Assembly: GCA_949296705.1 (NCBI GenBank)
Contig: CASFOW010000045.1
Coordinates: 4,234 to 68,233 of the forward strand
Direction: 5' to 3'
From: an uncultured bacterium
GTDB lineage: Bacteria > Bacillota_I > Bacilli_A > RF39 > UBA660
DNA length: 64,000 nt
In this document: in pieces, positions 1-64,000 of the stretch
Position numbering within the stretch: position 1 is the stretch's first letter
Layout: the number at the start of each line of letters is the position of its first letter
Notes under the pieces: model-generated
Database searches by the model: none
What the model saw: only the letters and a program-made list of their open reading frames with translations
Told to the model about the DNA's origin: nothing
Program-made: the position numbers and the translations under genes

Positions 1-1
1 A

Positions 2-331
2 GAAATAAAGTGTATCTGTGGTATTTTACAAATGCTTGCCCGTTTAACTTTTATTGAGGGAGAAATTTTTAAACCTTATGAATATTTGTATTCTGGACAA
101 ATAGAGGGAATTGATACGAAAATGCATTCTAATATTACGGGATTTATTACGATTCCTGATCCTCAACTTCAAGAGATTAACACACCTAATGGTAAGGTTA
201 GTTTTGTTGAATTAATTGGTGTTACTAATAATGAACTATTGGCTATTATAGATAAACAGTTAACTGTAAAAGAGTTATATGAGAAATTAGGTAGTGATGT
301 TACTAGTTATCATCGTAGTTCTCTTGTATAG
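2..331 (+). CDS. hypothetical protein, probably 5'-partial (reading frame is open to the window edge)
   Basis: ORF 32..331 has no in-frame stop upstream to position 2. No recognisable motif. Confidence 0.3.
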   Translation, partial: EIKCICGILQMLARLTFIEGEIFKPYEYLYSGQIEGIDTKMHSNITGFITIPDPQLQEINTPNGKVSFVELIGVTNNELLAIIDKQLTVKELYEKLGSDVTSYHRSSLV

Positions 332-1296
332 AAATAATAAACACGGGTGTTCGTATTTTGGCTATGACTAGTAAGAAAGTGATAACCTTTTTATATTTAT
401 GTAAAATTTTGCATGATAATATATTAGGAATTTTCTTTGAATAGAAAAATAAAAAAATAAGAATTTTATAATTTACTTAATTTACGCAACAGGGTTTTGG
501 TGTAACCCTACTAATAATTAACACTAACGGAAGAATAGCTGGGTAAAGATGTATCAAAGTTATCTATTTCAATTTTTATTTTATCGAAGTAATTAACCAA
601 TGATTTAAATTCAAGAAATATTTGGTTGTACAAGAGTAGTTTATAATCATTATCTTGAAAAAGGAAAGAAAATGTTCAAGTTCCTTTGACAAGATTAAAA
701 ATTTGCTAGTAGGTTTTCATCATTACCGGCTGGGCGGATGGCTGGTGAGGTTGAGCTATTTTCCAGTTCTTTGGTTTCTTATTCAATATGATTTTTTTGT
801 AGCTAAATATTTCTCTTCTTTGGAAACTTGTTCTATCTTTTAATGAATACTAATTATAAATTCTTTGATCTTTTTGATGTGTAGACCGGATTTTTTAGTC
901 ATTCAATTACTTGTGGGAATTCAAAAGTTTTATTATTAAATTTTTTAATATTTCGGAAATCTTTTATTGTATCTATTAATAATTTCTTATTATTGTAGTA
1001 TTAAAGGGTAGGAATAGGTAAATTTACTGTTTTGATGATTTCTGATTGTATACGTAGGGTATCTTCTTTTGTTAGAAACTTTCGTTAGAAAAATAAAATG
1101 TTTGACTTAAAATTAACTATAAAATGATGAGGGTAGTGTGTAGATAAAAAGACTAATTGAATAGAGGTTGAAGAAAATTAGAAGAATACTTTATCCGGTA
1201 TAATCTTGAGATCAATATTTAGATAATTCTTTTTTGGAAAAGATTTTGATATTTCTTGGCAGTGTGTTATACTATTCACGGAAATGTGGGGATATC

Positions 1297-2385
1297 ATGA
1301 CATTACGTGAATATATACAAGTAAATAAAAATGTGACGTTTAATGAGATGCCTTTTAATGAGGTGGATAATCTTTTACTTTCTGAACTTAGCTATATTAA
1401 TTTTGATTTGTTTATGCCTTTTTCTGAAAAAGAAAAGATATCTTTAAAAATGTTAGCTACTTTATTTTTTAATCGCTATACACCAAAAGATATCAAAAGA
1501 TTACGAACCGCCCCTTCAATTCAAAAAATTATTTCGTATTTTAAATTGATGGCATCATCAAAAAGATATCAGGATATTTTAATTTATAATTATGTTAATG
1601 AAGTAGAAGAGCGTACGCAATTTGGTGCTATGTCAATGTTACTTGGGGATGGAACCATTTATATTGCATTTGAAGGAACAGATGATTCTATATATGGATG
1701 GAAAGAAGATTTTAAATTGTCTTATCAGTTTCCTGTGGTCGCTCAACAAAAAGCTGCTGAATATTTAGATAAAACTATTTCTTTTTTTGGACCTAAAGTA
1801 CGAATTGGTGGCCATTCCAAAGGTGGTAATTTAGCGATGGCTGGATACATGTTATGTGATTTTTGGACACGGCGCAAAATTATTGAAATTTATAATAATG
1901 ATGGCCCTGGGTTTCGCAAAAAAGAATATGAATCGAAAATGTATCGCCATATGTTAAGAAAATTACGGATGTTTGTTCCAGAAGAGAGTATGGTTGGTAT
2001 GCTTTTAAGACATCCTAAGGATTATACTGTAGTAAAAAGTAGTTATCGCGGATTTCTACAGCATGATGGAGTCAGCTGGCTAGTTGGGAAAAATAAATTT
2101 TTACGGGGAAAATTATCTCTTAGAAGTAAAAAATTTGAGCGACGGTTTACTCGTTGGATTTATCGTTATGATGATGAAAAACGAGAAAAAATCGTCTTGG
2201 CATTGTTTTCCATTTTTGAACGAGCTGAAGTTAGGGGACTTAGCGAATTGAAAATTACTAAAATAAATAAGTTGATTGCTTTGGTTAAAGAAAATAGACA
2301 TATGGATAAAGAAACCAGAAAGTTGTTAGTGGATTCTTTTAAAGATTTACTTTTATCAAAGGATAACGATAATATTGATGGGTAG
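1297..2385 (+). CDS. alpha/beta-hydrolase, lipase-like (DUF2974/Mbeg1-like); GHSKGG nucleophile-elbow motif
   Basis: Motif IGGHSKGGNLAMAG (GxSxG lipase elbow). Start moved from 1234 to 1297 because an extended -10 (tgtTATACT, ~1262-1270) and a GGGG RBS precede the ATG at 1297. Confidence 0.55.
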   Translation: MTLREYIQVNKNVTFNEMPFNEVDNLLLSELSYINFDLFMPFSEKEKISLKMLATLFFNRYTPKDIKRLRTAPSIQKIISYFKLMASSKRYQDILIYNYVNEVEERTQFGAMSMLLGDGTIYIAFEGTDDSIYGWKEDFKLSYQFPVVAQQKAAEYLDKTISFFGPKVRIGGHSKGGNLAMAGYMLCDFWTRRKIIEIYNNDGPGFRKKEYESKMYRHMLRKLRMFVPEESMVGMLLRHPKDYTVVKSSYRGFLQHDGVSWLVGKNKFLRGKLSLRSKKFERRFTRWIYRYDDEKREKIVLALFSIFERAEVRGLSELKITKINKLIALVKENRHMDKETRKLLVDSFKDLLLSKDNDNIDG

Positions 2386-2556
2386 AGTTTTGATAGTTAA
2401 TGGTTAGTATTAGAGGATATTTATAAAAATAAATCATTGATGCCATAGTAAATAGCTAATTAACATTGATAAAAAAGTCTTTAGAAATTTAGTTTATTTT
2501 CTTTTTTCTTTTCTTGTACTATGATATAATAAAAAAGAATATATGGGAGGCAATGT

Positions 2557-5313
2557 ATGGATAGTAATATGGATTTTAGGTTTTCTTCTAATTCGGATAA
2601 TGGTAATAAAGAACATCAGAATCGCTTTATTTTTTCTGATGATTATTATGATTCTATCGCTTCTTCTGAATCTGAAACCCCAATTAAACCTGTTGATGCA
2701 CCGGTAAAATTTACTGGTACTGGACCTTCATTAATGGATATTGCCTCTAATGAGCAACAGAAATTTTCTATATCAGAAACACCATCTACTACTGTTTCGG
2801 CACCACCTTCTGTTTATAACGCCAATAATTTTACAACAGACAATCCTAATGTTTCGCAGGCGAGTAGTTTTGAGCAAGTAGTTCATAATGATTATAATTC
2901 TTCAACTGAAGATAATCAAAATGTATTTGACTTTTTTGGTCATAATGCACATACTGATTTAAACGAAGATAAGGCTATTGAAGAAGTAGCTTTTGACTCT
3001 GTAGCCGTTGCTCAGGAAGATCGTACTAAAAAATCCTTTTTAAATACCTTAGAAGATAAACTTACAAACAGAAGAAAAAATTCTGCGCCTAGTTTAGAAG
3101 TGGTTCACGTTGGAAATCTTTCTCCTATTCATCAAGAGGAAGAAGAAAATCATTTAGCTAATGAAGATTTATCCTCTTCTTTAACCCCACCTCAAATTCA
3201 GCCGGATATCCAAAGTCAACAAGATTTATCTACTCAAATGGATGCTCAGCTTCAATCTCAAATTCCTCCTTCTGATGAGAGTCAATCGTTAAATTCAACT
3301 GAATTTCAATCACAACCCATTTCCGTTACTGTAACAGGTGTTTCTACACCGGAATTTAACACTGCTGTTTCTGGATTAAAACAAGAATATAATTTGAATG
3401 AAAGTAGTAGTTTTGCGGATACAGCTACTCCTGATGAAAAAATAGAAGTTCCCAAAACAGATACTGCATCCTCCTTGCCACTAACTTTTAAACAGAATCA
3501 GGAAGAGGAGAAAGCTCCTATGGATTTTCTACTAAAAAAAGAGGATATTCCTACAATAGAAAAGAATGTACAGTATGATCAAAAAAATGCTAATATTTTG
3601 GATTTTTCTTCTTTTCGTAATGCCGATACCCCAGCACAGTTTATTACGAATCAAGAACCTAATATACGAGTAGAAGCAGATAAAAATTCATTTCAACAAT
3701 TAGTGGTTCCTGATTTTATGTCTGGTACGGTAAAGACTGATGACTTAAATATCGCAACCGGTGTTAATGAGGAATTAGAAAAAGAATTGATGCGTCAAAA
3801 ACAGGAAGAGGAAGAAGAAAAAAGGAAACTTTTAGCCACACAACAAGGATATGATTTATACAAAAAAGATGAACCAAAAACTGAATTGATTTATAAAGCT
3901 GGAGGAAAGAGTATCATTCGTGAGAAAAGAGAAAAGCCTAAAAATACTTTTTCCCCAACTTCAATTTCCACCTCAGAATCTTCAAATTCTATTCCTAGTG
4001 TAGAGAAAGTTCAGGAAGAATTTCAAAATGATGGTCAAGCGAAAAATGCAACAGCTAGTAATATAAATACTACAGATATTTCTTCTAATTCAGCTATTGT
4101 TGATATAGATCAACAATTAAAAAAGAATAAAACTCCATCAACTGATGCCGAAAGCATTCAAGACTTAATTGAACAAATTGTTGGTGTTCCTGATTTAGAT
4201 TCAGTAGTAGTTCCTATTGATCCTAAGGCTAATCCTGGTGTAAATTTTAGAATGGAACCGATTAAAGAAGAAAAAGAAGTAGAAGAAGAAGCACCAACCA
4301 ATGTTTATGATGAAGAAAAAGATAATTTTGATTATGACCAAAGCTTTACTAATGTAAAAGTACATCTTTCTGAATTGTTGCCAAAATTGAAGGAAAAAGC
4401 TACTCAGGAGGGAAAAATAAGTATTCTTGCTCGTTATGGTGAAGATTTTTGTGCGAAAGAATATATTACTAACCCAGCAATTGGGCGAGCAGAAGAAATT
4501 AAACAATTAATTTTAATTTTATTGACTCCAGAAAAGTCAGGAATATTGGTTGGTAAGCCCGGAATTGGAAAGACAAGTATTGTTGAAGGTTTAGCTTATC
4601 AATTACAAAGAGATAATGTACCTGATGCTTTGAAGGGGTACTGTATTGTTAGTGTAAAAACACCTTCTCTACTTGGTACATTGCCAACTGGCGAAACAAG
4701 ATTACAAACTTTAGTAGATGAACTTAAGGGTTTAGAAAAAATTATTCTCTTTATTGACGAAATTCATATGTTGATTGGTTCTACTAATGAATCGGCAATG
4801 GACTTTGCCAATATGTTTAAGGAAAGTTTAGGTCGCGGTAGTATTAAAGTAATTGGTGCTACGACAACTGAGGAATATGAACGTTATATTTTACGAGATA
4901 AGGCTTTTGTTAGACGGTTTCAAAAAGTAGAGGTAGCTGAACCAGATCGTGAGATGACGATTAAAATTTTAATGGGAACGCTACCTAAGATAGAAAAAAC
5001 TACAGGGGCGAAATTAAAATATACGCAGTTTGTCCAATCAGAAATTATGGCTTTTATTGTCGATATTACTTCTGAATACAAGCGAATTTATGGAATTGGA
5101 TCAAGGTACCCAGATATTTGCTTGACGTTACTTGCCCAAGCTTTTTCTCAAGCAGTTTTTGCTAATCGAAAAGAAGTAACCATTATTGATGTTAGAAAAG
5201 CAATTGAAAATTCGAAAAATATTTATCCAGATGTGATTAAAAAAGAATTGGTGCGTTTTGATCAGAAGTTTAAGGATATTATTCAAGAAGAAGAAGGATC
5301 AAAAGATAATTAA
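2557..5313 (+). CDS. Clp/Hsp100-family AAA+ ATPase, single NBD1-like module, with ~600-aa low-complexity acidic S/T/Q-rich N-terminal region
   Basis: C-terminal ~300 aa match ClpA/B/C NBD1: Walker A VGKPGIGKTSIVEGLA, Walker B ILFIDEIHMLIGS, sensor region IGATTTEEYERYILRDKAFVRRFQKVEVAEPD. The N-terminus has no domain signature. RBS GGGAGG sits before the ATG. Confidence 0.6.
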   Translation: MDSNMDFRFSSNSDNGNKEHQNRFIFSDDYYDSIASSESETPIKPVDAPVKFTGTGPSLMDIASNEQQKFSISETPSTTVSAPPSVYNANNFTTDNPNVSQASSFEQVVHNDYNSSTEDNQNVFDFFGHNAHTDLNEDKAIEEVAFDSVAVAQEDRTKKSFLNTLEDKLTNRRKNSAPSLEVVHVGNLSPIHQEEEENHLANEDLSSSLTPPQIQPDIQSQQDLSTQMDAQLQSQIPPSDESQSLNSTEFQSQPISVTVTGVSTPEFNTAVSGLKQEYNLNESSSFADTATPDEKIEVPKTDTASSLPLTFKQNQEEEKAPMDFLLKKEDIPTIEKNVQYDQKNANILDFSSFRNADTPAQFITNQEPNIRVEADKNSFQQLVVPDFMSGTVKTDDLNIATGVNEELEKELMRQKQEEEEEKRKLLATQQGYDLYKKDEPKTELIYKAGGKSIIREKREKPKNTFSPTSISTSESSNSIPSVEKVQEEFQNDGQAKNATASNINTTDISSNSAIVDIDQQLKKNKTPSTDAESIQDLIEQIVGVPDLDSVVVPIDPKANPGVNFRMEPIKEEKEVEEEAPTNVYDEEKDNFDYDQSFTNVKVHLSELLPKLKEKATQEGKISILARYGEDFCAKEYITNPAIGRAEEIKQLILILLTPEKSGILVGKPGIGKTSIVEGLAYQLQRDNVPDALKGYCIVSVKTPSLLGTLPTGETRLQTLVDELKGLEKIILFIDEIHMLIGSTNESAMDFANMFKESLGRGSIKVIGATTTEEYERYILRDKAFVRRFQKVEVAEPDREMTIKILMGTLPKIEKTTGAKLKYTQFVQSEIMAFIVDITSEYKRIYGIGSRYPDICLTLLAQAFSQAVFANRKEVTIIDVRKAIENSKNIYPDVIKKELVRFDQKFKDIIQEEEGSKDN

Positions 5314-5486
5314 GTGGATTATAAATTTTTAAAAGAATACTATTAGAATGAATAAAGAACTTGAAATTGTTAAGCAGAATAAAAAAGTTATTAATAGTAT
5401 TCTTTTTAGTATTTTATTGCACAAGTATAAAAGTTATTTTAACAAAGAAATATTGCTTACTAGCGAATATTTTTTTCAAAAAAAGA

Positions 5487-5508
5487 AGAAATACGTATTG
5501 GTATTTCT
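5487..5508. terminator. bidirectional rho-independent terminator candidate between convergent genes
   Basis: 8-bp stem agaaatac/gtatttct with a 6-nt loop. A-run upstream and T-rich tract downstream. Confidence 0.4.
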
Positions 5509-5541
5509 GAACATTTCTATTTTTATAAATCAACTTTTCTT

Positions 5542-5919
5542 TTATCTTGGTTCTATTTTTGTTTGGCTATAGTAATCATAGAGTTCTTTAAATCGTTGAA
5601 AATGTACGATTTCTCTTTGCCTTAGCCATAATAGTGGACCAATGACATCGGGATCATCAGTCAAATCGATTAAGTTCTCATACACTGCCCGCGCCTTTTG
5701 TTCCGCAGCCATATCCTCAGATAAATCAGCTAAATAATCACCAGTAGTGGCTACATAAGTAATGGTGAATGGTACTCCGTTTGCATCAGTAGGATACAAT
5801 GAACGATTATGTTCGGCATAGTGACTAGCCAAACCAGCTTTTTCTATTTCGTCGATTGTCGCATTTTTCATTAATTGATATACCATGGTAGATATCATTT
5901 CGATATGAGCAAATTCTTC
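5542..5919 (-). CDS. cotJC: manganese catalase (CotJC family), C-terminal fragment. The gene is split by the prophage insertion and the N-terminal fragment lies at 39712..39957.
   Basis: Translation ..EEFAHIEMISTMVYQLMKNATIDEIEKAGL..YENLIDLTDDP matches the CotJC-type Mn-catalase C-terminal half. The reading frame continues upstream of the Met at 5898 to the att core (ttcttc, 5914-5919). Confidence 0.7.
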   Translation of the reverse strand, partial: EEFAHIEMISTMVYQLMKNATIDEIEKAGLASHYAEHNRSLYPTDANGVPFTITYVATTGDYLADLSEDMAAEQKARAVYENLIDLTDDPDVIGPLLWLRQREIVHFQRFKELYDYYSQTKIEPR

Positions 5920-5938
5920 AGCTCACACACGATGGACA

Positions 5939-7456
5939 TTATAATTTAATTTCTATTCTTAATTCAAATTCATCTTCATGTCCTTTTCCTTTTACCTTTT
6001 TTATATAGTATACTCTTTTTATAATTGATTTTAAAAGGTTGTTTCTTTCTACGGCGGGTAGGTTAGTTGAATAATTTTTTAATACGTTGTTTAATTTAGG
6101 TATTATATTTTTTATTTTTTCTATTTTATTTTGCTTAGATTTTAAAGAATATTTTTCTTTTTCAATTTCTAAGCTGTTTATTTTTTCTTTTAATAATTTA
6201 CTTCTTTCTAAAAAAGTCTGATTATCATATAATCCTTGTTCTAATAAATCATAAGCCTTATTTAATTGTGATTTATTTTTTTCGATTTCTTTTTCAATTA
6301 ATTCTACATTATTAGTATCGAATTCTTGCGTTAGCGGTTCTTTTTGATATGTTGCTAAGGTTTTCTCATATTCCTTGGAATAGAGCTTTAAAGTATCTAA
6401 AATGCGCTCTTCGACTAGATATAAGTGCGATCCTATATTTTGGCAATGAGGAAGAGGACAGATTAATCCATCTATATGCCCAGAACGATAATTTCGTCTT
6501 ATCATTGTCCGATGGCAAATTCCGCATTCAATTAATCCAGCTAATGGATTTTGTAGACTTAAATTTTTTTTCACGGACTTTCCTTCTTTCACTTTTGATT
6601 TTTCATTAGCTAATTTCCATAATTCTTCTGACACAATTTCTTCATGTAATCCTTTAACTAAAGTAAAGTCTGTATGCTTTGGTCTGGATTTATATACAAT
6701 TCCATTTATCATACGCTTTTCTGTTTTTCTGTAATTCCATTTAATCATCCCATAATAGACTTCATTTTGAATGATATTTCTAATGCTAGCAGAAACCCAT
6801 ACTTCACTTTTTCTAGGAATAGAGCCAATTTTATTTAAATGATTAGCAATATTAGAAGCTCCTACTCCTTGAGAAGCAAGTTCAAATATTAATTTTACAA
6901 TTTTTGCTTCTTCTGGATTTAAAATCAATTTATAGCCTTTTTGACCTTTTAATTTTTCTTTAGTGTAGCCATACGGGCAAATAGAGCCTACAAATTTTCC
7001 CTCATTAACAGAAGCTAATCTGCCTCGACTTAGTCGTCTATTAATGGTTTTATATTCTCTTCTAGACATAAATAAGCCGAATTCAAAGTATTCTTCATCA
7101 GCTTCGTTATTTGGATCATATATTTTGGTTGGCGTAATTATTTTGGTGGTTGAAAAAGAAAATGATTTTGAAATCCTCGATTGATCGGCTGTATCTCCAC
7201 GCGCTAATCTATCTACATCTACTACAAATATGCCATCAAAGATGCCTTGCTCGACTTCTAATAGCATTTTTTGAATTTCTGGTCTTGCTTCTATTGTTTC
7301 TCCAGAAACAATTTCTTGATACCATTTCTCGATAGTTATATTCATTAATTTTGCAGTTCTAAGAATTAAATCTCTATGCCTTTTTAATGTATCCTCTCCG
7401 GTTGCTTTTTCTAATTCTAAATCAGCTCTAGACTTTCTTAAATATGCACCATACAT
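5939..7456 (-). CDS. large serine recombinase (phage integrase, SpoIVCA/SprA-like)
   Basis: N-terminal resolvase domain (YLRKSRAD..., VVDVDRLARG). Central recombinase domain with zinc ribbon CGICHRTMIRRNYRSGHIDGLICPLPHC. Coiled-coil C-terminus. 505 aa, adjacent to attL. Confidence 0.85.
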   Translation of the reverse strand: MYGAYLRKSRADLELEKATGEDTLKRHRDLILRTAKLMNITIEKWYQEIVSGETIEARPEIQKMLLEVEQGIFDGIFVVDVDRLARGDTADQSRISKSFSFSTTKIITPTKIYDPNNEADEEYFEFGLFMSRREYKTINRRLSRGRLASVNEGKFVGSICPYGYTKEKLKGQKGYKLILNPEEAKIVKLIFELASQGVGASNIANHLNKIGSIPRKSEVWVSASIRNIIQNEVYYGMIKWNYRKTEKRMINGIVYKSRPKHTDFTLVKGLHEEIVSEELWKLANEKSKVKEGKSVKKNLSLQNPLAGLIECGICHRTMIRRNYRSGHIDGLICPLPHCQNIGSHLYLVEERILDTLKLYSKEYEKTLATYQKEPLTQEFDTNNVELIEKEIEKNKSQLNKAYDLLEQGLYDNQTFLERSKLLKEKINSLEIEKEKYSLKSKQNKIEKIKNIIPKLNNVLKNYSTNLPAVERNNLLKSIIKRVYYIKKVKGKGHEDEFELRIEIKL

Positions 7457-7598
7457 TTAATATAGCACTTCCTTTCTTAATTTTATTGATAAGAAGGCTC
7501 ATTCATGCTATAATTAAGTAGCAGAAAAGAGTCTTATCGTGGTGGATTAGATTTTATTTCTGTATATTGATCTCGTATTTGCGGTACGAGGTCTTTTT

Positions 7599-7985
7599 TT
7601 ATTTTAAATTGAATTGTTCTTTTTTGGAAACTGTTGGAAGAACGAACAAATCACCATTTGAATAGTCTGCGGTATACGTGACTAATGCATAGCCTCCATT
7701 TTCACCAATGTATTTATAAGTATAATGATAAATGTGGTCATCTTCTTCTCTTGAAAATTCTTGTACACATTTTTCATAAGTATTATCATCGTGCCATTTA
7801 TCATCCGGATCTATTATTGGATTTACATCAAAATTGCTGTCTCCGATTTGAATTTTTTCAAATTCTTCTAAACTGATGCCAGCAGTTCCGCATTTTTTAT
7901 TTTTTTCCTCTTGCGAAACGAAAACTACTATAAGAAATACAAAAGCGGAAATTCCTATAATTATTGCTTTTTTTTCATTTTTCAT
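7599..7985 (-). CDS. small membrane-anchored or secreted protein (lysogeny-module cargo)
   Basis: N-terminal hydrophobic segment KKAIIIGISAFVFLIVVFV. Sits downstream of immA in the same orientation. Confidence 0.45.
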   Translation of the reverse strand: MKNEKKAIIIGISAFVFLIVVFVSQEEKNKKCGTAGISLEEFEKIQIGDSNFDVNPIIDPDDKWHDDNTYEKCVQEFSREEDDHIYHYTYKYIGENGGYALVTYTADYSNGDLFVLPTVSKKEQFNLK

Positions 7986-7988
7986 AAA

Positions 7989-8330
7989 TTACTCCTTATT
8001 ATTTATAGATGAAATGCTAAAATTGATATTTTCCTCTAGAAACTCGATATATCTATCAGCTTCATCTTCATATTTTTCTCTTTTAAATGCTAGTAGTTTA
8101 TCGGATTGATTAAGCTGATTCAATTCGATATGAGCTAGTTCGTGAAGCAAAGTTTTTTTCTGCTTATAAAACGACATCTCACGATTAATAAATATATTCT
8201 GAATATCCTTGTATGAATATACAAATCCGTTAATACCCTTAGGCAATTTTTCGTAGGTAATGCTTGCATTATAATAATTTAATAATTCCTGTTCAGTAAT
8301 TTCATTATTTAATAAATTAATGATTTTCAT
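7989..8330 (-). CDS. immA: ImmA/IrrE-family zinc metallopeptidase (anti-repressor protease)
   Basis: HEXXH motif LLHELAHIEL. Immediately downstream of the XRE repressor, the typical immR-immA arrangement. Confidence 0.7.
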   Translation of the reverse strand: MKIINLLNNEITEQELLNYYNASITYEKLPKGINGFVYSYKDIQNIFINREMSFYKQKKTLLHELAHIELNQLNQSDKLLAFKREKYEDEADRYIEFLEENINFSISSINNKE

Positions 8331-8372
8331 ACTTAATACTCCTTCCGAAGATTAAGTCCTGTACTAGCAACT

Positions 8373-8765
8373 CTATTCTTCATTTAATTGTTTATCTATT
8401 TCTTTTTTTCTTTTTTCTATGAGAAATCTTATCATTTCTTTATCATCTTCAGTTAATATATCTTTATTTTTATCAAAAAGTAGTTCTAATTCATCAAATT
8501 TATCTACATTAAAATATTGCTCATTAGTATTTTTTAAGTTTCCTTGTGGATCTTGGACATCATCATATGCTAAATAGTCGGTCGTACATCCAAAATAATC
8601 GGCTATTTTTTTAATTTTACTAATACCAGCTTTTTCTAATCTCTCATTGTCTGAATAGTAATCCCACAAAGTAGAATAAGGAATTCCAATTTCTTCTGCT
8701 ACTTGTCTTAAACTTTTTATACCTTTTTCTTTTATAAGAAAATCTATCTTTTCTGGAAATTTCAT
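8373..8765 (-). CDS. XRE-family HTH transcriptional repressor (phage cI-like)
   Basis: HTH SLRQVAEEIGIPYSTLWDY. Divergent from a Cro-like gene. Operators lie in the intergenic region. Confidence 0.75.
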   Translation of the reverse strand: MKFPEKIDFLIKEKGIKSLRQVAEEIGIPYSTLWDYYSDNERLEKAGISKIKKIADYFGCTTDYLAYDDVQDPQGNLKNTNEQYFNVDKFDELELLFDKNKDILTEDDKEMIRFLIEKRKKEIDKQLNEE

Positions 8766-8825
8766 ATTTCACCTCATTTCACTTCAACTATATATCAAAA
8801 AAAAAGAAAAATCAATTATTTTTTA

Positions 8826-8907
8826 CGATAAATCGGATTTTTATCAAAAAAACTGTTGACAGTTACCGATATATCGGTTATTATTAAAATGTAATCCGAT
8901 ACATCGG
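8826..8907. promoter_or_regulatory. lysogeny-switch operator cluster with three related palindromes
   Basis: CGATAAATCGG (8826-8836), CCGATATATCGG (8866-8877) and CCGATACATCGG (8896-8907) in the cI/cro divergent intergenic region. Confidence 0.6.
8856..8884 (+). promoter_or_regulatory. sigma-A-type promoter for the cro-like gene (-35 TTGACA, 17-bp spacer, -10 TATTAT). The middle operator lies in the spacer.
   Basis: TTGACA at 8856-8861 and TATTAT at 8879-8884. RBS AAGGAGG lies before the ATG at 8927. Confidence 0.5.
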
Positions 8908-8926
8908 ATAAAAGGAAGGAGGAATT

Positions 8927-9160
8927 ATGTATCCAAATTTAAAAGCAGAGATGGGAAGGCTTGGTATAGAGCAAAAAGATATAGTTTTAGCTTTAAATAG
9001 TCAACCAGGAACAATTAGTTTAAAAATGTGTGAGAAAAGGGATTGGACTTTAAAAGAAACAAAAAAAATCAAGAAAATTTTTTTCCCGAATTTAACATTA
9101 GACTATTTATTTAAAACTAAATCTGAAATAGAACAAGAACAAAATACAACAAAGCAATAG
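8927..9160 (+). CDS. Cro-like XRE-family HTH regulator
   Basis: HTH IEQKDIVLALNSQPGTISLKM. First gene of the rightward early operon. Confidence 0.6.
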   Translation: MYPNLKAEMGRLGIEQKDIVLALNSQPGTISLKMCEKRDWTLKETKKIKKIFFPNLTLDYLFKTKSEIEQEQNTTKQ

Positions 9161-9282
9161 GGATAAAAGGTGTGTATGCGAGAATTTATTATTTTAGTTT
9201 TAGGAAATTTAACTGGAACTTTGATTTTTAAATTCTTAATTTGCTTTTGGAATTTATACAGAAAGAAAAAAGAGAAATAGAT

Positions 9283-9432
9283 ATGAAAATCATAATATTA
9301 ATTTTGATTTTGATAGTAGTATGCGAAGTAATTGTACTAATAAAAATAGCAAGAAGATTAAACAAAATTGAAAAGAGAATCAAAAAATTGAAAGAGAAAA
9401 GTGAGAAGTTTCCTTTTGAATTTTGGACTTAA
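9283..9432 (+). CDS. small hydrophobic phage protein
   Basis: MKIIILILILIVVCEVIVLIKIARR... RBS AAAAGAGAAAT. The start was chosen inside ORF 9241..9432. Confidence 0.3.
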   Translation: MKIIILILILIVVCEVIVLIKIARRLNKIEKRIKKLKEKSEKFPFEFWT

Positions 9433-9564
9433 TAATATCAATTTGTTTCTGGGACGAGAGATATGAATAAAATTATCACTACAACAAAACTACAACAGAT
9501 AAAAAAACCACCACGATAAGAAAAAAATAAATTCTTATTAAATATATTTTAATGAGGAGGCATT

Positions 9565-9780
9565 ATGGAATATCAATATCAAATCGGTAAATCTAAAGTA
9601 ACATTAATTTCTAATGTTACTCCCGATGAGCGTAAGCAAAATTTAAAAGATATATATGATGTAATAAATAGAATTGCCGATAGTCAACGTGAAAAAGGAA
9701 ATAATGTTGACGATTGGTTTTATACACAAGAAGAATTAGCAGAATTGAAAAAGAGTAATAGTCCTAAATTGATATATTAA
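9565..9780 (+). CDS. hypothetical phage early protein
   Basis: RBS GAGGAGG 7 nt before the ATG. 71 aa. Confidence 0.45.
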   Translation: MEYQYQIGKSKVTLISNVTPDERKQNLKDIYDVINRIADSQREKGNNVDDWFYTQEELAELKKSNSPKLIY

Positions 9781-9835
9781 TCCACATAGTTGTGGATAAA
9801 AAATTTGGACAGGCCATAGAAAGGGGGTGATGAAA

Positions 9836-9982
9836 ATGAAGAGAGAAACTATACTTAGTATTTTATTGATGATTTTATGCATTGCTGTAATTGTAGGATT
9901 TATGATTCTTGGTTCATACAGAAATCAGCAAATTCAAGATGGCGAATTAAAATTAGTTTATCAATATGGAGGGGATCTATGA
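9836..9982 (+). CDS. small membrane protein (48 aa), absent from the ORF track
   Basis: RBS AAGGGGGTGA then ATG. MKRETILSILLMILCIAVIVGFMILGSY... Confidence 0.35.
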   Translation: MKRETILSILLMILCIAVIVGFMILGSYRNQQIQDGELKLVYQYGGDL

Positions 9983-10092
9983 ATTTAATACAAAAAGAAA
10001 AGAGAACTCAACCAGCAAGTAAAAGTTCCCTTTGCTTAAAAAGCACCTTAAGTATACCAGAAATTTATAGAAATTGCAAACTGAGGTGCTGA
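9979..10092 (+). CDS. small basic protein (37 aa), start overlaps the previous stop
   Basis: RBS GGAGGGGAT then ATG at 9979. Ends by overlapping the ATG of the next gene (ATGA). Confidence 0.3.
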   Translation: MNLIQKEKRTQPASKSSLCLKSTLSIPEIYRNCKLRC

Positions 10093-10788
10093 ATGAAAGA
10101 TAATTTTTTATTAAAAAAGAGCCAGCAAGCGATATTTGACGCATTAAATGATGAAGATGCTGGAAAGTTAATCAAAGGAATATTTGATTATGTAAATACT
10201 GGAAATAGTAATTTAGATGGCTTATTAAATGCGGTATTTATACCCATCAAAGAATATATAGATCAAAATGAAGAAAATTACAAAAAAAGATGTGAGAAAA
10301 ATAAAGAAAACGTATCTAGACGGTGGAATCAAAATGAATACGAAACCATACCAAACGATACGAACGTATCAAGTGGTACAAAAAATGATACGAACGTATA
10401 CGAAGCTATACCAAACGATACTGATAATAATCATATATCACATATCACTAATCATAATTCATCTAAAGATAGAAAAAAAGTTAATGGGGGTATGGGGGAA
10501 GAAGAAAAAAAGGAAGAAAAAGAAAAATACGGCGAATACAAGAATGTACTACTTAGCAAGAAAGAATACGAATCACTGCAAAATGCATATTCCAACCACG
10601 AAGAACTTATTAAATTTCTTGATGAGTACATTGAAGAGAAAGGCTATAAGAGCAAAAGTCATTATTTAGCAATTCGTCGATGGGTAGTACAAGCTGTAAA
10701 TGAAAACAACGAGAGAAATACTAGTCAAAACAAGCAAAGTGGAAATATATTTTTAAATTATGCCGAGAGGAAGGGAATTCAATTATGA
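10093..10788 (+). CDS. putative phage replication protein or replisome organiser (DnaD/Phg_2220_C-like C-terminus) with internal iteron-like repeats
   Basis: C-terminal KSKSHYLAIRRWVVQAVNENNER resembles the conserved phage C-terminal domain of replisome organisers. Repeats are embedded in the gene at 10340-10425. Confidence 0.4.
   Translation: MKDNFLLKKSQQAIFDALNDEDAGKLIKGIFDYVNTGNSNLDGLLNAVFIPIKEYIDQNEENYKKRCEKNKENVSRRWNQNEYETIPNDTNVSSGTKNDTNVYEAIPNDTDNNHISHITNHNSSKDRKKVNGGMGEEEKKEEKEKYGEYKNVLLSKKEYESLQNAYSNHEELIKFLDEYIEEKGYKSKSHYLAIRRWVVQAVNENNERNTSQNKQSGNIFLNYAERKGIQL
10340..10425. repeat. iteron-like direct repeats (candidate phage replication origin)
   Basis: ATACCAAACGATA at 10348-10360 and 10408-10420. 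GATACGAACGTAT at 10357-10369 and 10387-10399. Confidence 0.45.
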
Positions 10789-11330
10789 CCAGAGAAGAAG
10801 TGCTAAAGATACTAGCTGTTTTAGAGACTGCTTATCCCAATTTCTATAAAAATTGTACTAGTGCTGAAGTTGATCAAATAGTTAGTCTATATCAGCTCAT
10901 GTTTAAAGATTGTAATTACAGATTAGTTTCTATGTCTATTACAGAGCTGATAAATACTTTTAAGTATCCTCCGACTATTGCAGATGTTAAGGAAAAAATG
11001 TATGAATTGACTACTCATGATAGTGAACAAACAGCTACAGAATTGTGGGACAAGCTTTTAAAGGCAATTCGGAATGGATATTACGGAGCCGAAGAAGAAT
11101 TTAAAAAATTACCTGATGAGGTTAAAGAATTTCTTAAAAGCCCAATTCATTTAAGAGAATTATCTGAAACAGATAGTTCTACGATTCATACAGTTGTAAA
11201 AGGCCAATTTTTAAAGCAAATTGAAATCATAAAGAAAAGGCGAAAAGCAGATTCGATGATGCATCCAGATACAAGAATAGCAATTAATAACGGTACAATA
11301 GCAGGTTTATTGAATAATGAATCACAATAA
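10785..11330 (+). CDS. phage replication-module protein, possibly a G39P-like helicase loader
   Basis: N-terminus MTREEVLKILAVLETAYPNFY resembles loader/inhibitor-of-G40P family N-termini, from memory only. Start is translationally coupled to the upstream gene. Confidence 0.3.
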   Translation: MTREEVLKILAVLETAYPNFYKNCTSAEVDQIVSLYQLMFKDCNYRLVSMSITELINTFKYPPTIADVKEKMYELTTHDSEQTATELWDKLLKAIRNGYYGAEEEFKKLPDEVKEFLKSPIHLRELSETDSSTIHTVVKGQFLKQIEIIKKRRKADSMMHPDTRIAINNGTIAGLLNNESQ

Positions 11331-11562
11331 TTTTAAATTTAATTTCTCACTGTTATACATATCCTGTTCTTGCGGAAATTACTTTAAAAATACTACATGG
11401 TTATCTAATTTTTTAAAAATTATGATCGATCCAAAACAGGATAAGCAAAAGATAGCTGTATCTTGGAAGTGTCCGCGATGCCACAAAATTAAGATTATTG
11501 ATTTATTGATAGTTAAAAATCACAATATGTTTTTTGTAAAAAAATTAAAGGAGAATCTATGA
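11317..11562 (+). CDS. small zinc-ribbon protein
   Basis: CSCGN...CPRCHK cysteine pairs. Confidence 0.35.
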   Translation: MNHNNFKFNFSLLYISCSCGNYFKNTTWLSNFLKIMIDPKQDKQKIAVSWKCPRCHKIKIIDLLIVKNHNMFFVKKLKENL

Positions 11563-11774
11563 AAAATGAAGATTTAAAAAAGATAGTTCAAGAATTAAAG
11601 AATACTGATGATGTTAAGGATGTCCAAAAATGTTTATCACAATTTCATGATAGGTATTTATTTCTAGAAATTATAAATTATTTACTGAATGAATTATCTG
11701 ATGTTGAAATTGAGTTAAGTATTATAAATCGTCAATTAAAAAAAGAGAGTGAAAAGGAGTTGGAAATTATATGA
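11559..11774 (+). CDS. hypothetical phage protein
   Basis: Overlapping start and stop with its neighbours (operon). Confidence 0.35.
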   Translation: MKNEDLKKIVQELKNTDDVKDVQKCLSQFHDRYLFLEIINYLLNELSDVEIELSIINRQLKKESEKELEII

Positions 11775-12304
11775 AGATTTTGACGAAAAGACAATATGAA
11801 GGATTATTAGATGAAATTAGTATGGCTGAGCGTGCTAGAAATGCAGAAATTTCAAGACATCGTAAGAATAAAGATGAATATGAGAAGCAATTAAAAGAAT
11901 TAGAAACATTAAAAAATAAAGCAATTGAGGAATTGGAAAATCGAGTTAAAGAATTAGAAAAAGGCTTAGAAACTACAATTTTAGAAAAAGAGCAAAAAAT
12001 TAAAGATATAGAGAAAGTCAATAGAACCGCAATTGCTTATAAAGGAAACTGTGTTAGAAATTCTAATCATATAGAAAAATTAGTCCAAGAGCAAAAAGAG
12101 TTAAAGAAATCTTTTGAAGAAGAAAAGAAAAATTTAATTCAAAGTTATGAAGATAGAATTAAGAGTTTAGAAGGTAAGAATAAAATACAAGAAAATAAAA
12201 TCAAAGAGTTAGCATCACAAGTGACTCATGATTCATTAGAATATAAAAATAATGGGCTGCCAACTAAAACAAAGAAAAATCTTAGACAATTAAGAAATAA
12301 GTAA
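11771..12304 (+). CDS. coiled-coil phage protein
   Basis: K/E-rich heptad-like sequence. 177 aa. Confidence 0.4.
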   Translation: MKILTKRQYEGLLDEISMAERARNAEISRHRKNKDEYEKQLKELETLKNKAIEELENRVKELEKGLETTILEKEQKIKDIEKVNRTAIAYKGNCVRNSNHIEKLVQEQKELKKSFEEEKKNLIQSYEDRIKSLEGKNKIQENKIKELASQVTHDSLEYKNNGLPTKTKKNLRQLRNK

Positions 12305-12474
12305 AATTAATATTTTAAAAATCCCACATATCCATTAATCACTCCCTAATTTATAGATATAAAATCACGAATCATAGCAAGTTTTAGGATTGACGTTATC
12401 AATCCGTGTGGGATTGTTAGCTATGATTCAAACTATTAATAATAAAAAATAATAAAAATTGGAGGAAAAAGAAA

Positions 12475-12729
12475 ATGAAAATTACAAAAGTTGTCGTTAG
12501 AAAAGTTGAAAAAGAAAATTCTAGAATCAAAGGTATCGCATCAGCAATACTAGATAACTGCTTTGCGGTACATGATATTCGTATTATTGAAGGCGAAAAG
12601 GGATTATTTATTGCTATGCCTAGTAAAAAGCATGCTGGAACGTTTAGAGATGTAGCTCATCCGGTTGATCCAGAAACTCGTTCTATGTTTGAAAATAAAA
12701 TTATAGAAGCTTACAAAAATACGAAATAG
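12475..12729 (+). CDS. spoVG: SpoVG-family protein (phage-encoded)
   Basis: MKITKVVVRKVEKENSRIKGIASAILDNCFAVHDIRIIEGEKGLFIAMPSKK..FRDVAHPVD aligns along the whole length with SpoVG. RBS GGAGGAAAAAG. Confidence 0.8.
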   Translation: MKITKVVVRKVEKENSRIKGIASAILDNCFAVHDIRIIEGEKGLFIAMPSKKHAGTFRDVAHPVDPETRSMFENKIIEAYKNTK

Positions 12730-12823
12730 TACTTATTAGTTAGACAAGGGAAGATTTCTTTTCATCGTTTATCTTCCCTTGATATTTAAAAATAGTAAGT
12801 TGAGTTGGATATGAGGTGATTAG

Positions 12824-13063
12824 ATGAATGATTATGAAAAATTGAGGGAAAAACAACTAGAGTTTTTAGATAAATGGAATCAATCAATTGTTATTCCAGC
12901 AAGAAAAGAAGCAAAACATGACCATTTTAGAGTTAGCTTGAATGAAATATATGCTTTAAGAATTGATGACATAACTTTTTTCGCAGACCAAAACAAAATG
13001 ACTTTTGAATATGATGACTTAGTTGGAAACGGAATTATTTTTAAAGATATAAAATGGAGATAG
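12824..13063 (+). CDS. hypothetical phage protein
   Basis: ORF with RBS GAGGTGA. Confidence 0.4.
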   Translation: MNDYEKLREKQLEFLDKWNQSIVIPARKEAKHDHFRVSLNEIYALRIDDITFFADQNKMTFEYDDLVGNGIIFKDIKWR

Positions 13064-13314
13064 TAAATGTTAAAGATTAAAGATAATGTAGATTAAAAAG
13101 AGTTAGAAAAGTTTGGATTTAAGTACAACGATGTTTATAACTATTATTATTTTAATATAGATATTTCTGAAAGATTAGAAATAGACAAGTTATCTCATGA
13201 AATACACTTATTTATTGATGATGAATATTACTGTTGTTGGACTGGTAATAACACGTTTGATTTACTATATGACCTAATAAAAGCAGATTTAGTAGAGAAA
13301 GTAGGCGATAAGTA

Positions 13315-13596
13315 ATGTTAGAGAAAGAAAAATTAATCTGTCCTTACTGTTACGAAGAAGATGGTCATATCCACGGTAAAGTGATTCATACATACGAATT
13401 AAAGACAACCGCAGGATATAGAGAGCCGGCTAATTATAAAGACTATCTAAATATTTTTATTTTAAAAGGTAAGCAAGAAAAATTTGCCGGATTAATGATA
13501 GAAAATCTAAATGGTACCAGATACATAGATATTAGATATTGCCCTTTTTGTGGAAGAAAATTGTACAAGGATAATGTAAAAAGAGAGGTGGAATAA
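13315..13596 (+). CDS. small zinc-ribbon protein
   Basis: CPYCYEED...CPFCGRK. Confidence 0.4.
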   Translation: MLEKEKLICPYCYEEDGHIHGKVIHTYELKTTAGYREPANYKDYLNIFILKGKQEKFAGLMIENLNGTRYIDIRYCPFCGRKLYKDNVKREVE

Positions 13597-13602
13597 ATAA
13601 GT

Positions 13603-14076
13603 TTGAAAACTATAAAAAACGAAAATGGTGTTTATGTAGAATTGCCAAAAGATAAAATCGAATTTGTATCTAAAGAAGCAGAAATTATTTACGATTTGTC
13701 TTTGGAAAATGACTTTTTAGAAAAAGAAAATCAAGAACTAAAGAAACAACTAGAATATTTAAGAAGCGGAGAATACCTTAACCAATTAAAATTTGAAAGG
13801 AATATGCTAGAAGATGTGGTTAATAAAGGAGAAGTATCAAAAGAAGATAAAGAATTCATTGATATGACACACAGAAATACAGAATTATTAGAGCAACAAA
13901 AAGAGTTTATAGAGTGGTTAGAACAAAATATAGAAAATGAAGAATATTGCTATTTAGCACAAAACCCTAGTGAACGTTGCAGAAAAGATGTCTTTGAAGA
14001 AATCTTATCAAAATATAAAGAAATAATAGGTAAGGACATTAATGTCAGTACCAAGGAGATGATAAAAAATGACTGA
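13603..14076 (+). CDS. hypothetical phage protein (coiled-coil)
   Basis: ORF in operon context. Confidence 0.4.
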   Translation: MKTIKNENGVYVELPKDKIEFVSKEAEIIYDLSLENDFLEKENQELKKQLEYLRSGEYLNQLKFERNMLEDVVNKGEVSKEDKEFIDMTHRNTELLEQQKEFIEWLEQNIENEEYCYLAQNPSERCRKDVFEEILSKYKEIIGKDINVSTKEMIKND

Positions 14077-14254
14077 ACAGGAACTAAGAGATGTGTTTGA
14101 CTGGTTACAAAAGAATATGAATCAACAAGGCTTTTTCTATTTTAAATTGACTGATATGAATCAGATTTCAGCTTATTGGAAAATTAATAATCATCTTGCT
14201 GCTGCATTTTATATTAATAGGATTATGAGAGTGTTGAAGGAATGTGATAAATAA
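14069..14254 (+). CDS. hypothetical phage protein
   Basis: Start and stop overlap adjacent genes. Confidence 0.35.
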   Translation: MTEQELRDVFDWLQKNMNQQGFFYFKLTDMNQISAYWKINNHLAAAFYINRIMRVLKECDK

Positions 14255-14505
14255 TGCTAGAAATAGATAATGACTTAAGAGATATATTTATATCAGCGCT
14301 AAGATATTCGCTGTATCGTAAAACTTATGTATTCGAAGAAACAATATCTTACATTATGAATAATCAACGTATTTTAGACGAAAGAACAGCAAGAGTAATG
14401 CTTAAAGATGTTGAGAATAGAATGACAGAAGGTAACTTACAAGGTTTTGAATTCAATATTTTAGAAGAGTTTAGAAACGTTTTAAAGGAATTGCTAGGAG
14501 AGTGA
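14254..14505 (+). CDS. hypothetical phage protein
   Basis: Start overlaps the previous stop. Confidence 0.35.
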   Translation: MLEIDNDLRDIFISALRYSLYRKTYVFEETISYIMNNQRILDERTARVMLKDVENRMTEGNLQGFEFNILEEFRNVLKELLGE

Positions 14506-14510
14506 TATAG

Positions 14511-14924
14511 ATGGAAATAACGTTATATGAACTATTAGGACTAATCAAAGATGATAAGGCACCAAAGAAGATAAGATGTTTGGGGCGCGATTACGAATAT
14601 TCAACTAACGATGAAGGTATAGATTATATCGGGATTGACAAAGAAACTGGGATTAAGTATTACTTGTCTGATGTTATCGGAGATAATTATCTAGGCTTTA
14701 TATTTTCTACAACGGTAGAAACCATTGAAAGAGAAAAAGAGATAGAAGAAATTTCTAATGAACATAACTTTTATAGTTATTCAGAATACAATGAACGAAA
14801 GAACGAAATTGATAAAATTATATATATAGTTAGCGCAATCAATAGTGTAAATAATAGATTATCAGATACTAATATTAAAATCAACGAATTAATAAGAAGA
14901 GTAAATAAGCTAAAAAATGATTAG
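14511..14924 (+). CDS. hypothetical phage protein
   Basis: ORF in operon context. Confidence 0.35.
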   Translation: MEITLYELLGLIKDDKAPKKIRCLGRDYEYSTNDEGIDYIGIDKETGIKYYLSDVIGDNYLGFIFSTTVETIEREKEIEEISNEHNFYSYSEYNERKNEIDKIIYIVSAINSVNNRLSDTNIKINELIRRVNKLKND

Positions 14925-14974
14925 TGTATATTATTTCGTGGATGCTGATGAAATTATTTTTTGGGAGGAAGAAG

Positions 14975-15316
14975 ATGAATAGTGATGAAATTCAACAAGA
15001 AGATATACTTCTAAAAAAAATAATTTGTCTTGAAAAACAAGTAGATTATTTAAGAAGAAGCTGTGAAAGAAAAGAAGAATTAATTATTGAATTGCGTGAC
15101 GAAAAGATCCCTTATACAAATTACTATGTTAAAAAATTAGAGAAAAAAATAGATTATGCACTAGAAATTTTATCAGAAACAATGCCTCCTTGTAAAAATA
15201 ATTTCATGTGCGTAGATGCTTTTTCTTATGAAACAAATTGTAAAAGAACTAAAGAACAATATAAAAAATGTTGGGATTTGCATATCGAGACTAAAATTAG
15301 AGAAAAAGGTAAATAA
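14975..15316 (+). CDS. hypothetical phage protein
   Basis: RBS GGGAGGAAG before the ATG at 14975, internal to ORF 14924..15316. Confidence 0.35.
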   Translation: MNSDEIQQEDILLKKIICLEKQVDYLRRSCERKEELIIELRDEKIPYTNYYVKKLEKKIDYALEILSETMPPCKNNFMCVDAFSYETNCKRTKEQYKKCWDLHIETKIREKGK

Positions 15317-15413
15317 TAACTATTTTTTATCTGCCAAAAATATTAAAAACTATTTAGATAAAAAAATATGAGTTTTAGCCTTATTTTATATAGAAAAAAG
15401 TGGTATTAGAAGT

Positions 15414-15442
15414 GTGCAATATAATATGCGGTTATCTTGCAC
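15414..15442. repeat. 29-bp dif-like tyrosine-recombinase core site (11-bp inverted arms, 7-bp spacer), copy 1, inside a ~100-bp direct repeat (15346-15446)
   Basis: GTGCAATATAA-tatgcgg-TTATCTTGCAC. The surrounding ~100 bp is ~90% identical to 16612-16712. Confidence 0.55.
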
Positions 15443-15468
15443 GTAATTGTGAATGAAAGGGGTGAAAT

Positions 15469-16350
15469 ATGACAAAAAAAGAACTCAAAGAAAAGATAGA
15501 AGAATTTTGTGAAAATGAAATACTTAATGAAAAAACTTCTAAAACAGTAGTTGATTATAGGAATTGTTTGAATAAATTTTATGAATATCTTGATAGTGAT
15601 GAAATAGAATTCACTAAAAATTTTACTATAAAGTACAAATTATACCTACAAGAACTATTAGAATCTGGACAAGCTAAAGTTTCATCAATTAATAAATATG
15701 TAGTTATATTTAATAAATTTCTTAAATATTTGAATGAGGATTACAAAACAATTACTATCAAACAATTTAGAGCTCAGCAAAAATCTTCTTTAGAAAATCA
15801 AATGTCTAATTCAGAGCATAAAAGATTATTAAGAAAGTCCAAAGAAATTGGAAATGATGAATTATACATGATAATCAAAACCTTTGCTCAAACAGCTATC
15901 AGAATTAGTGAGTTAAGATATTTTACTGTTGAAAATATACAAAAAGGCCCATATATTGATATCTATAGTAAAGGAAAAGAACGAAAGATAATTTTAATTG
16001 GAGATCTACATCGCTCTTTAAAAAAATATTGTAAAGAGCATAAGATAACGGAAGGTTTTATATTTAGAAGCCCAGATCCGAAAAGAAAAAATGATCCTAA
16101 TAAAATGATAGATTCTTCGACAATTTGGAGACAACTTAAAAAAGTCGGAGGGATAGCGAGAGTAAATTTAGATCATATTCATCCGCATGGCTGGAGACAT
16201 TTGTTCGCAAAAGCATATTTAGAATTGCCTGGATCATCGATAACAGAATTAATGGATATTTTAGGTCATTCAAAAATGGAGACTACAAGTATTTATACAA
16301 GAACTACTTTACAAGAAAAAAAGAAAAAAATGGAGATGATTAAATTTTGA
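15469..16350 (+). CDS. tyrosine site-specific recombinase (XerC/XerD-like)
   Basis: C-terminal catalytic motifs HPHGWRHLFAKAYLE...LGHSKMETTSIYTRTT (R..HxxR...Y). N-terminal core-binding domain. Confidence 0.8.
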   Translation: MTKKELKEKIEEFCENEILNEKTSKTVVDYRNCLNKFYEYLDSDEIEFTKNFTIKYKLYLQELLESGQAKVSSINKYVVIFNKFLKYLNEDYKTITIKQFRAQQKSSLENQMSNSEHKRLLRKSKEIGNDELYMIIKTFAQTAIRISELRYFTVENIQKGPYIDIYSKGKERKIILIGDLHRSLKKYCKEHKITEGFIFRSPDPKRKNDPNKMIDSSTIWRQLKKVGGIARVNLDHIHPHGWRHLFAKAYLELPGSSITELMDILGHSKMETTSIYTRTTLQEKKKKMEMIKF

Positions 16351-16598
16351 AATCGGATATCGAGAAGGAATTAGAAGAATTAAAATTCGAATTTAAAGAA
16401 AGAATTGGCAAAATAGAAAATAAATATAAAAACATTCGTAAATTAGTACCAGCTATTTTAAATAAACTTAATTGTGATTATCTAGAATTTAGCTTAGAAG
16501 AAGTAAATAAAAATAATTCGATATATATTGTTGATTATGATTGGCAATCTAATAAAATAATTATCCAGAAACTATCGGATAAAAGTAATGAAATATAG
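16347..16598 (+). CDS. hypothetical protein co-transcribed with the tyrosine recombinase
   Basis: Start overlaps the recombinase stop. Confidence 0.4.
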   Translation: MKSDIEKELEELKFEFKERIGKIENKYKNIRKLVPAILNKLNCDYLEFSLEEVNKNNSIYIVDYDWQSNKIIIQKLSDKSNEI

Positions 16599-16679
16599 GT
16601 CGAAAATCACAAAAACTATTTAGATAAAAAAATACGAGTTTTATCCTTATTTTATATAGAAAAAAGTCGGATTGGAAGT

Positions 16680-16708
16680 GTGCAATATAATTCACAGTTA
16701 TCTTGCAC
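16680..16708. repeat. 29-bp dif-like core site, copy 2, with identical arms and a different 7-bp spacer, inside the second ~100-bp direct repeat (16612-16712)
   Basis: GTGCAATATAA-ttcacag-TTATCTTGCAC. Confidence 0.55.
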
Positions 16709-16737
16709 GTAAAAAATGGAAAGGAAATTGATAAACA

Positions 16738-16956
16738 ATGAGAATTAATAAAGACAAAAAGGATGAAGTTTATAGGATTTTAAAGGAAAAAGGATTTAAA
16801 GAAGATGATCATTTTTTATATATAGAAGAAAATAATGATTGCTTTGCTTTGAATAAAGAAGATAATACATTTAATTTAGTTGGTAATTCACCTAAAAATT
16901 TAGATTATTATATTAATTATTTTGAATTACAGGAGTTTATTGATGAAAGATCGTGA
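16738..16956 (+). CDS. hypothetical phage protein
   Basis: RBS GGAAAGGAAAT before the ATG. Confidence 0.4.
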   Translation: MRINKDKKDEVYRILKEKGFKEDDHFLYIEENNDCFALNKEDNTFNLVGNSPKNLDYYINYFELQEFIDERS

Positions 16957-17098
16957 AAAAGAGATTCGGTATTTAATCTATTTAAAATCCGAAATTTTAA
17001 AACAAACAAAAAAAGATTTAAAAAATTTAAGAAATGAATTAGATTCTTTGAATAATAGGGGGGTACAAAAAACGAAAAAGTTTAGAAAGGGGAATTAA
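16943..17098 (+). CDS. small basic coiled-coil protein (51 aa), absent from the ORF track
   Basis: RBS AGGAG 7 nt before the ATG at 16943. MKDREKEIRYLIYLKSEILKQTKKDLKNLRNELDSLNNRG... Confidence 0.3.
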   Translation: MKDREKEIRYLIYLKSEILKQTKKDLKNLRNELDSLNNRGVQKTKKFRKGN

Positions 17099-17099
17099 A

Positions 17100-17318
17100 T
17101 TGATAGATATTTTTACGAGTAACAGTTATGAATTAGAGTATGAATTATATCAAGAATATCCAAGATTTAATGTATATAAAGTTTATAAAAAATACAAAAA
17201 AGATTCTAAAAGAGTTTTTTTGTATATGACAACAAAGGTCCGTCAAGATTTTGGAAAAAAATTAAAGCCCAAAGAAGATCTTGTTTCTGATTTAAACAAA
17301 CTAATGGGAGTTAAATGA
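17100..17318 (+). CDS. hypothetical phage protein (TTG start)
   Basis: RBS AAAGGGG. Stop overlaps the next gene. Confidence 0.35.
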   Translation: MIDIFTSNSYELEYELYQEYPRFNVYKVYKKYKKDSKRVFLYMTTKVRQDFGKKLKPKEDLVSDLNKLMGVK

Positions 17319-17749
17319 TGAAAAGTATTTCTAACGAATATGATGAAAAGGTTAGATATTTGAAGGGATATTATTGGATAATTCAAAATCTTATTGACGA
17401 ACTTATACGCAGTAAAGAAGATAGTTATCTAAAGGCTTCGCAAATTTCTGGTATGCCTAAAAGTCAAATAATTAGAACGATTGATGATGTTTATCAAGAA
17501 AAGATAATCAGAATAGAGAAGCTGGATAAAAAAATAAGAGAATATTATTCTCGAAAAAAAGAAATCGAACAAGTGATAGATGCGTTGGAAGATCCACAAC
17601 AACGTTATGTTTTAAAAAATAAATATATGTATTTTAAAACCTTTGAAGAGATATCTATTAATTTAGATAAATCATGTAAACAAATTTCTAGATGGCATAG
17701 CGAAGCCATTAATAATTTAAAGTTACCAAGCTCAGTAAATCAATGCTGA
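17315..17749 (+). CDS. ArpU-family phage late-gene transcriptional regulator (sigma-factor-like)
   Basis: C-terminal region-4-like segment LKNKYMYFKTFEEISINLDKSCKQISRWHSEAINNL. Positioned just before the packaging genes. Confidence 0.55.
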   Translation: MMKSISNEYDEKVRYLKGYYWIIQNLIDELIRSKEDSYLKASQISGMPKSQIIRTIDDVYQEKIIRIEKLDKKIREYYSRKKEIEQVIDALEDPQQRYVLKNKYMYFKTFEEISINLDKSCKQISRWHSEAINNLKLPSSVNQC

Positions 17750-17760
17750 GCTTTAAAAAT

Positions 17761-17810
17761 GTCCGGTAATGTCCTGTAATGTCCGGTAATGTCCTGTAAT
17801 GTCCGGTTGA
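17761..17810. repeat. tandem 10-bp repeat GTCC(G/T)GTAAT x ~4.5 between arpU and the HNH gene
   Basis: gtccggtaat gtcctgtaat gtccggtaat gtcctgtaat gtccggttga. Confidence 0.7.
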
Positions 17811-17880
17811 AATGTGCTATTCTGGTATCATGGAATTATTGAAAGAGAGTGAAAGAACTCTCTTTTTCTATGTGGTGGTT

Positions 17881-18249
17881 ATGAAAAAAAGAAGAAAGAG
17901 ACGAAAAACTTATGATTGGCAATTGGAAATTATAAAAGGGAATACTACTGCGTTTTATAAGTCTACAGACTTTGACATCTTAAGAGAGTTTGTCCTAGAA
18001 AGAGACCATTATACTTGTCAATTCTTTTTAGGAGCATGGGATGATGGAATCCATAAGCCACATTTTATAAAGCCAATTAGAGCAACTACAGTTCATCATA
18101 TAATTCCAATTAAAGAAAGACCTGATCTTGCATTGGATCCAGATAATTGTGTATCATTATCGCATTTAGCACATGAAATTGTTGAGGATAGGCATAGATT
18201 CCATTTTAAAAAGAAGAAAAAGCCTATTACGTTTGAAAGGTGGGATTAA
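17881..18249 (+). CDS. HNH endonuclease (packaging-associated)
   Basis: YTCQFF...TTVHHIIPIKERPDLALDPDNCVSLSHLAHE HNH signature. Start uncertain: the ORF opens at 17812, and ATG 17881 was chosen. Confidence 0.7.
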   Translation: MKKRRKRRKTYDWQLEIIKGNTTAFYKSTDFDILREFVLERDHYTCQFFLGAWDDGIHKPHFIKPIRATTVHHIIPIKERPDLALDPDNCVSLSHLAHEIVEDRHRFHFKKKKKPITFERWD

Positions 18250-18364
18250 GATTGGAAAATAAATACCCCCGGTCGAATCCTAAAGGGAAAAATCTGTTAA
18301 GGGGAGCGGGTGTGGTGGCACTGACTGTTTTGGTTTTTCCATCGCGCGCACGCACATATGAAGA

Positions 18365-18799
18365 ATGATTAAAGTGATTTGCGGAATGGCAGGAAGTGGA
18401 AAAACCACTTATGCTTTGAATAACAAAAAGGAAGAAGACATTATGCTAGATATAGATTATTTTAAAGTATGCTTTCAAAATGAAGTGATGATATCTACTT
18501 TAAAAGAACTACAAATAGCTTGCATAGATTTCTTTTTAGATACAGGTGTTGATATCTGGTATATAACCTGTTATCCAAGCAGTGCGGAGTTAGCTAGTTT
18601 TCCTGCAGATACACAGTTTTTTTGGATAAACACTGATTATAGTCGATGTTGTCAAAATATTAGGGAAAGAGATAAAGAAAAATCAAACTCATCTCAGGAA
18701 CAACTTATGCAATTTAACAAAAAAATTCAAGAAAAGTATTTGACTAGCAACATTGTATTTCAAACAATAGATGTATTTGAATCAGAGGAGAGGTGGTAG
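18365..18799 (+). CDS. small P-loop NTPase of unknown role
   Basis: Walker A ICGMAGSGKTTYAL at the N-terminus. 144 aa. Confidence 0.45.
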   Translation: MIKVICGMAGSGKTTYALNNKKEEDIMLDIDYFKVCFQNEVMISTLKELQIACIDFFLDTGVDIWYITCYPSSAELASFPADTQFFWINTDYSRCCQNIRERDKEKSNSSQEQLMQFNKKIQEKYLTSNIVFQTIDVFESEERW

Positions 18800-18800
18800 A

Positions 18801-19169
18801 ATGGCAAAAACTAATGCATCATATATTAGAGATGATTTAGAAGCCCAATTACGCTCGCAAGGAAAAAATGGTAAGTATTATGATGATTTAGTAAATGATT
18901 ATATTTATTATTTGGGATTAAGAACAAAATTGAAAGAAGATATTAGAATAAAGGGCTTGCGCTACAAGACAACTAATGCCGCTGGAAAAGAAGTCGAAAA
19001 GGCAAATGAAAGTATTGTGAATCTTACTAAAGTTACAACTTTGATGTTAAAGATTCTTAGTGAGCTAAAATTAACAGAACCTATTATTAATCCACCGTCT
19101 AAAAACAATTCATCTTCTAGTATAGATAATAAAAATAAAGTAGAAGATGATTCAGATGATTTGTTGTAA
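18801..19169 (+). CDS. terS: terminase small subunit (P27-family-like)
   Basis: Position immediately 5' of TerL. RBS GGAGAGGTGG then ATG 18801. N-terminus MAKTNASYIRDDLEAQLRSQG resembles the P27 family. Confidence 0.6.
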   Translation: MAKTNASYIRDDLEAQLRSQGKNGKYYDDLVNDYIYYLGLRTKLKEDIRIKGLRYKTTNAAGKEVEKANESIVNLTKVTTLMLKILSELKLTEPIINPPSKNNSSSSIDNKNKVEDDSDDLL

Positions 19170-20823
19170 AGAAATAGAAGAGTATTTAGATTTTTATGAG
19201 AAAAGCAAAAATGTTTTTAATAAAGAACGTATTCTTTTGATTGAAAATATTGTAAAGCCGATTTTAGAGCGAGAGGATGTTGTATTTGATAGTGATACTT
19301 TTTATAAATGCTTAAAGTATTGTGAAAAGTGGTACTATCCTTTATTTCCTTATCAAAAATTTATCTATGCCTTTGTATTTATGTACGACTTAGAAGATTT
19401 TCCTTTGTTTCGTACTTTTTTTATTGAAATGGGTAGGGGAAATGGAAAAGATGGATTTATTTGTCCTTTAGTTGATTTTTTAACTTCGCAGTATTATGGT
19501 GTCAAAAACTATAATATTGATATCGTAGCTAATTCAGAGAGTCAAGCCAATGATACTTACTTAGTTATACATGAAATGCGTGAGTCTAATAAAGCAATCA
19601 TGAAAAAATATTTTGATTGGAATAAAGAAGAAACTATTAATAAAATTACAAAGTCAAGAATTAGAGCTAATACCTCTAATCCAAAAACCAAGGATGGAAA
19701 AAAAGCCGGCGCAATAGTATTTAATGAATATCATGCATATCAAACAAATGACCAGATAACTGTTTTTCAAAGTGAATTAGGAAAAATTAAGCATCCAAGA
19801 ATTTTTATCATTACAACTAATGGTTATGTTAGAGAAGGTCCACTTGATGAAATAGAATCTGTTTGCGATGGCGTTTTGCACGGTGAGAGCAATGAATTAA
19901 GGTATTTTCCTTTTATATGTAAATTGGACAATCCTAAAGAAGTTGATGATCCGATGATGTGGCAAAAGGCTAATCCAAGTATAGAATTCATGCCTGTCCT
20001 TAAGCGAACGATTATGGATGATTATTTAGAAATGCAGAAATTCCCTTCAAAACGTCCTGAGTTTATGACAAAAAGAATGAACATTCCACAAAGAAACGAA
20101 GAGCATTATATTACTTCTTGGGAAAATTTACTTCGTGCTTCATATAAAGATGTAAAAAATAAGATTGAGCGTGATACTCCACAATTATTAAATAGAGTTT
20201 CTATATGTGGAATCGATTTTGCTGAATTCACTGATTTTGCTTCTGCTGGTTTTCTATTTTTGATAAATGGTGAGCTTATTTGGAGGCAAAGAACATGGGT
20301 ATGTACTACTAATCAATTTTTTAAAGATATTAAATTTCCATTTAAAAATATTGGACAGTACGGATATCAGGATTTTGTACTAGTAAATGATGGGCCAATT
20401 GATGGTGAAGAGATTGTAGATTGGGTGTGTGATGAAATGGTTAAATATAATGTAAAAAAGATAATTTTAGATATGTATCGTTTTAAGTTATTGAAGAAAT
20501 ACTTTGAAGAAAAAGGAATTACTATCGAAGACAGCAAAAATCCAAATGGAATTGTTAGAATGCTTAGATTTCCAGCAAGCATTGCAGCAATATATGCCCC
20601 TAAAATCGAAAAAGATTTTGTGAATGGAAAAATTAATTTTGGAAATAGTGCGATTATGAGATGGGCTGTTAATAATACCAGTACAAAATTGAAGAAAGAT
20701 GGAAATAAAGTGTACGAAAAGATAGAGCCAAAATTAAGAAAAAACGATCCATTCATGGCATTTGTCTGTGCAATTAGTGGAATTGATTTATTAGAGGAAA
20801 AAGTAGTTTATGCTTACTATTAA
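19147..20823 (+). CDS. terL: terminase large subunit
   Basis: 558 aa. P-loop-like FIEMGRGNGKDGF. Precedes the portal gene. Start overlaps the terS end. Confidence 0.75.
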   Translation: MIQMICCKEIEEYLDFYEKSKNVFNKERILLIENIVKPILEREDVVFDSDTFYKCLKYCEKWYYPLFPYQKFIYAFVFMYDLEDFPLFRTFFIEMGRGNGKDGFICPLVDFLTSQYYGVKNYNIDIVANSESQANDTYLVIHEMRESNKAIMKKYFDWNKEETINKITKSRIRANTSNPKTKDGKKAGAIVFNEYHAYQTNDQITVFQSELGKIKHPRIFIITTNGYVREGPLDEIESVCDGVLHGESNELRYFPFICKLDNPKEVDDPMMWQKANPSIEFMPVLKRTIMDDYLEMQKFPSKRPEFMTKRMNIPQRNEEHYITSWENLLRASYKDVKNKIERDTPQLLNRVSICGIDFAEFTDFASAGFLFLINGELIWRQRTWVCTTNQFFKDIKFPFKNIGQYGYQDFVLVNDGPIDGEEIVDWVCDEMVKYNVKKIILDMYRFKLLKKYFEEKGITIEDSKNPNGIVRMLRFPASIAAIYAPKIEKDFVNGKINFGNSAIMRWAVNNTSTKLKKDGNKVYEKIEPKLRKNDPFMAFVCAISGIDLLEEKVVYAYY

Positions 20824-20834
20824 GGAGTGATTTT

Positions 20835-22013
20835 ATGGGATTCTTTAAAAAGCTGTTATTTCAAAATGAAAAAGGTGAACTGATAGATATTTTGACTATG
20901 GCTCAAAGTCAAAAACTAGCTATTAAGAAAAATGCAATAGAGCATGCAATTGACTTAATTGCTCGTACTATTTCGAAATGTGATATTGAATACTATATGT
21001 GTAATGATTCATTAAAGAAAATTGAAAAGGTTAAAAATAAAACGTATTATAGGCTGAATATCAGGCCGAATGATAATGAAATAGCTACTACATTTATTTA
21101 CAACGCAATATCTAAACTATTAAAAGAAGAAGAAATATTGATTATTAACTTGAATAGAAAGTTATATTTAGCAGATAGTTTTAATTATGATTCAAAAATT
21201 ATAAAAGAAAAAAGATTTGAAAATGTTGTTCTATCAGATAACAAAGGAAATTCGTTTCGCTTAGATAGAACTTTCTTATCTAGCGAATGTATATATTTGA
21301 ATTTAGGTGTTTCTAAAATAAAGGAATGTTTAGATGATTACTATAAAGATATTGGAAAATTAATCTCTATACAAAATAAAAAATATATTAACTCTAACAT
21401 AAATAAATGGCGATTGGATGTACCGGGAACACAAGCAAAGTTAATAGATCCTAAAACTAATAAAGAAATGGATTATAAAGACTATAAACAAAAAATCACC
21501 GAGGGATTAATGGACGAAGAAGATGCGATTGTGATGTTGGGTAAAGAATTTAATTTATCTAAATTAACAAGCGAAGAAAAACATAATTCAGATGATCTAA
21601 TAAAATTACAAGATAAATGGGAAAAAGAAGTAGCTATGGCTTTCAATATTCCCTTAGATGTTTTTTATGGCAGTAAAACAGACAAGTCAACAGGTACTAA
21701 TGATTTTATTACATTCGCAATAACACCAATAACTTCAATATTTGAAGACGGATTTAACAGTAGACTGATTACTTATGATCGTATTTTAAAAGGAGATAAT
21801 ATTCGATTTAATAAATTAAATATCAAACATTTTGATATTTTTGATTGTGCCAATTCTATCGACAAATTATTGAGTTCTGGCTTTAGTCATGATGAGAATC
21901 GCTATTTTCTTGGTATTCCAGAAACTGGAGAAGAGTGGGCACAAAGACATCATATTACTAAAAATTATGAAAATGTTTCGGTAGGTAATGATGGAGGTGA
22001 TTCGATGACTTAA
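20835..22013 (+). CDS. portal protein
   Basis: 392 aa, directly after TerL and before the prohead protease. RBS AAGGAGTGA. Confidence 0.55.
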   Translation: MGFFKKLLFQNEKGELIDILTMAQSQKLAIKKNAIEHAIDLIARTISKCDIEYYMCNDSLKKIEKVKNKTYYRLNIRPNDNEIATTFIYNAISKLLKEEEILIINLNRKLYLADSFNYDSKIIKEKRFENVVLSDNKGNSFRLDRTFLSSECIYLNLGVSKIKECLDDYYKDIGKLISIQNKKYINSNINKWRLDVPGTQAKLIDPKTNKEMDYKDYKQKITEGLMDEEDAIVMLGKEFNLSKLTSEEKHNSDDLIKLQDKWEKEVAMAFNIPLDVFYGSKTDKSTGTNDFITFAITPITSIFEDGFNSRLITYDRILKGDNIRFNKLNIKHFDIFDCANSIDKLLSSGFSHDENRYFLGIPETGEEWAQRHHITKNYENVSVGNDGGDSMT

Positions 22014-22048
22014 GCATCAATTTTGATCACTAAGGAGGTGGAAAAAAT

Positions 22049-22780
22049 ATGAAAGAGGATAAGTATTTAAGATTTAGAAAAGTTGATAACAATGTTACAG
22101 AATTATTCATTTACGGTGACATTCGCAAAAAAGAATGGATTGATAATTGGTTAGGTGATGATCCAGGAAGAACGGGTGCACTTGATTTAGCTACAGCATT
22201 ATCACAAGTTGATACCCCTAAATTAATTGTAAGAATTAATTCTTATGGCGGTAGTGTTTCAGAAGGATTAGCAATATACAGTCTATTAAGTGATTTTAAA
22301 GGAGAATTAATCACTAAAGTAGATGGATTTGCTTGTTCAGCTGCTAGTGTTATTTTCATGGCTGGAGAAAAGAGAATTGTGCCAGAAAGTGGTTTGATTA
22401 TGATTCATAATGCTTGGAGTTCAGCCAAGGGGGATTATAATGCTTTAAGCAAGGCGGCAGAAGATCTCAAAAAAATCACTCAACCGAGTGTAGATATTTA
22501 TGTGGCTAAAACTAACTTAACTGAGGAAGTTATTCGAGAGATGATGAATCGCGAAGAATGGATAAATTCCAAAGAAGCATATGAATATGGATTTTCAACT
22601 ACATTAGAGAGAAATGATGCGCAACAGTCTATAGAAAGCGATTATTTGGCTAAGCTAGTTCATAGCCATAAAGAGCTTCAAAATAAATTGTCCGCATTGG
22701 AATTAGAAAATAAGCAATTAAAATCTGAATTAGAAAAAGAACAAGAGAAGAGTCCATGGGATTCTTTTTTTAATAAGTAA
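22049..22780 (+). CDS. ClpP-family prohead protease or scaffold
   Basis: SYGGSVSEGLAIYSLL...GFACSAASVIFMAGEKRIV...MIHNAWS match ClpP serine-protease motifs. Coiled-coil C-terminus. Confidence 0.75.
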   Translation: MKEDKYLRFRKVDNNVTELFIYGDIRKKEWIDNWLGDDPGRTGALDLATALSQVDTPKLIVRINSYGGSVSEGLAIYSLLSDFKGELITKVDGFACSAASVIFMAGEKRIVPESGLIMIHNAWSSAKGDYNALSKAAEDLKKITQPSVDIYVAKTNLTEEVIREMMNREEWINSKEAYEYGFSTTLERNDAQQSIESDYLAKLVHSHKELQNKLSALELENKQLKSELEKEQEKSPWDSFFNK

Positions 22781-22798
22781 AAAGAAAGAAGGTTAATT

Positions 22799-23968
22799 AT
22801 GAATTTAGAAGATAATAAAGAAAAAATTAGTCAAGTAGCAAAAGAGATAATTGAAAAAGCAGAAGATAAAAGTTCTGCTATTGTTGAAGCAATTGAGTAT
22901 ATTCAGTCAGAAAGATATAAAGATTTAATTGAAGAATTAAAAACAGAAGATGAAGAGGCAAAAAGCGATAAACAGTTTAGAGAAAAATTAGGATTACGTA
23001 TTTTAAATAAAGAAGAGAAAAAATTCTATGAAACATTAATTACCGATCCAAGAGCAGCAATTACCGCTAAGCAAATAGATATTATTCCAACAACAATCGT
23101 CGATAGAACATTAGAAGATTTACGTGGTAAACCAGGTATTATGGAATTAATCGATTTTGCTCCTGCAAATGTTTCAAAATGGTTTACTGCTGAAAAAACA
23201 GGAACTTTTGCTTGGGGAAATTTAACTGCTGCAATTTCTGGCGAATTAAGTGTTGAATTTGAAAGCTTAAATATTGAGTTGGCTAAATTAATGGCTTATT
23301 TAGTAATCCCTAAAGCGATTAGAGACCTTGCTTTACCATTTGTTGATAGATATTTTACTGCTGTTTTAGGAGAAACATTATACGATGGTGTTGCTAATGG
23401 TTATTTAGTAGGAAATGGAAAAGATGCCCCAATTGGAATCTATAAAAAAGTTGAAACTGTAGAATCAGATTCTACCCATGCTGATAAAACCTTAAATAAT
23501 CTAACTAATTTTAGACCTAAATCATTGGCTCCAGCAAAAGTTACTTTATCTAAAGATGGAAAAAGAAGTTTAGATAAAATTTATTTAATTTGTAATCCAG
23601 CTGATCGCTATAATTATGTAGATCCAGCAATGTTAGATTACGAAGGAAGGAATATTTCTTCAGATAAAAATATTATCGTTATAGAAGAACCACAAAATCC
23701 TAAAGGAAAAGGTGTCCTTACAATTAAGGGAAAATATTCGATGGGATTCAGTGGCTTTAAAATTGATGAATACGATCAAACAAAAGCTTTAGATGATGCT
23801 GATGTAATTATCGGAAAAGCTTATGCATACGGAAGACCAGTTGATGATTCATGTGCATGGCCATTTGATATTACCAAATTAGAAGAATATATTCCAGTTG
23901 TAAAGACAGTTACAGAGGTTTCTTCATTACCTGAAAGTCAAACTGACGATGGTGGAGAGGGAGTTTAA
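22799..23968 (+). CDS. major capsid protein (HK97-like)
   Basis: 389 aa. Position after the protease. N-terminal coiled-coil delta-like region. Confidence 0.55.
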   Translation: MNLEDNKEKISQVAKEIIEKAEDKSSAIVEAIEYIQSERYKDLIEELKTEDEEAKSDKQFREKLGLRILNKEEKKFYETLITDPRAAITAKQIDIIPTTIVDRTLEDLRGKPGIMELIDFAPANVSKWFTAEKTGTFAWGNLTAAISGELSVEFESLNIELAKLMAYLVIPKAIRDLALPFVDRYFTAVLGETLYDGVANGYLVGNGKDAPIGIYKKVETVESDSTHADKTLNNLTNFRPKSLAPAKVTLSKDGKRSLDKIYLICNPADRYNYVDPAMLDYEGRNISSDKNIIVIEEPQNPKGKGVLTIKGKYSMGFSGFKIDEYDQTKALDDADVIIGKAYAYGRPVDDSCAWPFDITKLEEYIPVVKTVTEVSSLPESQTDDGGEGV

Positions 23969-24011
23969 TCCCTCTTTTAACCATTAAAATAATAAGAGAG
24001 GATGGATAAAT

Positions 24012-24407
24012 ATGTATGAAGTAATTAGTGATGATAAATGGTATGATTTACAGGATGAAACAAAACATACTTACAATAAGGGAGATAAATTTCCTTTTGA
24101 TGATCGCGAAATTAAAGAATCCAGATTATATGAATTAGCTACTGATTTAAATAAAAAAAATAAACCATTAATAAAATACACTTCACCATTAAAAAAATCA
24201 AAAAAAGAAGAAATATTGGCTCTTATTGAAGAACATGGTATCTCCTATTCAGAAGATATGAAAAAAGAAGAGTTAATAAGTCTTTACGAAGAACAATGTG
24301 CTAGAAAAAGAATCCTAGCTGAGGCTACTGATGCAGAGATTGATTTTACTGATGAAATGTCAAATAGAGAAATTGTAGAAAAAATTTTAGAAGGGCAAAA
24401 GAAATAG
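24012..24407 (+). CDS. head-associated protein (hypothetical)
   Basis: ORF with RBS. Confidence 0.4.
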   Translation: MYEVISDDKWYDLQDETKHTYNKGDKFPFDDREIKESRLYELATDLNKKNKPLIKYTSPLKKSKKEEILALIEEHGISYSEDMKKEELISLYEEQCARKRILAEATDAEIDFTDEMSNREIVEKILEGQKK

Positions 24408-24716
24408 ATGGATCCAGAAAAAGAAACGAGTGAATTTGCAAAAAAATTATTAGAAGAATTAAAAACAGATAAGATAATTCCAAGTTTACGCAAGGAAGAA
24501 GGCTTTATTAACTATATTTATGAAGGTATCCAAGATATTAACGAAAATAACGGTGTGGAAACTGATTTTGAAACGGATTTATTATCTAGAAGACTATTGA
24601 AATTATATGTCTTATATGCAGACAATAAACGATTAGCCGAATTTAAATCTCTATATAATGCGGATTATGCAGAGCGCCAACGACACTATTTTCAAAACAA
24701 AGATACCAGTTTATAA
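24408..24716 (+). CDS. head-tail connector or adaptor (hypothetical)
   Basis: Position in the head-tail joining block. Confidence 0.35.
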   Translation: MDPEKETSEFAKKLLEELKTDKIIPSLRKEEGFINYIYEGIQDINENNGVETDFETDLLSRRLLKLYVLYADNKRLAEFKSLYNADYAERQRHYFQNKDTSL

Positions 24717-25023
24717 TGACGGAACGTTTCGCCTTTTTAAAATTAAACAAGGTGATGAAAAGTATCCGACTGAGGAATTGGTAGATACTGGGAAAGATGT
24801 TGACTTTGAAGAGTTGTCATTAACAGATAAGCTACGATTTGAAGCGGAACAAAGAGAAATAAAAATCACTGGAAAAATTAGGATAGCACAATCAAAAGAA
24901 ATAAACTCTCTTTCTGTCATAAAAATCGCTGATGAATTTTATTCTGTATATAATGTTTATCATTTTATCAATGAAGATGGTTATAAACAGAGTGATATTA
25001 CTCTTCAAAAATATAAAAAATAA
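24658..25023 (+). CDS. head-tail joining protein (hypothetical); start uncertain
   Basis: Overlaps the previous ORF by ~59 nt. Position. Confidence 0.35.
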   Translation: MRIMQSANDTIFKTKIPVYNDGTFRLFKIKQGDEKYPTEELVDTGKDVDFEELSLTDKLRFEAEQREIKITGKIRIAQSKEINSLSVIKIADEFYSVYNVYHFINEDGYKQSDITLQKYKK

Positions 25024-25367
25024 TGCAATTAACTAAGGAAGATTTTATAGAGATTTTAGATTCATTAGGCATTCCTGTTTCGGAAGGAATAAATAAAGAT
25101 GAATATGTAAATGTTTATCCAAGAATTGTCTTTTGGGATTATTATTGGGAATTTATTTCGGCAAGTAATAATATTTATGAGACAGTAGTAACTTATCAAG
25201 TTTCTTTCTTTTCAAAAGAACCACGAAACCCTAAGTTACTTTCATTAATTAAAGAATTATTAAAAAGAGGAATTTTCGCATCAATTAGTCATGAGTATAT
25301 TGAAGAAGATAAATATTTTCATTCGTTTTTTAAAGTGGATATTTTAGAAAATGGCATTTTATTCTAG
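25023..25367 (+). CDS. head-tail joining or tail completion protein (hypothetical)
   Basis: Position. Confidence 0.35.
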   Translation: MQLTKEDFIEILDSLGIPVSEGINKDEYVNVYPRIVFWDYYWEFISASNNIYETVVTYQVSFFSKEPRNPKLLSLIKELLKRGIFASISHEYIEEDKYFHSFFKVDILENGILF

Positions 25368-25716
25368 TGAATTTAATGGATTAACTGAACTTTCTAAAGA
25401 TCTTGAAAAGTACATTAGCTCTTCAGAAAATCCTCAACAAATATTAGAGATTGGAGCTAAAGAATTCGTAAAGGATTTGCTCAAGTTACCTAAGCCAATA
25501 TCTGAAATTAAGAAAAGTGGTTATACCCATTTAATAGAGACGTTTTGCTACGAATTGAAAAATAATGGTGATATTGATGTTGGTTGGGGAAAATATTACG
25601 GAAGATTTGTAGAAGATGGTACCACTAAAATGAAGGCACAACCTCATTTGGTACCAACTTTTGAAAAAAATAAAGATAAATATTATCGAAAAATGTTAGA
25701 AAAATATTATAAGTAA
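25351..25716 (+). CDS. tail completion protein (hypothetical)
   Basis: Position. Confidence 0.35.
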   Translation: MAFYSSEFNGLTELSKDLEKYISSSENPQQILEIGAKEFVKDLLKLPKPISEIKKSGYTHLIETFCYELKNNGDIDVGWGKYYGRFVEDGTTKMKAQPHLVPTFEKNKDKYYRKMLEKYYK

Positions 25717-25727
25717 GGAGGAAATAT

Positions 25728-26372
25728 ATGACTACAAAAAGACCAATGATTAAAGAAAGTGTAGGGGCACAATATTATGCTTTTAACACACCTGGAGAAA
25801 ATGGAGAATTTGATCCAGAATCATATGAAACGACGATTAAAACAGAAACAGTCAAAACAATTAGTACTACTGAAAATGCAGAAAGTACAACTGTAAAAGC
25901 GAGTGGAAAGGATTATGAAACAGTAAATCAAGCTTCAAACGTTGAATTAGCGGTAGAAGTTGTAGCTTTTGATCCAGACGATTTAGCAAAAATGCGAGGC
26001 GATAATATTGATACTAGTGGTTTGATTTCGAGTGGACGAAATGCAAAGAGACCATTTTTTGCTTACGGAAAAGTAGTAAAAAAAGTTGGTGGTGGATTTA
26101 GATATGATTGGTATCCTAAATGCCAATTAGTCGAAAATACTGATGATATCACAACCAAAGAGGATACATTTAGTGAGCAAAATGATACTGTAACAATTCG
26201 ATGCTATGCGTTTAACGATATTGGAGATATTAAAAATTATGTGGATAGTGAATCTGCTAATTTTCCAGAAGGACTTACAGAAGAAGCATTCTTTACAGCG
26301 CCAATCATTACAGTCGCAGATTTAACTGCTTTAACTACATCATTACAAAATACTGAAGGACAAGGAGTATAG
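25728..26372 (+). CDS. major tail protein
   Basis: 214 aa. Strong RBS AAGGAGG. Precedes the chaperone and tape measure. Followed by a hairpin (gggcacgaaagtgccc, 26376-26391). Confidence 0.55.
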   Translation: MTTKRPMIKESVGAQYYAFNTPGENGEFDPESYETTIKTETVKTISTTENAESTTVKASGKDYETVNQASNVELAVEVVAFDPDDLAKMRGDNIDTSGLISSGRNAKRPFFAYGKVVKKVGGGFRYDWYPKCQLVENTDDITTKEDTFSEQNDTVTIRCYAFNDIGDIKNYVDSESANFPEGLTEEAFFTAPIITVADLTALTTSLQNTEGQGV

Positions 26373-26413
26373 TAAGGGCACGAAAGTGCCCTGTTTTTTT
26401 ATAGGAGGCAAAA

Positions 26414-26728
26414 ATGGAAATTTGTTTAAAAAATGGAGAAAATATAAAAATAGAAATTAGCCCATTATATTTAGAATATTTAGACGATTATGATGGTGGA
26501 ATTAATAAATTGATCTCAGATTGGAAACAGCAGAAAAATCAGCTTTATATTATTAACTTTTTCGTATATGCTATGATAGCTTCGTGCTTGTCACATCCGA
26601 TTAATTACCGTGATGCTTTAAAAATGATTAAAATGGAAGATTTTGATCGTGTGGTTATTTATCTTTCAGAGAACTTTGAAAAAGTCGAAAAATTTACCAC
26701 TTTAGAACCAAAAATTAAACATTTTTAG
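26414..26728 (+). CDS. tail assembly chaperone (putative)
   Basis: Small ORF between the major tail and tape measure genes. Confidence 0.4.
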   Translation: MEICLKNGENIKIEISPLYLEYLDDYDGGINKLISDWKQQKNQLYIINFFVYAMIASCLSHPINYRDALKMIKMEDFDRVVIYLSENFEKVEKFTTLEPKIKHF

Positions 26729-26735
26729 GTGTTAA

Positions 26736-29700
26736 ATGAATAATGATCTAAAAAAAGTTGGTTTAGTTTTTAAAGCAGATGGAACAACAGATTTCATTAA
26801 GTCATTACAGAATATTAATGGCTCATTAAAAGAAAATTATTCACAATTTAAATTAGTGCAAGCTCAATGGGATTCATCCACTAAAACATCTGATAAGTTA
26901 AAGAGTAAATTAGATTATTTAAATTCTGCCTATGATTTGCAAAAAGATAAGGTTAATTTATTAAAAAGCGAGTTGTCTGAGTTAGAAAAAGCAGAGGAAA
27001 AAGATACGCAAGCGATTCAAAAAAAGAAAAATCAGTTAATACAGGCCGAAACTAAACTTGCCAAGTATAAGAATCAAATTAAAACTACAACTTTAGAATT
27101 AAAAACGTCAACTAATCATTTAGTTATCTTTGGTAATGCTTTTGATGAAGCTTCCAAAAAAATAGAATCTGCTAGCAAAAAGGTAAAAACATTTTCTCTT
27201 ATGGCAGGAGGAGGATTAGTCGCCTCTATTAAAAGTGCAATTGATTTTGAAAGCGCTTTTGCGGGAGTTTCTAAAACGGTAGATGCAACGGATCAGGAAT
27301 TAGAAGAACTTAGACAAGGAATATTAGATATGTCTACAGAATTGCCAGCTTCTACTACTGAAATTAGTGCGGTAGCCGAAGCGGCAGGACAACTTGGTAT
27401 TCAAACTGACAGTATATTATCTTTTACAAAAACAATGGTCGATTTAGGCGAAGCAACTAATATGTCAGCGGACGAAGCGGCAGATGCTTTGGCTAGGTTT
27501 GCGAATATAACAGGTATGTCTCAAGATAATTTTGATAAATTAGGATCTACTTTGGTAGAACTAGGAAATAAATCCGCTTCAACTGAATCAGAAATTGTTG
27601 AGATGGCTTTACGAATTGCCGGTGCGGGAACAACGATTGGAATGAGTGAAGCAGATATCATGTCATTCGCGGCTGCTATTTCTTCAGTAGGAATAGAAGC
27701 TGAAATGGGTGGTTCTGCTTTTTCTAAAATGATGATTGAAATAGAGTCGGCAGTTTCTCAAAATTCGGAATCTTTAAAAGACTATGCTTCTGTTGCAGGA
27801 ATGACTGCGCAAGAGTTTAAAGAAGCATGGGAAAAAGATGCAACTGGAGCAATGGTCAAATTTGTCGAAGGACTTGGAAATGTTGAAAAAAATGGTGGGA
27901 ATTTAATTAATACTTTATCAGATTTAGGAATAGAAGAAGTAAGACTTAGAGATACAATGCTACGTACAGCTAATGCTAGTGAATTGTTTGCTGGCACAGT
28001 AAAAACTGGAAATTCTGCATGGGAAGAAAATAATGCTTTAACTAAAGAAACAGATAAGCGATATGCTACATTAAAGAGTAAAATTGAAATTGTTATTAAT
28101 AAATTAAAAGAGCAAGCTATTACTGTTGGAACTAAACTAATGCCATCAGTAGAAAAAATAGTTTCTAAAATAGGAGATTGGATAGATAAATTTTCTGAAC
28201 TTAGTGATGAACAAGTAGACTTTATTGTTAAAGCAGGTTTGTTTGTTACAGCATTAAGTCCAGTTTTATCAGTTACAAGTAAGATTACTAATACAATTAG
28301 TGGAACCATAAAGGCTGTAAATACTTTTTCTCAAGCATTGCAAGTCACTCAAGGAACAATAACTTCAACGAATGCAACGGTGAATAGTTTGGCTCATGTA
28401 TTTTCGGCAATTTCGAGTCCTATTGGTATAGCTTGTGCTGCAATAGCAGGCTCAATCGGACTTATAGCGCTCGCAACAAAGGATACAACTACAGAAGCAG
28501 AAAAAGATTTCAAAACAATGGGGGAAGCGGCAGTAGAGTTTTTAGAAGGTATTGAATCAGCAGAATCTCATTTAAGTGATTTTAACAGTACGCTATTCGC
28601 AAGCGTAGAAGAGCAACAGAAATTAACTGAAAACATGTCTGAAATTCAAAATGGAATTACAACTATTGCTAAAACTGCATCAGATGAAAGACGAGGATAT
28701 ACTCAGAGTGAAATTGAACAATTGGATTCATATTTTGAAAAGTTACGTGAGCTAAAGGATAAAGAATTGGCCATTCAGCAACAAATAGCTAGTGCAATTA
28801 CATTACAAGCGCAAACCGCATCGGACTCATTCTCGGGTTCATTAGAGGAATATAAAGTATTATCTCAAGAATGGATAAAAACTGCTCAAGAGCAAGCAGA
28901 TACAGAAATCGCTTTAATTGAACAAAGAACGATTGAAGAAATTGCTCTATTAAATGTGCGTTATGGGGAACAAGCAACTCTTCAAAATGAGGCATATGCT
29001 AAGGAGTATGAAGCTATTATTCAGAAAAAAGAACAAGCAATTGCTCAAGCTAATGAAGAGGTCGGAAAAGTAAATGAAATTTATGCAAATGGATACACTG
29101 CTCAAGCTAGTCAGAGTGCAGAGTTCTTTACTAAAATAGCCGAAGCTAATGCCAAATTAGAAACAGAAAATGCTGATCATGCTAATCGATTAAAAGAAAT
29201 CCAAAAGGATTTAAAAGAAAATACTAGATCGAACAATGAAGAAATGTTAACCTCAGAACGAAAAAAGGCAGAAGAATTTAATAACATTGATACGGAAATT
29301 GCTAAAGAAAAACAAGCTCATAAAACCAATGTTAAAGCTATCTGGGAAGAAATGTATAAAGATATGTCAGAATCTGAAGCAAGACAATTGGGTTCATGGT
29401 TAGCTATGGTAGCACAGACAGAAATGTATGGTGGTGAGCTAAGTGAAGAAACAAAGAATATAGTGGATTCTATTTTAGATAGTTATGATTCTATGCCAAG
29501 TGAGACTCGAGAATCTATGAAACAAGCTATGGAACCTATGTTAGAAGAAATGCAAAAAGCGGAGCCATCATTGTTTGAAAAGGCAAGTGGAATTGCTAAC
29601 GGTATTCTTAATCGTTTGCGAAAGGCATTTGATGAGCATTCACCGTCAAAAAAGACTAGAGAAATTTTTAAAAACCTTATGAAAGGTTCAGAGCTGGGTT

Positions 29701-29978
29701 TAAAAGATGAAGAAAAAAATTTATATAAGCAGACGGATAGAATAGCTTCTAATGTTTTAGAAAAAATAGACAATATGAATGGTAACTTGAATTCTTCTAG
29801 TATTAATTCAAATGAATTTTCCAGTAACGCACAATCTGGAATTTCTAATTGCTATTTGACAATCGATTACAATCTTTTAACTAAAGCGATAATTAAAGCA
29901 TTAAAATCATGCAAGTTGTCTATAGATTCAGATGGCTTTGCGCGATTTATTGAAAACGTAGTTTATGAGGTGATGTGA
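26736..29978 (+). CDS. tail tape measure protein
   Basis: 1080 aa, coiled-coil rich. Conserved TP901-type core ...STELPASTTEISAVAEAAGQLGIQTD... Confidence 0.8.
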   Translation: MNNDLKKVGLVFKADGTTDFIKSLQNINGSLKENYSQFKLVQAQWDSSTKTSDKLKSKLDYLNSAYDLQKDKVNLLKSELSELEKAEEKDTQAIQKKKNQLIQAETKLAKYKNQIKTTTLELKTSTNHLVIFGNAFDEASKKIESASKKVKTFSLMAGGGLVASIKSAIDFESAFAGVSKTVDATDQELEELRQGILDMSTELPASTTEISAVAEAAGQLGIQTDSILSFTKTMVDLGEATNMSADEAADALARFANITGMSQDNFDKLGSTLVELGNKSASTESEIVEMALRIAGAGTTIGMSEADIMSFAAAISSVGIEAEMGGSAFSKMMIEIESAVSQNSESLKDYASVAGMTAQEFKEAWEKDATGAMVKFVEGLGNVEKNGGNLINTLSDLGIEEVRLRDTMLRTANASELFAGTVKTGNSAWEENNALTKETDKRYATLKSKIEIVINKLKEQAITVGTKLMPSVEKIVSKIGDWIDKFSELSDEQVDFIVKAGLFVTALSPVLSVTSKITNTISGTIKAVNTFSQALQVTQGTITSTNATVNSLAHVFSAISSPIGIACAAIAGSIGLIALATKDTTTEAEKDFKTMGEAAVEFLEGIESAESHLSDFNSTLFASVEEQQKLTENMSEIQNGITTIAKTASDERRGYTQSEIEQLDSYFEKLRELKDKELAIQQQIASAITLQAQTASDSFSGSLEEYKVLSQEWIKTAQEQADTEIALIEQRTIEEIALLNVRYGEQATLQNEAYAKEYEAIIQKKEQAIAQANEEVGKVNEIYANGYTAQASQSAEFFTKIAEANAKLETENADHANRLKEIQKDLKENTRSNNEEMLTSERKKAEEFNNIDTEIAKEKQAHKTNVKAIWEEMYKDMSESEARQLGSWLAMVAQTEMYGGELSEETKNIVDSILDSYDSMPSETRESMKQAMEPMLEEMQKAEPSLFEKASGIANGILNRLRKAFDEHSPSKKTREIFKNLMKGSELGLKDEEKNLYKQTDRIASNVLEKIDNMNGNLNSSSINSNEFSSNAQSGISNCYLTIDYNLLTKAIIKALKSCKLSIDSDGFARFIENVVYEVM

Positions 29979-30649
29979 TGTTTAAATTTAAAGGAATTAG
30001 CAGTAAAAAAATGGGTGTTGTCGTTGAGGAAGAAGATTATTTTTTATCGAAAGCCTCTAGTCGATATGAAAATATTGACATAGATGGTAGAGATGGCTCA
30101 TTATTCAACGAATTAGGGTATACAAATATTGATATCTCGATGGACATACAGATTCTAAATCCAGATAAAATTGATGATATTTATAATTGGCTAAATGGAA
30201 GTGGTGAATTTGAATACAAAGGTCGTAAAACTACAGCCTTTTTTTATAATGACATTTCTTTACAGAGAATGGTATCTATAAAAAGGGCAAATATAATTTT
30301 TAGTCGCTCACCATTTTGGGTATCAACTGATCAAAATTATAAGACTGTAACCGATAAGATTGTTAATTCTGGAAATATATATTCTAAACCTGTGATTCGC
30401 TTAGAAAAAGGAGAGTACGATGTAGTTGAGCTAACAATTGCTAATGTAAGATTTAAATACTCTTTTCATGATGATGATTACGTTGAAATCGATTGTGAAA
30501 ACTATGAAGCAATTTATGATGACGTGTTAAGAAATCGGAATTTAGAGATTGGCTTTGATTTTCCAAGACTTTTCCCAGGCGAAAATAAAATTACTTTTCA
30601 TTCGGGAATTTGTGTTGTAAAAGTGAGGCGATTTGATAGATGGCTATGA
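29975..30649 (+). CDS. distal tail protein (Dit-like)
   Basis: Position directly after the tape measure. 224 aa. Confidence 0.5.
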   Translation: MMFKFKGISSKKMGVVVEEEDYFLSKASSRYENIDIDGRDGSLFNELGYTNIDISMDIQILNPDKIDDIYNWLNGSGEFEYKGRKTTAFFYNDISLQRMVSIKRANIIFSRSPFWVSTDQNYKTVTDKIVNSGNIYSKPVIRLEKGEYDVVELTIANVRFKYSFHDDDYVEIDCENYEAIYDDVLRNRNLEIGFDFPRLFPGENKITFHSGICVVKVRRFDRWL

Positions 30650-32496
30650 TTAAGATTTTTAATTCTACTGATCGTGATTTTTCAACGAATGGAAATCTTT
30701 GTATTTCTCCTTTAAAATGCATTGAAAAAAAGTCAAAATCGTTGAATGGATGGTATTTATCGGTTGAAGTAGATATTAAATACAAAAGTTATATAAAAAA
30801 AGATATTTTAATCGTTACAAAGACAAAGTCCATGCTTAACCCACAAGCTTTCAGAATTGGGGAGAATATAGAATATACTAATAGAAAAATTATTTTTCAA
30901 GCTAATCATGTTTATCTGGATAGTGAAGGATTATTCTTATTAGATGTAAGGCCTACTAATTTAAATGCTATTTCTGCGCTTGAATATGTAAATGAAAGGA
31001 CTGATTCAATCAGTCCTTTCATAGTTTATTCAGACATTTCGACTCCATCAACTTCGTATTTTATAAGAAAAAATTTATTAGAGGCATGGAGTGTTTTTGA
31101 AGAAAGATATTCGGGATTTTTTCAATTTGATAATTGGAATGTTTCATTAAAGCAAAATATTTCTATTGATACAGATATATTTTTAGCTTATGGCAAAGAT
31201 TTGCAAGGAGTTAGAATTTTTGAAGATTGGAGTAATGTTGTTACTCGACTTTGCCCAGTAGGTCCTGATGGTCTCTTGTTAGACGAAGTATATATTGATT
31301 CTGATATTCAGTATGATGTTCCTTACACGAAAGCAGTTATTTTTGAAACAAGTTTAGAATCTGATGAACAAACAGAAGAAAATCTAAAAAACGAACTTAG
31401 AGCCAAGGCAGAAGCATATCTTGCAGAAAATAAGTATCCTAAAATATCTTACGAAATTACTTCAAATGTCAGACAAGATTTAGATATTGGCTACATTGCT
31501 ACAGTAAAGCACCCAATAGTTGATCTAAAAACAGAATTAATTGAGTATGAATACGATGTAATTAATGAGAGAGTTACTTCTTTAACTTTTGGGAATTTTT
31601 CAAGAAATGTCAAAAAGAAATTTGATGCAATTAAAGAGCAAATTAACGAACAAACTGAAAAGATAACAAGTCAACAATTAGCAATAAAAGATCAGACTAA
31701 TCTAATTAATTCTTTAAACAAGACAGGCCTAGTTTATGTTGATAAAAACGAAATATTGATTCTTGATAAATTGCCTAAAGAAGAAGCAGAAAATGTTTGG
31801 CGACTTGGTATGGGTGGCTTTGGTTTTTCAAGTAACGGGTATGAAGGTCCTTTCGAAACAGCCATTACTCAAGATGGAAAAATTAATGCTAATTTTATAA
31901 CTGCTGGTAAGATTAATACTAATTTGATTGAAGGGTATGAGCAAATTGTTACTAAGGTTAGTTCTACCGAAAGCGAAGTTGCTAAAATTAACACAAATAT
32001 TACTAATAATATGTACAACAAAGAGCAGATAGATTCGATGCAATCTAATGCTCAACAAAATATCTTAGAAATTAAAAATACCGTAGAAAATAAAACGACC
32101 GCTACAGAACAAGAAATTAACGTTATTAAAGAACAAATTAACAATGGTGTTTCAAAAGTTACAACAACAACCGGAAGTTTTGACGAAAATGGATTACACA
32201 TTGAAAAAACCGGCGAAGAGATGAATTCTCACATGGACTGGGATGGCATGGTTGTTAAGAGAGATAATGATGAAGTATTATCAGTTCGTTCTAATGGTGT
32301 TAATGCTGAAAATATCACTGTAAGAAAATATTGGATTCAAGATCCTGTGAGAATTGAAAAGGCTAGTGCTATTTCTAATCCTAATGTATTCGGTTTAGGG
32401 TTCTTTGCAATGAAACCACCAGTAGTGCAAGAAAATGCAATTCTTTACAATAACGAAGAAATTTTATATAAAAATGAGGTGATTGTATATGGCTAA
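30640..32496 (+). CDS. tail-associated protein (Tal or prophage tail endopeptidase-like)
   Basis: 618 aa after Dit. Coiled-coil central region. Confidence 0.5.
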   Translation: MAMIKIFNSTDRDFSTNGNLCISPLKCIEKKSKSLNGWYLSVEVDIKYKSYIKKDILIVTKTKSMLNPQAFRIGENIEYTNRKIIFQANHVYLDSEGLFLLDVRPTNLNAISALEYVNERTDSISPFIVYSDISTPSTSYFIRKNLLEAWSVFEERYSGFFQFDNWNVSLKQNISIDTDIFLAYGKDLQGVRIFEDWSNVVTRLCPVGPDGLLLDEVYIDSDIQYDVPYTKAVIFETSLESDEQTEENLKNELRAKAEAYLAENKYPKISYEITSNVRQDLDIGYIATVKHPIVDLKTELIEYEYDVINERVTSLTFGNFSRNVKKKFDAIKEQINEQTEKITSQQLAIKDQTNLINSLNKTGLVYVDKNEILILDKLPKEEAENVWRLGMGGFGFSSNGYEGPFETAITQDGKINANFITAGKINTNLIEGYEQIVTKVSSTESEVAKINTNITNNMYNKEQIDSMQSNAQQNILEIKNTVENKTTATEQEINVIKEQINNGVSKVTTTTGSFDENGLHIEKTGEEMNSHMDWDGMVVKRDNDEVLSVRSNGVNAENITVRKYWIQDPVRIEKASAISNPNVFGLGFFAMKPPVVQENAILYNNEEILYKNEVIVYG

Positions 32497-34003
32497 AAAT
32501 TTAGTGGCCGGAGAGACTACAAAGATAACTGAGAGTGGCTCTAATATATCAGTTGAATTAAATGATATTATGAAGAATAAAATCAATTCTATTCCAAATA
32601 TAACAATAGGTACTACCACAACAGGAGATGTGGGAACAGAGGCAAGCGTAAGCAATTCAGGGACCGCTACGAATATGATATTGAATTTCACAATTCCAAA
32701 AGGTGCTAACGGTCAAGATGGCCAAGATGGAGCTGATGGTGCGAATGGTGCGGATGGAGAAGATGGAATTACCCCTCATATTGGCGATAATGGAAACTGG
32801 TTCTTAGGCGAAGAAGATACTGGTAAACCTTCGCGCGGAATTCAAGGAGAACAAGGGCAAGCAGGACAACCTGGTAGTGATGGCGAAGATGGTCAAGATG
32901 GTATCGGATTCACTACTGCGTCAGCAGGAACCCCAACACAAAGTGATGGATATACTGTTACGCCAATTACTTTTAACAAAACAGATGGTTCTAATGTAGT
33001 AGTTAATGTAAGCGCTAAAAATGGACTTGATGGTAGTGGTGGAACAGGTGGGACTACTGATTATTCAGAACTAGAAAATAAGCCTAAAATTAATAATGTA
33101 GAGTTAACTGGTAATAGAACTCTTGCCGAGTTAGGAATACAACCAGAAGGAAATTACTTGGAATCTGAAAGTGATCCAACCGTTCCCAACTATGTCAAAA
33201 ATATCACACAGCAGAATATTAATGATTGGAATAATAAGAGTGAATTTAGTGGCTCATATAATGACTTATCAGATAAACCGACAATTCCAGAAGAATATTC
33301 GCTACCGATTGCGAGTTCTACAGTTCTAGGCGGAATCAAAGTTGGCACAAATTTGGAGATTACATCTGATGGAACACTTAATGCCCAAACAAGCGGTGGA
33401 ACAGGGGGAACAACAGACTATACTCAATTAAGCAATAAGCCTAAAATCAACAACGTGGAATTAAATGGAAATAAGACTTTAAGCGATTTAGGTATTCAAC
33501 AAACTGTTGTAAGTGAAACAGAACCCACAGATGATAGTGTAAAAGTGTGGATTAATCCTAATGGATCTAATGAAGAATGGTCTTTAATAGAAACTTTTGA
33601 GGCCGATGGTATTAATGGAGTATTTGAAAAAACAAATATTAATTTGAAGAAAGCAATAGTATCTATTGATGCTAAAATAGGAACTGCTAGTAAAACAATG
33701 TATTTAAGGATAAAAACTGGAAATGATATTGACTATTTAAGATGTGGATATATTTCTGGCGTAGTTAATACTCAAAAAGAATACATCACTACAGTAGAAA
33801 TCGAAACGCAACCATTTGTAATTATAACGGCAAGAACTTGTAGTAAGGCCGATACTTCCAGTTTTAATATAATCAATGTTTCTTTGCCGAATAATTTTGA
33901 AAAAAAGGGAAATATAAAGGCGATATCAATCGGTCATTCTTCTGAAGAATTCGTTCCCCCTGCTGGAACAATAATTAATATTTATGGAGTGGAAGGTGAG
34001 TAG
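32483..34003 (+). CDS. tail fibre protein with collagen-like Gly-X-Y repeats
   Basis: GANGQDGQDGADGANGADGEDG and GEQGQAGQPGSDGEDGQDG repeats. Duplicated ~20-aa segments (TDY..L.NKPKINNVEL.GN.TL..LGIQ). Confidence 0.6.
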   Translation: MYMAKNLVAGETTKITESGSNISVELNDIMKNKINSIPNITIGTTTTGDVGTEASVSNSGTATNMILNFTIPKGANGQDGQDGADGANGADGEDGITPHIGDNGNWFLGEEDTGKPSRGIQGEQGQAGQPGSDGEDGQDGIGFTTASAGTPTQSDGYTVTPITFNKTDGSNVVVNVSAKNGLDGSGGTGGTTDYSELENKPKINNVELTGNRTLAELGIQPEGNYLESESDPTVPNYVKNITQQNINDWNNKSEFSGSYNDLSDKPTIPEEYSLPIASSTVLGGIKVGTNLEITSDGTLNAQTSGGTGGTTDYTQLSNKPKINNVELNGNKTLSDLGIQQTVVSETEPTDDSVKVWINPNGSNEEWSLIETFEADGINGVFEKTNINLKKAIVSIDAKIGTASKTMYLRIKTGNDIDYLRCGYISGVVNTQKEYITTVEIETQPFVIITARTCSKADTSSFNIINVSLPNNFEKKGNIKAISIGHSSEEFVPPAGTIINIYGVEGE

Positions 34004-34005
34004 AT

Positions 34006-34494
34006 ATGTCAGTAATTAAGATAAGAGATGAAAGTGGAGAATTTGTAGATATTCCTGTTATAAAAGGAGAAAAGGGCGAAAATGGTCCTAGTAATGTTTT
34101 GACGATTGGCTCAGTAACTTCAGGAGATACTGCAAGCGCTACAATAACCGGTGAAAGCCCAAATCAAGTTTTGAATTTAGTCTTGCCTAAAGGAGATAAA
34201 GGTGATACCGGTGCGCAAGGTGAAGATGGTATTCCAGGAACATCGGGCCAAGATGGGGCGGATGGCGTATCCCCTAATATTTCTGTAAAAGTGAACAACG
34301 CCACTCAATATATACTAACAATTACAGATGCAGATGATTCTTTTGATACCCCAAATTTAAAAGGTCAAAATGGTGCAGATGGTCAAGATGGAGTGGATGG
34401 AACTAGTGTATTAGTAATTGAAGCAACAGATGAGAATAATGCACTTACTTTAAGCAGTCAAAATCCTAATAACATTTATTTTTGGGAGGAATAA
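34006..34494 (+). CDS. collagen-like repeat tail fibre-associated protein
   Basis: GDKGDTGAQGEDGIPGTSGQDGADG and GQNGADGQDGVDG. Confidence 0.5.
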   Translation: MSVIKIRDESGEFVDIPVIKGEKGENGPSNVLTIGSVTSGDTASATITGESPNQVLNLVLPKGDKGDTGAQGEDGIPGTSGQDGADGVSPNISVKVNNATQYILTITDADDSFDTPNLKGQNGADGQDGVDGTSVLVIEATDENNALTLSSQNPNNIYFWEE

Positions 34495-35351
34495 TGGGAA
34501 CAGTATTTAATGCAAAAAAATGGAAAGGTGCTTGTGTAAAAGGAAAAAAAGTTTGTGGGCTAGTAAAGAACGGAGCGCTATTTTTTAAAAGTGATAATTA
34601 TATCCCTCCAATTTCAGAAATTTACAAACGAAGAATTATGGTTGGCGATAATTTAAAAGGCAAAAAAGTTTATGCCGATTTTCCAAATAATTATGTATTA
34701 GAACTGCAGGATAGATTAGGCACATCATTTAAGACTAATACTTTAGTTGATGTAACAAATCGTTCGATAACTGAATATACTTTTCCATCCATGTCTGGTA
34801 GTGGAACAGGATATTATGTGGCCTGTAATTTTGCCTCTGATTCTTCCGATTTTCGATTTTATTGGTGTGAATCATCTAATACAGATAATTATGTTAATAA
34901 TAGTGAGGTGTTATTGGAAAATGATAGGGATTATATTGTCGCTCAAATTGACGATACTAATCCTAGCTATCGACATTTATTTGTAGAAGATTCTAATATC
35001 AGACCTTTTTTAGTAGGGGATATAATTACCGAAAATACAAAAATATATTTTACAGTCCCAGATAACATAGATACAGAAATTACGGATAATAACGAAGTCG
35101 ACAGAATAATTGTTTTAAATGATAAGAGTAACTATGTAAGTGGTTTGTATATTGCTGATAAAACTTGCATGCTGGCACTTTATGTAAGTTATGGAACAAG
35201 CACTATTTTTTATAAAAAACAAGATGGAGTATTAGATACTAACTTAAGTAGTGCTAAAGATTCCAGATTTATAGGAATTGTAAAAACAATAAATACCGAA
35301 TCAAAGATATATCAGTATGTTTTAGTCGATAAAACAACTTTAGGGGCATAA
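34494..35351 (+). CDS. tail fibre or receptor-binding accessory protein (hypothetical)
   Basis: RBS GGAGG before ATG 34494. Position. Confidence 0.4.
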   Translation: MGTVFNAKKWKGACVKGKKVCGLVKNGALFFKSDNYIPPISEIYKRRIMVGDNLKGKKVYADFPNNYVLELQDRLGTSFKTNTLVDVTNRSITEYTFPSMSGSGTGYYVACNFASDSSDFRFYWCESSNTDNYVNNSEVLLENDRDYIVAQIDDTNPSYRHLFVEDSNIRPFLVGDIITENTKIYFTVPDNIDTEITDNNEVDRIIVLNDKSNYVSGLYIADKTCMLALYVSYGTSTIFYKKQDGVLDTNLSSAKDSRFIGIVKTINTESKIYQYVLVDKTTLGA

Positions 35352-35481
35352 TGAAAAAACTAAGCTGGCTCTGGAAAAAATTTTGGGGTAAAAAATATTA
35401 TATTGTCTATACGGAAGAGCTTCGAAAGGGTGAGGCTCTTTTTTATGGACACAAAATTTACGTAGGAAAGAAGAGTGATAA

Positions 35482-36915
35482 GTGATGGCAACCTTTTTAG
35501 GATACTCTAATTTTAATGGTAAGAATGGTAGTAAGTTTTCAGCTGACCTCTTGTACGACATACTAGAGCAAAATATAGTAGGCAATTATCACAGAATTCG
35601 TCTGTATGGTTATATTAGGTCGTGGGATGGATATTCAGGGTCTGGTAGTTACGCACCATTTTATATAAATGGTCAAAATGCAGGTGGTTTTTCATCAATA
35701 TCAGCCAATCAGTATTCTCAAGTTGCGGTACTAGATGTAACGGTTCAACACGATGATGCTGGGAAGGGAGTATTAAATTGGTCGCTATTTGTCGATACCT
35801 CTTGGACTTTAGGAGATGCGAGTGCGAGCGGTAGTTTAGAATTACCGACAATACCAAGGGCTAGTCAGCCTACAGCAACTAGTGCCAACATTGGCGATGC
35901 AATTACTATTTACACTAATCGTAAGTCATCAATATTTACTCATACGATTACTTGGAGTTTTGGCTCTTTAAGTGGAACTGTCGCTACTGGTGTAGGCGAT
36001 TCTTGTTTATTTCAGTTACCAGAAAGCTTGTATTCTCAAATTCCTAATTCACAATCTGGAACAGGTGTCATTTACTGCGAAACCTATAACGGTGGTACTA
36101 AAGTAGGGAATACTCTAGCATGTAATTTTAACGCCTATGCGAATCAAAGTGCATGCTTGCCAAATGTTTCAATTGAAGTTAAAGATATTAATGAATCAGC
36201 AATTGCGTTAACTGGAAGTAATCAAAAATTGATTAAGTTCTTTTCTAACGCCCAAGTCGATTTTAGTTCTAGTGCGAAAAACTATGCTTCAATTACTGCA
36301 AATAGTATCTATTGCGGTAATGGACAGACAATGGCTGGTAATTCAGTGATTTTTAGCCAAGTTGAATCAGGCTATTTTAAAGGCACAGCTACAGATTCTA
36401 GAGGTTTTTCTAACTCAATAGAAAAAAATGTAGAGATGGTACCTTATGTTAAATTAACTTTGAATTGTGAAGTGTCTCGTGTAACTCCGACAGGCTCACA
36501 AGTATTAGTTAGCCTTAGCGGAAATTACTATAATGGTAGTTTTGGTACTCAATCTAATACACTAGCTCTTAAATATCGTCATAAAGAATCGGAATCTTCT
36601 TCTTGGAGCGAGTATGAAGAAATAATTCCAACTGTCGAAGGAAACGTGTTCAGCTTTGAAGAAATACTAGATTATAGCTTTAATTATCAAAAATATTATG
36701 ATTTTGAATTTGTAGTAGTTGATAAGATTACTCAAGTAATTTCTCAACAATCAATCTCACCAGGTATTCCCATTATGCTACTTTGCGAAAAATTTATTGA
36801 ATTATGGGGTAATAAAGCGTTTTATTTAAACGAAAATGAGGAATTGGCTATATTAGGTGATTTCAAAATCGGTGAGACAACAAAATCATTAAATGATATA
36901 GCAGGAGGTCAATGA
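35482..36915 (+). CDS. tail fibre or receptor-binding protein (hypothetical)
   Basis: 477 aa. Position between the fibre genes and the lysis cassette. Confidence 0.4.
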   Translation: MMATFLGYSNFNGKNGSKFSADLLYDILEQNIVGNYHRIRLYGYIRSWDGYSGSGSYAPFYINGQNAGGFSSISANQYSQVAVLDVTVQHDDAGKGVLNWSLFVDTSWTLGDASASGSLELPTIPRASQPTATSANIGDAITIYTNRKSSIFTHTITWSFGSLSGTVATGVGDSCLFQLPESLYSQIPNSQSGTGVIYCETYNGGTKVGNTLACNFNAYANQSACLPNVSIEVKDINESAIALTGSNQKLIKFFSNAQVDFSSSAKNYASITANSIYCGNGQTMAGNSVIFSQVESGYFKGTATDSRGFSNSIEKNVEMVPYVKLTLNCEVSRVTPTGSQVLVSLSGNYYNGSFGTQSNTLALKYRHKESESSSWSEYEEIIPTVEGNVFSFEEILDYSFNYQKYYDFEFVVVDKITQVISQQSISPGIPIMLLCEKFIELWGNKAFYLNENEELAILGDFKIGETTKSLNDIAGGQ

Positions 36916-37319
36916 TGGAAAATTGTGATGTTAATGCAAATAAAATAAAATCACTTGAAGCAAGAATTGAAAAACTAGAGCAGTACCGTGAAAATGATAA
37001 AGATCAACTTCATGCTTTAGATACAACTTTACAAGTTTTTATTAATGAGATGAAGAATATTTCAGAAGATTTAAAAAATATAGTCGCAAATTCTAAAGAA
37101 GCAGTAACGAGAGCAGCTAATGCTACACAGAAAGATATAGGTACTTTAAAAGAAAAATATGATTCTTTGGAAAAAAAATTATCGGTTTTAGACAACAAGT
37201 TGGAGCAGGAAACAGTTATTGCTAATGCGGAAAAATGGAAAAAAATAACAAGCTATATTGCTACAGCGGTCGTCGGTGCGGTTGTAGCTTTTATTTTGGC
37301 AAAGATAGGGATTTCATAA
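36912..37319 (+). CDS. XhlA-like coiled-coil lysis-associated membrane protein
   Basis: Coiled-coil N-terminus and a single C-terminal TM segment YIATAVVGAVVAFILAKIG. First gene of the lysis cassette. Confidence 0.5.
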   Translation: MMENCDVNANKIKSLEARIEKLEQYRENDKDQLHALDTTLQVFINEMKNISEDLKNIVANSKEAVTRAANATQKDIGTLKEKYDSLEKKLSVLDNKLEQETVIANAEKWKKITSYIATAVVGAVVAFILAKIGIS

Positions 37320-37337
37320 AAAGAAAGGAATGATATT

Positions 37338-37523
37338 ATGAAAGAAAAAATAATTAAATTAATTGATTTAAAGTCAATTATTACGATTTTGATGGCAATT
37401 ACACTTGTAGTCGGCTTTTTTACAAATAGAATTGAAGCAGATGTATTTATACCTTTTGCTACAATGACTTTTACTTTTTATTTCACAAAAAAGAAAAACG
37501 ATGAAAAAGGAAGTGAGCAGTAA
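37338..37523 (+). CDS. holin (small TM protein)
   Basis: 61 aa with hydrophobic segment IITILMAITLVVGFF. Lies between the xhlA-like gene and the endolysin. Confidence 0.5.
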   Translation: MKEKIIKLIDLKSIITILMAITLVVGFFTNRIEADVFIPFATMTFTFYFTKKKNDEKGSEQ

Positions 37524-37723
37524 TGAATAGTAGAGCTGAATTTTTAGAAGTAAGTGAAGAACAAAAAGATAGAATCGAAAAAGCAAGAAAGATTTTTTCA
37601 GATATTTACGACTTTGCTGAAAAATATTGCAAAAAAAGCAGGGAAACATCTTTAGCCTTTACTAAATTAGAAGAAGCGCAATTTTGGCTTATTAAAGGTA
37701 TTACCAGAGAGGTGGAAGAATAA
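37523..37723 (+). CDS. hypothetical protein in the lysis region
   Basis: ORF, overlapping start. Confidence 0.3.
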   Translation: MNSRAEFLEVSEEQKDRIEKARKIFSDIYDFAEKYCKKSRETSLAFTKLEEAQFWLIKGITREVEE

Positions 37724-37724
37724 T

Positions 37725-37994
37725 ATGAAAAATGATGAAATGTTAGATTTATGCAAAGAAGTAGTTGTTAATTATTTCAATGAAAATGTTGAAAAGACAG
37801 ATGAATTTAAAATAAATAAGGATAACGTATTCGTTGTATGGTTTAGTAAAACACTACAAAACTTTAAAGCATTAGTAAGTACTACGATTTCAGATGGTAT
37901 GTATTATGAGTTAACTTATAATGGTAACAGGAAAGAATTATATTTGGATGCTTACAAAAAATGGGAAAATAAATGTATTAAGGTAGGTGAGTAA
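37725..37994 (+). CDS. hypothetical protein in the lysis region
   Basis: ORF. Confidence 0.3.
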   Translation: MKNDEMLDLCKEVVVNYFNENVEKTDEFKINKDNVFVVWFSKTLQNFKALVSTTISDGMYYELTYNGNRKELYLDAYKKWENKCIKVGE

Positions 37995-37995
37995 C

Positions 37996-38838
37996 ATGGA
38001 AGCTTTTACATTTGGAATGAAAACAATGCGTATCACTCAAAATTATAGTGGTACAGCATCTCATAAGCCTCATTGGTATAATTCTAAGGACTATGCTGAT
38101 TATCCTATTGATGTTGCCGGAAAAGATGAAAATAGAGATATTTATTATGCTACGGTAGATATGCAAGTTCTAGCTATCAAGGGAAAAGGAAACTCGATGA
38201 CTAATACGATTTGGTTAGTTACTACTGACAAGGTTCAAACTCCCAGTGGTGTTATGAAAGTATTCATGGCTTTAACTCATTGGAACGATAATGACCAATA
38301 TGTTTCTAAACTAAAAGTAGGTAATATCGTTAAAGCCGGTAATCCTATCTGTGAAGAGGGAACAGATGGAGCTACCGCCAATCACTTGCATGTAGTTTAC
38401 GGGAATGCTGATAAGGGATGCGGAGATACTCTTATTCAGAATTCGAATGGTAAGTGGGTATCCTCTGGATATTGCATGAAGCCAGAAGAAATTATGTATG
38501 TAGATAGAGAGTTTACGAATGTAGTAGATACATGTGGGCTAACGTTCCAAGACAAGCCGAAAGAGGTGGTAAACACGTTATTCCTTGGAGAAAAAGGGTG
38601 GTTAGGCTTCGGAGATGAGAGTGAGTCAGTAGGTAAGATATGCCAATTTATGCACGATACTTTTCCTAAATACGGTGAGTGGCTTGGCTTAGATAATGAG
38701 AAAGTTTTAGGCAATTATTATGGTAACATTATCAAGTCATACATCATCGAATTTCAGAAAAGAACAGGCTTGGAATCAGATGGTAACGTTGGGCCTATCA
38801 CTTTAGCAAAATTGAAAGAATTTGGATTTAAAGAATAA
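37996..38838 (+). CDS. endolysin: N-terminal peptidase-like catalytic domain plus C-terminal peptidoglycan-binding (PG_binding_1-like) domain
   Basis: C-terminus KSYIIEFQKRTGLESDGNVGPITLAKL matches the PG-binding repeat. RBS AAGGTAGGTGA before ATG 37996. Last late gene, followed by a terminator. Confidence 0.6.
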   Translation: MEAFTFGMKTMRITQNYSGTASHKPHWYNSKDYADYPIDVAGKDENRDIYYATVDMQVLAIKGKGNSMTNTIWLVTTDKVQTPSGVMKVFMALTHWNDNDQYVSKLKVGNIVKAGNPICEEGTDGATANHLHVVYGNADKGCGDTLIQNSNGKWVSSGYCMKPEEIMYVDREFTNVVDTCGLTFQDKPKEVVNTLFLGEKGWLGFGDESESVGKICQFMHDTFPKYGEWLGLDNEKVLGNYYGNIIKSYIIEFQKRTGLESDGNVGPITLAKLKEFGFKE

Positions 38839-38870
38839 GAGTCTAGTCAATTGTGATTAGACTCTTTTTT
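38839..38870 (+). terminator. rho-independent terminator after the endolysin
   Basis: gagtcta-(loop)-tagactc stem followed by tttttt. Confidence 0.65.
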
Positions 38871-38935
38871 GTTTGAATAAAATTTTGGAAAAGTAAAGTA
38901 TAAAGTATATTTTGTTGTTAATTCTAAGCTCCTTT

Positions 38936-39448
38936 TTATTTTTCAAAACTGTAATCTTCTTTTAACAGCCTCATATTATCTATGTTAAAATTGCCATCTT
39001 CGATATCATCATCGCTTATTTTAGTACTATCATACTCGAATAACTGCTTAAAATCAGCATACATTGAGCAATTATTCTTTTCACAATTCAAGGCAATGCT
39101 ATTATAAGTATTAATAGCCTTCTCATAAGTATCATATACTTTGATATATTTATCGTTTATATTTTGAGTGGTCTCTCCCCTAGATTCCCAACCGTTTGAA
39201 GTTTTTTCGTAATGTTCTGTACCACAATAAATATAATATTTTTTCATCTTTAATTCCTCCTTAAAATTATTGATTGCATTCTTTAGAAATTCTACTTTAC
39301 TAATGTTGTGTTGAACAAGCAATTCATCAAGTTCTTCTTTTTCTTGAATAGTCAGATCCACTTTAAATGGCTTAATATTTTTTCGTCGCTCTTTCATATA
39401 GGCTCTTAAATATTCCTTTTGATTAAATTCTGTATTTTCACTTTTCAT
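38936..39448 (-). CDS. hypothetical protein near attR; N-terminus may be a small DNA-binding domain
   Basis: 170 aa, opposite orientation to the late genes, at the prophage end (moron or RDF position). Confidence 0.4.
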   Translation of the reverse strand: MKSENTEFNQKEYLRAYMKERRKNIKPFKVDLTIQEKEELDELLVQHNISKVEFLKNAINNFKEELKMKKYYIYCGTEHYEKTSNGWESRGETTQNINDKYIKVYDTYEKAINTYNSIALNCEKNNCSMYADFKQLFEYDSTKISDDDIEDGNFNIDNMRLLKEDYSFEK

Positions 39449-39453
39449 AATCT

Positions 39454-39482
39454 ATTGACATCTTCTTCTTGGAATCATATAA
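39454..39482 (+). promoter_or_regulatory. perfect consensus sigma-A promoter (TTGACA-17 bp-TATAAT) facing attR and the host cotJ genes, followed by a 14-bp palindrome (39485-39516)
   Basis: TTGACA 39454-39459 and TATAAT 39477-39482. Downstream palindrome TTGTAGAAaTTGGC-tatc-GCCAAcTTCTACAA. Confidence 0.45.
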
Positions 39483-39711
39483 TATTTGTAGAAATTGGCT
39501 ATCGCCAACTTCTACAACATTTGGTAACTTTAGAGGTCTTTTGGAATTGGAGCTTTAAAGTTACTTTTATTTTCCAAATTTTTATTGAAAATGTCAATTT
39601 TTTCACATCCTTTCTTTTTTTTTATCTGTAATCTTTCTTGATTACATATTAAGTATATCACTTTACGTACGTAAAGTCAATAGTTTTTTGCTTATTTTAT
39701 AAAAAAGTTGT

Positions 39712-39957
39712 CTATCGTGTGTGGATTGATTCTTCAGTAGCAATATCTGTAAGAAGGGCTTTTCCTCGATTATCTGGCATAGTATATCGTTGATTTAAGT
39801 AACGTAAGGCCGCAGCCATTTCTCCATTAGAACCCCCATATTGTGTAATTAGATATTTTGCCATACGTAAGTCTTTTTTCTTAATAGAAATTGGATATTG
39901 TAATCTTTTTTCATATTTCCACATATTAATTTTCCTCCATTTCCCAAGGCCATGCAT
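39712..39957 (-). CDS. cotJC: manganese catalase (CotJC family), N-terminal fragment, truncated by the prophage at attR
   Basis: MHGLGKWRKINMWKYEKRLQYPISIKKKDLRMAKYLITQYGGSNGEMAAALRYLNQRYTMPDNRGKALLTDIATEE matches the CotJC N-terminus. The last 5 codons and the stop are phage-derived. Confidence 0.7.
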   Translation of the reverse strand: MHGLGKWRKINMWKYEKRLQYPISIKKKDLRMAKYLITQYGGSNGEMAAALRYLNQRYTMPDNRGKALLTDIATEESIHTR

Positions 39958-40375
39958 AAGCTTCCCAACTGAATTGATCGTGATTAGATAAAGCGTTAAC
40001 AGTTAGCGGTCCATATTTTTTTTCATAAGCTCTTGTTGCTTCATTGGCCATTTGTTGATAACGATTAAATAAAGCTATCATCTGCGCGTCGTTAGGATAA
40101 ACATCTAAATATAGATTAATTTCATGAGCCGCAAACGATAATTGATCCACATTTAGTAAAAGTTCTGCCTGTTCATTATTTGGTACTAATTTAGTAGGTC
40201 TATAATTTTGATATTGGCGATAAAGACGATCAAATAAATTACCGCGTATAAATCCTTCATATGGTTCTTTTAGGGGCTGATTAAGGCTTGGTGTAGAATT
40301 AGGATTTAGAAATGTTTGTTTAAAAATATCCATTTGTGAACGATCATATTGATCAAAACTAAAATTATTATTCAT
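39926..40375 (-). CDS. cotJB: CotJB-like spore coat protein (start may be internal)
   Basis: C-terminal ~80 aa: NLYLDVYPNDAQMIALFNRYQQ...YGPLTVN...WEAYAWPWE follows the CotJB pattern. Overlaps the cotJC start. Confidence 0.6.
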   Translation of the reverse strand: MNNNFSFDQYDRSQMDIFKQTFLNPNSTPSLNQPLKEPYEGFIRGNLFDRLYRQYQNYRPTKLVPNNEQAELLLNVDQLSFAAHEINLYLDVYPNDAQMIALFNRYQQMANEATRAYEKKYGPLTVNALSNHDQFSWEAYAWPWEMEEN

Positions 40376-40527
40376 TAAAATCTCTCCTCTAGTTTAATGT
40401 ATGACAAACATAAGAATGAGTCTGGGCGCTTAGTCATTATAGTTATAAATTTATTTTTTTAAATTGGGTGTTCATCCATTCTTTTTTGAGGTTAGTTAAT
40501 ATAATATAATGAAAGGAGTGTAAAAAT

Positions 40528-40683
40528 ATGATGTATGGCTGTGGATGCCCAACTTATAGTTATCCTGGATATGGATATAATGATGGTGGCAGTAATTGGT
40601 TATGGATTATTATAATCGTATTTGTTATTTTCTTCTTATTTTGTGGTTCAGGCTTTGACCGTGGAAGAAATAACTGTTGCTAA
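40528..40683 (+). CDS. YjcZ-like tiny sporulation protein (51 aa), absent from the ORF track
   Basis: MMYGCGCPTYSYPGYGYNDGGSNWLWIIIIVFVIFFLFCGSGF.. has a Gly/Tyr/Cys-rich N-terminus plus a hydrophobic tail typical of the Bacillus tiny-TM YjcZ family. RBS AAAGGAGTG. Confidence 0.5.
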   Translation: MMYGCGCPTYSYPGYGYNDGGSNWLWIIIIVFVIFFLFCGSGFDRGRNNCC

Positions 40684-40918
40684 AAAACTTTTAAACTGAA
40701 TAAAGTTGTATAGCTTATTAATTGTTTTTTGGGGGATTGTTATCTATATTGAACGGGATGATAATCCCTTTCTTTTGATTTTTGTTGATGAGATAAAAGT
40801 TAGTTTTTCCTTTATTCTATTATATTTTTATCATTAAAATAGGGGATGTAAAAAATTTCCGTAATAAATTGAAAAACATAGTGTTCTTTGTTATAATGAA
40901 AGTATCTGCAAAGGAGAA

Positions 40919-42031
40919 ATGGAAATGAAGGAATTAATCAATAGTATTGGTAAAAAGAAATTGATCATGATTTTTGGTGGCATTGTTGGTGTGGTTGTCT
41001 TGATCATTGTTTGTTTATTACTATATAATGCTTTTTTTGTAAGCAATACTTATTCTTCAGTAGAGAGTAAAATTGTTAATGCAGCAAAGGAGTATTATGG
41101 TAAGCATCAAAATTTATTACCAAAGAGTCCTAATGATGAAGTTAGTGTAAACAGTACTACTTTAACTTCTAGTGGTTATTTAGGTGATTTGCAAGAAATG
41201 GTTCCGGATGAGGGAGTATCTTGTACCGCAACTGTAACTGTTACTAATGTGAATAATAATTACCGTTATGTTGCTAATTTAAAGTGTGGAGATAAATATC
41301 AAACAGAAACATTTGTAAATCATGTAAAGAGTGTAGAGCAGACTGTTGTGACGGGACAAGGATTATATGATATGAATGGGGAACTTGTTTATCGCGGAGA
41401 AAATCCTAATAATTATATTAAATTTGCTGATAGATTATGGCGAATTGTTAAGTTTGAAAATGATAGTGCAATGTTGATCTTGGATGATAAGTATGCCCGT
41501 TCTGTTTGGGATGATCGCTTTAATGCTGATCGTAATCGCAATGATGGTATTAATGATTATAGTGTCAGTCGAGCTAATGATGCTCTTACGAATTTATATA
41601 ATGGCGAAGATTTATTTAGTGCAAGTGATAAATTATTGATTGTTGCCCATGATTTAGCTATTGGAAAAAGAGGAGAGACGATTCAATATAATGATGGTTC
41701 TGTTGAAAAATCACAAGTATTGGAAGATAGATATATTGGCTTGTTACCATTATATGATTATATTAATGTAAGTTTAGATGAAAATTGTAGCTCAGCATCA
41801 ACTCAATCTTGTTCAAATTATAATTATTTGAACTTGTTAGAGTCTAGTTGGTGGCTATCAACTGGTGATAGTGATACAACTTATAGAGTATACCGTATTG
41901 ATTCTAGCGGAATTATTGGACTTACTAGAGCATCTACTAATTCTTATTTAAGACCGGTTATTTATTTGGCTAAGGATGCAATTTATGTCAGCGGAGATGG
42001 AACTTTTGATAATCCTTATCAAGTAAAATAA
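40919..42031 (+). CDS. membrane-anchored extracytoplasmic protein (hypothetical)
   Basis: N-terminal TM segment LIMIFGGIVGVVVLIIVCLLLY. RBS AAAGGAGAAAT. Confidence 0.5.
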   Translation: MEMKELINSIGKKKLIMIFGGIVGVVVLIIVCLLLYNAFFVSNTYSSVESKIVNAAKEYYGKHQNLLPKSPNDEVSVNSTTLTSSGYLGDLQEMVPDEGVSCTATVTVTNVNNNYRYVANLKCGDKYQTETFVNHVKSVEQTVVTGQGLYDMNGELVYRGENPNNYIKFADRLWRIVKFENDSAMLILDDKYARSVWDDRFNADRNRNDGINDYSVSRANDALTNLYNGEDLFSASDKLLIVAHDLAIGKRGETIQYNDGSVEKSQVLEDRYIGLLPLYDYINVSLDENCSSASTQSCSNYNYLNLLESSWWLSTGDSDTTYRVYRIDSSGIIGLTRASTNSYLRPVIYLAKDAIYVSGDGTFDNPYQVK

Positions 42032-42208
42032 AATTAAGCGGATGAAAAGAACTAAGGACTTGTTCTTTAGTCCGCTTTGTTATTGATAATAAAAATAAAT
42101 GGATGTTATTTGGGAATTGTTTTCTGTTTTTTCGAAAAAATTATGATAAAAAGTCAAAAAGAACTTGCCAAACACTATATTTGTTGATAAAATAGGTAAT
42201 GTATTTAT

Positions 42209-42285
42209 GGCGAATATGGTGAAGTGGTTAACACGCCAGATTGTGGCTCTGGTATGCGTGGGTTCGATCCCCACTATTCGCCCCA
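42209..42285 (+). tRNA. tRNA-His (anticodon GTG) with an encoded G(-1) and CCA
   Basis: Cloverleaf: acceptor GCGAATA/TATTCGC with G(-1):C73. Anticodon stem CCAGA/TCTGG, loop TTGTGGC. T-arm GTGGG-TTCGATC-CCCAC. 3' CCA. Confidence 0.8.
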
Positions 42286-42385
42286 GAGTGGAAAAAAGTC
42301 GGAAGACTTATTGATAGAAATCGATTCTTATGAGTCGATTTTTTGTGTTTATTTTTGCTATGATAGTAAAAAATGGAGAGGTAGT

Positions 42386-43222
42386 ATGAAAGAAAAAGAT
42401 TTAGACTCTAGTATGAATCCCTATCAAGAAAAACAAATACCTAAAGGATATATAAAACAATTACAATGGGATATGGCGATAGGATTACAACAAGTAGATA
42501 ATTTAAAACCATCTAAATATCTTGAGCAGATTAGTGAGAAAAATATTTTAGGTGAATTAACAATCAAAGAGGTAGAGCAAAGTTTAAGAGAATATTACAC
42601 CACAAAAGAAAAACAAAATAGTATTAATCATAAGGAATTAGAATGTGACTTTGTATCTATGAGAATCGTTGAATTATTAGATCAAGATAATTTTGAATTA
42701 TCAGTAGATTATCTAAAATATATTCATAAATATTTATTTCAAGATGTTTATGAATTTGCGGGAGAATTTAGAAAAATAGATTTTTCTAAACATGAAAAAA
42801 TATTAAATAATGATTCAGTAGCTTATGGAGACTCTAAAACATTAATAGAATCATTAGAATATGATATTAGTCTAGAAAAAGAGAAAAATTATAAAGATAT
42901 GTCCATTGTAGAAGTGATTAAAAATATTACTGATTTTACATCTAGTATATGGCAAGTACACCCTTTTAGAGAAGGTAACACAAGAACAACAGCAGTATTC
43001 ATAGAAAAATATTTAATTAGTCTAGGATACACTGTAGATAATTCATTATTTAAAGATAAATCAGTATATTTTAGAAATGCATTAGTGAGAAGTAATTATT
43101 TCAATAACTATTTAAATATCAAAGAAGATAAAACATATTTAATTAAATTTTATGAAAATTTGTTATTAGGTAAAAATAATAATTTACATTCAGAAGATTT
43201 AATTGTGAAAGAATTGTTTTAA
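42386..43222 (+). CDS. Fic/DOC-family protein (AMPylation or related nucleotidyl transfer)
   Basis: Fic motif HPFREGNTRT. Start set to ATG 42386 (RBS GGAGAGG), because the track ORF 42224.. runs through the tRNA. Confidence 0.8.
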   Translation: MKEKDLDSSMNPYQEKQIPKGYIKQLQWDMAIGLQQVDNLKPSKYLEQISEKNILGELTIKEVEQSLREYYTTKEKQNSINHKELECDFVSMRIVELLDQDNFELSVDYLKYIHKYLFQDVYEFAGEFRKIDFSKHEKILNNDSVAYGDSKTLIESLEYDISLEKEKNYKDMSIVEVIKNITDFTSSIWQVHPFREGNTRTTAVFIEKYLISLGYTVDNSLFKDKSVYFRNALVRSNYFNNYLNIKEDKTYLIKFYENLLLGKNNNLHSEDLIVKELF

Positions 43223-43238
43223 ACGAGGAGGTAACCAG

Positions 43239-46200
43239 GTGACAATAAGTGAACTGTTAGAAGAATTTAGAAAAATATTTGGTAATGAAAGAGATAAGGG
43301 AACTGCATTTGAAAAATTAATTAAAATGTATTTAGAAAATGAGCCAAAATATATGGCCATATTATCTAATGTTTGGATGTGGAAGGATTTTCCATATAGA
43401 GAAAACGTTGGAGATACAGGTATAGATTTGGTGGCAAAAACTTATGATGGGGATTTTTGGGCAATTCAATGTAAATTTTATGCAGAAAAGCACGAAATAA
43501 CAAAAGGTGATGTTGATACGTTTCTTGCTACATCTTCAAAATACTTTTATATAGATGATAAGAAAATAAATTTTAAATATAGACTAATTGCATCAACCAC
43601 GGATCATTATAATCATATTGCAGAATCCACATTAGAAAATCAAAATCCTCTTGTAGGAAGAATAGGGTTAAATGATTTATTAGAATCGCAAATTGATTGG
43701 AAAAAGTATTCGCTGATAGCACAAAAAGTAGAAATGTTACAAAAGAAAAAACCAAGAGATTATCAAAAAGTAGCTATAAAAAAAGTAATAGAAGGATTTA
43801 GGAGTCATGACCGTGGTAAATTAATAATGGCTTGTGGTACCGGAAAGACATACACTAGTTTAAAAATTGCCGAAAAACAATTAAATGGAAAAGGAAACAT
43901 ACTTTTTTTAGTACCATCAATTGCATTAGCTAGTCAAACATTATCAGAATGGACAGCGCAGTGTGAATACACATTTAACGCTTGTGTAGTTTGTAGTGAT
44001 AATAAAGCATCAAAAGGAGATAATTCAACGGATTTAGGAATTCCTTCTACGACAAACGTAGATAGATTGATAGAATGGTACATTGATTCTAAAAAACTAA
44101 ATAGAGATATGAATTTTATTTTTTCCACATATCAATCTATTGATGTTGTTTCAGAGTTTTCTAAAAAAATGGATATTAATTTTGACTTAATCATTTGTGA
44201 CGAAGCACATAGAACAACAGGAGTTACATTAAGCGATGAAGATGAAAGCTCATTTGTTAAAGTTCACGATAATGCTTTTATTAAAGGAAAAAAAAGATTA
44301 TACATGACTGCAACTCCAAAGATTTATGGCGATGGAGCTAAGGGAAGAGCTAATGAAGTAAATGCAGAGTTATGTTCTATGGATGATGAAAGTATATATG
44401 GTCCAGAATTTCATAAGTTATCTTTTAGTGAAGCAGTTAAACAAGGATTATTAACTGATTATAAAGTGTTGGTATTAGCAGTAGATGAAGAATATGTAAA
44501 AATCGAATTGCAAGATTTATTAAAAGATGAAAATCATGAATTAAAATTAGATGATTCAGTAAAAATAATGGGTTGTTGGAACGGATTATCTAAAATTTCA
44601 ACATGGGATGAAAAAGAAAATTTCTTATCTGATCCTACACCAATGAAAAGGGCAGTTGCATTTTGCAATAGAATAATTGATTCGAAAAAGTTAGTAGAAA
44701 TGTTTAATCTAATTCAGGAACACGTACGCAGTGAATATAGACCTGATAAAGAAAAATTAGTAAAAGTAGATATTAAACATGTAGATGGCTCTTTTAATGC
44801 ATTAGAAAAAAAAGAAAGAATAAACTGGTTAAAAGATGATATTAAAGATGGTGAATGTAGAATACTTACCAATGCAAGATGTTTATCAGAAGGTGTTGAT
44901 GTTCCTGCATTAGATGCGGTAATGTTTCTTAATCCTAGAAGTAGTATGATAGATATTATTCAATCAGTTGGAAGAGTAATGAGAAAAGCAGAAGGGAAAA
45001 AATATGGATATGTAATACTTCCAATTGGTGTTTCAGCATCAGAAGATCCAGATGAGGCATTGAATAATAATGAAAAATACAAACTTGTTTGGGAGGTTTT
45101 GCAAGCTTTAAGAGCTCACGATGATCGCTTTAATAATACAATTAATAAAATAGATTTAAATAAGAAAAAGCCAGATCAAATAGAAGTTATTGGAATAGGT
45201 ACAACAAAAGCAGAAGAAAGAGATAATGGAATGAAGACCGTTAAAGTACAAGATGATATAAAACAAAAAGTACAATTGACTCTTGATTTAAAAACATTTG
45301 ATGAATGGAAAGATTCAATTTATGCTAAGATGGTTAAAAGAGTTGGTTCTAGAATATATTGGGAAATGTGGGCTAAAGATGTAGCAGACATTGCAACGTC
45401 TCATATGAAAAAAATCAAAGAGCTATTAACTACTAATAATCCGAAAATAAAAAAAGCTATTACAGATTTTATCGAAGGATTACATCAAAATTTAAATAAT
45501 TCAATAACAGAAGATGATGCAATAGAAATGCTAGCAGAACACATGATTACTAAACCAGTTTTTAATGCATTATTTGATAAATATGAGTTTGTAAATAACA
45601 ATCCGGTTTCTCAAACAATGCAGAAAATGATAGATATTTTAGACAAACAATTTACAGAAGAAGAAAGAAAAAAATTAGATGAATTTTACGAAAGTATAAA
45701 GGAAAGAGCACAAGGAATTGACAACGCAGCAGGTAAGCAAAAAATAATTCTTGAATTATATGAAAAGTTTTTTAAAACGGCATTACCAAAAGAAGTTGAA
45801 AAATTAGGGATAGTATATACTCCAACAGAATGCGTTGATTTTATAATCAATAGTGTAGAATATTTGATGAAAAAAGAGTTTGGTAAGAGTTTATCAGATC
45901 ATAGAGTACACATAATAGATGGTTTTACAGGAACGGGAACTTTCATAGTTAGATTGTTGCAGAGTGGGATTATTAAACCACAAGATTTATTGTATAAATA
46001 TACCAATGATATTCATGCCAATGAAATAGTATTATTAGCATATTATATTGCAGCTATTAATATTGAAGAAACATTTCATGAATTAAGTAAAAGTCAAGAA
46101 TATATTCCATTTGACGGTATTGTATTAACGGATACTTTTCAACTATATGAGGACAGCAACGAGCATGAATGGACAAAAAATGTAAATGAATTGGCTTTAC

Positions 46201-48011
46201 CACAAAATAGTGAAAGAGCACTAAAACAAAGAGAACTACCAATAACTGTTTGTATTGGGAATCCACCATATAATAATAAACAAAAAGATGCGAATGGGCA
46301 ATCACAAAATTTACATTATCCAAATTTAGAGAAAAGAATTGCCGAGACATATATGGCAGGAACTAATTCTCAAAATAAAAATTCACTATATGATTCGTAC
46401 ATTAAAGCATTTAGATGGGCTTCAGATAGATTACAAAAATCAAATGGGATAATTGCATTTATTACCAATAATAGTTGGCTGGACGGCAATGCATTTACAG
46501 GCTTTCGCAAATCGATTCATGATGAATTTAATTCTATTTATGTAGTTAATCTTCGGGGATCAATAAGAGGAAGATCAAAAGAAGATGTTGAAAAAGAAGG
46601 GCAAAATATTTTTAATATTATGACAGGTGTTGCAGTATGTTTCTTAGTAAAAAATGCATCGTCAAAAGAAAAAAATATATATTATTATGCCATGGAAGAC
46701 TATTTGACAAAGAACAAAAAACTTGAATTATTAAACAATAATTATATTGCAAATATTACATTTAAAAAAATAATACCAGATGAATATAATGACTGGATAA
46801 ATAAGAGAAATACTAACTTTAACAAATTCACTTTAATTGGAGATAAAAATAATAAATCTAGAGCTACTGTGTTTAAGAGTGTTTATTCAAATGGATTGAA
46901 GACACAGCGCGATTGTTGGTGCTATAATAGTAATTTAGAAAAACTGAAACTAAATATTGAGAAAACAATATGCTATTATAATAATCAGATAGATTGTAAC
47001 AAAAATTCTCATGACACTTCAATAATAGATACAAAAAAATTCAGTTGGACGAGCAATACTTTTAGAGATTTAGATAAAAAAGTTAAATATAATATAAACG
47101 ATGTTGAGTATCGTGATGTTCTTTATAGACCATTTTTCAAGCAGCATGTAGCTTTTTATAAACCATTAAACGAAAGACAATATAAAATTCCGGGATTGTT
47201 TCCTAAAAAGAATATAAATAATATGTTAATTTGTATTCATGGAATAAGTAGTAAAAAAGATTTTTCTGCATTAATCACAAATATTATTCCTGATTTGAAT
47301 CTAATGGATGGTGGAGCTCAATCATTTCCAATCTACTATTATGAAAACGATAGTACAACTTTATTTTCACAAATTGAAGATGGATATGCAAAACATAGTG
47401 CCATTAATAAATCATTCATAAATAAAATAAATAAAATATACAATGCAAGTATAAATGAAGAAGAACTTTTCTATTTCATTTATGGATTATTTCATTCAAA
47501 AGACTATATTATTAAATTTGGTATAAATTTAAAAAAATCTTTACCAAGAATTCCTATAATTAGTAAATATGAAGATTTTGTTGCCATAAGCAAAGCCGGA
47601 GAAAAGTTAGCTAATTTACATTTAAATTATGAACAAATAAAGCCATATTCTAGATGTAAAATATTTATGTATCCAGGTGCAGATTATAAGGTAACAAAAA
47701 TGAAATTTGGGAAAAGTAAAAATAATAATAAGGATAAAACTATTATCGAGTATAATGACAAAATAACAATTTCTAATATACCAGCAAAAGCATATGAATA
47801 TATAGTTAATGGAAAATCAGCTATTGAATGGATTATGGAGAGATATGCAGTTACAGTAGATAATAAAAGTGGAATTGAGAACGACCCAAATGATTGGTGC
47901 AAAGAAGTAAATGATGAAAAATATATCTTTAATTTATTATTAAGAATTATTAATGTTTCTATTCAAACGGTAGATATTGTTAATTCATTGCCAAAAATAG
48001 ATTTTGATTAA
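43239..48011 (+). CDS. Type ISP restriction-modification enzyme (single polypeptide: Mrr-like nuclease, SF2 DEAH helicase-like ATPase, gamma-class N6-adenine methyltransferase, TRD), LlaGI-like
   Basis: N-terminal Mrr-like GIDLVAKTYDGDFWAIQCKFY. Helicase motif I ACGTGKT, motif II ICDEAHR, motif VI QSVGRVMR. MTase motif I IIDGFTGTGTF, motif IV CIGNPPY. 1590 aa. GTG start with RBS AGGAGG. Confidence 0.8.
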   Translation: MTISELLEEFRKIFGNERDKGTAFEKLIKMYLENEPKYMAILSNVWMWKDFPYRENVGDTGIDLVAKTYDGDFWAIQCKFYAEKHEITKGDVDTFLATSSKYFYIDDKKINFKYRLIASTTDHYNHIAESTLENQNPLVGRIGLNDLLESQIDWKKYSLIAQKVEMLQKKKPRDYQKVAIKKVIEGFRSHDRGKLIMACGTGKTYTSLKIAEKQLNGKGNILFLVPSIALASQTLSEWTAQCEYTFNACVVCSDNKASKGDNSTDLGIPSTTNVDRLIEWYIDSKKLNRDMNFIFSTYQSIDVVSEFSKKMDINFDLIICDEAHRTTGVTLSDEDESSFVKVHDNAFIKGKKRLYMTATPKIYGDGAKGRANEVNAELCSMDDESIYGPEFHKLSFSEAVKQGLLTDYKVLVLAVDEEYVKIELQDLLKDENHELKLDDSVKIMGCWNGLSKISTWDEKENFLSDPTPMKRAVAFCNRIIDSKKLVEMFNLIQEHVRSEYRPDKEKLVKVDIKHVDGSFNALEKKERINWLKDDIKDGECRILTNARCLSEGVDVPALDAVMFLNPRSSMIDIIQSVGRVMRKAEGKKYGYVILPIGVSASEDPDEALNNNEKYKLVWEVLQALRAHDDRFNNTINKIDLNKKKPDQIEVIGIGTTKAEERDNGMKTVKVQDDIKQKVQLTLDLKTFDEWKDSIYAKMVKRVGSRIYWEMWAKDVADIATSHMKKIKELLTTNNPKIKKAITDFIEGLHQNLNNSITEDDAIEMLAEHMITKPVFNALFDKYEFVNNNPVSQTMQKMIDILDKQFTEEERKKLDEFYESIKERAQGIDNAAGKQKIILELYEKFFKTALPKEVEKLGIVYTPTECVDFIINSVEYLMKKEFGKSLSDHRVHIIDGFTGTGTFIVRLLQSGIIKPQDLLYKYTNDIHANEIVLLAYYIAAINIEETFHELSKSQEYIPFDGIVLTDTFQLYEDSNEHEWTKNVNELALPQNSERALKQRELPITVCIGNPPYNNKQKDANGQSQNLHYPNLEKRIAETYMAGTNSQNKNSLYDSYIKAFRWASDRLQKSNGIIAFITNNSWLDGNAFTGFRKSIHDEFNSIYVVNLRGSIRGRSKEDVEKEGQNIFNIMTGVAVCFLVKNASSKEKNIYYYAMEDYLTKNKKLELLNNNYIANITFKKIIPDEYNDWINKRNTNFNKFTLIGDKNNKSRATVFKSVYSNGLKTQRDCWCYNSNLEKLKLNIEKTICYYNNQIDCNKNSHDTSIIDTKKFSWTSNTFRDLDKKVKYNINDVEYRDVLYRPFFKQHVAFYKPLNERQYKIPGLFPKKNINNMLICIHGISSKKDFSALITNIIPDLNLMDGGAQSFPIYYYENDSTTLFSQIEDGYAKHSAINKSFINKINKIYNASINEEELFYFIYGLFHSKDYIIKFGINLKKSLPRIPIISKYEDFVAISKAGEKLANLHLNYEQIKPYSRCKIFMYPGADYKVTKMKFGKSKNNNKDKTIIEYNDKITISNIPAKAYEYIVNGKSAIEWIMERYAVTVDNKSGIENDPNDWCKEVNDEKYIFNLLLRIINVSIQTVDIVNSLPKIDFD

Positions 48012-48026
48012 GAAAGGAGACCGTTG

Positions 48027-49217
48027 ATGAGTAAAAATACAAAAGATTTTTTCAAAAAGAAAAAAGGATGGTCAAAAGTAAAAGATGAAATACTTGCTTG
48101 CTATTTAAAGCCTTATTTTACCAAGATTCAATATACAAAAAAGAAAATTATTTATATTGATGGATTTGCAGGGGTAGGAATCTTTGAAGATGGGACATTA
48201 GGTTCTCCTTTAATAGCATATAATATTGCCAAAGAAGTAGGTACTGAATTAAATATAGAACTGATATTTATTGAGCAAAAATTTTCTAATGAATTATCTA
48301 ATAATGTTAAAAATTATAATAATTGCTGTGTTATTTCTGGAAACTATGAAGATAATATTGTAGATTTGATAAACAAAAATGAGGGAAATAATATTTTTGT
48401 TTATGTCGATCCTTTTGGAATTAAAAATATTAATTTTTCGTATTTTGAAAAATTAAATTCAAGTTCTTTGAATTCTGCAGAATTTTTGATGAATTTAAAT
48501 AGTTTTGGTTTTATTAGAGAAGGATGTCGTTTACTAAAAGCTGATTTACATGATGTACAGGTGGATGAAGAATTTGAAGAGTTTATGGATGAAAACCAAG
48601 AGTTTAAAAAGACTAATACTATTGAACATATGAATTCAATAGCTGGTGGAGATTATTGGCAAGAAATAATACAAGAACATCGTGATGGAAAAATAAATGG
48701 ATATGAAGCAGAAAAAAGATTTGTGGAATTATATTGTACAAAGATGAAAGAATTTGGAAAATTTAAATATGTAATTAATATCCCCATAAGAACAAAAGCA
48801 GGGAGTCCTCCTAAATATAGAATGGTATATGCGACAAATCACGCTGATGGTGTTATCTTAATGAATGATAATATGTGTAAGAGATTTGATGAGTTATTAA
48901 ATATTCAAACGGGAGGATCAGGTTCATTATTTCAAGAAAATTCTGAAAATGAAATTATTGATTTTAATAAGGTTCAATCTAATCTTTTGTCTTTATTAGA
49001 TACTAAATATATAAATTACTTTGATTTGATTGCTACATATATTGATCATTTTGAAATTATAAAAACAAAATACTTAAATGAACAACTACGCTCTTTAGAA
49101 TCAGAACGAAAAATCATCATTACAAGAATTCCACCAACTACTTCCACTGGCAAAGCCTCTAAATTTATATCCCCAGGAAAAAATCAAAAAACATTAATTA
49201 GATTGGAAGTGTCCTAG
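48027..49217 (+). CDS. TcmP-like protein (three-Cys-motif partner family, from memory); degenerate MTase-like fold
   Basis: YIDGFAGVGIF (D-x-F-A-G-x-G) and VYVDPFG (DPP[YF]-like). The adjacent downstream ORF carries a C-x3-C-x3-C motif. Confidence 0.4.
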   Translation: MSKNTKDFFKKKKGWSKVKDEILACYLKPYFTKIQYTKKKIIYIDGFAGVGIFEDGTLGSPLIAYNIAKEVGTELNIELIFIEQKFSNELSNNVKNYNNCCVISGNYEDNIVDLINKNEGNNIFVYVDPFGIKNINFSYFEKLNSSSLNSAEFLMNLNSFGFIREGCRLLKADLHDVQVDEEFEEFMDENQEFKKTNTIEHMNSIAGGDYWQEIIQEHRDGKINGYEAEKRFVELYCTKMKEFGKFKYVINIPIRTKAGSPPKYRMVYATNHADGVILMNDNMCKRFDELLNIQTGGSGSLFQENSENEIIDFNKVQSNLLSLLDTKYINYFDLIATYIDHFEIIKTKYLNEQLRSLESERKIIITRIPPTTSTGKASKFISPGKNQKTLIRLEVS

Positions 49218-49218
49218 T

Positions 49219-49995
49219 ATGTCAGAAGAAAAATGCATAAAAAGTATCACTAGAAAATCAATGCTTTATAAAACAGGAGTAGAATATGGAGACTATACTG
49301 CTAATTATGTTTTAGGATGTTCTCATGGATGTAAATATCCATGCTATGCATTTGCTTTAGCAAAAAGATTTGGAACAGTAAAAACATATGAGGATTGGAT
49401 ACAACCCGCAATAGTTTCTAATACAATAGAACTACTAAATAAAGAATTACCAAAATTAAAGGATAAAATAGAAAATGTTCAGTTATGTTTTACTACAGAC
49501 CCCTTTATGAATGGATATGAAGATGTGACAGAATTGTCATTAAAAGTAATAAAAAAAATTAATGAGTATAATATTCCATGCCACATTTTAACTAAAGGAA
49601 AATTACCTGAAAAATTACTAAAAACCTCTAAAATAAATTGGTATGGTATTACTTTAGTGTCATTAGATGAAGAATTTAGAAAGAATTATGAGCCTGGAAC
49701 ATGTGAATATATGGAGAGAATAGAAGCTCTAAAAAAACTTCATGATAAAGGATTTAAAACATGGGTAAGTATAGAACCTTATCCAACGCCCAATATCATT
49801 AATCAGAATTTAAAAGAAATATTAAATAAAATTGATTTTGTGGATAAAATTATATTTGGTAGATGGCATTATAATAAAAAAATATCAGAGTATAAAGAAT
49901 TAAAAAAATTTTATAATAGATGTGCTGACTATGTTGAAAATTTTTGCCAAGAAAAGAATATTCAAGTACATATAAAAAATAAAACAAAAAGTTGA
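49219..49995 (+). CDS. three-cysteine-motif protein (C-x3-C-x3-C), possibly a non-canonical radical-SAM-like enzyme
   Basis: GCSHGCKYPCYAF near the N-terminus. Translationally coupled to the upstream gene (2-nt gap). Confidence 0.4.
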   Translation: MSEEKCIKSITRKSMLYKTGVEYGDYTANYVLGCSHGCKYPCYAFALAKRFGTVKTYEDWIQPAIVSNTIELLNKELPKLKDKIENVQLCFTTDPFMNGYEDVTELSLKVIKKINEYNIPCHILTKGKLPEKLLKTSKINWYGITLVSLDEEFRKNYEPGTCEYMERIEALKKLHDKGFKTWVSIEPYPTPNIINQNLKEILNKIDFVDKIIFGRWHYNKKISEYKELKKFYNRCADYVENFCQEKNIQVHIKNKTKS

Positions 49996-50103
49996 AAATA
50001 ATTTGATAAATATATATAATATATTAAAGAAAAGGCGCTAGTACAGGCTTTATAGTTTGTATTGCGTTTTTTTGTTAATGTAGTGAAAGTGTGGTAGTAT
50101 AGT

Positions 50104-52086
50104 ATGATTAAAAGTGATAAAACAAAATTAGAATTAATTAGACTTGAAGGTATACGAAACTTAATAGTTAATAAAATTAATGAGGAACAATTGATTGAAA
50201 TTATAAAACAGGAATTTAATTTCGATTCAAAAAAGTGCTATGAAATATTAAAAAAATTAAATAGAAGCCAGTTAATAAAAATAATTGATAAAAGCAATAC
50301 TATTAGTTCAAATGATATTGATGAAACATATGAACAATATAGGTATGGTCTAAAGCCAGGATTTACTATTTTTACTTTTTTAAATTGTGAGTTAAGTGAA
50401 ATAAATAGTAATGAAATAACTAAAAAAATAGAGAATAAATTAGTTAACCTTCACTATTTTGAAGATTCTAAATTCAAATCTCTTACTTTAAAGAATATAA
50501 TGAAAATAAGAGATAATACATTTGAGTTTTCTTTTACGTATTTAAGTAAATACACATATATTAATGATTCCGATGAACCCGATTATATATATGAATTAAA
50601 AGATTGTTTTGTGTGGATAAATTTAAAAAATAATTTTTTAGCAATAAAAAATTGCCCAAATGATATTCAAAATAAACTTTTAAACTTACTTTCTAATATT
50701 TTAAATGTATCTTTATATAATATAAAAATTACCAAAAAGTTAATTAATGAAGTATTTAACGGAAAAATAAAAAAAGGTACTTTTATAAAACCAGATGCAA
50801 CTGATGAAGAAGTTGCTAAAATAATAATTGCAGATGAAGAATTGACTAAAAAAAGGATATATCAAGACAGCGTAAGCAGTTACGATATGTCCAATACTTT
50901 CTTGGATGAACAATTAGATGATAGTACTAAAAGCACACTAGGAATAAATTGTAAATCTGGTAAAATTTATTTAACAAAAAATGTAAACGCAACACAATTT
51001 AGAAACTGGAGTATAAATAACATAAATAAAATTATAAATTATCTTAATGATATTAATAATTGTAAAGAAAAAGATATTTTTCAATCAAGAAATATATTAT
51101 CAAATACGAATTATAGTAGTGATGAGAAAAACATTATTGAAAATATTTGTTACAATATATTCATGTATATAAATTCAGGAGAAACATCCTTCTTAATGCA
51201 AAAAGATGTTATGGTTATTAAAAACAAATTAAGGAGTAAGTTTTATACCCCTTTATTTGGTTTCTGCGATGTTTGTAAAGAAGAAACACAATTATTTTGC
51301 CCAAAATGTAATAGAAGTAATTTGAAATTAATAAAGAATGGTATTTATTGTATGGAATGTGATGAAAACATTTTGACTTTTTTGTGTGATGAAGGTCATA
51401 ATATATATGGTAATAATTTAGTTGATATAATAAGACTAATTCCACATCGAGAATTTATAGATGAAATTAATGGTTATCTTTTGACTAACTTTGGAGTAAG
51501 ATTAGAAGGAAGTTTTGTCTTGGAAAAAAATCATTTAAGCATTCATAAATATTCATCAGGAGAGATTCTTGATTATACAAAAATAGAGGAATTTAAAAAA
51601 ATTCATGAAATCAATAGTATAAATATTAAAGACCAACTAGATAAATATAATAAGATTAAAGAAAAATGTAAGAAGTGTAGTAATGATGAATGCTCTATAT
51701 GCATTAACAATACAAATTTATGTATAATGAAGTTATTTATAGGTTTTGGTAATTATAGGCCAAGCCCACATCAAGGTCAAGAGTTCGGCGATGTTAATTT
51801 TAAAATTACATATGAAGGAAAAGAATATAATTTTGTCGGAATTGCGAAAAGCAAACCTAAGTCAGGTATTTTAAATTTGTCGGATCAAGCCAGTAGGGAA
51901 ATGATACAGCAAATATTGATGATGAGTAGGGATAAAAGAGTTGATGTGATAGGTGCAATATGTCCTGCAAAATTTCATGATCAATTGATACAAGAATTAT
52001 ATTATTTAGCTAGAATAACACAGGTAAAAATTATAATTTTGGATGATATTTTTATGAGTAAACTTTTAACTTATCGAAATATATAA
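50104..52086 (+). CDS. large hypothetical protein with central zinc ribbons and a possible C-terminal PD-(D/E)xK-like nuclease region
   Basis: CDVCKEETQLFCPKCN...CMECDEN...CKKCSNDECSIC cysteine clusters. C-terminus ...GDVNFKITYEGKEYNFVGIAKSK. No RBS; the start is uncertain. Confidence 0.4.
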   Translation: MIKSDKTKLELIRLEGIRNLIVNKINEEQLIEIIKQEFNFDSKKCYEILKKLNRSQLIKIIDKSNTISSNDIDETYEQYRYGLKPGFTIFTFLNCELSEINSNEITKKIENKLVNLHYFEDSKFKSLTLKNIMKIRDNTFEFSFTYLSKYTYINDSDEPDYIYELKDCFVWINLKNNFLAIKNCPNDIQNKLLNLLSNILNVSLYNIKITKKLINEVFNGKIKKGTFIKPDATDEEVAKIIIADEELTKKRIYQDSVSSYDMSNTFLDEQLDDSTKSTLGINCKSGKIYLTKNVNATQFRNWSINNINKIINYLNDINNCKEKDIFQSRNILSNTNYSSDEKNIIENICYNIFMYINSGETSFLMQKDVMVIKNKLRSKFYTPLFGFCDVCKEETQLFCPKCNRSNLKLIKNGIYCMECDENILTFLCDEGHNIYGNNLVDIIRLIPHREFIDEINGYLLTNFGVRLEGSFVLEKNHLSIHKYSSGEILDYTKIEEFKKIHEINSINIKDQLDKYNKIKEKCKKCSNDECSICINNTNLCIMKLFIGFGNYRPSPHQGQEFGDVNFKITYEGKEYNFVGIAKSKPKSGILNLSDQASREMIQQILMMSRDKRVDVIGAICPAKFHDQLIQELYYLARITQVKIIILDDIFMSKLLTYRNI

Positions 52087-52408
52087 TAATTAAAATAAAA
52101 ATATACTTGCAATCTTCTTCAAATAGAGCTAACATACACTACAAGGAATCGATTTTTATCTAATATTTTTAAAAGATGCTATTCATCGCCCGTTATCATT
52201 AGAGTCGAATAGCTGAAATTTTTTCCAAAACATTTGTTTTTTTCTTTTATTGTGTTATACTATGACCAATTAAAGAAATAAAGTTAGGTGAGTGAGCTTT
52301 TCTTAGTATAAGTAATAATCTACTAATTTTGGTTGATTTAATTGCTCGTGTTCTTAAGATAAGAACATTAAAATTTAATATTATTTATTGTTATGGGAGG
52401 TAGATAGT

Positions 52409-53335
52409 ATGGATAGTCGATTAAATAACATGTTAAATGACTTTTTAAAAAAATCTGATGTTAAAACAGAAGAGGAACTTAATGAAAAATTACAAGAATT
52501 TGCTCAAAAATATAATGCTGATGAGTTAGAGTATGAAGAAACTGATTTAGATAAGGCATACGCACTATTGGAAAAAGCACAAAACGCTATTACAGAGAAG
52601 AAAGCTTTAAAATTAGCTAAAGAAGCTTATGAATTTTGCTCAGCTTGTTTTGATGCTTTACTATTTCAAGTAAATTTAGAAGAAGATCCTCTAAAAAGAG
52701 ATGAATTATTAGCTGAAGGATTGGCTAAGGAAAAGGAAAGACTACAAAAAGAAGGATTTTTTGACAAAGATAGTATAGGAATATTCTATGGTATTTTTGA
52801 AACTCGTCCTTATATACGGGGATTATATTTAAGAACAACTAATTTACTTGATGATGGTAAATATACACAAGGTATTGAATCTTGTAAAGAAATTTTGAAA
52901 CTAAATAATAATGATAATACAGGGGTTCGTTATTTGTTGATGGCTACTTATGCATTATTAGAAAATGAAAAAGAAGCTTTAAAATTATATAAACAATATC
53001 CTGAAGAAAATTTAGAAATGCTATTTCCATTATTTGCTTTATATTATAAATTAGGTAATGATGAAAAGGCTCATCAATATTTGGATAAAATTTTCAAGAT
53101 TAATCCTTATTTTGTTACTTTCTTGGAAAATAGCTATGATGATGATTTAGAAGATGATGATTTAATTCCAGGTTGTTATACAGTAGGTCGTTCTTCTGAA
53201 GTCTTATACTATATGGCTACTTATGGCTTTTTGATTTTTACTATGAATTCTTTTGAAGAATATGCTTTAGCTTATTACTATAAAAAAAACAAGAAAACTT
53301 CTAAAAATAAGCATAAAAAAGGAAAGTTGAGTTAG
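52409..53335 (+). CDS. alpha-helical TPR-like protein (hypothetical)
   Basis: RBS GGGAGGTAG before ATG 52409. Repetitive helical segments. A palindrome operator-like site lies upstream. Confidence 0.45.
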   Translation: MDSRLNNMLNDFLKKSDVKTEEELNEKLQEFAQKYNADELEYEETDLDKAYALLEKAQNAITEKKALKLAKEAYEFCSACFDALLFQVNLEEDPLKRDELLAEGLAKEKERLQKEGFFDKDSIGIFYGIFETRPYIRGLYLRTTNLLDDGKYTQGIESCKEILKLNNNDNTGVRYLLMATYALLENEKEALKLYKQYPEENLEMLFPLFALYYKLGNDEKAHQYLDKIFKINPYFVTFLENSYDDDLEDDDLIPGCYTVGRSSEVLYYMATYGFLIFTMNSFEEYALAYYYKKNKKTSKNKHKKGKLS

Positions 53336-53792
53336 CAGTTACCATAGAAAAAGTATAAAGATTACTGTAAATTATCAGTAGTCTTTTTGTTTTAATTAAT
53401 ATGATGGGTAATTATGATATATAGTTAGTTGTGGATCTAATATTAATGAATGTTAAATATGTAAAAAGGAAAAACAAGTGAGAATAATATTACCGCTCTC
53501 AAGAAATAACAGAAAATATTTGTTACAAAAAGGATGGCCTACTTTATTTATAGTGCATTCTCTTACCTGTTTTTTTGACGAATCATCTAATTTTGTGTAT
53601 AATTCAATTATATTATTCCTTATCGGGATATCCATGTTTATATTACAATACAGCTTAAAACTAGAGATAAATCTCAGAAATTATAATTGGTAGTATTAGG
53701 AAGGTGTTAAGGTTGAAAAAATAATTAAAATTTCAACTCAATTTGTGCCTTTCAGAGAACCGAAAGGACGTAGAAAGGAATGTTAGTTAAAA

Positions 53793-55370
53793 ATGAAAAT
53801 GTTAGAAGAAATTAAGCACTATGGAAAAGAAGGCGTGTATGATTCTTATCAACGAATTGTACCAACCATCAAGGACTATGAGAAAATAACGAAAACTAAA
53901 ATGCTTCAGGCTATATATAATGAATATCAAGATTATCATAATATTATTGATATTTGTACAGGACGTGAATTAAAATTTTTAAAACAGGTTTTATCCGGCA
54001 AGGTTGTATCTTTAACTCTTGAACAATTACGCGATGATAATTATGTAGATGAATATCTTTGGGAAAAAAGAAATTTAAGAGGAAAGTTTTTAGTTTGCTA
54101 TGATTATGATAGTATGAATCTCGTTGTACCCGAAGAGATTCTCCCTTTAGTCCAAAAAGCTGTTAAAAATGTTAACTGGAAAGAAAAAGATAAAAAAGAC
54201 AAACTAAATGAATTCTTAGTGGGTTTTTCTAAAACGATGGGTTCTATTATAGTGGATATATTACTTGGACTAGGCACACAAGTAACGGGAATGTCCGCTG
54301 AAGAAGTCTACAAACATATTTGCTATGACCGAGTATTTAACTATTATTTTTTCATGATAGAAGAGTATATCAAAAGTATGAATACAAAAAAGTTAGCGGT
54401 TATTGATTATGATTTTTTTGTTGATAAAAAGGAGTTAGACGCACAACGAAAAAAATTTGCAATGGCAGGAACTAGACCGGTTGATTTGAATATTTTCCGC
54501 ACCATTTTTTATCACGACTTTGATATTCATAATGCTAAGATCAAAAAGTTTCTTACTGAATTAGGTGATTTACAGATTTTTGAGGGTAATGTGTTATGGT
54601 TGGTAAAAAAATATGCCATGTTAAATAAAGATCGTACACCTTTAAAACAAGCAATCCAAAGTATTCCTGTATTAAAGGATGAAGATTTAACTTCTTTCTT
54701 TAAAGCATTGGATGAAGCTATGGATGAAATGCCATCAGGTGCTTTAAATGGTTTTACTCCTAATGAAGCTAAACAAAAGTTACAAGAACGTCAAGAAAGA
54801 GAAGCAAGCAAAAAGAAAAGTTATCAAAAACAAAAGGGTGCTTGTTTAACTGAAAAAGATACTAAGTTGTTCTATAAATTATATTTTGGTTTATTGGATT
54901 TTACTAATCAAAAATATAAGATTAAACAAGACTATAAGATTTATAAGCAATTAGGTTTAGATCCTCATGAACTAATAGACATTATAAATAAATTCTGGAG
55001 TAATAAAGAACAATTAATTATGGAGTTTAAGATGGCGAATCCTTATCATTTTTCTAAAGAAGAATTAAAGATTGTCGATCAATTTAGAAAGGGAATTAGA
55101 GATATTTATATTATTGCTAAGTTTGAATTAGAGTATACAGGTTTCCTTACTCAAGATAAAGTATATATGGTTAAAGGGATTAATGATAATTTAGATAATA
55201 TTATATCCTATAAAGAATTACCACAGGCTGTTTTTACTACGATTCTTCCCTTTAAAAATGTTCTCATTTATGATGGTATTTTTTCTGCTTTTCCTATCGA
55301 TCTAAAAAATAGTTATGGGAAAGAAATTGAAGAGGATTATAGTCGATTAATGAAATATTATCATTTATAG
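53793..55370 (+). CDS. hypothetical protein (525 aa)
   Basis: Long ORF with a short poly-A tract before the ATG. No recognisable motif. Confidence 0.45.
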   Translation: MKMLEEIKHYGKEGVYDSYQRIVPTIKDYEKITKTKMLQAIYNEYQDYHNIIDICTGRELKFLKQVLSGKVVSLTLEQLRDDNYVDEYLWEKRNLRGKFLVCYDYDSMNLVVPEEILPLVQKAVKNVNWKEKDKKDKLNEFLVGFSKTMGSIIVDILLGLGTQVTGMSAEEVYKHICYDRVFNYYFFMIEEYIKSMNTKKLAVIDYDFFVDKKELDAQRKKFAMAGTRPVDLNIFRTIFYHDFDIHNAKIKKFLTELGDLQIFEGNVLWLVKKYAMLNKDRTPLKQAIQSIPVLKDEDLTSFFKALDEAMDEMPSGALNGFTPNEAKQKLQERQEREASKKKSYQKQKGACLTEKDTKLFYKLYFGLLDFTNQKYKIKQDYKIYKQLGLDPHELIDIINKFWSNKEQLIMEFKMANPYHFSKEELKIVDQFRKGIRDIYIIAKFELEYTGFLTQDKVYMVKGINDNLDNIISYKELPQAVFTTILPFKNVLIYDGIFSAFPIDLKNSYGKEIEEDYSRLMKYYHL

Positions 55371-55550
55371 TTATCTATTAAATTATGACTAGCTATATTT
55401 ATAATTATATTGTAGTTTTATAGATACGTAAAAAGAATAAAATGGATAAACATTTATTCAATATATCCTGTTTTATTCTTTTCTTTTCTTTTCTTGCTTT
55501 AGTATATTCTTTAAGAAAATAGCCATACTATAGTTGAGGGGAGAAACTGA

Positions 55551-55784
55551 GTGAGAATAAGAGAAGGTATTGATTTAAAAATATTAGAATATTATCGATA
55601 TCACTATCAAGAAAACTTATTATTTCCTACTTATAAAAAGGTGATTAAAATTGGAACAAGACAAATTGTGATCGAAATTTTGATTTCTAGTAGAGAAATA
55701 TTTATTAATAAGAATGCCAAACTAAAGAAAAGCGAATATCAATTTTTACATGACCTTGAAAAAGATCATCTTTTGGTTGAATAG
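55551..55784 (+). CDS. small hypothetical protein (GTG start)
   Basis: RBS GAGGGGAG. 77 aa. Confidence 0.3.
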   Translation: MRIREGIDLKILEYYRYHYQENLLFPTYKKVIKIGTRQIVIEILISSREIFINKNAKLKKSEYQFLHDLEKDHLLVE

Positions 55785-55792
55785 TAGCTTTT

Positions 55793-56359
55793 CTATTTTT
55801 TATTTCTATTTTTAAATGGTAAGACAAGTCCCTTCTTTTTTTGTTTTTCGAATAGTTCTGCATCTTCCACTTGTTTTCCATATAATGATTCAGCTAGAAA
55901 AGTTGCGATACTAGCAATCATATCTACATCTTGATGAAGTCCGTATTCTTCAATAATCATATAGAGTACTTTTATATCTTCGAGCTTAAAATAACCTAGT
56001 TTTTTTGTGATTAAGCAAAGTAGAGCCACTTTTTCATAATCATCAGGTTGTAAGAAGGAAAATAAACTACTTTCTTTAATATCCTCTGGTGAAAGATTGT
56101 CTATTCTATTTTTTTTCTTATATTTTTCGAGCCATTCTACTCTAGTTAAATATCCTTGACTTCTTAAATTTCTAACTTGTTCATTTAAATTAATCAATTC
56201 GATAGTTATTTCTGAATTAAAAGTTCCACATTTTTTGGTTAGTTTAAATTCTATCTTTTTATTTTGTAGCCAAACGTCGTATATATCTATGCATAAGTAT
56301 TCTTTGTCGTTACATTCCCCAATCTCATAAGCAATGCCAACCAATTCTATATGTTTCAT
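55793..56359 (-). CDS. hypothetical protein (188 aa), divergent from the downstream four-gene cluster
   Basis: ORF. No motif recognised. Confidence 0.4.
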   Translation of the reverse strand: MKHIELVGIAYEIGECNDKEYLCIDIYDVWLQNKKIEFKLTKKCGTFNSEITIELINLNEQVRNLRSQGYLTRVEWLEKYKKKNRIDNLSPEDIKESSLFSFLQPDDYEKVALLCLITKKLGYFKLEDIKVLYMIIEEYGLHQDVDMIASIATFLAESLYGKQVEDAELFEKQKKKGLVLPFKNRNKK

Positions 56360-56520
56360 TTAACATTCTCTTGCTTTTTAAAGTAAAGTATTCCTAGTAA
56401 GCACATTTTCTTTTTATCGCCAATTATTTTGTATTATTTCTAACTTATTTATGGTATACTAAAAACGTTTAATGAACGAGGAATTTTAGTTATTTTTCTT
56501 AGTAATTGTTCTTATTTATC

Positions 56521-56548
56521 TTGACGTACATTAGTTTGATGATATACT
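56521..56548 (+). promoter_or_regulatory. candidate sigma-A promoter for the four-gene cluster (-35 TTGACG, 16-bp spacer, -10 TATACT)
   Basis: Sequence-read hexamers in the divergent intergenic region. Confidence 0.4.
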
Positions 56549-56583
56549 AATAATGAATGCTTATTGACTGGGGGTGATGTTAT

Positions 56584-58242
56584 TTGGAAACAAGAGAAAA
56601 AATATTAGAAGAGCTTAATCAGTCTTTACCTAGTTATGTATCTGAGAAGATTAAGTATGCGAGTGATACTTCTTTTTCTACTGATCAGAAAATGTTAATG
56701 AAATTAAAAGAAATGAAAAAAATTGCCGAAGATACCTATTTTCAAGTAGAATTTTTAGGGACAGATTATACGAAAATTAGAAATTGGATTTTTTTTCAAC
56801 AAGCAAAGTTTATGGTTGATGTGGAAGATGATTACCCGCAAGTGATTGCCCCAGTTTTTTTCTATTCTTGGGATTATGAGTCATTACGACCTCCGGAACT
56901 TAGAACTTATTTTACTTGGCGAACAAAAATTAGAAAAGGTGAGTATCCTAAAATTTTTAGTGGTTATCTTTTAATTTACACTGCGGAATTAATTAATTTA
57001 GTAGGCTTCGATTCTGTTTTTGATGCCTATTCGAAATTAAAAAAAATATTAGAGGTTTATTGGGATGATATTGAGGAAGTGTATTTTCGTCAGATTTTAT
57101 CGCTTGCTTTAAAAGATTTTATGATCAATTATTCTATTTCTGTTTCTTATGATGAGTTTCTTCCTCAAATATTATCTGCCTCTGATTGGGAAATTTATCA
57201 AGCTAGGATAAAAATTGCCCAAGGTAATTATCATGGACTTTTAACTTATCTGGATAAACAGGCTAGTTACAAAGTGAAAAAAAGTAAATTTTACGAGAGT
57301 AAATATGGATATTTAATTGAAGAAGTAATTCCTACTGTTTTTGAACAACTTAGTCGTTATTTTGCGGAACATAATGCCGATTTTAAATCTTTAGTTTTAG
57401 GTAAAATCCATACCATTTCAGATTATTCATTATTTCGCCAATTACCTTATGTGGAACAACGAGAGAATTATCAAAATAAAATCGATTTTTCTCCGATTGA
57501 ACAATATACTTTTGAAAAAGGAATTTGTAGTAAAAAACTATTTCTGGAAAGTCCTAATCTTCGTATCATTATGGGAATTATTTTAAAAGCTATAGAGATT
57601 AGAATTCGTGAAAAGACCAACTATAAACGAAAGTTGACTCTTAATTTGAATGATTTAGGAAAAATTGTGACGCCAAGAAAGGTATTACTACCGTTAGTAG
57701 AAGATAATAGCTTTTTAGAAACAATTAATCAAGCCGTTGATTTATTTTTAATAGAGAAAAGTAAACAAATAAAAGCGGAAGAATTAATTAGAAAAAGACA
57801 GAGTGTGGTTATCGATAAAGAATCGTTTCAAAGTATTCGTGCTTCTTCTATTAGAATTCAAGAAAGACTACTTACAGAAGAAGAAAAGACAGATAGTTCT
57901 GTTCAGAAGGAGGATACTTCATCATCTTTTCAAACAACTGTAGAAGTTTCTTCTTCTTTAATACCAGAACAAGATTCAACAGTAGAAATGGGAATGGATT
58001 TATTGGTTTGTCATTTAACGTCATTTGAAAAAGAATTTGTAGTAAATATTTTACAACATGCCCCAAGAAGCAAGTTAGAAGCAATTGCTAAAAAAGAGGC
58101 TCGTTTATTAGAAGTTATTTTAGAAGATATTAATTTAAAGGCTCTTGACTATATAGGAGATAATTTAATCGAAGATTTAGGTAATCAGATAAATATTTAT
58201 GAGGATTATTTAGGAGAGTTAGAGGAGATACTTAATCGTTAA
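56584..58242 (+). CDS. hypothetical protein (552 aa), first gene of the ATPase/helicase cluster (TTG start)
   Basis: RBS GGGGGTGA. No motif recognised. Possibly a TerB-N/TerB-C-type partner of DUF2791 ATPases (inference). Confidence 0.4.
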   Translation: METREKILEELNQSLPSYVSEKIKYASDTSFSTDQKMLMKLKEMKKIAEDTYFQVEFLGTDYTKIRNWIFFQQAKFMVDVEDDYPQVIAPVFFYSWDYESLRPPELRTYFTWRTKIRKGEYPKIFSGYLLIYTAELINLVGFDSVFDAYSKLKKILEVYWDDIEEVYFRQILSLALKDFMINYSISVSYDEFLPQILSASDWEIYQARIKIAQGNYHGLLTYLDKQASYKVKKSKFYESKYGYLIEEVIPTVFEQLSRYFAEHNADFKSLVLGKIHTISDYSLFRQLPYVEQRENYQNKIDFSPIEQYTFEKGICSKKLFLESPNLRIIMGIILKAIEIRIREKTNYKRKLTLNLNDLGKIVTPRKVLLPLVEDNSFLETINQAVDLFLIEKSKQIKAEELIRKRQSVVIDKESFQSIRASSIRIQERLLTEEEKTDSSVQKEDTSSSFQTTVEVSSSLIPEQDSTVEMGMDLLVCHLTSFEKEFVVNILQHAPRSKLEAIAKKEARLLEVILEDINLKALDYIGDNLIEDLGNQINIYEDYLGELEEILNR

Positions 58243-58308
58243 AGAATGAAAACAAAAAAGGAAACAAATAAAAAACTAGTAGAAAAACAATCAGAAGGAG
58301 GTTTTATA

Positions 58309-59631
58309 ATGAATGGTAAAGTACCAAAGCGAATCGCAACTATTTTATTAAATTCTTTAAAAGGTGGAGTTGTACCTAGGACAGGATTAGGCTATATTGC
58401 GGTAGGAAGAGAAAAAGAACTGAATGCGTTATTAAATGATGTGAATTTTATTGAAGAAGGGGGAGCTACTTTTCGTTTTATCGTTGGAAAATATGGAAGT
58501 GGAAAAAGCTTTTTACTTCAGATGATTAGAAACCATGTTATGGATAAGGGGTTTGTTGTTATGGATGCCGATTTATCACCGGAAAGAAGGTTAACCGGAA
58601 CGAAAGGGCAAGGGTTAGCGACTTACCGAGAATTGGTTCGGAATATGTCGACAAAGACTAAACCGGATGGTGAGGCCTTACCTCTTATTTTAGAAAAATG
58701 GATTTCTTCTATTCAAAGTGATTTATTAATGAATGAAAATATCAAAGTAGATGATCCTAAATTTTTTGAATTAGTTGAGAAAGAAATTTATCGGGTAGTT
58801 AGTCAAGTAGAAGGTATGGTTCATGGCTTTGATTTTGCGAAGATTATTTTGAGCTATTGGAATGGTTATAAAGAAGGTAATGACGAAAAAAAGGGAGCCA
58901 GTCTCAGATGGCTTCGGGGTGAGATAACTACCAAGAGTGAGTGTAAGGATCTTTTAGGTATCAACATTATGATTACTGATGATAATTGGTATGACTATGT
59001 GAAATTATTAGCTGTTTTTATGGTAAAAGCAGGATATAAGGGAATGCTTTTGTTGATTGATGAATTAGTTAACTTGTATAAGATTCCAATGACTGTCGCA
59101 AGACAGAATAACTATGAAAAGATTTTGACCATGTATAATGATATTTTACAAGGAAAGGCAGAGTACTTGGGAATTATCATGGGTGGTACTCCGCAGTGCG
59201 TCGAAGATACGAGAAGAGGTATTTTTAGTTATGAAGCATTAAAATCAAGATTAGAGGATAGTCGCTTTGCGAATGATGATGCCCGTGATTTTTTAGCACC
59301 CATTATTCGTTTAAAGCCACTAACTCCATCAGAAATGACGATTTTAGTAGAGAAATTGGCCGATATTCATGCCGATTTATATCAATATGAAAGAAGGGTT
59401 ACTTTAGATGAATTAGTTCAATTTATTCAGATTGAGTTTAGTCGAGTTGGGGCAGTAACTAATATTACACCACGAGAAATTATCCGTGATTTTATTGAAC
59501 TTTTAAATACACTTTATCAGTATCCAGAAAAAGATTTACTTACGCTTATTCAAAGTGATGAGTTTCAACAACAATCTCAGCCTTTTGTAAATCAAGACGT
59601 GAGTGATGAGTTTGTGAGTTTTGAACTATGA
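58309..59631 (+). CDS. P-loop ATPase, DUF2791/BrxD-like
   Basis: Walker A FRFIVGKYGSGKSFLLQMI. Walker B-like LLLIDELVNLY. Start set at ATG 58309 after RBS AGGAGG; the ORF opens at 58246. Confidence 0.55.
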   Translation: MNGKVPKRIATILLNSLKGGVVPRTGLGYIAVGREKELNALLNDVNFIEEGGATFRFIVGKYGSGKSFLLQMIRNHVMDKGFVVMDADLSPERRLTGTKGQGLATYRELVRNMSTKTKPDGEALPLILEKWISSIQSDLLMNENIKVDDPKFFELVEKEIYRVVSQVEGMVHGFDFAKIILSYWNGYKEGNDEKKGASLRWLRGEITTKSECKDLLGINIMITDDNWYDYVKLLAVFMVKAGYKGMLLLIDELVNLYKIPMTVARQNNYEKILTMYNDILQGKAEYLGIIMGGTPQCVEDTRRGIFSYEALKSRLEDSRFANDDARDFLAPIIRLKPLTPSEMTILVEKLADIHADLYQYERRVTLDELVQFIQIEFSRVGAVTNITPREIIRDFIELLNTLYQYPEKDLLTLIQSDEFQQQSQPFVNQDVSDEFVSFEL

Positions 59632-61769
59632 GTGCCTTTAATCAGTTAGCACCTTTTATACAAGATTACATTTATCGTAATCGTTGGGAAGAATTACGGG
59701 ATATTCAAGTAGCTAGTATTGATATTATTTTAAATACAAATAATCATTTATTATTATCTAGTGGTACGGCTAGTGGAAAAACCGAGGCGGCCTTTTTACC
59801 TATTTTAACTGATCTTTATCAGCATCCTTCTTCCTCGGTTGGAATTTTATACATCAGTCCTTTAAAAGCCTTGATTAATGATCAGTTTGAACGACTTTCT
59901 GATCTTTTAATTGAAGCAGATATTCCGGTTTATAAGTGGCATGGAGATGTCTCTGTTTCTCATAAAAACAAATTACAGAAAAATCCGAAAGGATTGTTAC
60001 AAATTACCCCTGAATCATTAGAAGCTATGCTCACCTTCCGTAAACAAGAAGCAATTTTATTTTTTTCTGATTTACGTTATATTGTCATTGATGAAGTTCA
60101 TTATTTTATGGGAGAAAATCGGGGAATTCAACTTCTTTCTTTGTTGGAGAGGTTAAGTCGTCTTACTAATTGTTCGCCAAGAAGAATTGGCTTAAGTGCA
60201 ACAGTAGGAAATTCTTTGGAGGTAGCAAACTGGCTCGCATCAGGAACTAACAGGAAGTGTGTAGTTCCTCAAGCTGGTGGAGAAAAACGGATGCTTCATC
60301 TTTCGATTGATGATGCCGTAGTCGAGACTGATTTTTATGATAAACTTTACCATTTATCTTTTGGAAAACGCTGTATTATTTTTTCTAATAGTAGAAGTGA
60401 AGTAGAACTTAATATTGCCAATTTAAAACTGTTGGCAGCAAAAAAACAGACTCCAGATATTTATTTTACGCATCATGGTAATGTATCTGGTGGCTTAAGA
60501 GAATATGCCGAGCGGAAAATGAAAACTAGTGATTATAAGACCGTAGTTGGGACAACTGTCACTTTAGAATTAGGAATCGATGTTGGTGATTTAGAGCGAA
60601 TTATCGAAACCGGTACCCCATATAGTGTGTCTAGTTTTGTCCAACGGTTGGGTCGAAGTGGTAGGCGAAGTGGAATCAGTGAGATGATGTTTCTGTTTGA
60701 TAAAAAAGATCAAGATGATACCGAACAGAAAAACAAAGAGTTTTACCAACAAATCGATTGGGATATGATTCTTTGTATCGCATTAATCGAATTATATACG
60801 AAGGAAAAGTGGATTGAACCTTTACGACAAGCTAAACTTCCTTATCCGCTTTTATATCATCAGACAATGTGTTATTTAACCTCAGTTGGAAGCGCTTCTC
60901 CTAGTCGTTTAGCAGAATATATGCTTACTCTTTCGCCATTTCGACAAATTTCTCAAGAAGATTATCGCGACTTACTTCATTATTTGTTGGAAATTGATCA
61001 ATTGGAAATGGATGAAGAAGGGAATGTATTAATTGGTGAGAAGGGTAGTCAAACGATCTCGAAGTATCAGTTTTTAACTGTGTTTGAAAACGAAATTGAA
61101 TATTCTATTCGCGAAGAATCTAGGGAGATTGGTACAATTAATACGTTAGTTCCAGTAGGAGAGACATTGATTTTAGCGGGTAATAGTTGGCGAGTTGTGG
61201 AAATTAACGCGGAAAAACGACAGATTTTTGTAAAAAAAATAAAAGGGATTTCCAAAAGTTATTGGGAAGGACCCGATGAAATTATTATTGCGACTAAGAT
61301 TTTAAAGAAGATGAAGGAGATTTTAAGTAGTAAGGATTCTTATCCTTATTTACGATCTAATGCGAAGAATCTATTAGAAAAAAGTAGACAATTGTTCTGT
61401 AATGCGACTTTAAATCATGGGCATATAGTTATGCTTTCTGACCACTATTATGCTTTATTTCCTTATTTAGGGACAAAGTCTCTAACAACTTTACAACTTG
61501 CCCTTAGCTTTCATGGCATCTCTTCCCATATTGAATCGATTTACCGAATTCCCATTTTTCTTCATATTGATCAGGAAATCTCCAAGGAAGACCTCACTCA
61601 AGTACTAAATACCATTAAACAAGAATCACTTGATCCTTTTCAGTTAGAAACAGGGGATTTAGCAATCCAAGAAAAAAATCTTCAATATGTGCCTAAACAT
61701 TTATCCAAAAAACATTACTTGATTGATTATATTGAAGTAGAAGCAATGCAAAAAGATTTAGAATTTTAA
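59628..61769 (+). CDS. Lhr/BrxHI-like DEAD/DEAH (DEVH) superfamily-2 helicase
   Basis: Motif I LLLSSGTASGKTEAAFLPIL. Motif II VIDEVHYF. Motif VI VQRLGRSGRR. Start overlaps the upstream stop (ATGA). Confidence 0.7.
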   Translation: MSAFNQLAPFIQDYIYRNRWEELRDIQVASIDIILNTNNHLLLSSGTASGKTEAAFLPILTDLYQHPSSSVGILYISPLKALINDQFERLSDLLIEADIPVYKWHGDVSVSHKNKLQKNPKGLLQITPESLEAMLTFRKQEAILFFSDLRYIVIDEVHYFMGENRGIQLLSLLERLSRLTNCSPRRIGLSATVGNSLEVANWLASGTNRKCVVPQAGGEKRMLHLSIDDAVVETDFYDKLYHLSFGKRCIIFSNSRSEVELNIANLKLLAAKKQTPDIYFTHHGNVSGGLREYAERKMKTSDYKTVVGTTVTLELGIDVGDLERIIETGTPYSVSSFVQRLGRSGRRSGISEMMFLFDKKDQDDTEQKNKEFYQQIDWDMILCIALIELYTKEKWIEPLRQAKLPYPLLYHQTMCYLTSVGSASPSRLAEYMLTLSPFRQISQEDYRDLLHYLLEIDQLEMDEEGNVLIGEKGSQTISKYQFLTVFENEIEYSIREESREIGTINTLVPVGETLILAGNSWRVVEINAEKRQIFVKKIKGISKSYWEGPDEIIIATKILKKMKEILSSKDSYPYLRSNAKNLLEKSRQLFCNATLNHGHIVMLSDHYYALFPYLGTKSLTTLQLALSFHGISSHIESIYRIPIFLHIDQEISKEDLTQVLNTIKQESLDPFQLETGDLAIQEKNLQYVPKHLSKKHYLIDYIEVEAMQKDLEF

Positions 61770-61803
61770 AAAGTAGGAATTTAGAATTTTTCGTAAAGAA
61801 AAG

Positions 61804-61840
61804 GTTTCGAAATAGTTTGTTCGAAATGGCTTTTCTTTTT
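61804..61840 (+). terminator. candidate rho-independent terminator
   Basis: Stem tttcgaa/ttcgaaa with an 8-nt loop, followed by a T-rich tract. Confidence 0.4.
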
Positions 61841-61925
61841 TCTTTTCCTTTTTTTGCTTAGTTTTTCTCTTTTGGCCTTTTGACAATGTTTATTTTTTCT
61901 TTTATGGTGGTTATGGTGATTATGA

Positions 61926-63707
61926 ATGAGAAAGCAAGTAGAGGATTTTTATTATCAGATTAGGCAGGTATCTACTTATATTGATTATCGGATGCGAGTG
62001 GCTTGGAAAGAAAAATACGCTTCCTTATATCAACAGGTACTTGTTCACCGTAAAGAAGAGATTATCTTTTCTACTTTTTGTCACGATTATGAACATTTAG
62101 AAGAATTATTAGTTAAGCAGAATGAGCTTTGGATACAAAAAGAATTATATCAGCTGGACTTTCTCCTTAGTAATATTAATGGCTATTCCCTAGATGATAA
62201 TCAACGACGAGTAGTACTTACAGATGAGCTTCATCAATTAGTAATAGCGGGAGCGGGAAGTGGAAAGAGTCTAACTATCCTTGGTAAGATTCGGTATTTG
62301 GTTGAACGTTTGAAAATTCCACCACAAGAAATTATCGTACTTTCTTTTACCAATGATTCAACAAAAAGTCTTAAGATGAGTATCGATAAGCAAGTTCAGT
62401 ACCCAGTTCAGATTTATACTTTTCATCAGTTAGCTCTTCAAATTTTAAAGAAGAATGATTCTTATCCTTATACGATCGCTCCAGCCGATTTGTTGGAATA
62501 TTTAATCGATGAGTATTTTCAAACGACGATATTTCTTTATCCTAAAATGATGAAGAGCTTACTTCATTACCTTGGAATTTCTACTTTCCCTTTCTCTACT
62601 TTGTACGGTTATCGTCATTTCTTATCACCAGAAGAATTAAAGCTATTTCAAAAATTATTAGTGAAATTTATTCGTTTATTTAAGACAAATGCCTATCAAG
62701 AGGCTGATTTTATTGGCTTTTTTGAACAAAATAAGAAGAGTTTTACTCTGAAAAAGGATGGAAAACAAAAGACTTTTTTACATTTTGCTTATCTATTTTA
62801 TCACTTATATGAACAGGAGTTATCTTCCCAAGGCGAAATCGATTTTGATGATATGATTAAGTTAGCGACGAAATCAGTTTTGACGAAAGGAATGCCCTTA
62901 CCTTGTCGCTATTTAATTATCGATGAATATCAAGATAGTTCTTTGGTTCGAGTAAAATTAGTTCAAGCTATTTTAGAAAGAACGAGGGCTAAATTTATGG
63001 CGGTAGGGGATGATTTTCAATCGATTTATCGATTTACGGGGTGTGACTTAGCTATTTTTTATCATTTTGAACGTTATTTTCCTCATCCAATAACGATGAA
63101 AATAGAAAATACTTACCGAAATAGTCAGGAATTAGTTACTGTTGCCGGTAATTTTGTGATGAAAAATCCTTCGCAACTTCAGAAAAATTTATCGGCATTA
63201 AAACATTTAGAACGACCTATTCATCTTGTTTATTATCAAAACGCGGTTTTTACTTTTAAACGGGTAGTTAAGGAAATTTATCAAAATTTTCCTAAGGAAA
63301 TATTAGTGTTGGGGCGAAATAATCGGGATATTTATACTTCTATCGATCGGGAGTTTCGTTATGAAGAAAGAACCGGTAAATTAATTTATCTTCCTTATCC
63401 AGAAATTTCTCTTCGTTATTTAACTGTTCATAAATCGAAAGGGCTAGAAGAAGAAAACGTGATTTTACTTCATGTTGCGGAAGGTAAGATGGGGTTTCCT
63501 AATCAGATTGTAGACCATGAAGTATTAAAGTTTGTTTTGTTAAAAGAAGAAAATTTTCGTTTTAGCGAAGAAAGAAGATTATTCTATGTTGCTTTAACCA
63601 GAACCAAAAACTATATTTATTTACTAGCTCCTAAAGGAAGAGAATCTTGTTTTATCCAGGAATTAGTCCGTGATTATCCTTCTTTTATCACCGTAAGTAC
63701 AGATTAA
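61926..63707 (+). CDS. UvrD/PcrA-family superfamily-1 helicase
   Basis: Walker A VIAGAGSGKSLTILGKI. Motif II YLIIDEYQDSS. C-terminal LTVHKSKGLEEENVILL and RRLFYVALTRTKNYIYLL. Confidence 0.7.
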   Translation: MRKQVEDFYYQIRQVSTYIDYRMRVAWKEKYASLYQQVLVHRKEEIIFSTFCHDYEHLEELLVKQNELWIQKELYQLDFLLSNINGYSLDDNQRRVVLTDELHQLVIAGAGSGKSLTILGKIRYLVERLKIPPQEIIVLSFTNDSTKSLKMSIDKQVQYPVQIYTFHQLALQILKKNDSYPYTIAPADLLEYLIDEYFQTTIFLYPKMMKSLLHYLGISTFPFSTLYGYRHFLSPEELKLFQKLLVKFIRLFKTNAYQEADFIGFFEQNKKSFTLKKDGKQKTFLHFAYLFYHLYEQELSSQGEIDFDDMIKLATKSVLTKGMPLPCRYLIIDEYQDSSLVRVKLVQAILERTRAKFMAVGDDFQSIYRFTGCDLAIFYHFERYFPHPITMKIENTYRNSQELVTVAGNFVMKNPSQLQKNLSALKHLERPIHLVYYQNAVFTFKRVVKEIYQNFPKEILVLGRNNRDIYTSIDREFRYEERTGKLIYLPYPEISLRYLTVHKSKGLEEENVILLHVAEGKMGFPNQIVDHEVLKFVLLKEENFRFSEERRLFYVALTRTKNYIYLLAPKGRESCFIQELVRDYPSFITVSTD

Positions 63708-64000
63708 CTACCGGTGATGATTCCCCCATTTGGATGAAGTATTTGGCCAGTCATATAACGAGAATCATCACTTGCCAAAAAGACATAACAAGGGGAAATT
63801 TCAAATGGTTGGCCGGCACGCATGAGTGGGGTTTTAGAGGTATAACTTCCAAAGGTTTCTACTTCTTTTCCTGTATAGGATGCAGGAATTAGAGGAGTCC
63901 AAATAGGACCAGGTGCGACACCATTAACACGGATTTTCTTTTCCGCAAGGGATAGGGCAAGCGATCTAGTTAAGGAAACAATAGCTCCTTTGGTACTACT
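63704..64000 (-). CDS. short-chain dehydrogenase/reductase (SDR) family oxidoreductase, 3' portion; the gene continues beyond the window
   Basis: Reverse translation ...SSTKGAIVSLTRSLALSLAEKKIRVNGVAPGPIWTPL...MTGQILHPNGGIITGS* matches the SDR C-terminal region. Its stop overlaps the convergent UvrD-like gene stop by 4 bp. Confidence 0.65.
   Translation of the reverse strand, partial: SSTKGAIVSLTRSLALSLAEKKIRVNGVAPGPIWTPLIPASYTGKEVETFGSYTSKTPLMRAGQPFEISPCYVFLASDDSRYMTGQILHPNGGIITGS

What the first reader, a model, noticed from the sequence alone, without database searches (positions are those of the whole stretch)
5542..39957. Prophage sits inside a cotJC-type Mn-catalase gene; a large serine recombinase at attL could restore the gene on excision
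The two halves of a CotJC-family manganese catalase lie 34 kb apart on the minus strand: the N-terminal half at 39712-39957 and the C-terminal half at 5542-5919. Joining them at the shared 6-bp core ttcttc (5914-5919 and 39740-39745) restores an in-frame ...DIATEE|FAHIEMISTMVYQL... protein of ~199 aa. The phage-side arms, agctcacacacgatgg at attL and tatcgtgtgtggattga at attR, are inverted repeats of each other, as expected for a serine-integrase attP. The 505-aa large serine recombinase gene abuts attL, the same architecture as skin/sigK and SPbeta/spsM in Bacillus subtilis. I do not recall cotJC being reported as a target of such an element.
Basis: partly seen in the sequence, partly recalled or inferred. 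Interest (0 to 1): 0.75.

Follow-up and report, generated by a model that had tools for sequence, protein, structure and literature searches.

The report
Phage splits spore-coat catalase gene cotJC
A complete 33.8-kb temperate phage sits inside the spore-coat manganese-catalase gene cotJC of an uncultured gut bacterium, and its own serine recombinase could cut it out exactly to rebuild the gene; this kind of element is already known, including in cotJC, so it is a well-documented new example, not a new phenomenon.

Summary
The two halves of cotJC lie at 5542-5921 and 39738-39922 on the minus strand. They are separated by a 33,816-bp intact siphovirus prophage whose 505-aa large serine recombinase (LSR) abuts attL.

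The shared core is 9 bp, ATTCTTCAG, at 5913-5921 and 39729-39737.

Joining the halves gives a 188-aa CotJC. It is 96% identical over 100% of its length to uninterrupted homologues and colinear with solved Mn catalases. Related contigs show the empty attB with the same flanking genes, and one contig carries the predicted attP.

cotJC is the conserved target of this LSR family. In 70 of 145 related loci, down to about 40% identity, a cotJC half broken at residues ~61-68 lies next to the recombinase, in either orientation. Some elements are only 2.9-4.2 kb.

A 71-aa early ORF (9565-9780) travels with the LSR and is my candidate directionality factor.

The cotJ operon has a sigma-K-type promoter. 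I found no such promoter in this prophage, so sporulation-programmed excision remains untested.

cotJC was already listed as a target (Abe 2013; Galperin 2022). I classify this as a new member of a known kind.

The parts
5542..5921 (-). cotJC C-terminal half (residues ~66-188: FAHIEMISTMVYQL...KIEPR, stop at 5542)
   Evidence: ORF list and translation. Pfam Mn_catalase on the joined protein.
5893..5945 (.). attL. Host arm, then 9-bp shared core ATTCTTCAG (5913-5921), inferred crossover dinucleotide TC (5915-5916), phage arm CACACACGAT (5924-5933).
   Evidence: The arm and core are identical in the independent assembly L184. The crossover is narrowed by L209, where attP and attB share only TTC.
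5939..7456 (-). Large serine recombinase (integrase), 505 aa. Its stop codon abuts the attL arm.
   Evidence: Pfam Resolvase + Recombinase. Invariant S9/R7 and four Cys (C311, C314, C333, C338) in 21 homologues. Homologues sit next to cotJC halves.
7486..7600 (+). Candidate ~80-nt antisense small RNA upstream of and antisense to int. Promoter TTGATA-17-TGCTATAAT (7486-7514), two hairpins, intrinsic terminator 7569-7593 plus T-run. It carries the motif copy at 7532-7545.
   Evidence: Promoter/terminator scan. These are the most conserved blocks of the int-upstream region across the clade. Fold -28.3 kcal/mol, z -5.8. Compensatory pairs in the terminator stem. No Rfam family.
7989..9160 (.). Lysogeny switch: ImmA-like M78 metalloprotease (7989..8330, -), HTH repressor (8373..8765, -), Cro-like HTH (8927..9160, +).
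   Evidence: PHROGs and Pfam.
9508..9521 (+). Second copy of the 14-nt motif CCACCACGATAAGA, in the leader of the 71-aa ORF. The first copy is at 7545->7532 on the int-sense strand.
   Evidence: Exactly two matches in 64 kb, 0 expected. The motif co-varies at both positions in related phages.
9565..9780 (+). 71-aa early ORF: candidate recombination directionality factor (inferred).
   Evidence: It is the only early gene, apart from the generic lysogeny-module genes, conserved in every LSR-clade phage with enough flank. Its identity largely tracks LSR identity, with L102 an outlier. No Pfam or PHROG hit. Weak profile similarity (hhalign P=7e-4) to a small-ORF family found with 49 of 56 related LSRs.
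10093..18249 (+). Early and middle genes: replisome organiser/helicase loader (10093..11330), phage SpoVG homologue (12475..12729), internal tyrosine recombinase (15469..16350), DUF1492 late regulator (17315..17749), HNH endonuclease (17812..18249).
   Evidence: PHROGs and Pfam.
18365..38838 (+). Packaging, head, tail and lysis genes: terminase small/large, portal, protease, major head, connectors, major tail, tape measure (26736..29978), Dit, tail and fibre proteins, holin-like (36912..37319, 37725..37994), endolysin (37987..38838).
   Evidence: PHROGs and Pfam.
38936..39448 (-). 170-aa cargo gene beside attR. It has its own sigma-70-like promoter (39680->39652) overlapping the 18-bp palindrome ACTTTACGTACGTAAAGT (39660-39677). 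Not part of the recombination unit.
   Evidence: Not conserved in phages with the same LSR. Promoter scan.
39700..39760 (.). attR. Phage arm ATCGTGTGTG (39714-39723), core ATTCTTCAG (39729-39737), crossover TC (39731-39732), host arm.
   Evidence: The attP rebuilt from attR and attL equals the attP carried by contig L088.
39738..39957 (-). cotJC N-terminal half (MWKYEK... to ...DIATEE). Likely start at 39922. The fragment reads on into the phage arm to a stop at 39712.
39926..40375 (-). cotJB (149 aa), first gene of the cotJB-cotJC operon.
   Evidence: Pfam CotJB, 8.3e-24. Same gene order at the empty sites.
40395..40421 (-). Sigma-K-type promoter of the cotJ operon (ACTCATTCTTATGTTTGTCATACATTA; AC-17-CATAnnnTA), 46 nt upstream of the cotJB start.
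   Evidence: One of only 4 strict matches in 64 kb. The same motif, mostly 42-49 nt upstream of the start codon, is present in 20 of 37 related cotJB upstream regions versus 0.5 expected.

Best explanation
An apparently intact, probably active temperate siphovirus (33,816 bp, core to core) has integrated into cotJC using its large serine recombinase. cotJC is the second gene of a sigma-K-type cotJB-cotJC spore-coat operon. The host is an uncultured gut member of the Bacilli, close to Candidatus (Allo)scybalousia.

Shown:
- The attP is a short dyad: 10-15-bp inverted arms around a 16-bp spacer.
- The attB lies in the codons for the conserved DIATEE(L/F)AH metal-site motif.
- The symmetry centre of attP falls on a TC dinucleotide in the second Glu codon (E65).

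Inferred:
- Strand exchange happens at that TC.
- In the lysogen cotJC is split between the putative Mn ligands and is non-functional.
- Excision needs the LSR plus a directionality factor. I propose the 71-aa early ORF 9565..9780.
- Excision re-joins the halves without scar and restores a 188-aa CotJC.
- For this phage, excision is most likely driven by the ordinary lytic switch (ImmA-type antirepressor, repressor, Cro). cotJC most likely serves mainly as a conserved, dispensable landing site.

I put the chance of additional mother-cell-specific excision during sporulation at about 0.3. It is possible but unsupported for this element.
For: - Split gene, core and arms.
- The joined protein is a full Mn_catalase/CotJC.
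- Empty site with the same neighbours (368-aa gene, 51-aa gene, cotJB, cotJC, AAA gene), colinear through the junction.
- The attB motif is conserved in 83 intact homologues.
- The predicted attP is found on independent contig L088.
- Complete phage modules.
- LSR hallmarks.
- Target specificity of the family. Four further distinct LSRs (64-98% identity) sit next to cotJC halves. So do 70 of 145 loci down to ~40% identity, all broken at residues ~61-68.
- The crossover is narrowed to TC by L209, where attP and attB share only TTC.
- The 71-aa ORF co-occurs with the LSR and shares a 14-nt motif with the int leader.
- No sigma-K or sigma-E consensus lies upstream of int or the 71-aa ORF. The same consensus is clearly used upstream of cotJB in this lineage.
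Against: - Nothing was tested experimentally. Integration, excision and the role of the 71-aa ORF are inferred.
- The 71-aa ORF has no database family. Its link to the wider small-ORF family is weak (hhalign probability 26%).
- Family-level signs argue for selection on excision itself, and so against a purely passive landing site. Mini-elements of 2.9-4.2 kb keep only the LSR, the small ORF and at most a few further small ORFs. Sigma-K-type promoters lie upstream of 7 of 70 small-ORF copies.
- The host's ability to sporulate is inferred only from the cotJ operon and its promoter.
Confidence: 0.8

Rival explanations
1. Programmed, SPbeta/skin-like rearrangement. During sporulation the prophage is excised only from the mother-cell chromosome, because the directionality factor or the LSR is switched on by sigma-E or sigma-K. 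cotJC is rebuilt in time for sigma-K-driven coat assembly, and the forespore keeps the prophage.
For: - The target is a mother-cell-type gene with a strict sigma-K consensus promoter.
- The whole LSR family is dedicated to this site.
- Relatives include the sigK-intervening phage PhiS63 (38.5% identity; PMC3442830).
- Mini-elements reduced to the LSR, the small ORF and at most a few further small ORFs persist in cotJC. This pattern is seen for skin and gin (PMC5595907).
- The strict sigma-K consensus lies upstream of 7 of 70 distinct small-ORF copies versus 0.6 expected.
- Every tested element of this architecture that I know from the literature excises in the mother cell (PMC4191935, PMC5025042).
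Against: - In this prophage there is no CATA-type -10 element at all within ~120 nt upstream of the 71-aa ORF. The same holds for the conserved int leader.
- The phage is complete and has an ordinary SOS-type switch.
- cotJC-type catalases are dispensable for spore formation in C. difficile, as cited in PMC11222575, so there is little need for restoration.
- Sporulation of the host is not demonstrated.
Confidence: 0.3
2. Dead-end insertion. The prophage or its recombination system is defective, so cotJC is permanently inactivated and the halves are decaying pseudogene pieces.
For: None directly. I could not prove that the 71-aa ORF is a directionality factor.
Against: - Both halves are free of frameshifts and stops, and the joined product is 96% identical to intact proteins.
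- All phage modules and the LSR catalytic and zinc-binding residues are intact.
- A phage encoding a 98%-identical LSR (P0121) is seen in attP form.
Confidence: 0.04
3. The internal tyrosine recombinase (15469..16350), not the LSR, is the integrase. Or the junctions are an assembly chimera.
For: A second recombinase gene exists and is conserved in related phages.
Against: - It lies 9.5 kb from the nearest junction.
- The att sites are short dyads abutting the LSR stop codon, as in LSR phages.
- The same attL is found in an independent assembly, and homologous junctions occur in dozens of contigs.
- Mini-elements have the LSR but no tyrosine recombinase.
Confidence: 0.02

Closest known systems
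SPbeta prophage in spsM of Bacillus subtilis (SprA LSR + SprB RDF; PMC4191935, PMC5499854)
   Same: - An active, complete prophage splits a mother-cell-expressed spore-envelope gene.
- The LSR gene sits at one end.
- Precise excision rebuilds the ORF.
- A small early-region protein is the (candidate) directionality factor.
   Different: - The target is cotJC, not spsM.
- The phage is a 34-kb siphovirus, not the 134-kb SPbeta.
- sprB has a sporulation-specific promoter and excision in the mother cell is proven. Here no such promoter was found and nothing has been tested.
skin element in sigK (B. subtilis SpoIVCA; C. difficile CD1231 + RDF CD1234; PMC5025042) and phage PhiS63 in sigK of C. perfringens (PMC3442830)
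   Same: - An LSR-bearing element sits inside a mother-cell sporulation gene.
- The PhiS63 integrase is a 38.5%-identical relative of the window LSR, and PhiS63 is also a functional phage.
   Different: - sigK is a master regulator, so interruption there controls development. cotJC is a dispensable coat enzyme.
- skin is cryptic, whereas this prophage is complete.
gin element in gerE of Bacillus cereus (girC LSR + girX; PMC5595907)
   Same: The 2.9-4.2-kb cotJC mini-elements found in related contigs (L249, L209, L207, L220) are likewise reduced to an LSR, one small partner ORF and at most a few further small ORFs.
   Different: - This applies to relatives, not to the window's full prophage.
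- The target gene is different.
- No excision data exist.
Previously listed cotJC-interrupting elements (Abe et al. 2013, Mol Microbiol 90:415, as cited in bioRxiv 10.1101/2021.11.22.469490; Laceyella sacchari cotJC, bioRxiv 10.1101/2022.02.25.481979)
   Same: The same target gene is interrupted by a phage-like or skin-like element.
   Different: - Those are brief listings in other taxa, without att sites, recombinase family, directionality factor or excision data. I could not read Abe 2013 itself.
- Here the host is an uncultured gut Bacilli lineage, and the insertion point, attP, attB and family-wide specificity are defined.
Listeria phi10403S/A118-type prophage in comK ('active lysogeny'; cited in PMC4191935)
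   Same: An LSR prophage reversibly interrupts a host gene and restores it by precise excision.
   Different: The trigger there is phagosomal escape, not sporulation. The target and host are unrelated.

Membership tests
Large serine recombinase (phage serine integrase) | N-terminal resolvase-type catalytic domain with the serine nucleophile | tested here: met
   Pfam Resolvase 9e-14 at residues 4-154. The YLRKSR motif, with S9 and R7, is invariant in 21 homologues.
Large serine recombinase (phage serine integrase) | C-terminal recombinase domain plus zinc-ribbon domain (with an embedded coiled coil) | tested here: met
   Pfam Recombinase 6.1e-20. Four invariant Cys: C311, C314, C333, C338. Zn_ribbon_recom is precomputed on many homologues. 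The coiled coil itself was not tested.
Large serine recombinase (phage serine integrase) | Short (~40-50 bp) dyad-symmetric attP and attB sharing little more than a non-palindromic central dinucleotide | tested here: met
   attP has 10-bp (window) or 15-bp (L088) perfect inverted arms around a 16-bp spacer, with TC at the centre. In L209, attP and attB share only TTC. attB has a GATAT...ATATC dyad, read directly from the sequence.
Large serine recombinase (phage serine integrase) | Excision requires a cognate recombination directionality factor | tested here: inconclusive
   The candidate 71-aa ORF 9565..9780 rests on co-occurrence and a shared motif. No homology to a known RDF and no interaction test.
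CotJC / short Mn-catalase spore-coat family | Full-length match to Mn_catalase, colinear with solved Mn catalases, including the conserved GGxxGE and TEExxH stretches | tested here: met
   Pfam PF05067, 9.8e-57, residues 1-175. Colinear with 1JKU and 4R42. 96% identity over 100% coverage to intact homologues. That E35, E65 and H68 correspond to the L. plantarum Mn ligands is my recollection, not tested here.
CotJC / short Mn-catalase spore-coat family | Encoded directly downstream of cotJB in one operon | tested here: met
   Pfam CotJB on 39926..40375. Same order at the empty sites.
CotJC / short Mn-catalase spore-coat family | Located in the spore coat; catalase activity | not testable with these tools
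   Needs spores of an uncultured organism.
NCBIfam NF052557 ManCatBAC (268-aa manganese catalase equivalog) | Score at or above the curated cut-off (350 bits) | tested here: not met
   113.6 bits. The protein is the short CotJC type, not this equivalog.
Sporulation-gene intervening elements (skin, SPbeta, vfbin, vrin, gin, yin) | The element interrupts the coding sequence of a mother-cell-expressed sporulation gene | tested here: met
   The interruption falls at codon 65 of cotJC. The operon has a strict sigma-K consensus promoter, conserved in 20 of 37 relatives. Expression itself was not measured.
Sporulation-gene intervening elements (skin, SPbeta, vfbin, vrin, gin, yin) | Carries its own site-specific recombinase next to a junction, and precise excision rebuilds an intact ORF | tested here: met
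   The LSR abuts attL. The in-silico join is in frame and full length.
Sporulation-gene intervening elements (skin, SPbeta, vfbin, vrin, gin, yin) | Excision is developmentally regulated (sigma-E/sigma-K-dependent recombinase or RDF) and confined to the mother cell | tested here: inconclusive
   No sigma-K or sigma-E consensus upstream of int or the 71-aa ORF in the window. Such promoters do occur upstream of 7 of 70 small-ORF copies in relatives.
Sporulation-gene intervening elements (skin, SPbeta, vfbin, vrin, gin, yin) | The host forms endospores | not testable with these tools
   Inferred only from the conserved cotJB-cotJC operon and its sigma-K-type promoter. The rest of the genome was not available.
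Temperate tailed phage (siphovirus-type prophage) | Complete lysogeny, replication, packaging, head, tail and lysis modules between the att sites | tested here: met
   PHROGs and Pfam assignments. A related phage is seen in attP form.

The most novel reading that the evidence does not exclude
cotJC may be the dedicated landing site of a large, uncharacterised family of serine-recombinase elements in gut spore-formers. The family would range from complete phages to 2.9-kb units holding little more than a recombinase and a small ORF.

On this reading:
- Many members, possibly including this prophage, are excised in the mother cell under sigma-K control, which restores the coat catalase.
- The small ORF is a new family of directionality factors.
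- In the window's clade, int and this ORF are co-controlled by a conserved ~80-nt antisense RNA through a shared 14-nt motif.
- Insertion polarity is switched simply by inverting the 16-bp attP spacer between perfect inverted arms.
Probability: 0.3. Interest if true: 0.65.

Novelty: new member of a known kind. Interest (0 to 1): 0.45.

Why it matters
It adds a fully defined case to the short list of phage or phage-derived elements that reversibly split sporulation genes. Defined here are the exact attP and attB, the crossover dinucleotide, the recombinase, a candidate directionality factor and the empty site.

It also shows that cotJC is a major family-wide target in uncultured gut Firmicutes, not an occasional one.

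The compact att sites and the natural polarity variants may interest people who engineer serine integrases. In those variants the identical recombinase is paired with a flipped attP spacer.

The mini-elements and the sigma-K promoters upstream of some partner ORFs give concrete candidates for testing whether coat-gene restoration is programmed. The window's own prophage, taken alone, is an ordinary example of a known phenomenon.

Tried and rejected
1. The 170-aa ORF next to attR (38936..39448) as a directionality factor driven by read-through from the cotJ promoter. Rejected. It is absent from phages with the same LSR, and it has its own promoter and operator.
2. Sporulation promoters in the prophage. 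The strict sigma-K pattern has 4 hits in 64 kb, none upstream of int or the early genes. The strict sigma-E pattern has none.
3. IMG/VR scan with the single LSR protein found nothing. Only the alignment-based scan worked.
4. The predicted second junction of the flipped-orientation lysogen (TTCTTCAGCTCACACACGATAGACAAC) has 0 hits in the JGI metagenomes. The flipped form therefore rests on one junction type seen in three contigs.
5. Exact-sequence look-up of the C-terminal fragment: not on record.
6. HMM iteration from the 71-aa family did not reach the wider small-ORF family, nor the reverse. The profile-profile match is weak.
7. Searching for inverted repeats that would explain why the cotJ block is inverted relative to the AAA gene in some hosts gave nothing convincing.
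8. Abe et al. 2013 could not be read. Mageeney et al. 2020 does not mention cotJC or catalase in the main text.
9. Rfam has no family for the small-RNA candidate.
10. A fused LSR-ORF structure prediction was not attempted.

Full report
**1. The observation**

On the minus strand, an ORF at 5542..5898 encodes the C-terminal part of a CotJC-type protein. Its frame stays open up to 5921. An ORF at 39712..39957 encodes the N-terminal part.

- ttcttc is at 5914-5919 as reported. At the other junction it is at 39730-39735, not 39740-39745.
- The two junctions share 9 bp, ATTCTTCAG, at 5913-5921 and 39729-39737.
- On the phage side, CACACACGAT (5924-5933) and ATCGTGTGTG (39714-39723) form a perfect 10-bp inverted repeat.
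- Joining at the core gives MWKYEK...DIATEE|FAHIEM...KIEPR. This is 188 aa from the likely start at 39922, or 199 aa from the upstream ATG.

**2. The rebuilt gene is real**

- The joined protein matches Pfam Mn_catalase over residues 1-175 (9.8e-57).
- It aligns colinearly with the solved Mn catalases 1JKU and 4R42.
- It is 96% identical over 100% of its length to uninterrupted proteins of 188-199 aa.
- By my recollection of the Lactobacillus plantarum enzyme (ligands E35, E66, H69), the break falls between E65 and H68 of the TEExxH metal-site motif. Each fragment alone should therefore be inactive.
- The gene upstream is cotJB (Pfam CotJB).

**3. Empty site and attP exist elsewhere**

Contigs encoding the 96%- and 91%-identical proteins have uninterrupted cotJB-cotJC. 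Four of these five contigs (L082-L085) also have the same neighbours as the window: a 368-aa gene, a 51-aa gene and the AAA-ATPase gene. The window's joined DNA aligns straight through the junction with them, at 83-90% identity.

Across 83 intact homologues the site lies in the conserved DIATEE(L/F)AH codons, and GAAGAA is usually kept.

Contig L088 encodes an LSR (P0121) 98% identical to the window's and carries its gene followed by TGTCTATCGTGTGTG-AGCTGAAGAATCAATC-CACACACGATAGACA and then the phage right end. That is the attP I had reconstructed, with 15-bp perfect arms. Contig L184, an independent assembly, is identical to window 5835-13231 and includes attL.

**4. The element is an intact temperate siphovirus of 33,816 bp**

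- LSR, then an ImmA-like protease, a repressor and a Cro-like protein.
- Replication genes, a SpoVG homologue and an internal tyrosine recombinase.
- A late regulator and an HNH endonuclease.
- Terminase, portal, protease and major head protein.
- Connectors, major tail protein, tape measure, Dit and fibre proteins.
- Holin-like proteins and an endolysin.

The LSR has the resolvase and recombinase domains. It has an invariant S9 and four invariant cysteines. Its stop codon touches the attL arm.

**5. cotJC is the family's target**

Four other LSRs (98, 72, 67 and 64% identical) lie next to cotJC fragments in independent contigs from different hosts. Their attP arms differ (for example TAACGTTAGTGT), but the core ATTCTTC and the position in the gene are the same.

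I then took 145 relatives with enough flank from IMG/VR and metagenomes. Most are only 40-50% identical. Seventy of them have a cotJC half within 400 bp of the int stop, always broken at residues ~61-68:
- 35 have the N-terminal half in antisense orientation.
- 34 have the C-terminal half on the same strand.
- 1 is atypical.

Five loci contain both halves:
- The elements are ~2.9 kb (L249), 3.4 kb (L209), 4.1 kb (L207), 4.2 kb (L220) and 9 kb (L112).
- In L249 the only recognisable genes are the LSR and one small ORF, plus two unassigned ORFs.
- In L209, attP and attB share only TTC. Together with the symmetry centre of the window's attP, this places the crossover at TC (window 5915-5916 and 39731-39732), in the second Glu codon.

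**6. Candidate directionality factor**

The 170-aa gene beside attR is variable cargo.

The 71-aa ORF 9565..9780 is different. Apart from the generic lysogeny-module genes (repressor, ImmA-like protease), it is the only early gene found in every close LSR-clade phage with enough flank:
- 90-94% identity where the LSR is 98% identical.
- 68% where the LSR is 72% identical.
- 55% where the LSR is 67% identical.
- An outlier, L102: 40% identity with an LSR at 73%.
- Its database relatives sit on the same contigs as LSR relatives.

A 14-nt motif, CCACCACGATAAGA, occurs exactly twice in the window, in the int leader and in this ORF's leader, with 0 expected. It changes in step at both places in related phages.

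The more distant LSRs are accompanied by a small-ORF family of 45-75 aa (…E-x-x-IGNT-K-I-x-I-DDY…IL-RI…):
- It is present in 49 of 56 loci with at least 9 kb of upstream flank.
- In full phages it lies on the strand opposite to int.
- In most mini-elements it lies 55-132 nt upstream of int on the same strand.
- Its profile resembles the 71-aa family only weakly (hhalign P=7e-4, probability 26%).

The assignment as a directionality factor is an inference from association, not a demonstrated function.

**7. Is excision coupled to sporulation?**

In favour of a sporulation context:
- cotJB upstream regions carry the B. subtilis sigma-K consensus AC-16/17-CATAnnnTA.
- It is present in 20 of 37 cases, mostly 42-49 nt upstream of the start codon, against 0.5 expected.
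- The window's copy is at 40421->40395.

This argues that the lineage uses a mother-cell sigma factor and that cotJC is a late mother-cell gene.

Against, for this prophage:
- Neither int nor the 71-aa ORF has such a promoter. No CATA element lies within ~120 nt upstream of the 71-aa ORF or in the conserved int leader.
- The phage has an ordinary lytic switch.

In relatives, the strict sigma-K pattern lies upstream of 7 of 70 distinct small-ORF copies. Shuffles give 0.6, and only 0.42% of all 150-nt windows have it. Together with the mini-elements, this suggests that some family members are programmed.

For the window's phage I put programmed mother-cell excision at about 0.3. Simple reversible disruption of a dispensable gene is the more likely reading. 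C. difficile mutants in cotJC-type genes still build a largely normal spore coat (PMC11222575).

**8. What is known, and novelty**

LSR elements that split sporulation genes are well established:
- skin in sigK
- SPbeta in spsM
- vfbin in spoVFB
- vrin in spoVR
- gin in gerE
- yin in yabG
- PhiS63 in sigK

(PMC4191935, PMC5025042, PMC5595907, PMC10747680, PMC3442830.)

cotJC itself is already listed. Abe et al. 2013 is cited for cotJC, gerE, yaaH and yhbH. Galperin et al. 2022 report a skin-like element in Laceyella sacchari cotJC.

This is a new, well-defined member of a known kind. The host is an uncultured gut Bacilli lineage close to Candidatus (Allo)scybalousia intestinigallinarum.

**9. 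Side observations**

The identical LSR protein (P0121) occurs with two attP polarities:
- In L086, L087 and L091 the 16-bp spacer between the perfect arms is inverted relative to the int gene. The prophage then sits in the opposite orientation in cotJC. This is also the polarity of the more distant relatives.
- The window, L088, L089 and L090 have the other polarity.

In the flipped cases the host cotJ block is itself inverted relative to the AAA gene. The prophage therefore keeps the same orientation relative to that gene, and the window's GC skew is positive along its whole length. I could not explain this link.

The int-upstream region encodes, on the opposite strand, a conserved promoter and terminator bracketing an ~80-nt two-hairpin RNA. 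The first hairpin carries the complement of the 14-nt motif.

Noticed in passing
window 7486-7600 (+): A conserved sigma-70 promoter (TTGATA-17-TGCTATAAT) and an intrinsic terminator bracket an ~80-nt two-hairpin RNA antisense to the int leader. The first hairpin contains UCUUAUCGUGGUGG. z-score -5.8, compensatory changes in the terminator stem, no Rfam family.
   Followed up: partly
window 7545->7532 (-) and 9508-9521 (+): The 14-nt motif CCACCACGATAAGA occurs exactly twice in 64 kb (0 expected): upstream of int and upstream of the 71-aa ORF. It co-varies at both positions in related phages. It could be an RNA-pairing site or a protein operator.
   Followed up: partly
L086, L087, L091 versus L088, L089, L090 and the window: The same 505-aa LSR protein is paired with two attP polarities. 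The 16-bp spacer between the perfect 15-bp inverted arms is flipped, which puts the prophage in the opposite orientation within cotJC. Both orientations are about equally common across the family (35 versus 34 loci).
   Followed up: partly
L086/L087 5338-7518; L182 11536-15492; window 2557-5313 and 39926-40683: The cotJC-cotJB(-51-aa gene) block is inverted relative to the neighbouring AAA-ATPase gene in some hosts. Combined with the flipped attP spacer, the prophage keeps the same orientation relative to the AAA gene, and GC skew is positive along the whole window. The cause is unexplained.
   Followed up: partly
L249 2720-5588; L209 2365-5800; L207; L220; L112: Mini-elements of 2.9-9 kb sit inside cotJC. 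They retain the LSR, a small partner ORF and little else, resembling gin- or skin-type degenerate intervening elements.
   Followed up: partly
L249 1160-2593: A second, different 477-aa serine recombinase ends just where the cotJC homology begins (around the QYGG motif, residue ~28). cotJC in that genome appears to be interrupted at two sites.
   Followed up: no
L099 and L100 (one 98.8-kb contig, ENA ERZ4933505): Two copies of an identical LSR gene lie 36 kb apart. One is next to the cotJC N-terminal half, the other next to phage lysis genes through an attP-like site. This suggests tandem prophages.
   Followed up: no
L136, L137, L103, L167, L171, L117, L187 (upstream of the small ORF): The strict sigma-K consensus (AC-16/17-CATAnnnTA) lies 28-89 nt upstream of the small partner ORF in 7 of 70 distinct copies (0.6 expected). 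The window's copy has none.
   Followed up: partly
window 12475-12729 (+): The phage encodes a SpoVG homologue (Pfam SpoVG, 1.5e-30) in its early region.
   Followed up: no
window 15469-16350 (+): An internal tyrosine recombinase (293 aa) lies far from the att sites. It is conserved in related phages (L102 70%, L182 40%). Its role is unknown.
   Followed up: no
window 39455-39483 (+): A perfect sigma-70 consensus promoter (TTGACA-17-TATAAT, 12/12) at the phage right end points outward across attR, antisense to the cotJC N-terminal half and to cotJB.
   Followed up: no
window 39660-39677: The 18-bp perfect palindrome ACTTTACGTACGTAAAGT overlaps the sigma-70-like promoter of the 170-aa cargo gene. 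It is probably an operator.
   Followed up: no
window 42210-61769: The host flank looks like a defence island: a tRNA gene, a Fic protein, a 1590-aa Type ISP restriction-modification enzyme (43239..48011), a radical-SAM protein, a TerB-domain protein and a BrxC/BrxD-type ATPase (58246..59631).
   Followed up: no
window 39926-40375 (-): CotJB is 149 aa, with a ~70-residue N-terminal extension. No separate cotJA ORF lies upstream, whereas L209 has a separate 116-aa ORF (CotJA-like by eye) upstream of a 105-aa cotJB. A divergent 51-aa Cys/Gly-rich ORF (40528..40683) is conserved next to the operon.
   Followed up: no

What the first reader, a model, noticed from the sequence alone, without database searches (positions are those of the whole stretch)
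43239..52086. Type ISP single-chain R-M enzyme followed by a TcmP-like / C-x3-C-x3-C gene pair and a 660-aa Zn-ribbon protein
ORF 43239-48011 carries an Mrr-type nuclease, DEAH helicase motifs and an NPPY N6-adenine methyltransferase in one 1590-aa chain, the LlaGI-like Type ISP architecture. It needs no partner. Immediately downstream, with a 12-nt gap and then a 2-nt gap (compact spacing suggesting co-transcription), are a 397-aa protein with degenerate MTase-like motifs (DGFAGVG, VYVDPFG) that I recall as the 'three-Cys-motif partner' TcmP family, then a 258-aa protein with GCSHGCKYPCYAF (C-x3-C-x3-C, not the canonical radical-SAM CxxxCxxC). After those comes a 660-aa protein with several Cys4 zinc ribbons and a possible PD-(D/E)xK-like C-terminus. 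The TcmP/three-Cys pair has no established function.
Basis: partly seen in the sequence, partly recalled or inferred. Interest (0 to 1): 0.75.

Follow-up and report, generated by a model that had tools for sequence, protein, structure and literature searches.

The report
Restriction enzyme trailed by TcmP/radical-SAM pair
Behind an ordinary single-chain restriction enzyme sits a widespread, uncharacterised two-gene module (a methyltransferase-like protein plus a very conserved radical-SAM enzyme) that follows restriction systems of every type on mobile DNA and probably modifies DNA; the 660-aa gene after it is a separate putative nuclease.

Summary
All four ORFs exist as described, with two spacing corrections. 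ORF 43239-48011 is a canonical Type ISP enzyme, matching LlaBIII over its full length. The 397-aa protein is a true TcmP (TIGR04474, 124.8 bits against a cutoff of 53). Its model is closest to the m6A methyltransferase RlmJ. SAM-binding residues and a DP[YF] motif are conserved across all subfamilies. The 258-aa protein passes Pfam Radical_SAM, fails DUF5131, and carries an invariant CX3CX3C, a one-proline insertion relative to canonical sister clusters. TcmP lies directly upstream of this radical-SAM gene in 79 of 82 loci. The radical-SAM protein is about 64% identical across phyla, whereas TcmP is hypervariable and is swapped within otherwise syntenic Fic-ISP-TcmP-rSAM operons. The pair abuts restriction genes of about eight kinds (Types I, IIG, IIS, III, ISP, IV and others), always on the same strand. 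It also occurs on mobilisable elements and in a phage beside a SAM synthetase and the terminase. It is therefore not specific to Type ISP. The most likely function is a two-subunit SAM-dependent DNA-modifying module, but this is inferred, not shown. The 660-aa protein combines an RdgC-like domain, Zn ribbons and a restriction-endonuclease fold. It has its own promoter-like site and never accompanies the pair elsewhere.

The parts
42210..42285 (+). tRNA-His (GTG). It marks the left edge of the island and overlaps the mechanical start of ORF 42224.
   Evidence: ARAGORN; sequence. No tRNA-derived direct repeat was found downstream.
42387..43222 (+). Fic-domain protein (probable true start at 42387), the first gene of the Fic-ISP-TcmP-rSAM transcription unit.
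   Evidence: Pfam Fic 48.4 bits. PADLOC PDC-S72 E 1.7e-81. A 53%-identical orthologue lies directly upstream of the ISP in L014. Terminator-like hairpin at 42316-42343 just before it.
43239..48011 (+). Type ISP restriction-modification enzyme, 1590 aa: Mrr nuclease, SF2 DEAH motor, coupler, gamma-type N6-adenine methyltransferase (NPPY at 46260-46271), target-recognition domain.
   Evidence: Pfam. PADLOC REase_MTase_IIG 2008 bits. LlaBIII 4xqk 1283.6 bits full length and LlaGI 5ffj. Motif positions.
48027..49217 (+). TcmP, 396 aa (397 from TTG 48024). RlmJ-like class-I methyltransferase fold (aa 1-~300) with a helical insert, plus a C-terminal winged-helix-like domain (~310-396). Motif I DGFAGVG at 48159-48179; DPFG at 48408-48419.
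49219..49995 (+). SplB/COG1533-like radical-SAM enzyme, 258 aa, with cluster motif C34-x3-C38-x3-C42 (49318-49344) and TTDP (49492-49503). It starts 1 nt after the TcmP stop.
   Evidence: Pfam Radical_SAM 47.7 bits against GA 29.5; DUF5131 23.7 below 28.9; SPL 18.4 below 27. Partial hits to Rv2578c, PA0069 and rSAM_mob_pairB models. Motif invariant. 85 CX3CX3C against 22 CX3CX2C among the nearest 150 cluster representatives.
49992..50020 (+). Promoter-like site (TTGAAA-17-TATAAT, 11 of 12) in the 108-nt spacer before the 660-aa gene.
   Evidence: Consensus scan. This is a match to a consensus only.
50104..52086 (+). 660-aa protein: RdgC/CENP-N-like DNA-binding-type domain (about aa 80-330), three Zn-ribbon clusters (51265-51360 and 51667-51702, plus C428/H432 and C540), and a C-terminal restriction-endonuclease-like domain (E560, D563, K582, E599, Q603; 51781-51912).

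Best explanation
The stretch holds three separable units in a defence island downstream of tRNA-His.

(1) A standard LlaBIII/LlaGI-type Type ISP enzyme, preceded by a Fic gene. It is self-sufficient.

(2) A portable two-gene module, apparently co-transcribed behind the ISP gene.
- TcmP is an RlmJ-like class-I methyltransferase-fold protein. Its SAM pocket and its DP[YF] base-pocket loop are strictly conserved. The rest of the protein (helical insert, C-terminal winged helix) is hypervariable and gets swapped between loci.
- Its translationally coupled partner is a very slowly evolving SplB/COG1533-like radical-SAM enzyme with a CX3CX3C cluster motif.
- The most likely working model is a complex. 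TcmP would choose the nucleic-acid (DNA) target and present or methylate a flipped base. The radical-SAM subunit would perform 5'-deoxyadenosyl-radical chemistry on it, giving a SAM-costly DNA base modification.
- Mobile elements, phages and defence islands would carry this modification as an extra epigenetic or anti-restriction layer next to restriction systems.
- It is a general companion of restriction systems, not a Type ISP accessory.

(3) An independently transcribed 660-aa protein (RdgC-like domain, Zn ribbons, restriction-endonuclease fold). It is a putative DNA nuclease that also habitually trails restriction systems.

Shown: gene identities, folds, conservation patterns and neighbourhoods.
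Inferred: complex formation, DNA as the substrate, the chemistry, and the biological role.
For: Identity.
- ISP.
- TcmP.
- rSAM above the Pfam gathering score.

Pairing.
- TcmP lies directly upstream on the same strand in 79 of 82 loci and in 65 of 68 IMG/VR loci.
- The gaps are -16 to +34 nt, and 1 nt here.
- Two single-chain TcmP-rSAM proteins exist, P0299 and P0319.

TcmP is enzyme-like.
- Motif I D46/G52, the ribose-binding acid [DE]84 and D129-P130-[YF]131 are kept in 78-80 of about 80 partners, although overall identity is 13-47%.

Conserved engine, variable partner.
- rSAM pairwise identity has a median of 64.5% and a minimum of 52.6%.
- Only 56% of TcmP pairs align at all, at a median of 26%.
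- Window against L014: Fic 53%, ISP 66%, rSAM 74%, TcmP 23%.
- Only the N-terminal ~150 residues of TcmP are shared between subfamilies.

DNA as substrate.
- Partial matches to the Rv2578c, PA0069 and SPL families. These SplB-like enzymes are linked to the SOS response and DNA repair (PMC3765255).
- An rSAM-HIRAN fusion, P0300, and an rSAM-HTH fusion, P0346.
- A winged-helix tail on TcmP.

Context.
- A restriction gene is directly adjacent in 22 of 81 species-level loci. All 22 are on the same strand, with a median gap of 20.5 nt. For other neighbours the figures are 103 of 134 and 85 nt.
- The adjacent systems are Types I, IIG (MmeI, Eco57I), IIS (FokI), III, ISP, IV (GmrSD) and C5 methyltransferase systems.
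- Mob_Pre relaxase occurs in 19 loci.
- Phage contig L162 reads MetK, HNH, x, TcmP, rSAM, small ORF, TerL, portal, protease, capsid.

660-aa protein.
Against: - No biochemical or genetic data exist for any member.
- No modification has been observed.
- Nothing rules out RNA as the target, since the best structural match, RlmJ, is an rRNA enzyme.
- Related TcmP/three-Cys pairs are listed by PADLOC as candidate defence systems (PDC-M41, PDC-M30). The matches here are weak. That classification would fit an effector role as well as a modification role.
- Co-residence with Type IV GmrSD and with complete restriction-modification systems gives no obvious need for an extra host modification.
- 45 of 81 loci have no recognised restriction gene within five genes.
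- The two fusion proteins are singleton clusters and could be frameshift artefacts.
- The phage evidence rests on three related contigs.
Confidence: 0.45

Rival explanations
1. The pair is a stand-alone anti-phage defence system, of the kind PADLOC lists as candidates PDC-M41 and PDC-M30. TcmP would be a fast-evolving sensor of a phage cue. The radical-SAM enzyme would be the effector that damages nucleic acid or makes a toxic or antiviral nucleotide. It clusters with restriction systems only because defence genes cluster.
For: - Weak hits to PDC-M30A and PDC-M41A (TcmP) and to PDC-M41B (rSAM).
- The window region is a defence island: Fic/PDC-S72, ISP, then TerB, a BrxC/D-like ATPase and helicases further right.
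- Neighbours include an RT with an SLFN-type helicase, AAA_21, GmrSD and SNF2-HEPN.
- Hypervariability of one partner is typical of arms-race sensors.
- In S. meliloti a TcmP gene lies next to the Hna defence helicase (PMC12445080).
Against: - The catalytic-type methyltransferase motifs of TcmP are the most conserved part of the protein, which is not expected of a pure sensor.
- The pair sits in a phage core genome between MetK/HNH and the terminase, and on small Mob_Pre elements. There a DNA-marking function is the more usual reading.
- Adjacent restriction genes are always co-oriented at about 20 nt, which is tighter than for other neighbours.
- No PDC-M41 or PDC-M30 experiment was found.
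Confidence: 0.25
2. The pair modifies RNA, either rRNA or tRNA. TcmP would act like RlmJ, and the radical-SAM enzyme like RlmN/Cfr or TYW1. Carried on mobile elements, it would alter translation, for example to give antibiotic resistance or to block phage takeover.
For: - The closest solved fold is the 23S rRNA m6A2030 methyltransferase RlmJ.
- A class-I methyltransferase working with a radical-SAM enzyme is a known arrangement in rRNA and tRNA modification (background knowledge).
- One canonical-motif relative gives a faint TYW1 hit.
- The pair is carried on mobilisable elements.
Against: - Domain fusions point to DNA: HIRAN, HTH, and the winged helix on TcmP.
- The nearest rSAM families are the DNA-repair-linked SplB-like ones.
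- The neighbourhood consists of DNA restriction systems, not resistance genes.
- Extreme partner variability is hard to reconcile with an invariant rRNA target.
Confidence: 0.1
3. The pair is a DNA-repair or lesion-reversal device of the spore-photoproduct-lyase kind. It would be recruited next to restriction systems or mobile elements to repair damage made during restriction, transfer or sporulation.
For: - Weak SPL, Rv2578c and PA0069 similarity.
- SplB-like enzymes are SOS-linked.
- The HIRAN fusion suggests recognition of DNA ends or damage.
- The host appears to be a spore former, since CotJB is encoded nearby.
Against: - The protein fails the SPL model (18.4 bits, below 27).
- A repair enzyme has no evident need for a hypervariable, swappable methyltransferase-like partner.
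- The patchy, mobile distribution and the operon linkage to restriction genes do not fit housekeeping repair.
Confidence: 0.07
4. The pair is a dedicated accessory of the Type ISP enzyme, for example tuning its modification or guarding it against anti-restriction proteins.
For: - The gap behind the ISP gene is 12-15 nt, with no terminator.
- The order ISP-TcmP-rSAM recurs with ISP orthologues that are 66%, 66% and 45% identical (L001, L014, L065).
Against: - Only 4 of 81 loci have an ISP neighbour.
- The same pair follows or precedes Types I, IIG, IIS, III and IV and C5-methyltransferase systems, or no restriction gene at all.
- ISP-linked pairs use three different TcmP subfamilies, so there is no co-variation with the enzyme.
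Confidence: 0.03

Closest known systems
LlaBIII / LlaGI (Type ISP restriction-modification enzymes; PDB 4xqk, 5ffj)
   Same: The domain order is the same: Mrr nuclease, DEAH motor, coupler, NPPY methyltransferase, target-recognition domain. The alignment is full length at 1283.6 and 1116.2 bits.
   Different: Nothing architectural differs. The recognition sequence is unknown. In this lineage the gene is preceded by a Fic gene and followed by TcmP-rSAM.
TcmP / three-Cys-motif pair as defined by TIGR04474 with PF07505 (DUF5131, 'phage Gp37/Gp68'); PADLOC candidates PDC-M41 and PDC-M30
   Same: TcmP passes the TIGR04474 cutoff. It is encoded immediately upstream of a three-Cys protein, and the pair is sporadic and mobile. 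There are weak PADLOC hits.
   Different: The partner here is not DUF5131 (below the gathering score). It is a Radical_SAM/SplB-like lineage with CX3CX3C. PADLOC matches are weak (E 8e-13 to 3e-6). No function is established for either version.
RlmJ (23S rRNA m6A2030 methyltransferase; PDB 6qe5) and its Legionella homologue 2oo3
   Different: Sequence similarity is not significant (E 0.12). Motif IV is DP[YF] rather than DPPY. The helical insert is placed differently. TcmP has an added C-terminal winged helix and an obligatory radical-SAM neighbour.
Spore photoproduct lyase and SplB-like COG1533 radical-SAM enzymes (Rv2578c and PA0069 families)
   Same: Partial HMM matches over the radical-SAM core (59.6 and 52.7 bits). 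It shares G-C-x-H-G-C-x-Y...C-[YF]-A and T-[TD]-D-P signatures with a PA0069 protein and a phage relative. These families are linked to DNA repair.
   Different: It scores far below those families' cutoffs (360-430 bits). It is shorter (258 aa). It has one extra residue (Pro) before the third Cys. It is always paired with TcmP. No sequence-detectable solved structure exists.
Mobile-element DNA hypermodification used as anti-restriction (for example phage Mu Mom) and multi-gene DNA modification systems (Dnd, Dpd). This is a functional analogy from background knowledge only.
   Same: It is carried by phages and mobile elements. It costs SAM or other cofactors. It lies near packaging genes in a phage and near restriction genes in islands.
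   Different: There is no homology, and no modification has been demonstrated here.

Membership tests
Type ISP restriction-modification enzymes | A single polypeptide with an N-terminal Mrr-type nuclease, an SF2 helicase-like motor (Walker A, DEAH), a coupler, an N6-adenine methyltransferase (NPPY) and a C-terminal target-recognition domain. | tested here: met
   Pfam Mrr_cat_2, ResIII, Helicase_C, ISP_coupler and Type_ISP_C. Motifs located. End-to-end match to LlaBIII and LlaGI.
Type ISP restriction-modification enzymes | ATP-driven translocation, with cleavage on collision of two enzymes. | not testable with these tools
   This is a biochemical property.
TcmP (TIGR04474) | Score above the curated cutoff of the family model. 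| tested here: met
   124.8 bits against 53. 79 of 82 upstream partners of the rSAM family also match.
TcmP (TIGR04474) | Encoded next to a three-Cys-motif protein. | tested here: met
   1-nt gap here. Same strand and directly upstream in 79 of 82 genome loci and 65 of 68 viral loci.
TcmP (TIGR04474) | The partner belongs to PF07505 (DUF5131). This is the family definition as recalled from memory. | tested here: not met
   DUF5131 scores 23.7 bits, below the gathering score of 28.9. Radical_SAM scores 47.7, above 29.5.
Radical SAM superfamily (PF04055) | Profile score above the gathering threshold. | tested here: met
   47.7 bits against 29.5, covering aa 32-203.
Radical SAM superfamily (PF04055) | Canonical CX3CX2C cluster-binding motif. 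| tested here: not met
   CX3CX3C (C34, C38, C42) is invariant. Sister clusters at 38-51% identity carry CX3CX2C, so this is a one-residue insertion variant.
Radical SAM superfamily (PF04055) | [4Fe-4S] cluster, reductive SAM cleavage, partial TIM barrel. | not tested
The biochemistry is not testable here.
Spore photoproduct lyase (PF20903) and the Rv2578c / PA0069 equivalogs | Score above the family cutoffs. | tested here: not met
   SPL 18.4 below 27. Rv2578c 59.6 below 430. PA0069 52.7 below 360.
PADLOC candidate systems PDC-M41 and PDC-M30 | Both genes match the system's models. | tested here: inconclusive
   TcmP: PDC-M30A E 7.9e-13, PDC-M41A E 6.1e-9. rSAM: PDC-M41B E 2.7e-6. The matches are weak and partial, and no curated cutoffs are available.
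RlmJ-like N6-adenine methyltransferases | Class-I methyltransferase fold with motif I, an acidic ribose ligand and a (D/N)PP(Y/F) catalytic loop. | tested here: inconclusive
PD-(D/E)xK / Mrr-like nucleases (the 660-aa protein) | Restriction-endonuclease core fold with a D...(D/E)xK catalytic triad. | tested here: inconclusive

The most novel reading that the evidence does not exclude
TcmP-rSAM is a programmable radical-SAM DNA hypermodification enzyme that makes a not-yet-described DNA base. TcmP would be the exchangeable specificity-and-methyltransferase subunit, and the CX3CX3C enzyme the invariant radical catalyst. Phages, mobilisable elements and restriction-system cassettes would use the modification as a broad anti-restriction or self-marking shield. 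The 660-aa RdgC-like/restriction-endonuclease-fold protein would be a second, unrelated class of restriction-trailing nuclease.
Probability: 0.25. Interest if true: 0.85.

Novelty: new variant of a known kind. Interest (0 to 1): 0.6.

Why it matters
The radical-SAM half of the pair is abundant. It gave more than 7000 clusters at 90% identity. It was confirmed in 587 of the 600 stretches returned by a row-capped scan of species-representative genomes and in 71 viral contigs. It is unusually conserved across phyla, yet no published function was found.

This work shows three things. Its partner is an RlmJ-like enzyme with intact SAM and base-pocket motifs. That partner is the variable, swappable half. 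The module is wired into restriction operons of every type, into mobilisable elements, and into a phage genome next to a SAM synthetase.

Together these turn an annotation curiosity into a concrete experiment: look for a new DNA modification whose target changes with the TcmP subtype. If confirmed, it would add a radical-SAM branch to DNA epigenetics and to the restriction/anti-restriction conflict. It might also supply a retargetable DNA-modifying enzyme.

The 660-aa family is a second, fully unannotated candidate nuclease that follows restriction systems.

Tried and rejected
- Megablast of 40.5-56.5 kb and of 17-40 kb against deposited phages found nothing.
- A search for tRNA-derived att repeats bounding an island found only chance-level repeats.
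- I first suspected the region was prophage cargo. The prophage (serine recombinase 5939-7456, terminase, tape measure, endolysin) ends before CotJB at about 39.9 kb, so the finding lies outside it.
- A profile of the rSAM family against all PDB sequences gave no radical-SAM hit, even at E 10. No solved relative is detectable by sequence.
- tblastn of the rSAM against cultured phages and plasmids found few close relatives.
- Literature searches for TcmP, DUF5131, PF07505, PDC-M41/M30 and COG1533 found only incidental mentions.
- Co-variation of TcmP subfamily with restriction type was tested and not found. This rejects a specific physical partnership with the neighbouring enzyme.
- The afdb50 fold library was unavailable. 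BFVD gave only generic methyltransferase matches with TM at most 0.33.
- The 373-aa gene upstream of TcmP in phage contig L162 is not TcmP-like.
- The TcmP-rSAM fusion proteins could not be confirmed as real, because each is a singleton cluster.
- PHROGs gives the rSAM only families of unknown function, and gives TcmP nothing.

Full report
OBSERVATION.
The four ORFs exist as listed.

ORF 43239-48011 (1590 aa) has this Pfam order: Mrr_cat_2, ResIII/DEAD, Helicase_C, ISP_coupler, Type_ISP_C. It carries GTGKT, DEAH, DGFTGTG and NPPY. It aligns end to end with the solved Type ISP enzymes LlaBIII (4xqk, 1283.6 bits) and LlaGI (5ffj). It is an ordinary, self-sufficient Type ISP restriction-modification enzyme.

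Three small corrections apply.
- The gap between the 397-aa and 258-aa genes is 1 nt, not 2.
- The 397-aa gene more likely starts at ATG 48027, with a GGAG 7-8 nt upstream.
- The mechanical ORF just upstream begins inside tRNA-His 42210-42285. The Fic gene probably starts at 42387.

SETTING.
Window positions of about 6-39 kb are a prophage. It has a large serine recombinase at 5939-7456 on the minus strand, then terminase, portal, capsid, tape measure and endolysin. It ends before a CotJB gene at 39926-40375.

The finding therefore lies outside the prophage, in a stretch that begins at tRNA-His. Its contents, in order:
- Fic (PADLOC PDC-S72, E 1.7e-81)
- the ISP enzyme
- the TcmP/rSAM pair
- the 660-aa gene
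- a TPR protein and a 525-aa orphan
- TerB_N/TerB_C, a BrxC/D-like ATPase, a DEAD/Lhr-like helicase and a UvrD helicase

This is a defence island.

On the + strand a terminator-like hairpin follows the tRNA (42316-42343). No convincing terminator follows until after the rSAM gene. A strong promoter-like site (49992-50020) precedes the 660-aa gene. The likely units are therefore Fic-ISP-TcmP-rSAM, and separately the 660-aa gene.

THE PAIR: WHAT EACH PROTEIN IS.

TcmP.
- The 397-aa protein is a member of TIGR04474 (124.8 bits against a cutoff of 53).
- An AlphaFold model built on 40 homologues is confident (pLDDT 86.5, pTM 0.84).
- Profile-to-PDB sequence matches are only marginal. They align motif I, a GSP element and the DP motif with 2oo3, and the DPxF region with an RsmD-like protein.
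- I compared 82 partners from all subfamilies, which share only 13-47% identity with the window protein. These positions are almost invariant: K20, Y27, D46 and G52 (motif I), the acidic residue at the end of strand 2 ([DE]84), and D129-P130-[YF]131.
- These are the SAM-binding and base-pocket positions of amino-methyltransferases, with one proline fewer than (D/N)PP(Y/F).
- The last ~90 residues fold as a small helix-strand domain of winged-helix type.

The 258-aa protein.
- It passes Pfam Radical_SAM (47.7 against 29.5). It fails DUF5131 (23.7 against 28.9) and SPL (18.4 against 27).
- It gives partial matches to the Rv2578c, PA0069 and 'mobile pair B' radical-SAM families.
- C34-x3-C38-x3-C42 is invariant in the family.
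- An exhaustive HMMER search was run over 1.84 billion cluster representatives. Among the nearest 150, 85 carry C-x-H-x-C-x-[YF]-P-C and 22 carry the canonical C-x-H-x-C-x-Y-C. The remaining 43 showed neither motif, and many of these are short or partial sequences.
- A phage relative and a PA0069 protein also show the canonical spacing and share the T-[TD]-D-P signature.
- The motif is thus a one-residue (Pro) insertion inside an otherwise typical SplB-like radical-SAM lineage.
- No solved structure is detectable by sequence.

THE PAIR: CONSERVATION AND NEIGHBOURHOOD.
- The rSAM has more than 7000 homologue clusters. The top 120 are all at least 63% identical to it.
- A row-capped scan of one genome per species returned 600 matching stretches, and 587 of them were confirmed as relatives. 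Hosts include Bacillota, Spirochaetes, Akkermansia, Coriobacteriia, Cloacimonadales and a proteobacterial MAG.
- In 82 non-redundant loci, the gene directly upstream on the same strand matches TIGR04474 in 79. In IMG/VR contigs the figure is 65 of 68.
- The gaps run from -16 to +34 nt, which suggests translational coupling.
- Two proteins, P0299 and P0319, carry TcmP and rSAM in one chain. Each is a singleton cluster, so an assembly frameshift cannot be excluded.

The two halves evolve very differently.
- Across 77 loci the rSAM has a median pairwise identity of 64.5% and a minimum of 52.6%.
- Only 56% of TcmP pairs align over 150 residues, at a median of 26%.
- TcmP falls into at least five subfamilies. 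They share only the N-terminal ~150 residues.
- rSAM identity is the same whether or not the partners belong to the same TcmP subfamily (65.1% against 64.4%). For 30 of 77 loci, the nearest rSAM relative has a different TcmP subfamily.
- The clearest case is the window against L014: Fic 53%, ISP 66% and rSAM 74%, but TcmP 23%. L001 behaves in the same way.

So inside a conserved operon the middle gene has been exchanged. A conserved catalytic gene with a swappable, hypervariable partner is the pattern seen for specificity subunits or arms-race sensors.

Neighbours.
- Mob_Pre relaxase in 19 loci.
- Type III Mod+Res directly downstream in 11-12 loci, often followed by an SNF2-HEPN protein.
- Type I HsdR/HsdM.
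- Type ISP in 4 loci.
- MmeI and Eco57I-type IIG enzymes.
- FokI.
- C5 methyltransferase systems.
- GmrSD (Type IV).
- An RT with an SLFN-type helicase.
- A recurrent divergent M78-peptidase / HTH_26 regulator pair at the head of the operon. This recurs widely in viral contigs.

At least 36 of 81 loci have a restriction gene within five genes. In 22 loci one is directly adjacent. All 22 are on the same strand, and 21 have gaps below 100 nt (median 20.5). For other neighbours the figures are 103 of 134 on the same strand and a median gap of 85 nt.

Each TcmP subfamily is found beside many restriction types. ISP-linked pairs use three different subfamilies. The pair is therefore a general companion of restriction systems and a passenger of mobile elements. 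It is not a Type ISP accessory.

Phage contig L162 has this order: SAM synthetase, HNH, a 373-aa orphan, TcmP, rSAM, a small ORF, TerL, portal, protease, capsid. L160 and L161 are similar.

MECHANISM.
Shown: the identities, folds, motifs, pairing and contexts described above.

Inferred:
- The two proteins act together. Support: coupling, near-obligate adjacency, and possible fusions.
- The substrate is DNA. Support:
  - The SplB-like families are linked to the SOS response and DNA repair (PMC3765255).
  - An rSAM-HIRAN fusion and an rSAM-HTH fusion exist.
  - TcmP has a winged-helix tail.
  - The neighbourhood is made of restriction systems.
- TcmP supplies target choice and a SAM-dependent step at a flipped base. 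The radical-SAM subunit carries out the radical step.

I judge a SAM-dependent DNA base modification, used as an added epigenetic or anti-restriction layer, to be the most likely role (0.45). The phage arrangement next to a SAM synthetase and the packaging genes fits this, as does carriage on small mobilisable elements.

The main rival is a stand-alone defence system with TcmP as sensor (0.25). It is supported by weak PADLOC candidate matches and by the island context. An RNA target (0.10) and DNA repair (0.07) remain possible. A Type ISP-specific role is essentially excluded (0.03).

THE 660-AA PROTEIN.
- It has no hit in any profile library.
- Its family is small, with 55 clusters, all full length.
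- Conserved features: CxxC pairs at 388/391, 399/402 and 416/419, plus C428/H432. A second cluster at C522/C530/C533/C540. A C-terminal block with H556, E560, D563, K582, E599 and Q603.
- The model is confident (pLDDT 86.8).
- The classical acidic residue two positions before the lysine is missing, so the catalytic assignment is tentative.

In seven independent contexts it is the last gene of a co-oriented restriction cassette, and none of these has a TcmP/rSAM pair:
- after a IIG enzyme
- after Type I plus Abi_alpha plus GmrSD
- after DndB-E plus HNH
- after Type I plus AbiEi/Eii
- after a Type I HsdR (a homologue at 92% identity)
- after two C5 methyltransferases plus HNH_2

In L176 it occupies the slot just before an HTH_36/serine-recombinase module. 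In L006/L007 that same slot holds TcmP-rSAM. It is therefore an independent, probably DNA-targeting nuclease. It shares with the pair the habit of trailing restriction systems.

KNOWN AGAINST NEW.
- The ISP enzyme is already known.
- TcmP is an annotated but uncharacterised family. The searchable literature holds only incidental mentions.
- Five points appear to be new here:
  - the RlmJ-like fold with conserved catalytic-type motifs
  - the non-DUF5131, CX3CX3C radical-SAM partner
  - the contrast between a conserved engine and a swappable partner
  - the operon-level attachment to about eight kinds of restriction systems
  - the phage arrangement with a SAM synthetase
- I class the finding as a new variant of a known, functionally unexplained kind. 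Interest 0.6.

Noticed in passing
window 42210-42285 and 42224-43222: tRNA-His is overlapped by the mechanical start of the 332-aa ORF. The Fic gene probably starts at ATG 42387. No tRNA-derived direct repeat marks an island end.
   Followed up: partly
window ~5900-39500: A prophage with a large serine recombinase (5939-7456, minus strand), terminase 19147-20823, portal, capsid, tape measure 26736-29978 and an endolysin-like gene at 37987-38838. It has no nucleotide match in deposited phages. A CotJB gene (39926-40375, minus strand) lies just beyond it.
   Followed up: partly
window 56584-63707: A co-oriented block: a TerB_N/TerB_C protein, a BrxC/BrxD-like ATPase (541.8 bits), a DEAD/Lhr-like helicase and a UvrD-type helicase. 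It is probably another defence system in the same island.
   Followed up: no
window 1234-5313: An Mbeg1-like protein (231.8 bits) followed by a 918-aa AAA/STAND-like ATPase, to the left of the prophage integrase.
   Followed up: no
window 52388-55370 and 40919-42031: A TPR protein (315 aa), followed by a terminator-like hairpin at 53357-53386. Also a 525-aa protein with no family hit, and a 370-aa membrane-anchored protein with only a faint DUF6273 match.
   Followed up: no
P0299, P0319, P0300, P0346: Single-chain TcmP+rSAM proteins of 634 and 592 aa. An rSAM fused to a HIRAN domain. A canonical-motif relative fused to a Sigma70_r4 HTH. The TcmP fusions are singleton clusters and may be frameshift artefacts.
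   Followed up: partly
L032, L054, L080, L083, L086 and many IMG/VR loci (L110-L157): A recurrent island: a divergent ~640-aa M78 peptidase gene, then HTH_26, TcmP, rSAM and a variable cargo. The cargo is Type III Mod/Res with or without SNF2-HEPN_Swt1, GmrSD, or others. This looks like a regulated cassette with an exchangeable payload.
   Followed up: partly
L111, L115-L118, L125, L128, L130-L133, L137, L156, L170: Two consecutive TcmP-like genes (about 379 aa and 289 aa) lie upstream of one rSAM gene.
   Followed up: no
L160-L162 (L162:4292-13901): A true phage genome segment: SAM synthetase, HNH, a 373-aa orphan, TcmP (283 aa), rSAM, a small ORF, TerL, portal, prohead protease, capsid.
   Followed up: yes
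L006/L007 and L176: The same element backbone (TnpV ... restriction cassette ... HTH_36, a tiny ORF, a large serine recombinase) carries TcmP-rSAM in one case and the 660-aa gene in the other, at the same position.
   Followed up: partly
L010-L013: The pair follows an HTH / MTaX1 / C5-methyltransferase set. It is followed by a 252-aa protein, a DEAD helicase and a 271-aa protein, all co-oriented.
   Followed up: no

What the first reader, a model, noticed from the sequence alone, without database searches (positions are those of the whole stretch)
56584..63707. Four-gene cluster of an unknown 552-aa protein, a DUF2791/BrxD-like ATPase and two helicases does not match a complete named defence system
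Downstream of a sigma-A-like promoter are four tightly linked genes. They are a 552-aa unknown; a 441-aa P-loop ATPase resembling BrxD/DUF2791 (Walker A GKYGSGKSF); a 713-aa Lhr/BrxHI-like DEVH helicase whose start is coupled by ATGA to the ATPase stop; and a 593-aa UvrD-like SF1 helicase. BrxD plus BrxHI normally accompany type-2 BREX (PglW/X/Y/Z), but no PglZ, PglY/BrxC, BrxA or BrxB is present here. A DUF2791 ATPase plus Lhr-type helicase plus a large unknown partner, with an extra UvrD-like helicase, would be a stand-alone accessory module. It sits in a tRNA-His-associated island beside a Type ISP R-M enzyme, which fits an anti-phage or anti-plasmid role.
Basis: partly seen in the sequence, partly recalled or inferred. 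Interest (0 to 1): 0.8.

Follow-up and report, generated by a model that had tools for sequence, protein, structure and literature searches.

The report
Shango defence operon plus neighbouring helicase
The first three genes are an ordinary copy of the already named and experimentally validated Shango anti-phage system (SngA, SngB, SngC), and the fourth gene is a separately transcribed chromosomal helicase that merely lies next to it.

Summary
The four ORFs exist at the stated coordinates. The claim that they match no named defence system is wrong. PADLOC models identify ORF1-3 as SngA (1.6e-49), SngB (1.6e-184) and SngC (4.2e-216). These are near full-length matches and far stronger than the BREX BrxD and BrxHI models. 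ORF1 carries TerB_N and TerB_C domains. This is Shango, which protected E. coli and P. aeruginosa from phages in published assays (Millman 2022; Johnson 2023).

The fourth gene, a helicase-IV/UvrD-like SF1 helicase, is not part of the system:
- A 156-nt spacer separates it from sngC. The spacer holds a terminator-like hairpin and a conserved promoter.
- Its 56%- and 45%-identity orthologues sit in the same core gene neighbourhood without Shango.
- None of the 32 SngABC loci surveyed outside the window's own lineage has a UvrD-like neighbour.

The defence-island context is correct: tRNA-His, a Fic protein, a Type ISP restriction enzyme and candidate systems lie upstream.

Shango's mechanism is unpublished. 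I infer that SngB, an ORC/Cdc6-type ATPase, loads or activates the Lhr-like helicase SngC on foreign DNA. SngA, which evolves fast and contains a winged-helix domain, would control this step.

Verdict: a known system and an ordinary member. Interest is low.

The parts
56521..56548 (+). Promoter-like site of the Shango operon: TTGACG, 16-nt spacer, TG-extended TATACT
   Evidence: One search gives 10 of 12 matches with TG before the -10 element. One search shows the sequence. Consensus match only; not tested for function.
56584..58242 (+). sngA: 552-aa TerB_N + TerB_C protein, TTG start after a GGGGGTGA ribosome-binding site
   Evidence: PADLOC SngA 1.6e-49, covering profile positions 81-527 of 528. 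Pfam TerB_N 3.1e-15 and TerB_C 7.3e-12. The AF2 model has pLDDT 84.5. Only winged-helix domain-level fold matches were found and no enzymatic fold.
58309..59631 (+). sngB: 440-aa BrxC_BrxD-family (ORC/Cdc6-type AAA+) ATPase with Walker A GKYGSGKS and Walker B LLLIDE. The longer 461-aa ORF from 58246 is probably not the real start.
   Evidence: PADLOC SngB 1.6e-184 against BrxD 9.9e-49. Pfam PF10923 1.4e-162. AAGGAGG lies 7 nt before the ATG at 58309. Relatives are 440 aa.
59628..61769 (+). sngC: 713-aa SF2 DEVH helicase of the Lhr/BrxHI type. Its start overlaps the sngB stop (ATGA).
   Evidence: PADLOC SngC 4.2e-216 against BrxHI 4.4e-128. Pfam DEAD, Helicase_C and a weak WH_Lhr. The closest solved chains are Lhr core 5v9x (4e-30), Lhr 7lhl and MrfA/YprA 6znp. 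The overlap is shown.
61795..61850 (+). Terminator-like AT-rich hairpin followed by a T-run, marking the end of the Shango operon
   Evidence: Fold energy is -17.5 kcal/mol but the z-score is only -1.45. A hairpin of different sequence plus a T-run sits at the same place in L002 and L017. The consensus terminator scan did not call it because the stem has too few G-C pairs.
61880..61908 (+). Separate promoter-like site for ORF4: TTGACA, 17-nt spacer, TATGGT. Not part of Shango.
   Evidence: One search gives 10 of 12 matches. The TTGACAAT box and the -10 region are invariant or nearly so in five related loci.
61926..63707 (+). ORF4: 593-aa helicase-IV/UvrD-like SF1 helicase. It is a flanking core chromosomal gene and not a Shango component.
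   Evidence: Pfam UvrD-helicase 1.3e-41 and UvrD_C. The best NCBIfam match is DNA helicase IV at 4.2e-83, which is below the curated cut-off. Orthologues keep the downstream synteny without Shango in L009 and L013. It is absent from Shango loci outside the lineage.

Best explanation
Positions 56.5-61.8 kb hold a complete, intact Shango anti-phage operon, sngA-sngB-sngC, in an uncultured gut Bacilli genome. It lies at the right-hand end of a defence hotspot downstream of tRNA-His. The UvrD-like gene after it is the first core gene flanking the hotspot.

Shown here: the identity of the three proteins, their order, their translational coupling, their intact catalytic motifs, and the independence of ORF4.

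Taken from the literature: Shango reduces phage plating in E. coli and P. aeruginosa.

Inferred mechanism (none is published):
- SngB, an ORC/Cdc6-type AAA+ ATPase related to BrxD, loads or activates SngC on invading DNA. SngC is an Lhr/Ski2-like helicase related to BrxHI. BrxD and BrxHI form a tightly linked dyad in type-2 BREX.
- SngA is the sensor or licensing subunit that decides when and where this motor acts. It is the fast-evolving TerB-N/TerB-C protein, and it has at least one winged-helix module and no recognisable enzymatic fold.
- Because none of the three proteins contains a recognisable nuclease, interference probably comes from ATP-driven unwinding or remodelling of phage replication or recombination intermediates. 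Those intermediates may then be handed to host nucleases.
For: PADLOC gives SngA 1.6e-49, SngB 1.6e-184 and SngC 4.2e-216. SngB and SngC cover almost the full length of their profiles and SngA covers profile positions 81-527 of 528. SngB and SngC outscore the BREX BrxD and BrxHI models by 447 and 292 bits.

Pfam finds TerB_N and TerB_C in SngA, BrxC_BrxD in SngB, and DEAD plus Helicase_C plus a weak WH_Lhr in SngC.

The gene order TerB-like, ATPase, DEAD/DEAH helicase is the one described for the validated PA14 Shango, which reduced plating efficiency 10-100-fold (PMC10250203). Millman et al. define Shango as a TerB-domain system.

The same three-gene unit recurs in 36 species-representative genomes and in metagenome contigs at 44-50% SngA identity.

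The sngB/sngC ATGA overlap and the motifs are intact.

For the inferred mechanism:
- BrxD is an ORC/Cdc6 AAA+ ATPase that forms a linked dyad with BrxHI, and it has been proposed to load or activate that helicase (PMC12839542).
- SngC is closest to Lhr and MrfA among solved structures.
- SngC, BrxHI, DruE and DpdJ form one defence-helicase clade (PMC12278908).
- SngA diverges much faster than SngB: 45% against 77% identity in one set of relatives, and about 25% against about 57% in another.
Against: No experiment exists for this particular locus or for any Shango from Bacilli.

The mechanism is inference only. Papers up to 2026 still call the role of TerB domains unclear and favour 'membrane surveillance'. 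SngA here has no predicted membrane segment in the model, but I did not run a dedicated membrane-segment predictor.

The operon terminator is weak by energy statistics (z -1.45).

Within the window's lineage Shango looks vertically retained alongside core genes, which would also be compatible with a housekeeping DNA-processing role.
Confidence: 0.93

Rival explanations
1. One reading: a new four-gene stand-alone defence module in which the UvrD-like helicase is a fourth, functionally linked component.
For: In six loci of the window's own lineage (L002, L012, L016-L019) ORF4 directly follows sngC, at SngA identities of 79-87%. UvrD-like helicases do occur in defence systems, and ORF4 hits the GajB and RTasHel models at about 1e-38.
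Against: ORF4 orthologues at 56% (L009) and 45% (L013) identity keep the same downstream core genes without any Shango: SDR265 at 74%, u173 at 71%, SDR248 at 65% and Met-gamma-lyase at 76% identity. Shango loci at 38-50% SngA identity, and all more distant ones, lack any UvrD-like hit within 10 kb. No fourth gene recurs among the 36 SngABC loci. ORF4 has its own conserved promoter after a terminator-like hairpin. Its family is very large, with 3325 hits at E<1e-20. The PADLOC hits are partial, generic UvrD-domain matches.
Confidence: 0.04
2. An orphan BrxD-BrxHI accessory pair left over from, or detached from, a type-2 BREX (Pgl) system.
For: SngB and SngC do hit BrxD (9.9e-49) and BrxHI (4.4e-128). 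The NCBIfam BREX_BrxD model scores 168.6 bits. BrxD and BrxHI form a linked dyad in type-2 BREX.
Against: The Shango-specific models score far higher: 612 against 165 bits, and 718 against 427 bits. The NCBIfam BrxD score is far below its 350-bit cut-off. No PglZ, PglX, PglW or BrxC match was found among the 13 ORFs scanned between 40.9 and 63.7 kb, nor in the 8 kb downstream. The pair is always preceded by a TerB_N/TerB_C gene, which BREX lacks.
Confidence: 0.02
3. A non-immune, housekeeping DNA-repair or stress (Ter-type) module of this lineage, not an anti-phage system.
For: The operon is kept at the same chromosomal position, next to core genes, across several species of the lineage. Its divergence is similar to that of the neighbouring core helicase: SngA 79-87% and ORF4 77-90%. 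SngC's nearest characterised relatives, Lhr and MrfA, are repair helicases. TerB was first described in tellurite and stress resistance.
Against: Homologous three-gene operons gave phage protection in two hosts. Here the operon sits in a variable hotspot alongside a Type ISP restriction enzyme, a Fic/PDC-S72 protein and candidate PDC genes. It is absent at the same site in the next relative (L009). In other genomes it lies next to CRISPR-Cas9 (L007). Patchy distribution of this kind is typical of defence genes.
Confidence: 0.05

Closest known systems
Shango (SngA/SngB/SngC), described by Millman et al. 2022 and Johnson et al. 2023 (P. aeruginosa PA14 cDHS1)
   Same: The three protein families are the same by dedicated HMMs. 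The order is the same: TerB-like, ATPase, DEAD/DEAH helicase. It forms a single operon and lies in a defence island or hotspot next to a tRNA gene.
   Different: The host is an uncultured low-GC gut Bacilli, not a Proteobacterium. The SngA HMM match starts at profile position 81, so the N-terminus is divergent. Nothing else distinguishes it.
BrxD-BrxHI dyad of type-2 BREX (Pgl)
   Same: Both have a homologous ORC/Cdc6-type standalone ATPase next to a homologous Lhr/Ski2-like helicase, as a tightly linked pair. This is the best available model for how SngB and SngC cooperate.
   Different: No PglX methyltransferase, PglZ, PglW or BrxC is present. A TerB_N/TerB_C protein is present instead. The BREX HMMs score much lower than the Shango HMMs.
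Lhr / MrfA (YprA) DNA-repair helicases
   Same: The SF2 DEVH core and the winged-helix region of SngC are closest to these among solved structures: 5v9x at 4e-30, 7lhl, and 6znp at 5.9e-27. This suggests 3'-to-5' translocation on single-stranded nucleic acid, an inference from established knowledge of Lhr.
   Different: Pfam finds no DUF1998/MrfA zinc domain. NCBIfam scores are far below the equivalog cut-offs. The genomic context is different.
E. coli helicase IV (HelD) and the UvrD/Rep/PcrA family, for ORF4 only
   Same: ORF4's best NCBIfam match is DNA helicase IV, at 4.2e-83 across residues 56-583. It has the SF1 motifs GSGKS, DEYQD and VHKSKGLE.
   Different: The score of 280 bits is below the 543-bit cut-off. 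ORF4 is shorter than HelD and has only about 85 residues before the helicase core. A second UvrD-like paralogue of 813 aa lies 2 kb downstream.

Membership tests
Shango | SngA: a protein with TerB N-terminal and TerB C-terminal domains that matches the SngA model | tested here: met
   PADLOC SngA 1.6e-49, residues 30-550 against profile positions 81-527 of 528. Pfam TerB_N 56.9 bits and TerB_C 46.2 bits, both above the gathering cut-offs.
Shango | SngB: a BrxC_BrxD-family P-loop ATPase that matches the SngB model, with intact Walker motifs | tested here: met
   PADLOC SngB 1.6e-184, profile positions 4-437 of 439. PF10923 1.4e-162. GKYGSGKS and LLLIDE are present.
Shango | SngC: an SF2 DEAD/DEAH helicase that matches the SngC model, with intact helicase motifs | tested here: met
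   PADLOC SngC 4.2e-216, profile positions 4-714 of 720. DEVH, SAT and QRLGRSGR are present.
Shango | All three genes adjacent, co-oriented and in the order A-B-C | tested here: met
   Coordinates are 56584-58242, 58309-59631 and 59628-61769, with a 4-nt overlap between sngB and sngC. The PA14 system has the same order, as do most of the 36 SngABC genome loci, three of which carry inserts.
Shango | Confers resistance to phage infection | not testable with these tools
   This has been shown only for the E. coli and P. aeruginosa homologues.
BREX type 2 (Pgl) | Presence of PglZ, PglX, BrxC/PglY and PglW together with BrxD and BrxHI | tested here: not met
   PADLOC and Pfam scans of the 13 ORFs between 40.9 and 63.7 kb found no such matches. 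The 8 kb downstream holds SDR genes, a UvrD-like gene and small genes without Pfam hits, none of them BREX-like. The NCBIfam BrxD score of 168.6 bits is below the 350-bit cut-off.
Gabija (for ORF4 as GajB) | A GajB UvrD-like helicase paired with a GajA OLD-family ATPase-nuclease | tested here: not met
   ORF4 gives only partial GajB matches of about 1e-38 in several stretches. No GajA hit was found in any neighbouring ORF. The downstream genes are SDRs.
DNA helicase IV (HelD), NCBIfam NF008276 (for ORF4) | A score above the curated equivalog cut-off of 543 bits | tested here: not met
   The score is 280 bits at E = 4.2e-83. ORF4 is helicase-IV-like but not an equivalog.

The most novel reading that the evidence does not exclude
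In this uncultured Bacilli lineage the neighbouring helicase-IV-like gene may have been co-opted as a lineage-specific helper of Shango. In that case sngABC plus ORF4 would act together even though they are transcribed separately. ORF4 stays adjacent to sngC in all six loci of the lineage (L002, L012, L016-L019). The evidence shows that the link is not general. It cannot exclude a local functional coupling.
Probability: 0.05. Interest if true: 0.4.

Novelty: already known. Interest (0 to 1): 0.12.

Why it matters
The direct value is in correct annotation. What looked like an unnamed four-gene module is a standard Shango operon plus a flanking core helicase, so it should not be pursued as a new system.

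Three points of modest interest remain:
- It documents Shango in an uncultured low-GC gut Bacilli lineage. The operon lies in a tRNA-His defence hotspot with a Type ISP restriction enzyme and several unknown genes.
- Shango's mechanism is still unknown. The contrast between the slowly evolving SngB/SngC motor and the fast-evolving, winged-helix-containing SngA supports a division into sensor and motor that can be tested.
- The survey turned up SngA-like proteins paired with AbiD instead of SngB/SngC. This suggests SngA may be a portable module.

Tried and rejected
Pfam finds neither.
- BREX remnant: rejected on HMM score differences and on the absence of PglZ, PglX, PglW and BrxC.
- ORF4 as GajB, as the helicase of a DRT system, or as another defence helicase: only generic, partial UvrD-domain matches and no partner genes.
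- Integrative-island boundaries: there is no second copy of the tRNA-His 3' end, even allowing 3 mismatches. No convincing long direct repeats occur in 38-64 kb. The Pfam and PADLOC scans of the ORFs from 40.9 to 63.7 kb returned no integrase or recombinase domain. The region therefore behaves as a hotspot and not as a recognisable integrated element.
- A recurrent fourth gene or upstream regulator of Shango: clustering the neighbours of the 36 SngABC loci gave none beyond the window's own lineage. u77 and u188 are lineage-specific.
- Plasmid DNA search: only weak, partial matches (31% coverage or less) to ATP-binding and DEAD/DEAH helicase genes. No mobile-element origin was identified.
- Anantharaman et al. 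2012, the paper on TerB-associated systems, could not be retrieved. Its content is cited only through Millman and Johnson.
- Literature searches for a Shango mechanism found none up to 2026.
Full report

Upstream of the first ORF lies a TTGACG-16 nt-TATACT promoter-like site with a TG extension, at 56521-56548. A GGGGGTGA ribosome-binding site precedes the TTG start.

The second ORF most likely begins at the ATG at 58309. A perfect AAGGAGG lies 7 nt upstream of that ATG. This gives 440 aa, the length called at all six sufficiently long relative loci examined (L002, L003, L005, L006, L007, L012).

The ATGA overlap between ORF2 and ORF3 is real. All catalytic motifs are intact.

The fourth ORF, however, is not tightly linked. 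A 156-nt spacer separates it from ORF3. The spacer contains an AT-rich hairpin followed by a T-run. The fold energy is -17.5 kcal/mol but the z-score is only -1.45. It also contains a TTGACA-17 nt-TATGGT promoter-like site at 61880-61908. In five related loci the promoter boxes are invariant or nearly so. A hairpin is also retained there, though its sequence differs. Promoter-like matches in this AT-rich DNA are no more frequent than in shuffles, so position and conservation carry the argument.

**What it is.** PADLOC models assign the three genes as follows:

| ORF | Model | E-value | Profile positions covered |
|---|---|---|---|
| ORF1 | SngA | 1.6e-49 | 81-527 of 528 |
| ORF2 | SngB | 1.6e-184 | 4-437 of 439 |
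| ORF3 | SngC | 4.2e-216 | 4-714 of 720 |

The NCBIfam BrxD model gives 168.6 bits against a cut-off of 350.

Pfam shows TerB_N and TerB_C in ORF1. It shows BrxC_BrxD (formerly DUF2791) in ORF2. In ORF3 it shows DEAD, Helicase_C and a weak Lhr winged-helix.

This is the Shango system. Millman et al. named it as a TerB-domain defence system. Johnson et al. validated the P. aeruginosa PA14 operon, which encodes a TerB-like protein, an ATPase and a DEAD/DEAH helicase in that order. It reduced plating efficiency 10-100-fold for many phages and protected liquid cultures strongly.

**The fourth gene.** ORF4 is a UvrD-family SF1 helicase. Its best named match is DNA helicase IV, at 4.2e-83 and 280 bits, below the curated cut-off. 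Its PADLOC hits (GajB, RTasHel at about 1e-38) are partial, generic UvrD-domain matches without partner genes.

Four lines of evidence show it is a flanking core gene and not a Shango component.

1. Shango loci whose SngA is 44-50% identical to the window's (L003-L007) have SngA, a 440-aa SngB and a 713-aa SngC. These are followed by NUDIX or amidohydrolase genes and no helicase.

2. I surveyed one genome per species with an SngA alignment. This gave 36 loci with SngA, SngB and SngC, of which 28 have at least 2.5 kb downstream. A UvrD-like hit within 10 kb occurs only in the four loci of the window's own lineage (L016-L019). No fourth gene recurs anywhere.

3. ORF4 orthologues at 56% (L009) and 45% (L013) identity keep the same downstream core genes but have no Shango. 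In L009 these are SDR265 at 74%, a 173-aa protein at 71%, SDR248 at 65% and Met-gamma-lyase at 76% identity, with gpsA also in the conserved neighbourhood. In L009 the upstream position holds a DNA methylase and an unknown 418-aa gene. In L013 it holds peptidoglycan-binding genes.

4. ORF4 has its own promoter after a terminator-like hairpin. Its family is very large, with 3325 hits at E<1e-20.

The window's own contig continues beyond ORF4 with SDR genes, a second UvrD-like helicase of 813 aa, and what looks like ordinary chromosomal content.

**Context.** The organism is an uncultured low-GC gut Bacilli. Its nearest named relatives are 'uncultured Tenericutes UMGS592', 'uncultured Bacilli' MAGs and Candidatus (Allo)scybalousia intestinigallinarum.

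The contents of the region, from left to right:

| Coordinates | Content |
|---|---|
| 42210-42285 | tRNA-His |
| about 42386-43222 | Fic protein (PDC-S72) |
| 43239-48011 | Type ISP restriction-modification enzyme |
| 48024-49995 | weak PDC-M30A/M41-like pair that includes a radical-SAM protein |
| 50104-52086 | unknown 660-aa protein |
| 52388-53335 | TPR protein |
| 53793-55370 | unknown 525-aa protein |
| 55551-56359 | u77 and u188 |
| 56584-61769 | Shango |

In the related genome L016, the gene just left of tRNA-His (96% identical) is followed almost directly by TPR, u77, u188 and Shango. The Fic-to-660-aa block and the 525-aa gene are therefore insertions specific to the window's genome.

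I found no tRNA-derived direct repeat and no integrase in 42-64 kb. The region behaves as a chromosomal defence hotspot between tRNA-His and the core helicase.

**How it most likely works.** No mechanism for Shango is published in the library I could search. Papers up to 2026 still describe the role of TerB domains as unclear and speculate about membrane surveillance.

The following is established:
- SngB belongs to the BrxC/BrxD family, which is classified as ORC/Cdc6-type AAA+ ATPases. In type-2 BREX, BrxD forms a tightly linked dyad with BrxHI and has been proposed to load or activate that helicase.
- SngC clusters with BrxHI, DruE and DpdJ in a defence-helicase clade. Among solved structures it is closest to Lhr and MrfA.
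- None of the three proteins shows a nuclease domain.
- SngA diverges far faster than SngB and SngC:

| Set of relatives | SngA identity | SngB identity | SngC identity |
|---|---|---|---|
| Closer | 45% | 77% | 77% |
| More distant | about 25% | about 57% | about 44% |

From this I infer a conserved ATP-driven motor, in which SngB loads or activates SngC on foreign DNA. The variable SngA would act as sensor or licensing subunit and control that motor. Interference would come from unwinding or remodelling of phage DNA intermediates and not from direct cleavage. I rate identity as Shango at about 0.93. I rate this particular mechanism at roughly 0.3.

**Rivals.**
- A four-gene novel system: about 0.04, largely refuted as described above.
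- An orphan BREX BrxD-BrxHI pair: about 0.02. It is rejected on HMM scores, the absence of PglZ, PglX, PglW and BrxC, and the constant TerB partner.
- A housekeeping repair or stress module: about 0.05. Vertical retention within the lineage and the Lhr/MrfA similarity favour it. The validated homologues, the hotspot context and the patchy distribution argue against it.

**Novelty and verdict.** This is an already known system and a typical member of it. The finding should be scored low.

**Side observation.** In 36 Oscillospiraceae, Ruminococcus and other Clostridia genomes, an SngA-like TerB_N/TerB_C protein is paired with an overlapping upstream AbiD/Abi_2 gene. It matches the PADLOC SngA model at 3.4e-57, which is better than the window's own SngA. 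The AbiD gene scores 2.9e-94 in PADLOC and 1.9e-50 for Pfam Abi_2. No SngB or SngC lies within 10 kb of these pairs. This suggests SngA may be a portable module used with different partners. I did not follow it further.

Noticed in passing
L024-L027, L029-L046, L048-L051, L054, L057, L059, L064, L071, L074, L090-L092, L094 (for example L039 8847-9725 and 9719-11632): In 36 species-representative Clostridia genomes (Oscillospiraceae, Ruminococcus and others), an SngA-like TerB_N/TerB_C protein of about 635 aa (PADLOC SngA 3.4e-57) has no SngB or SngC within 10 kb. Instead an AbiD/Abi_2 gene (PADLOC AbiD 2.9e-94) lies immediately upstream and overlaps it in the two loci read in detail (L033, L039). 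The AbiD genes are 66-95% identical to one another. In those two loci the setting looks like core genome, with gpsA (and plsY in L039) upstream and RNase Y downstream in L039. This may be a two-gene AbiD + SngA-like module. I do not know whether it has been described.
   Followed up: partly
window:5939-38838: A prophage lies upstream of the defence region. It has a 505-aa integrase on the - strand (phrog_95, 4.3e-89), which I take to be a serine recombinase from its size alone. It also has a large terminase, portal, major head protein, a 1080-aa tape-measure protein and tail proteins.
   Followed up: partly
window:42210-43222: tRNA-His (42210-42285) is overlapped by the mechanically listed GTG ORF at 42224-43222. 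The real Fic gene (PDC-S72 1.7e-81; Pfam Fic) probably starts at the ATG at 42386, after a GGAGAGG ribosome-binding site.
   Followed up: partly
window:48024-52086: Three co-oriented genes lie directly after the Type ISP enzyme. The first is a 397-aa protein with weak PDC-M30A/PDC-M41A matches (8e-13 and 6e-9). The second is a 258-aa radical-SAM protein (weak PDC-M41B, 2.7e-6). The third is a cysteine-rich 660-aa protein with no match in Pfam or PADLOC. The block has very low GC (0.24 for the 660-aa gene) and is absent from the related locus L016. It could be an uncharacterised defence candidate and is more novel than the flagged cluster.
   Followed up: no
window:53793-55370: A 525-aa ORF has no Pfam, PADLOC or PHROG match. 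It is inserted between the TPR gene and u77 and is absent from all related loci examined. In L002 and L012 a DUF5661 gene and, in L002, a sigma-70 region-2 protein occupy that interval.
   Followed up: no
window:55551-56359: A 77-aa + strand ORF and a 188-aa - strand ORF, both without family matches, lie immediately upstream of sngA in all six loci of the window's lineage. They are 68-91% identical there. They do not occur upstream of more distant Shango operons.
   Followed up: partly
L065, L066, L067, L068: Some Shango loci have insertions inside the operon. In L066, SngA ends at 11404 and SngB starts at 16733. In L068 the gap between SngA and SngB is about 7 kb and no SngC was detected. In L067 there is a 1.4-kb gap between SngB and SngC. 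The inserted content was not examined.
   Followed up: no
L001:8582-11023 (about 2 kb beyond the right end of the window): A second UvrD-family helicase of 813 aa lies 2 kb downstream of ORF4. It is 31-36% identical to ORF4 in segments and is separated from it by two SDR genes. In L009 the related 781-aa helicase lies upstream of the ORF4 orthologue instead. The lineage therefore carries two helicase-IV/HelD-like paralogues in a locally rearranged neighbourhood.
   Followed up: partly
L007:186-5682: In one relative (an uncultured Bacilli MAG, GCA_947623825.1), the Shango operon lies directly downstream of a type II CRISPR-Cas locus (Cas9, Cas1, Cas2). This is another sign that Shango keeps defence-island company in Bacilli.
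   Followed up: no
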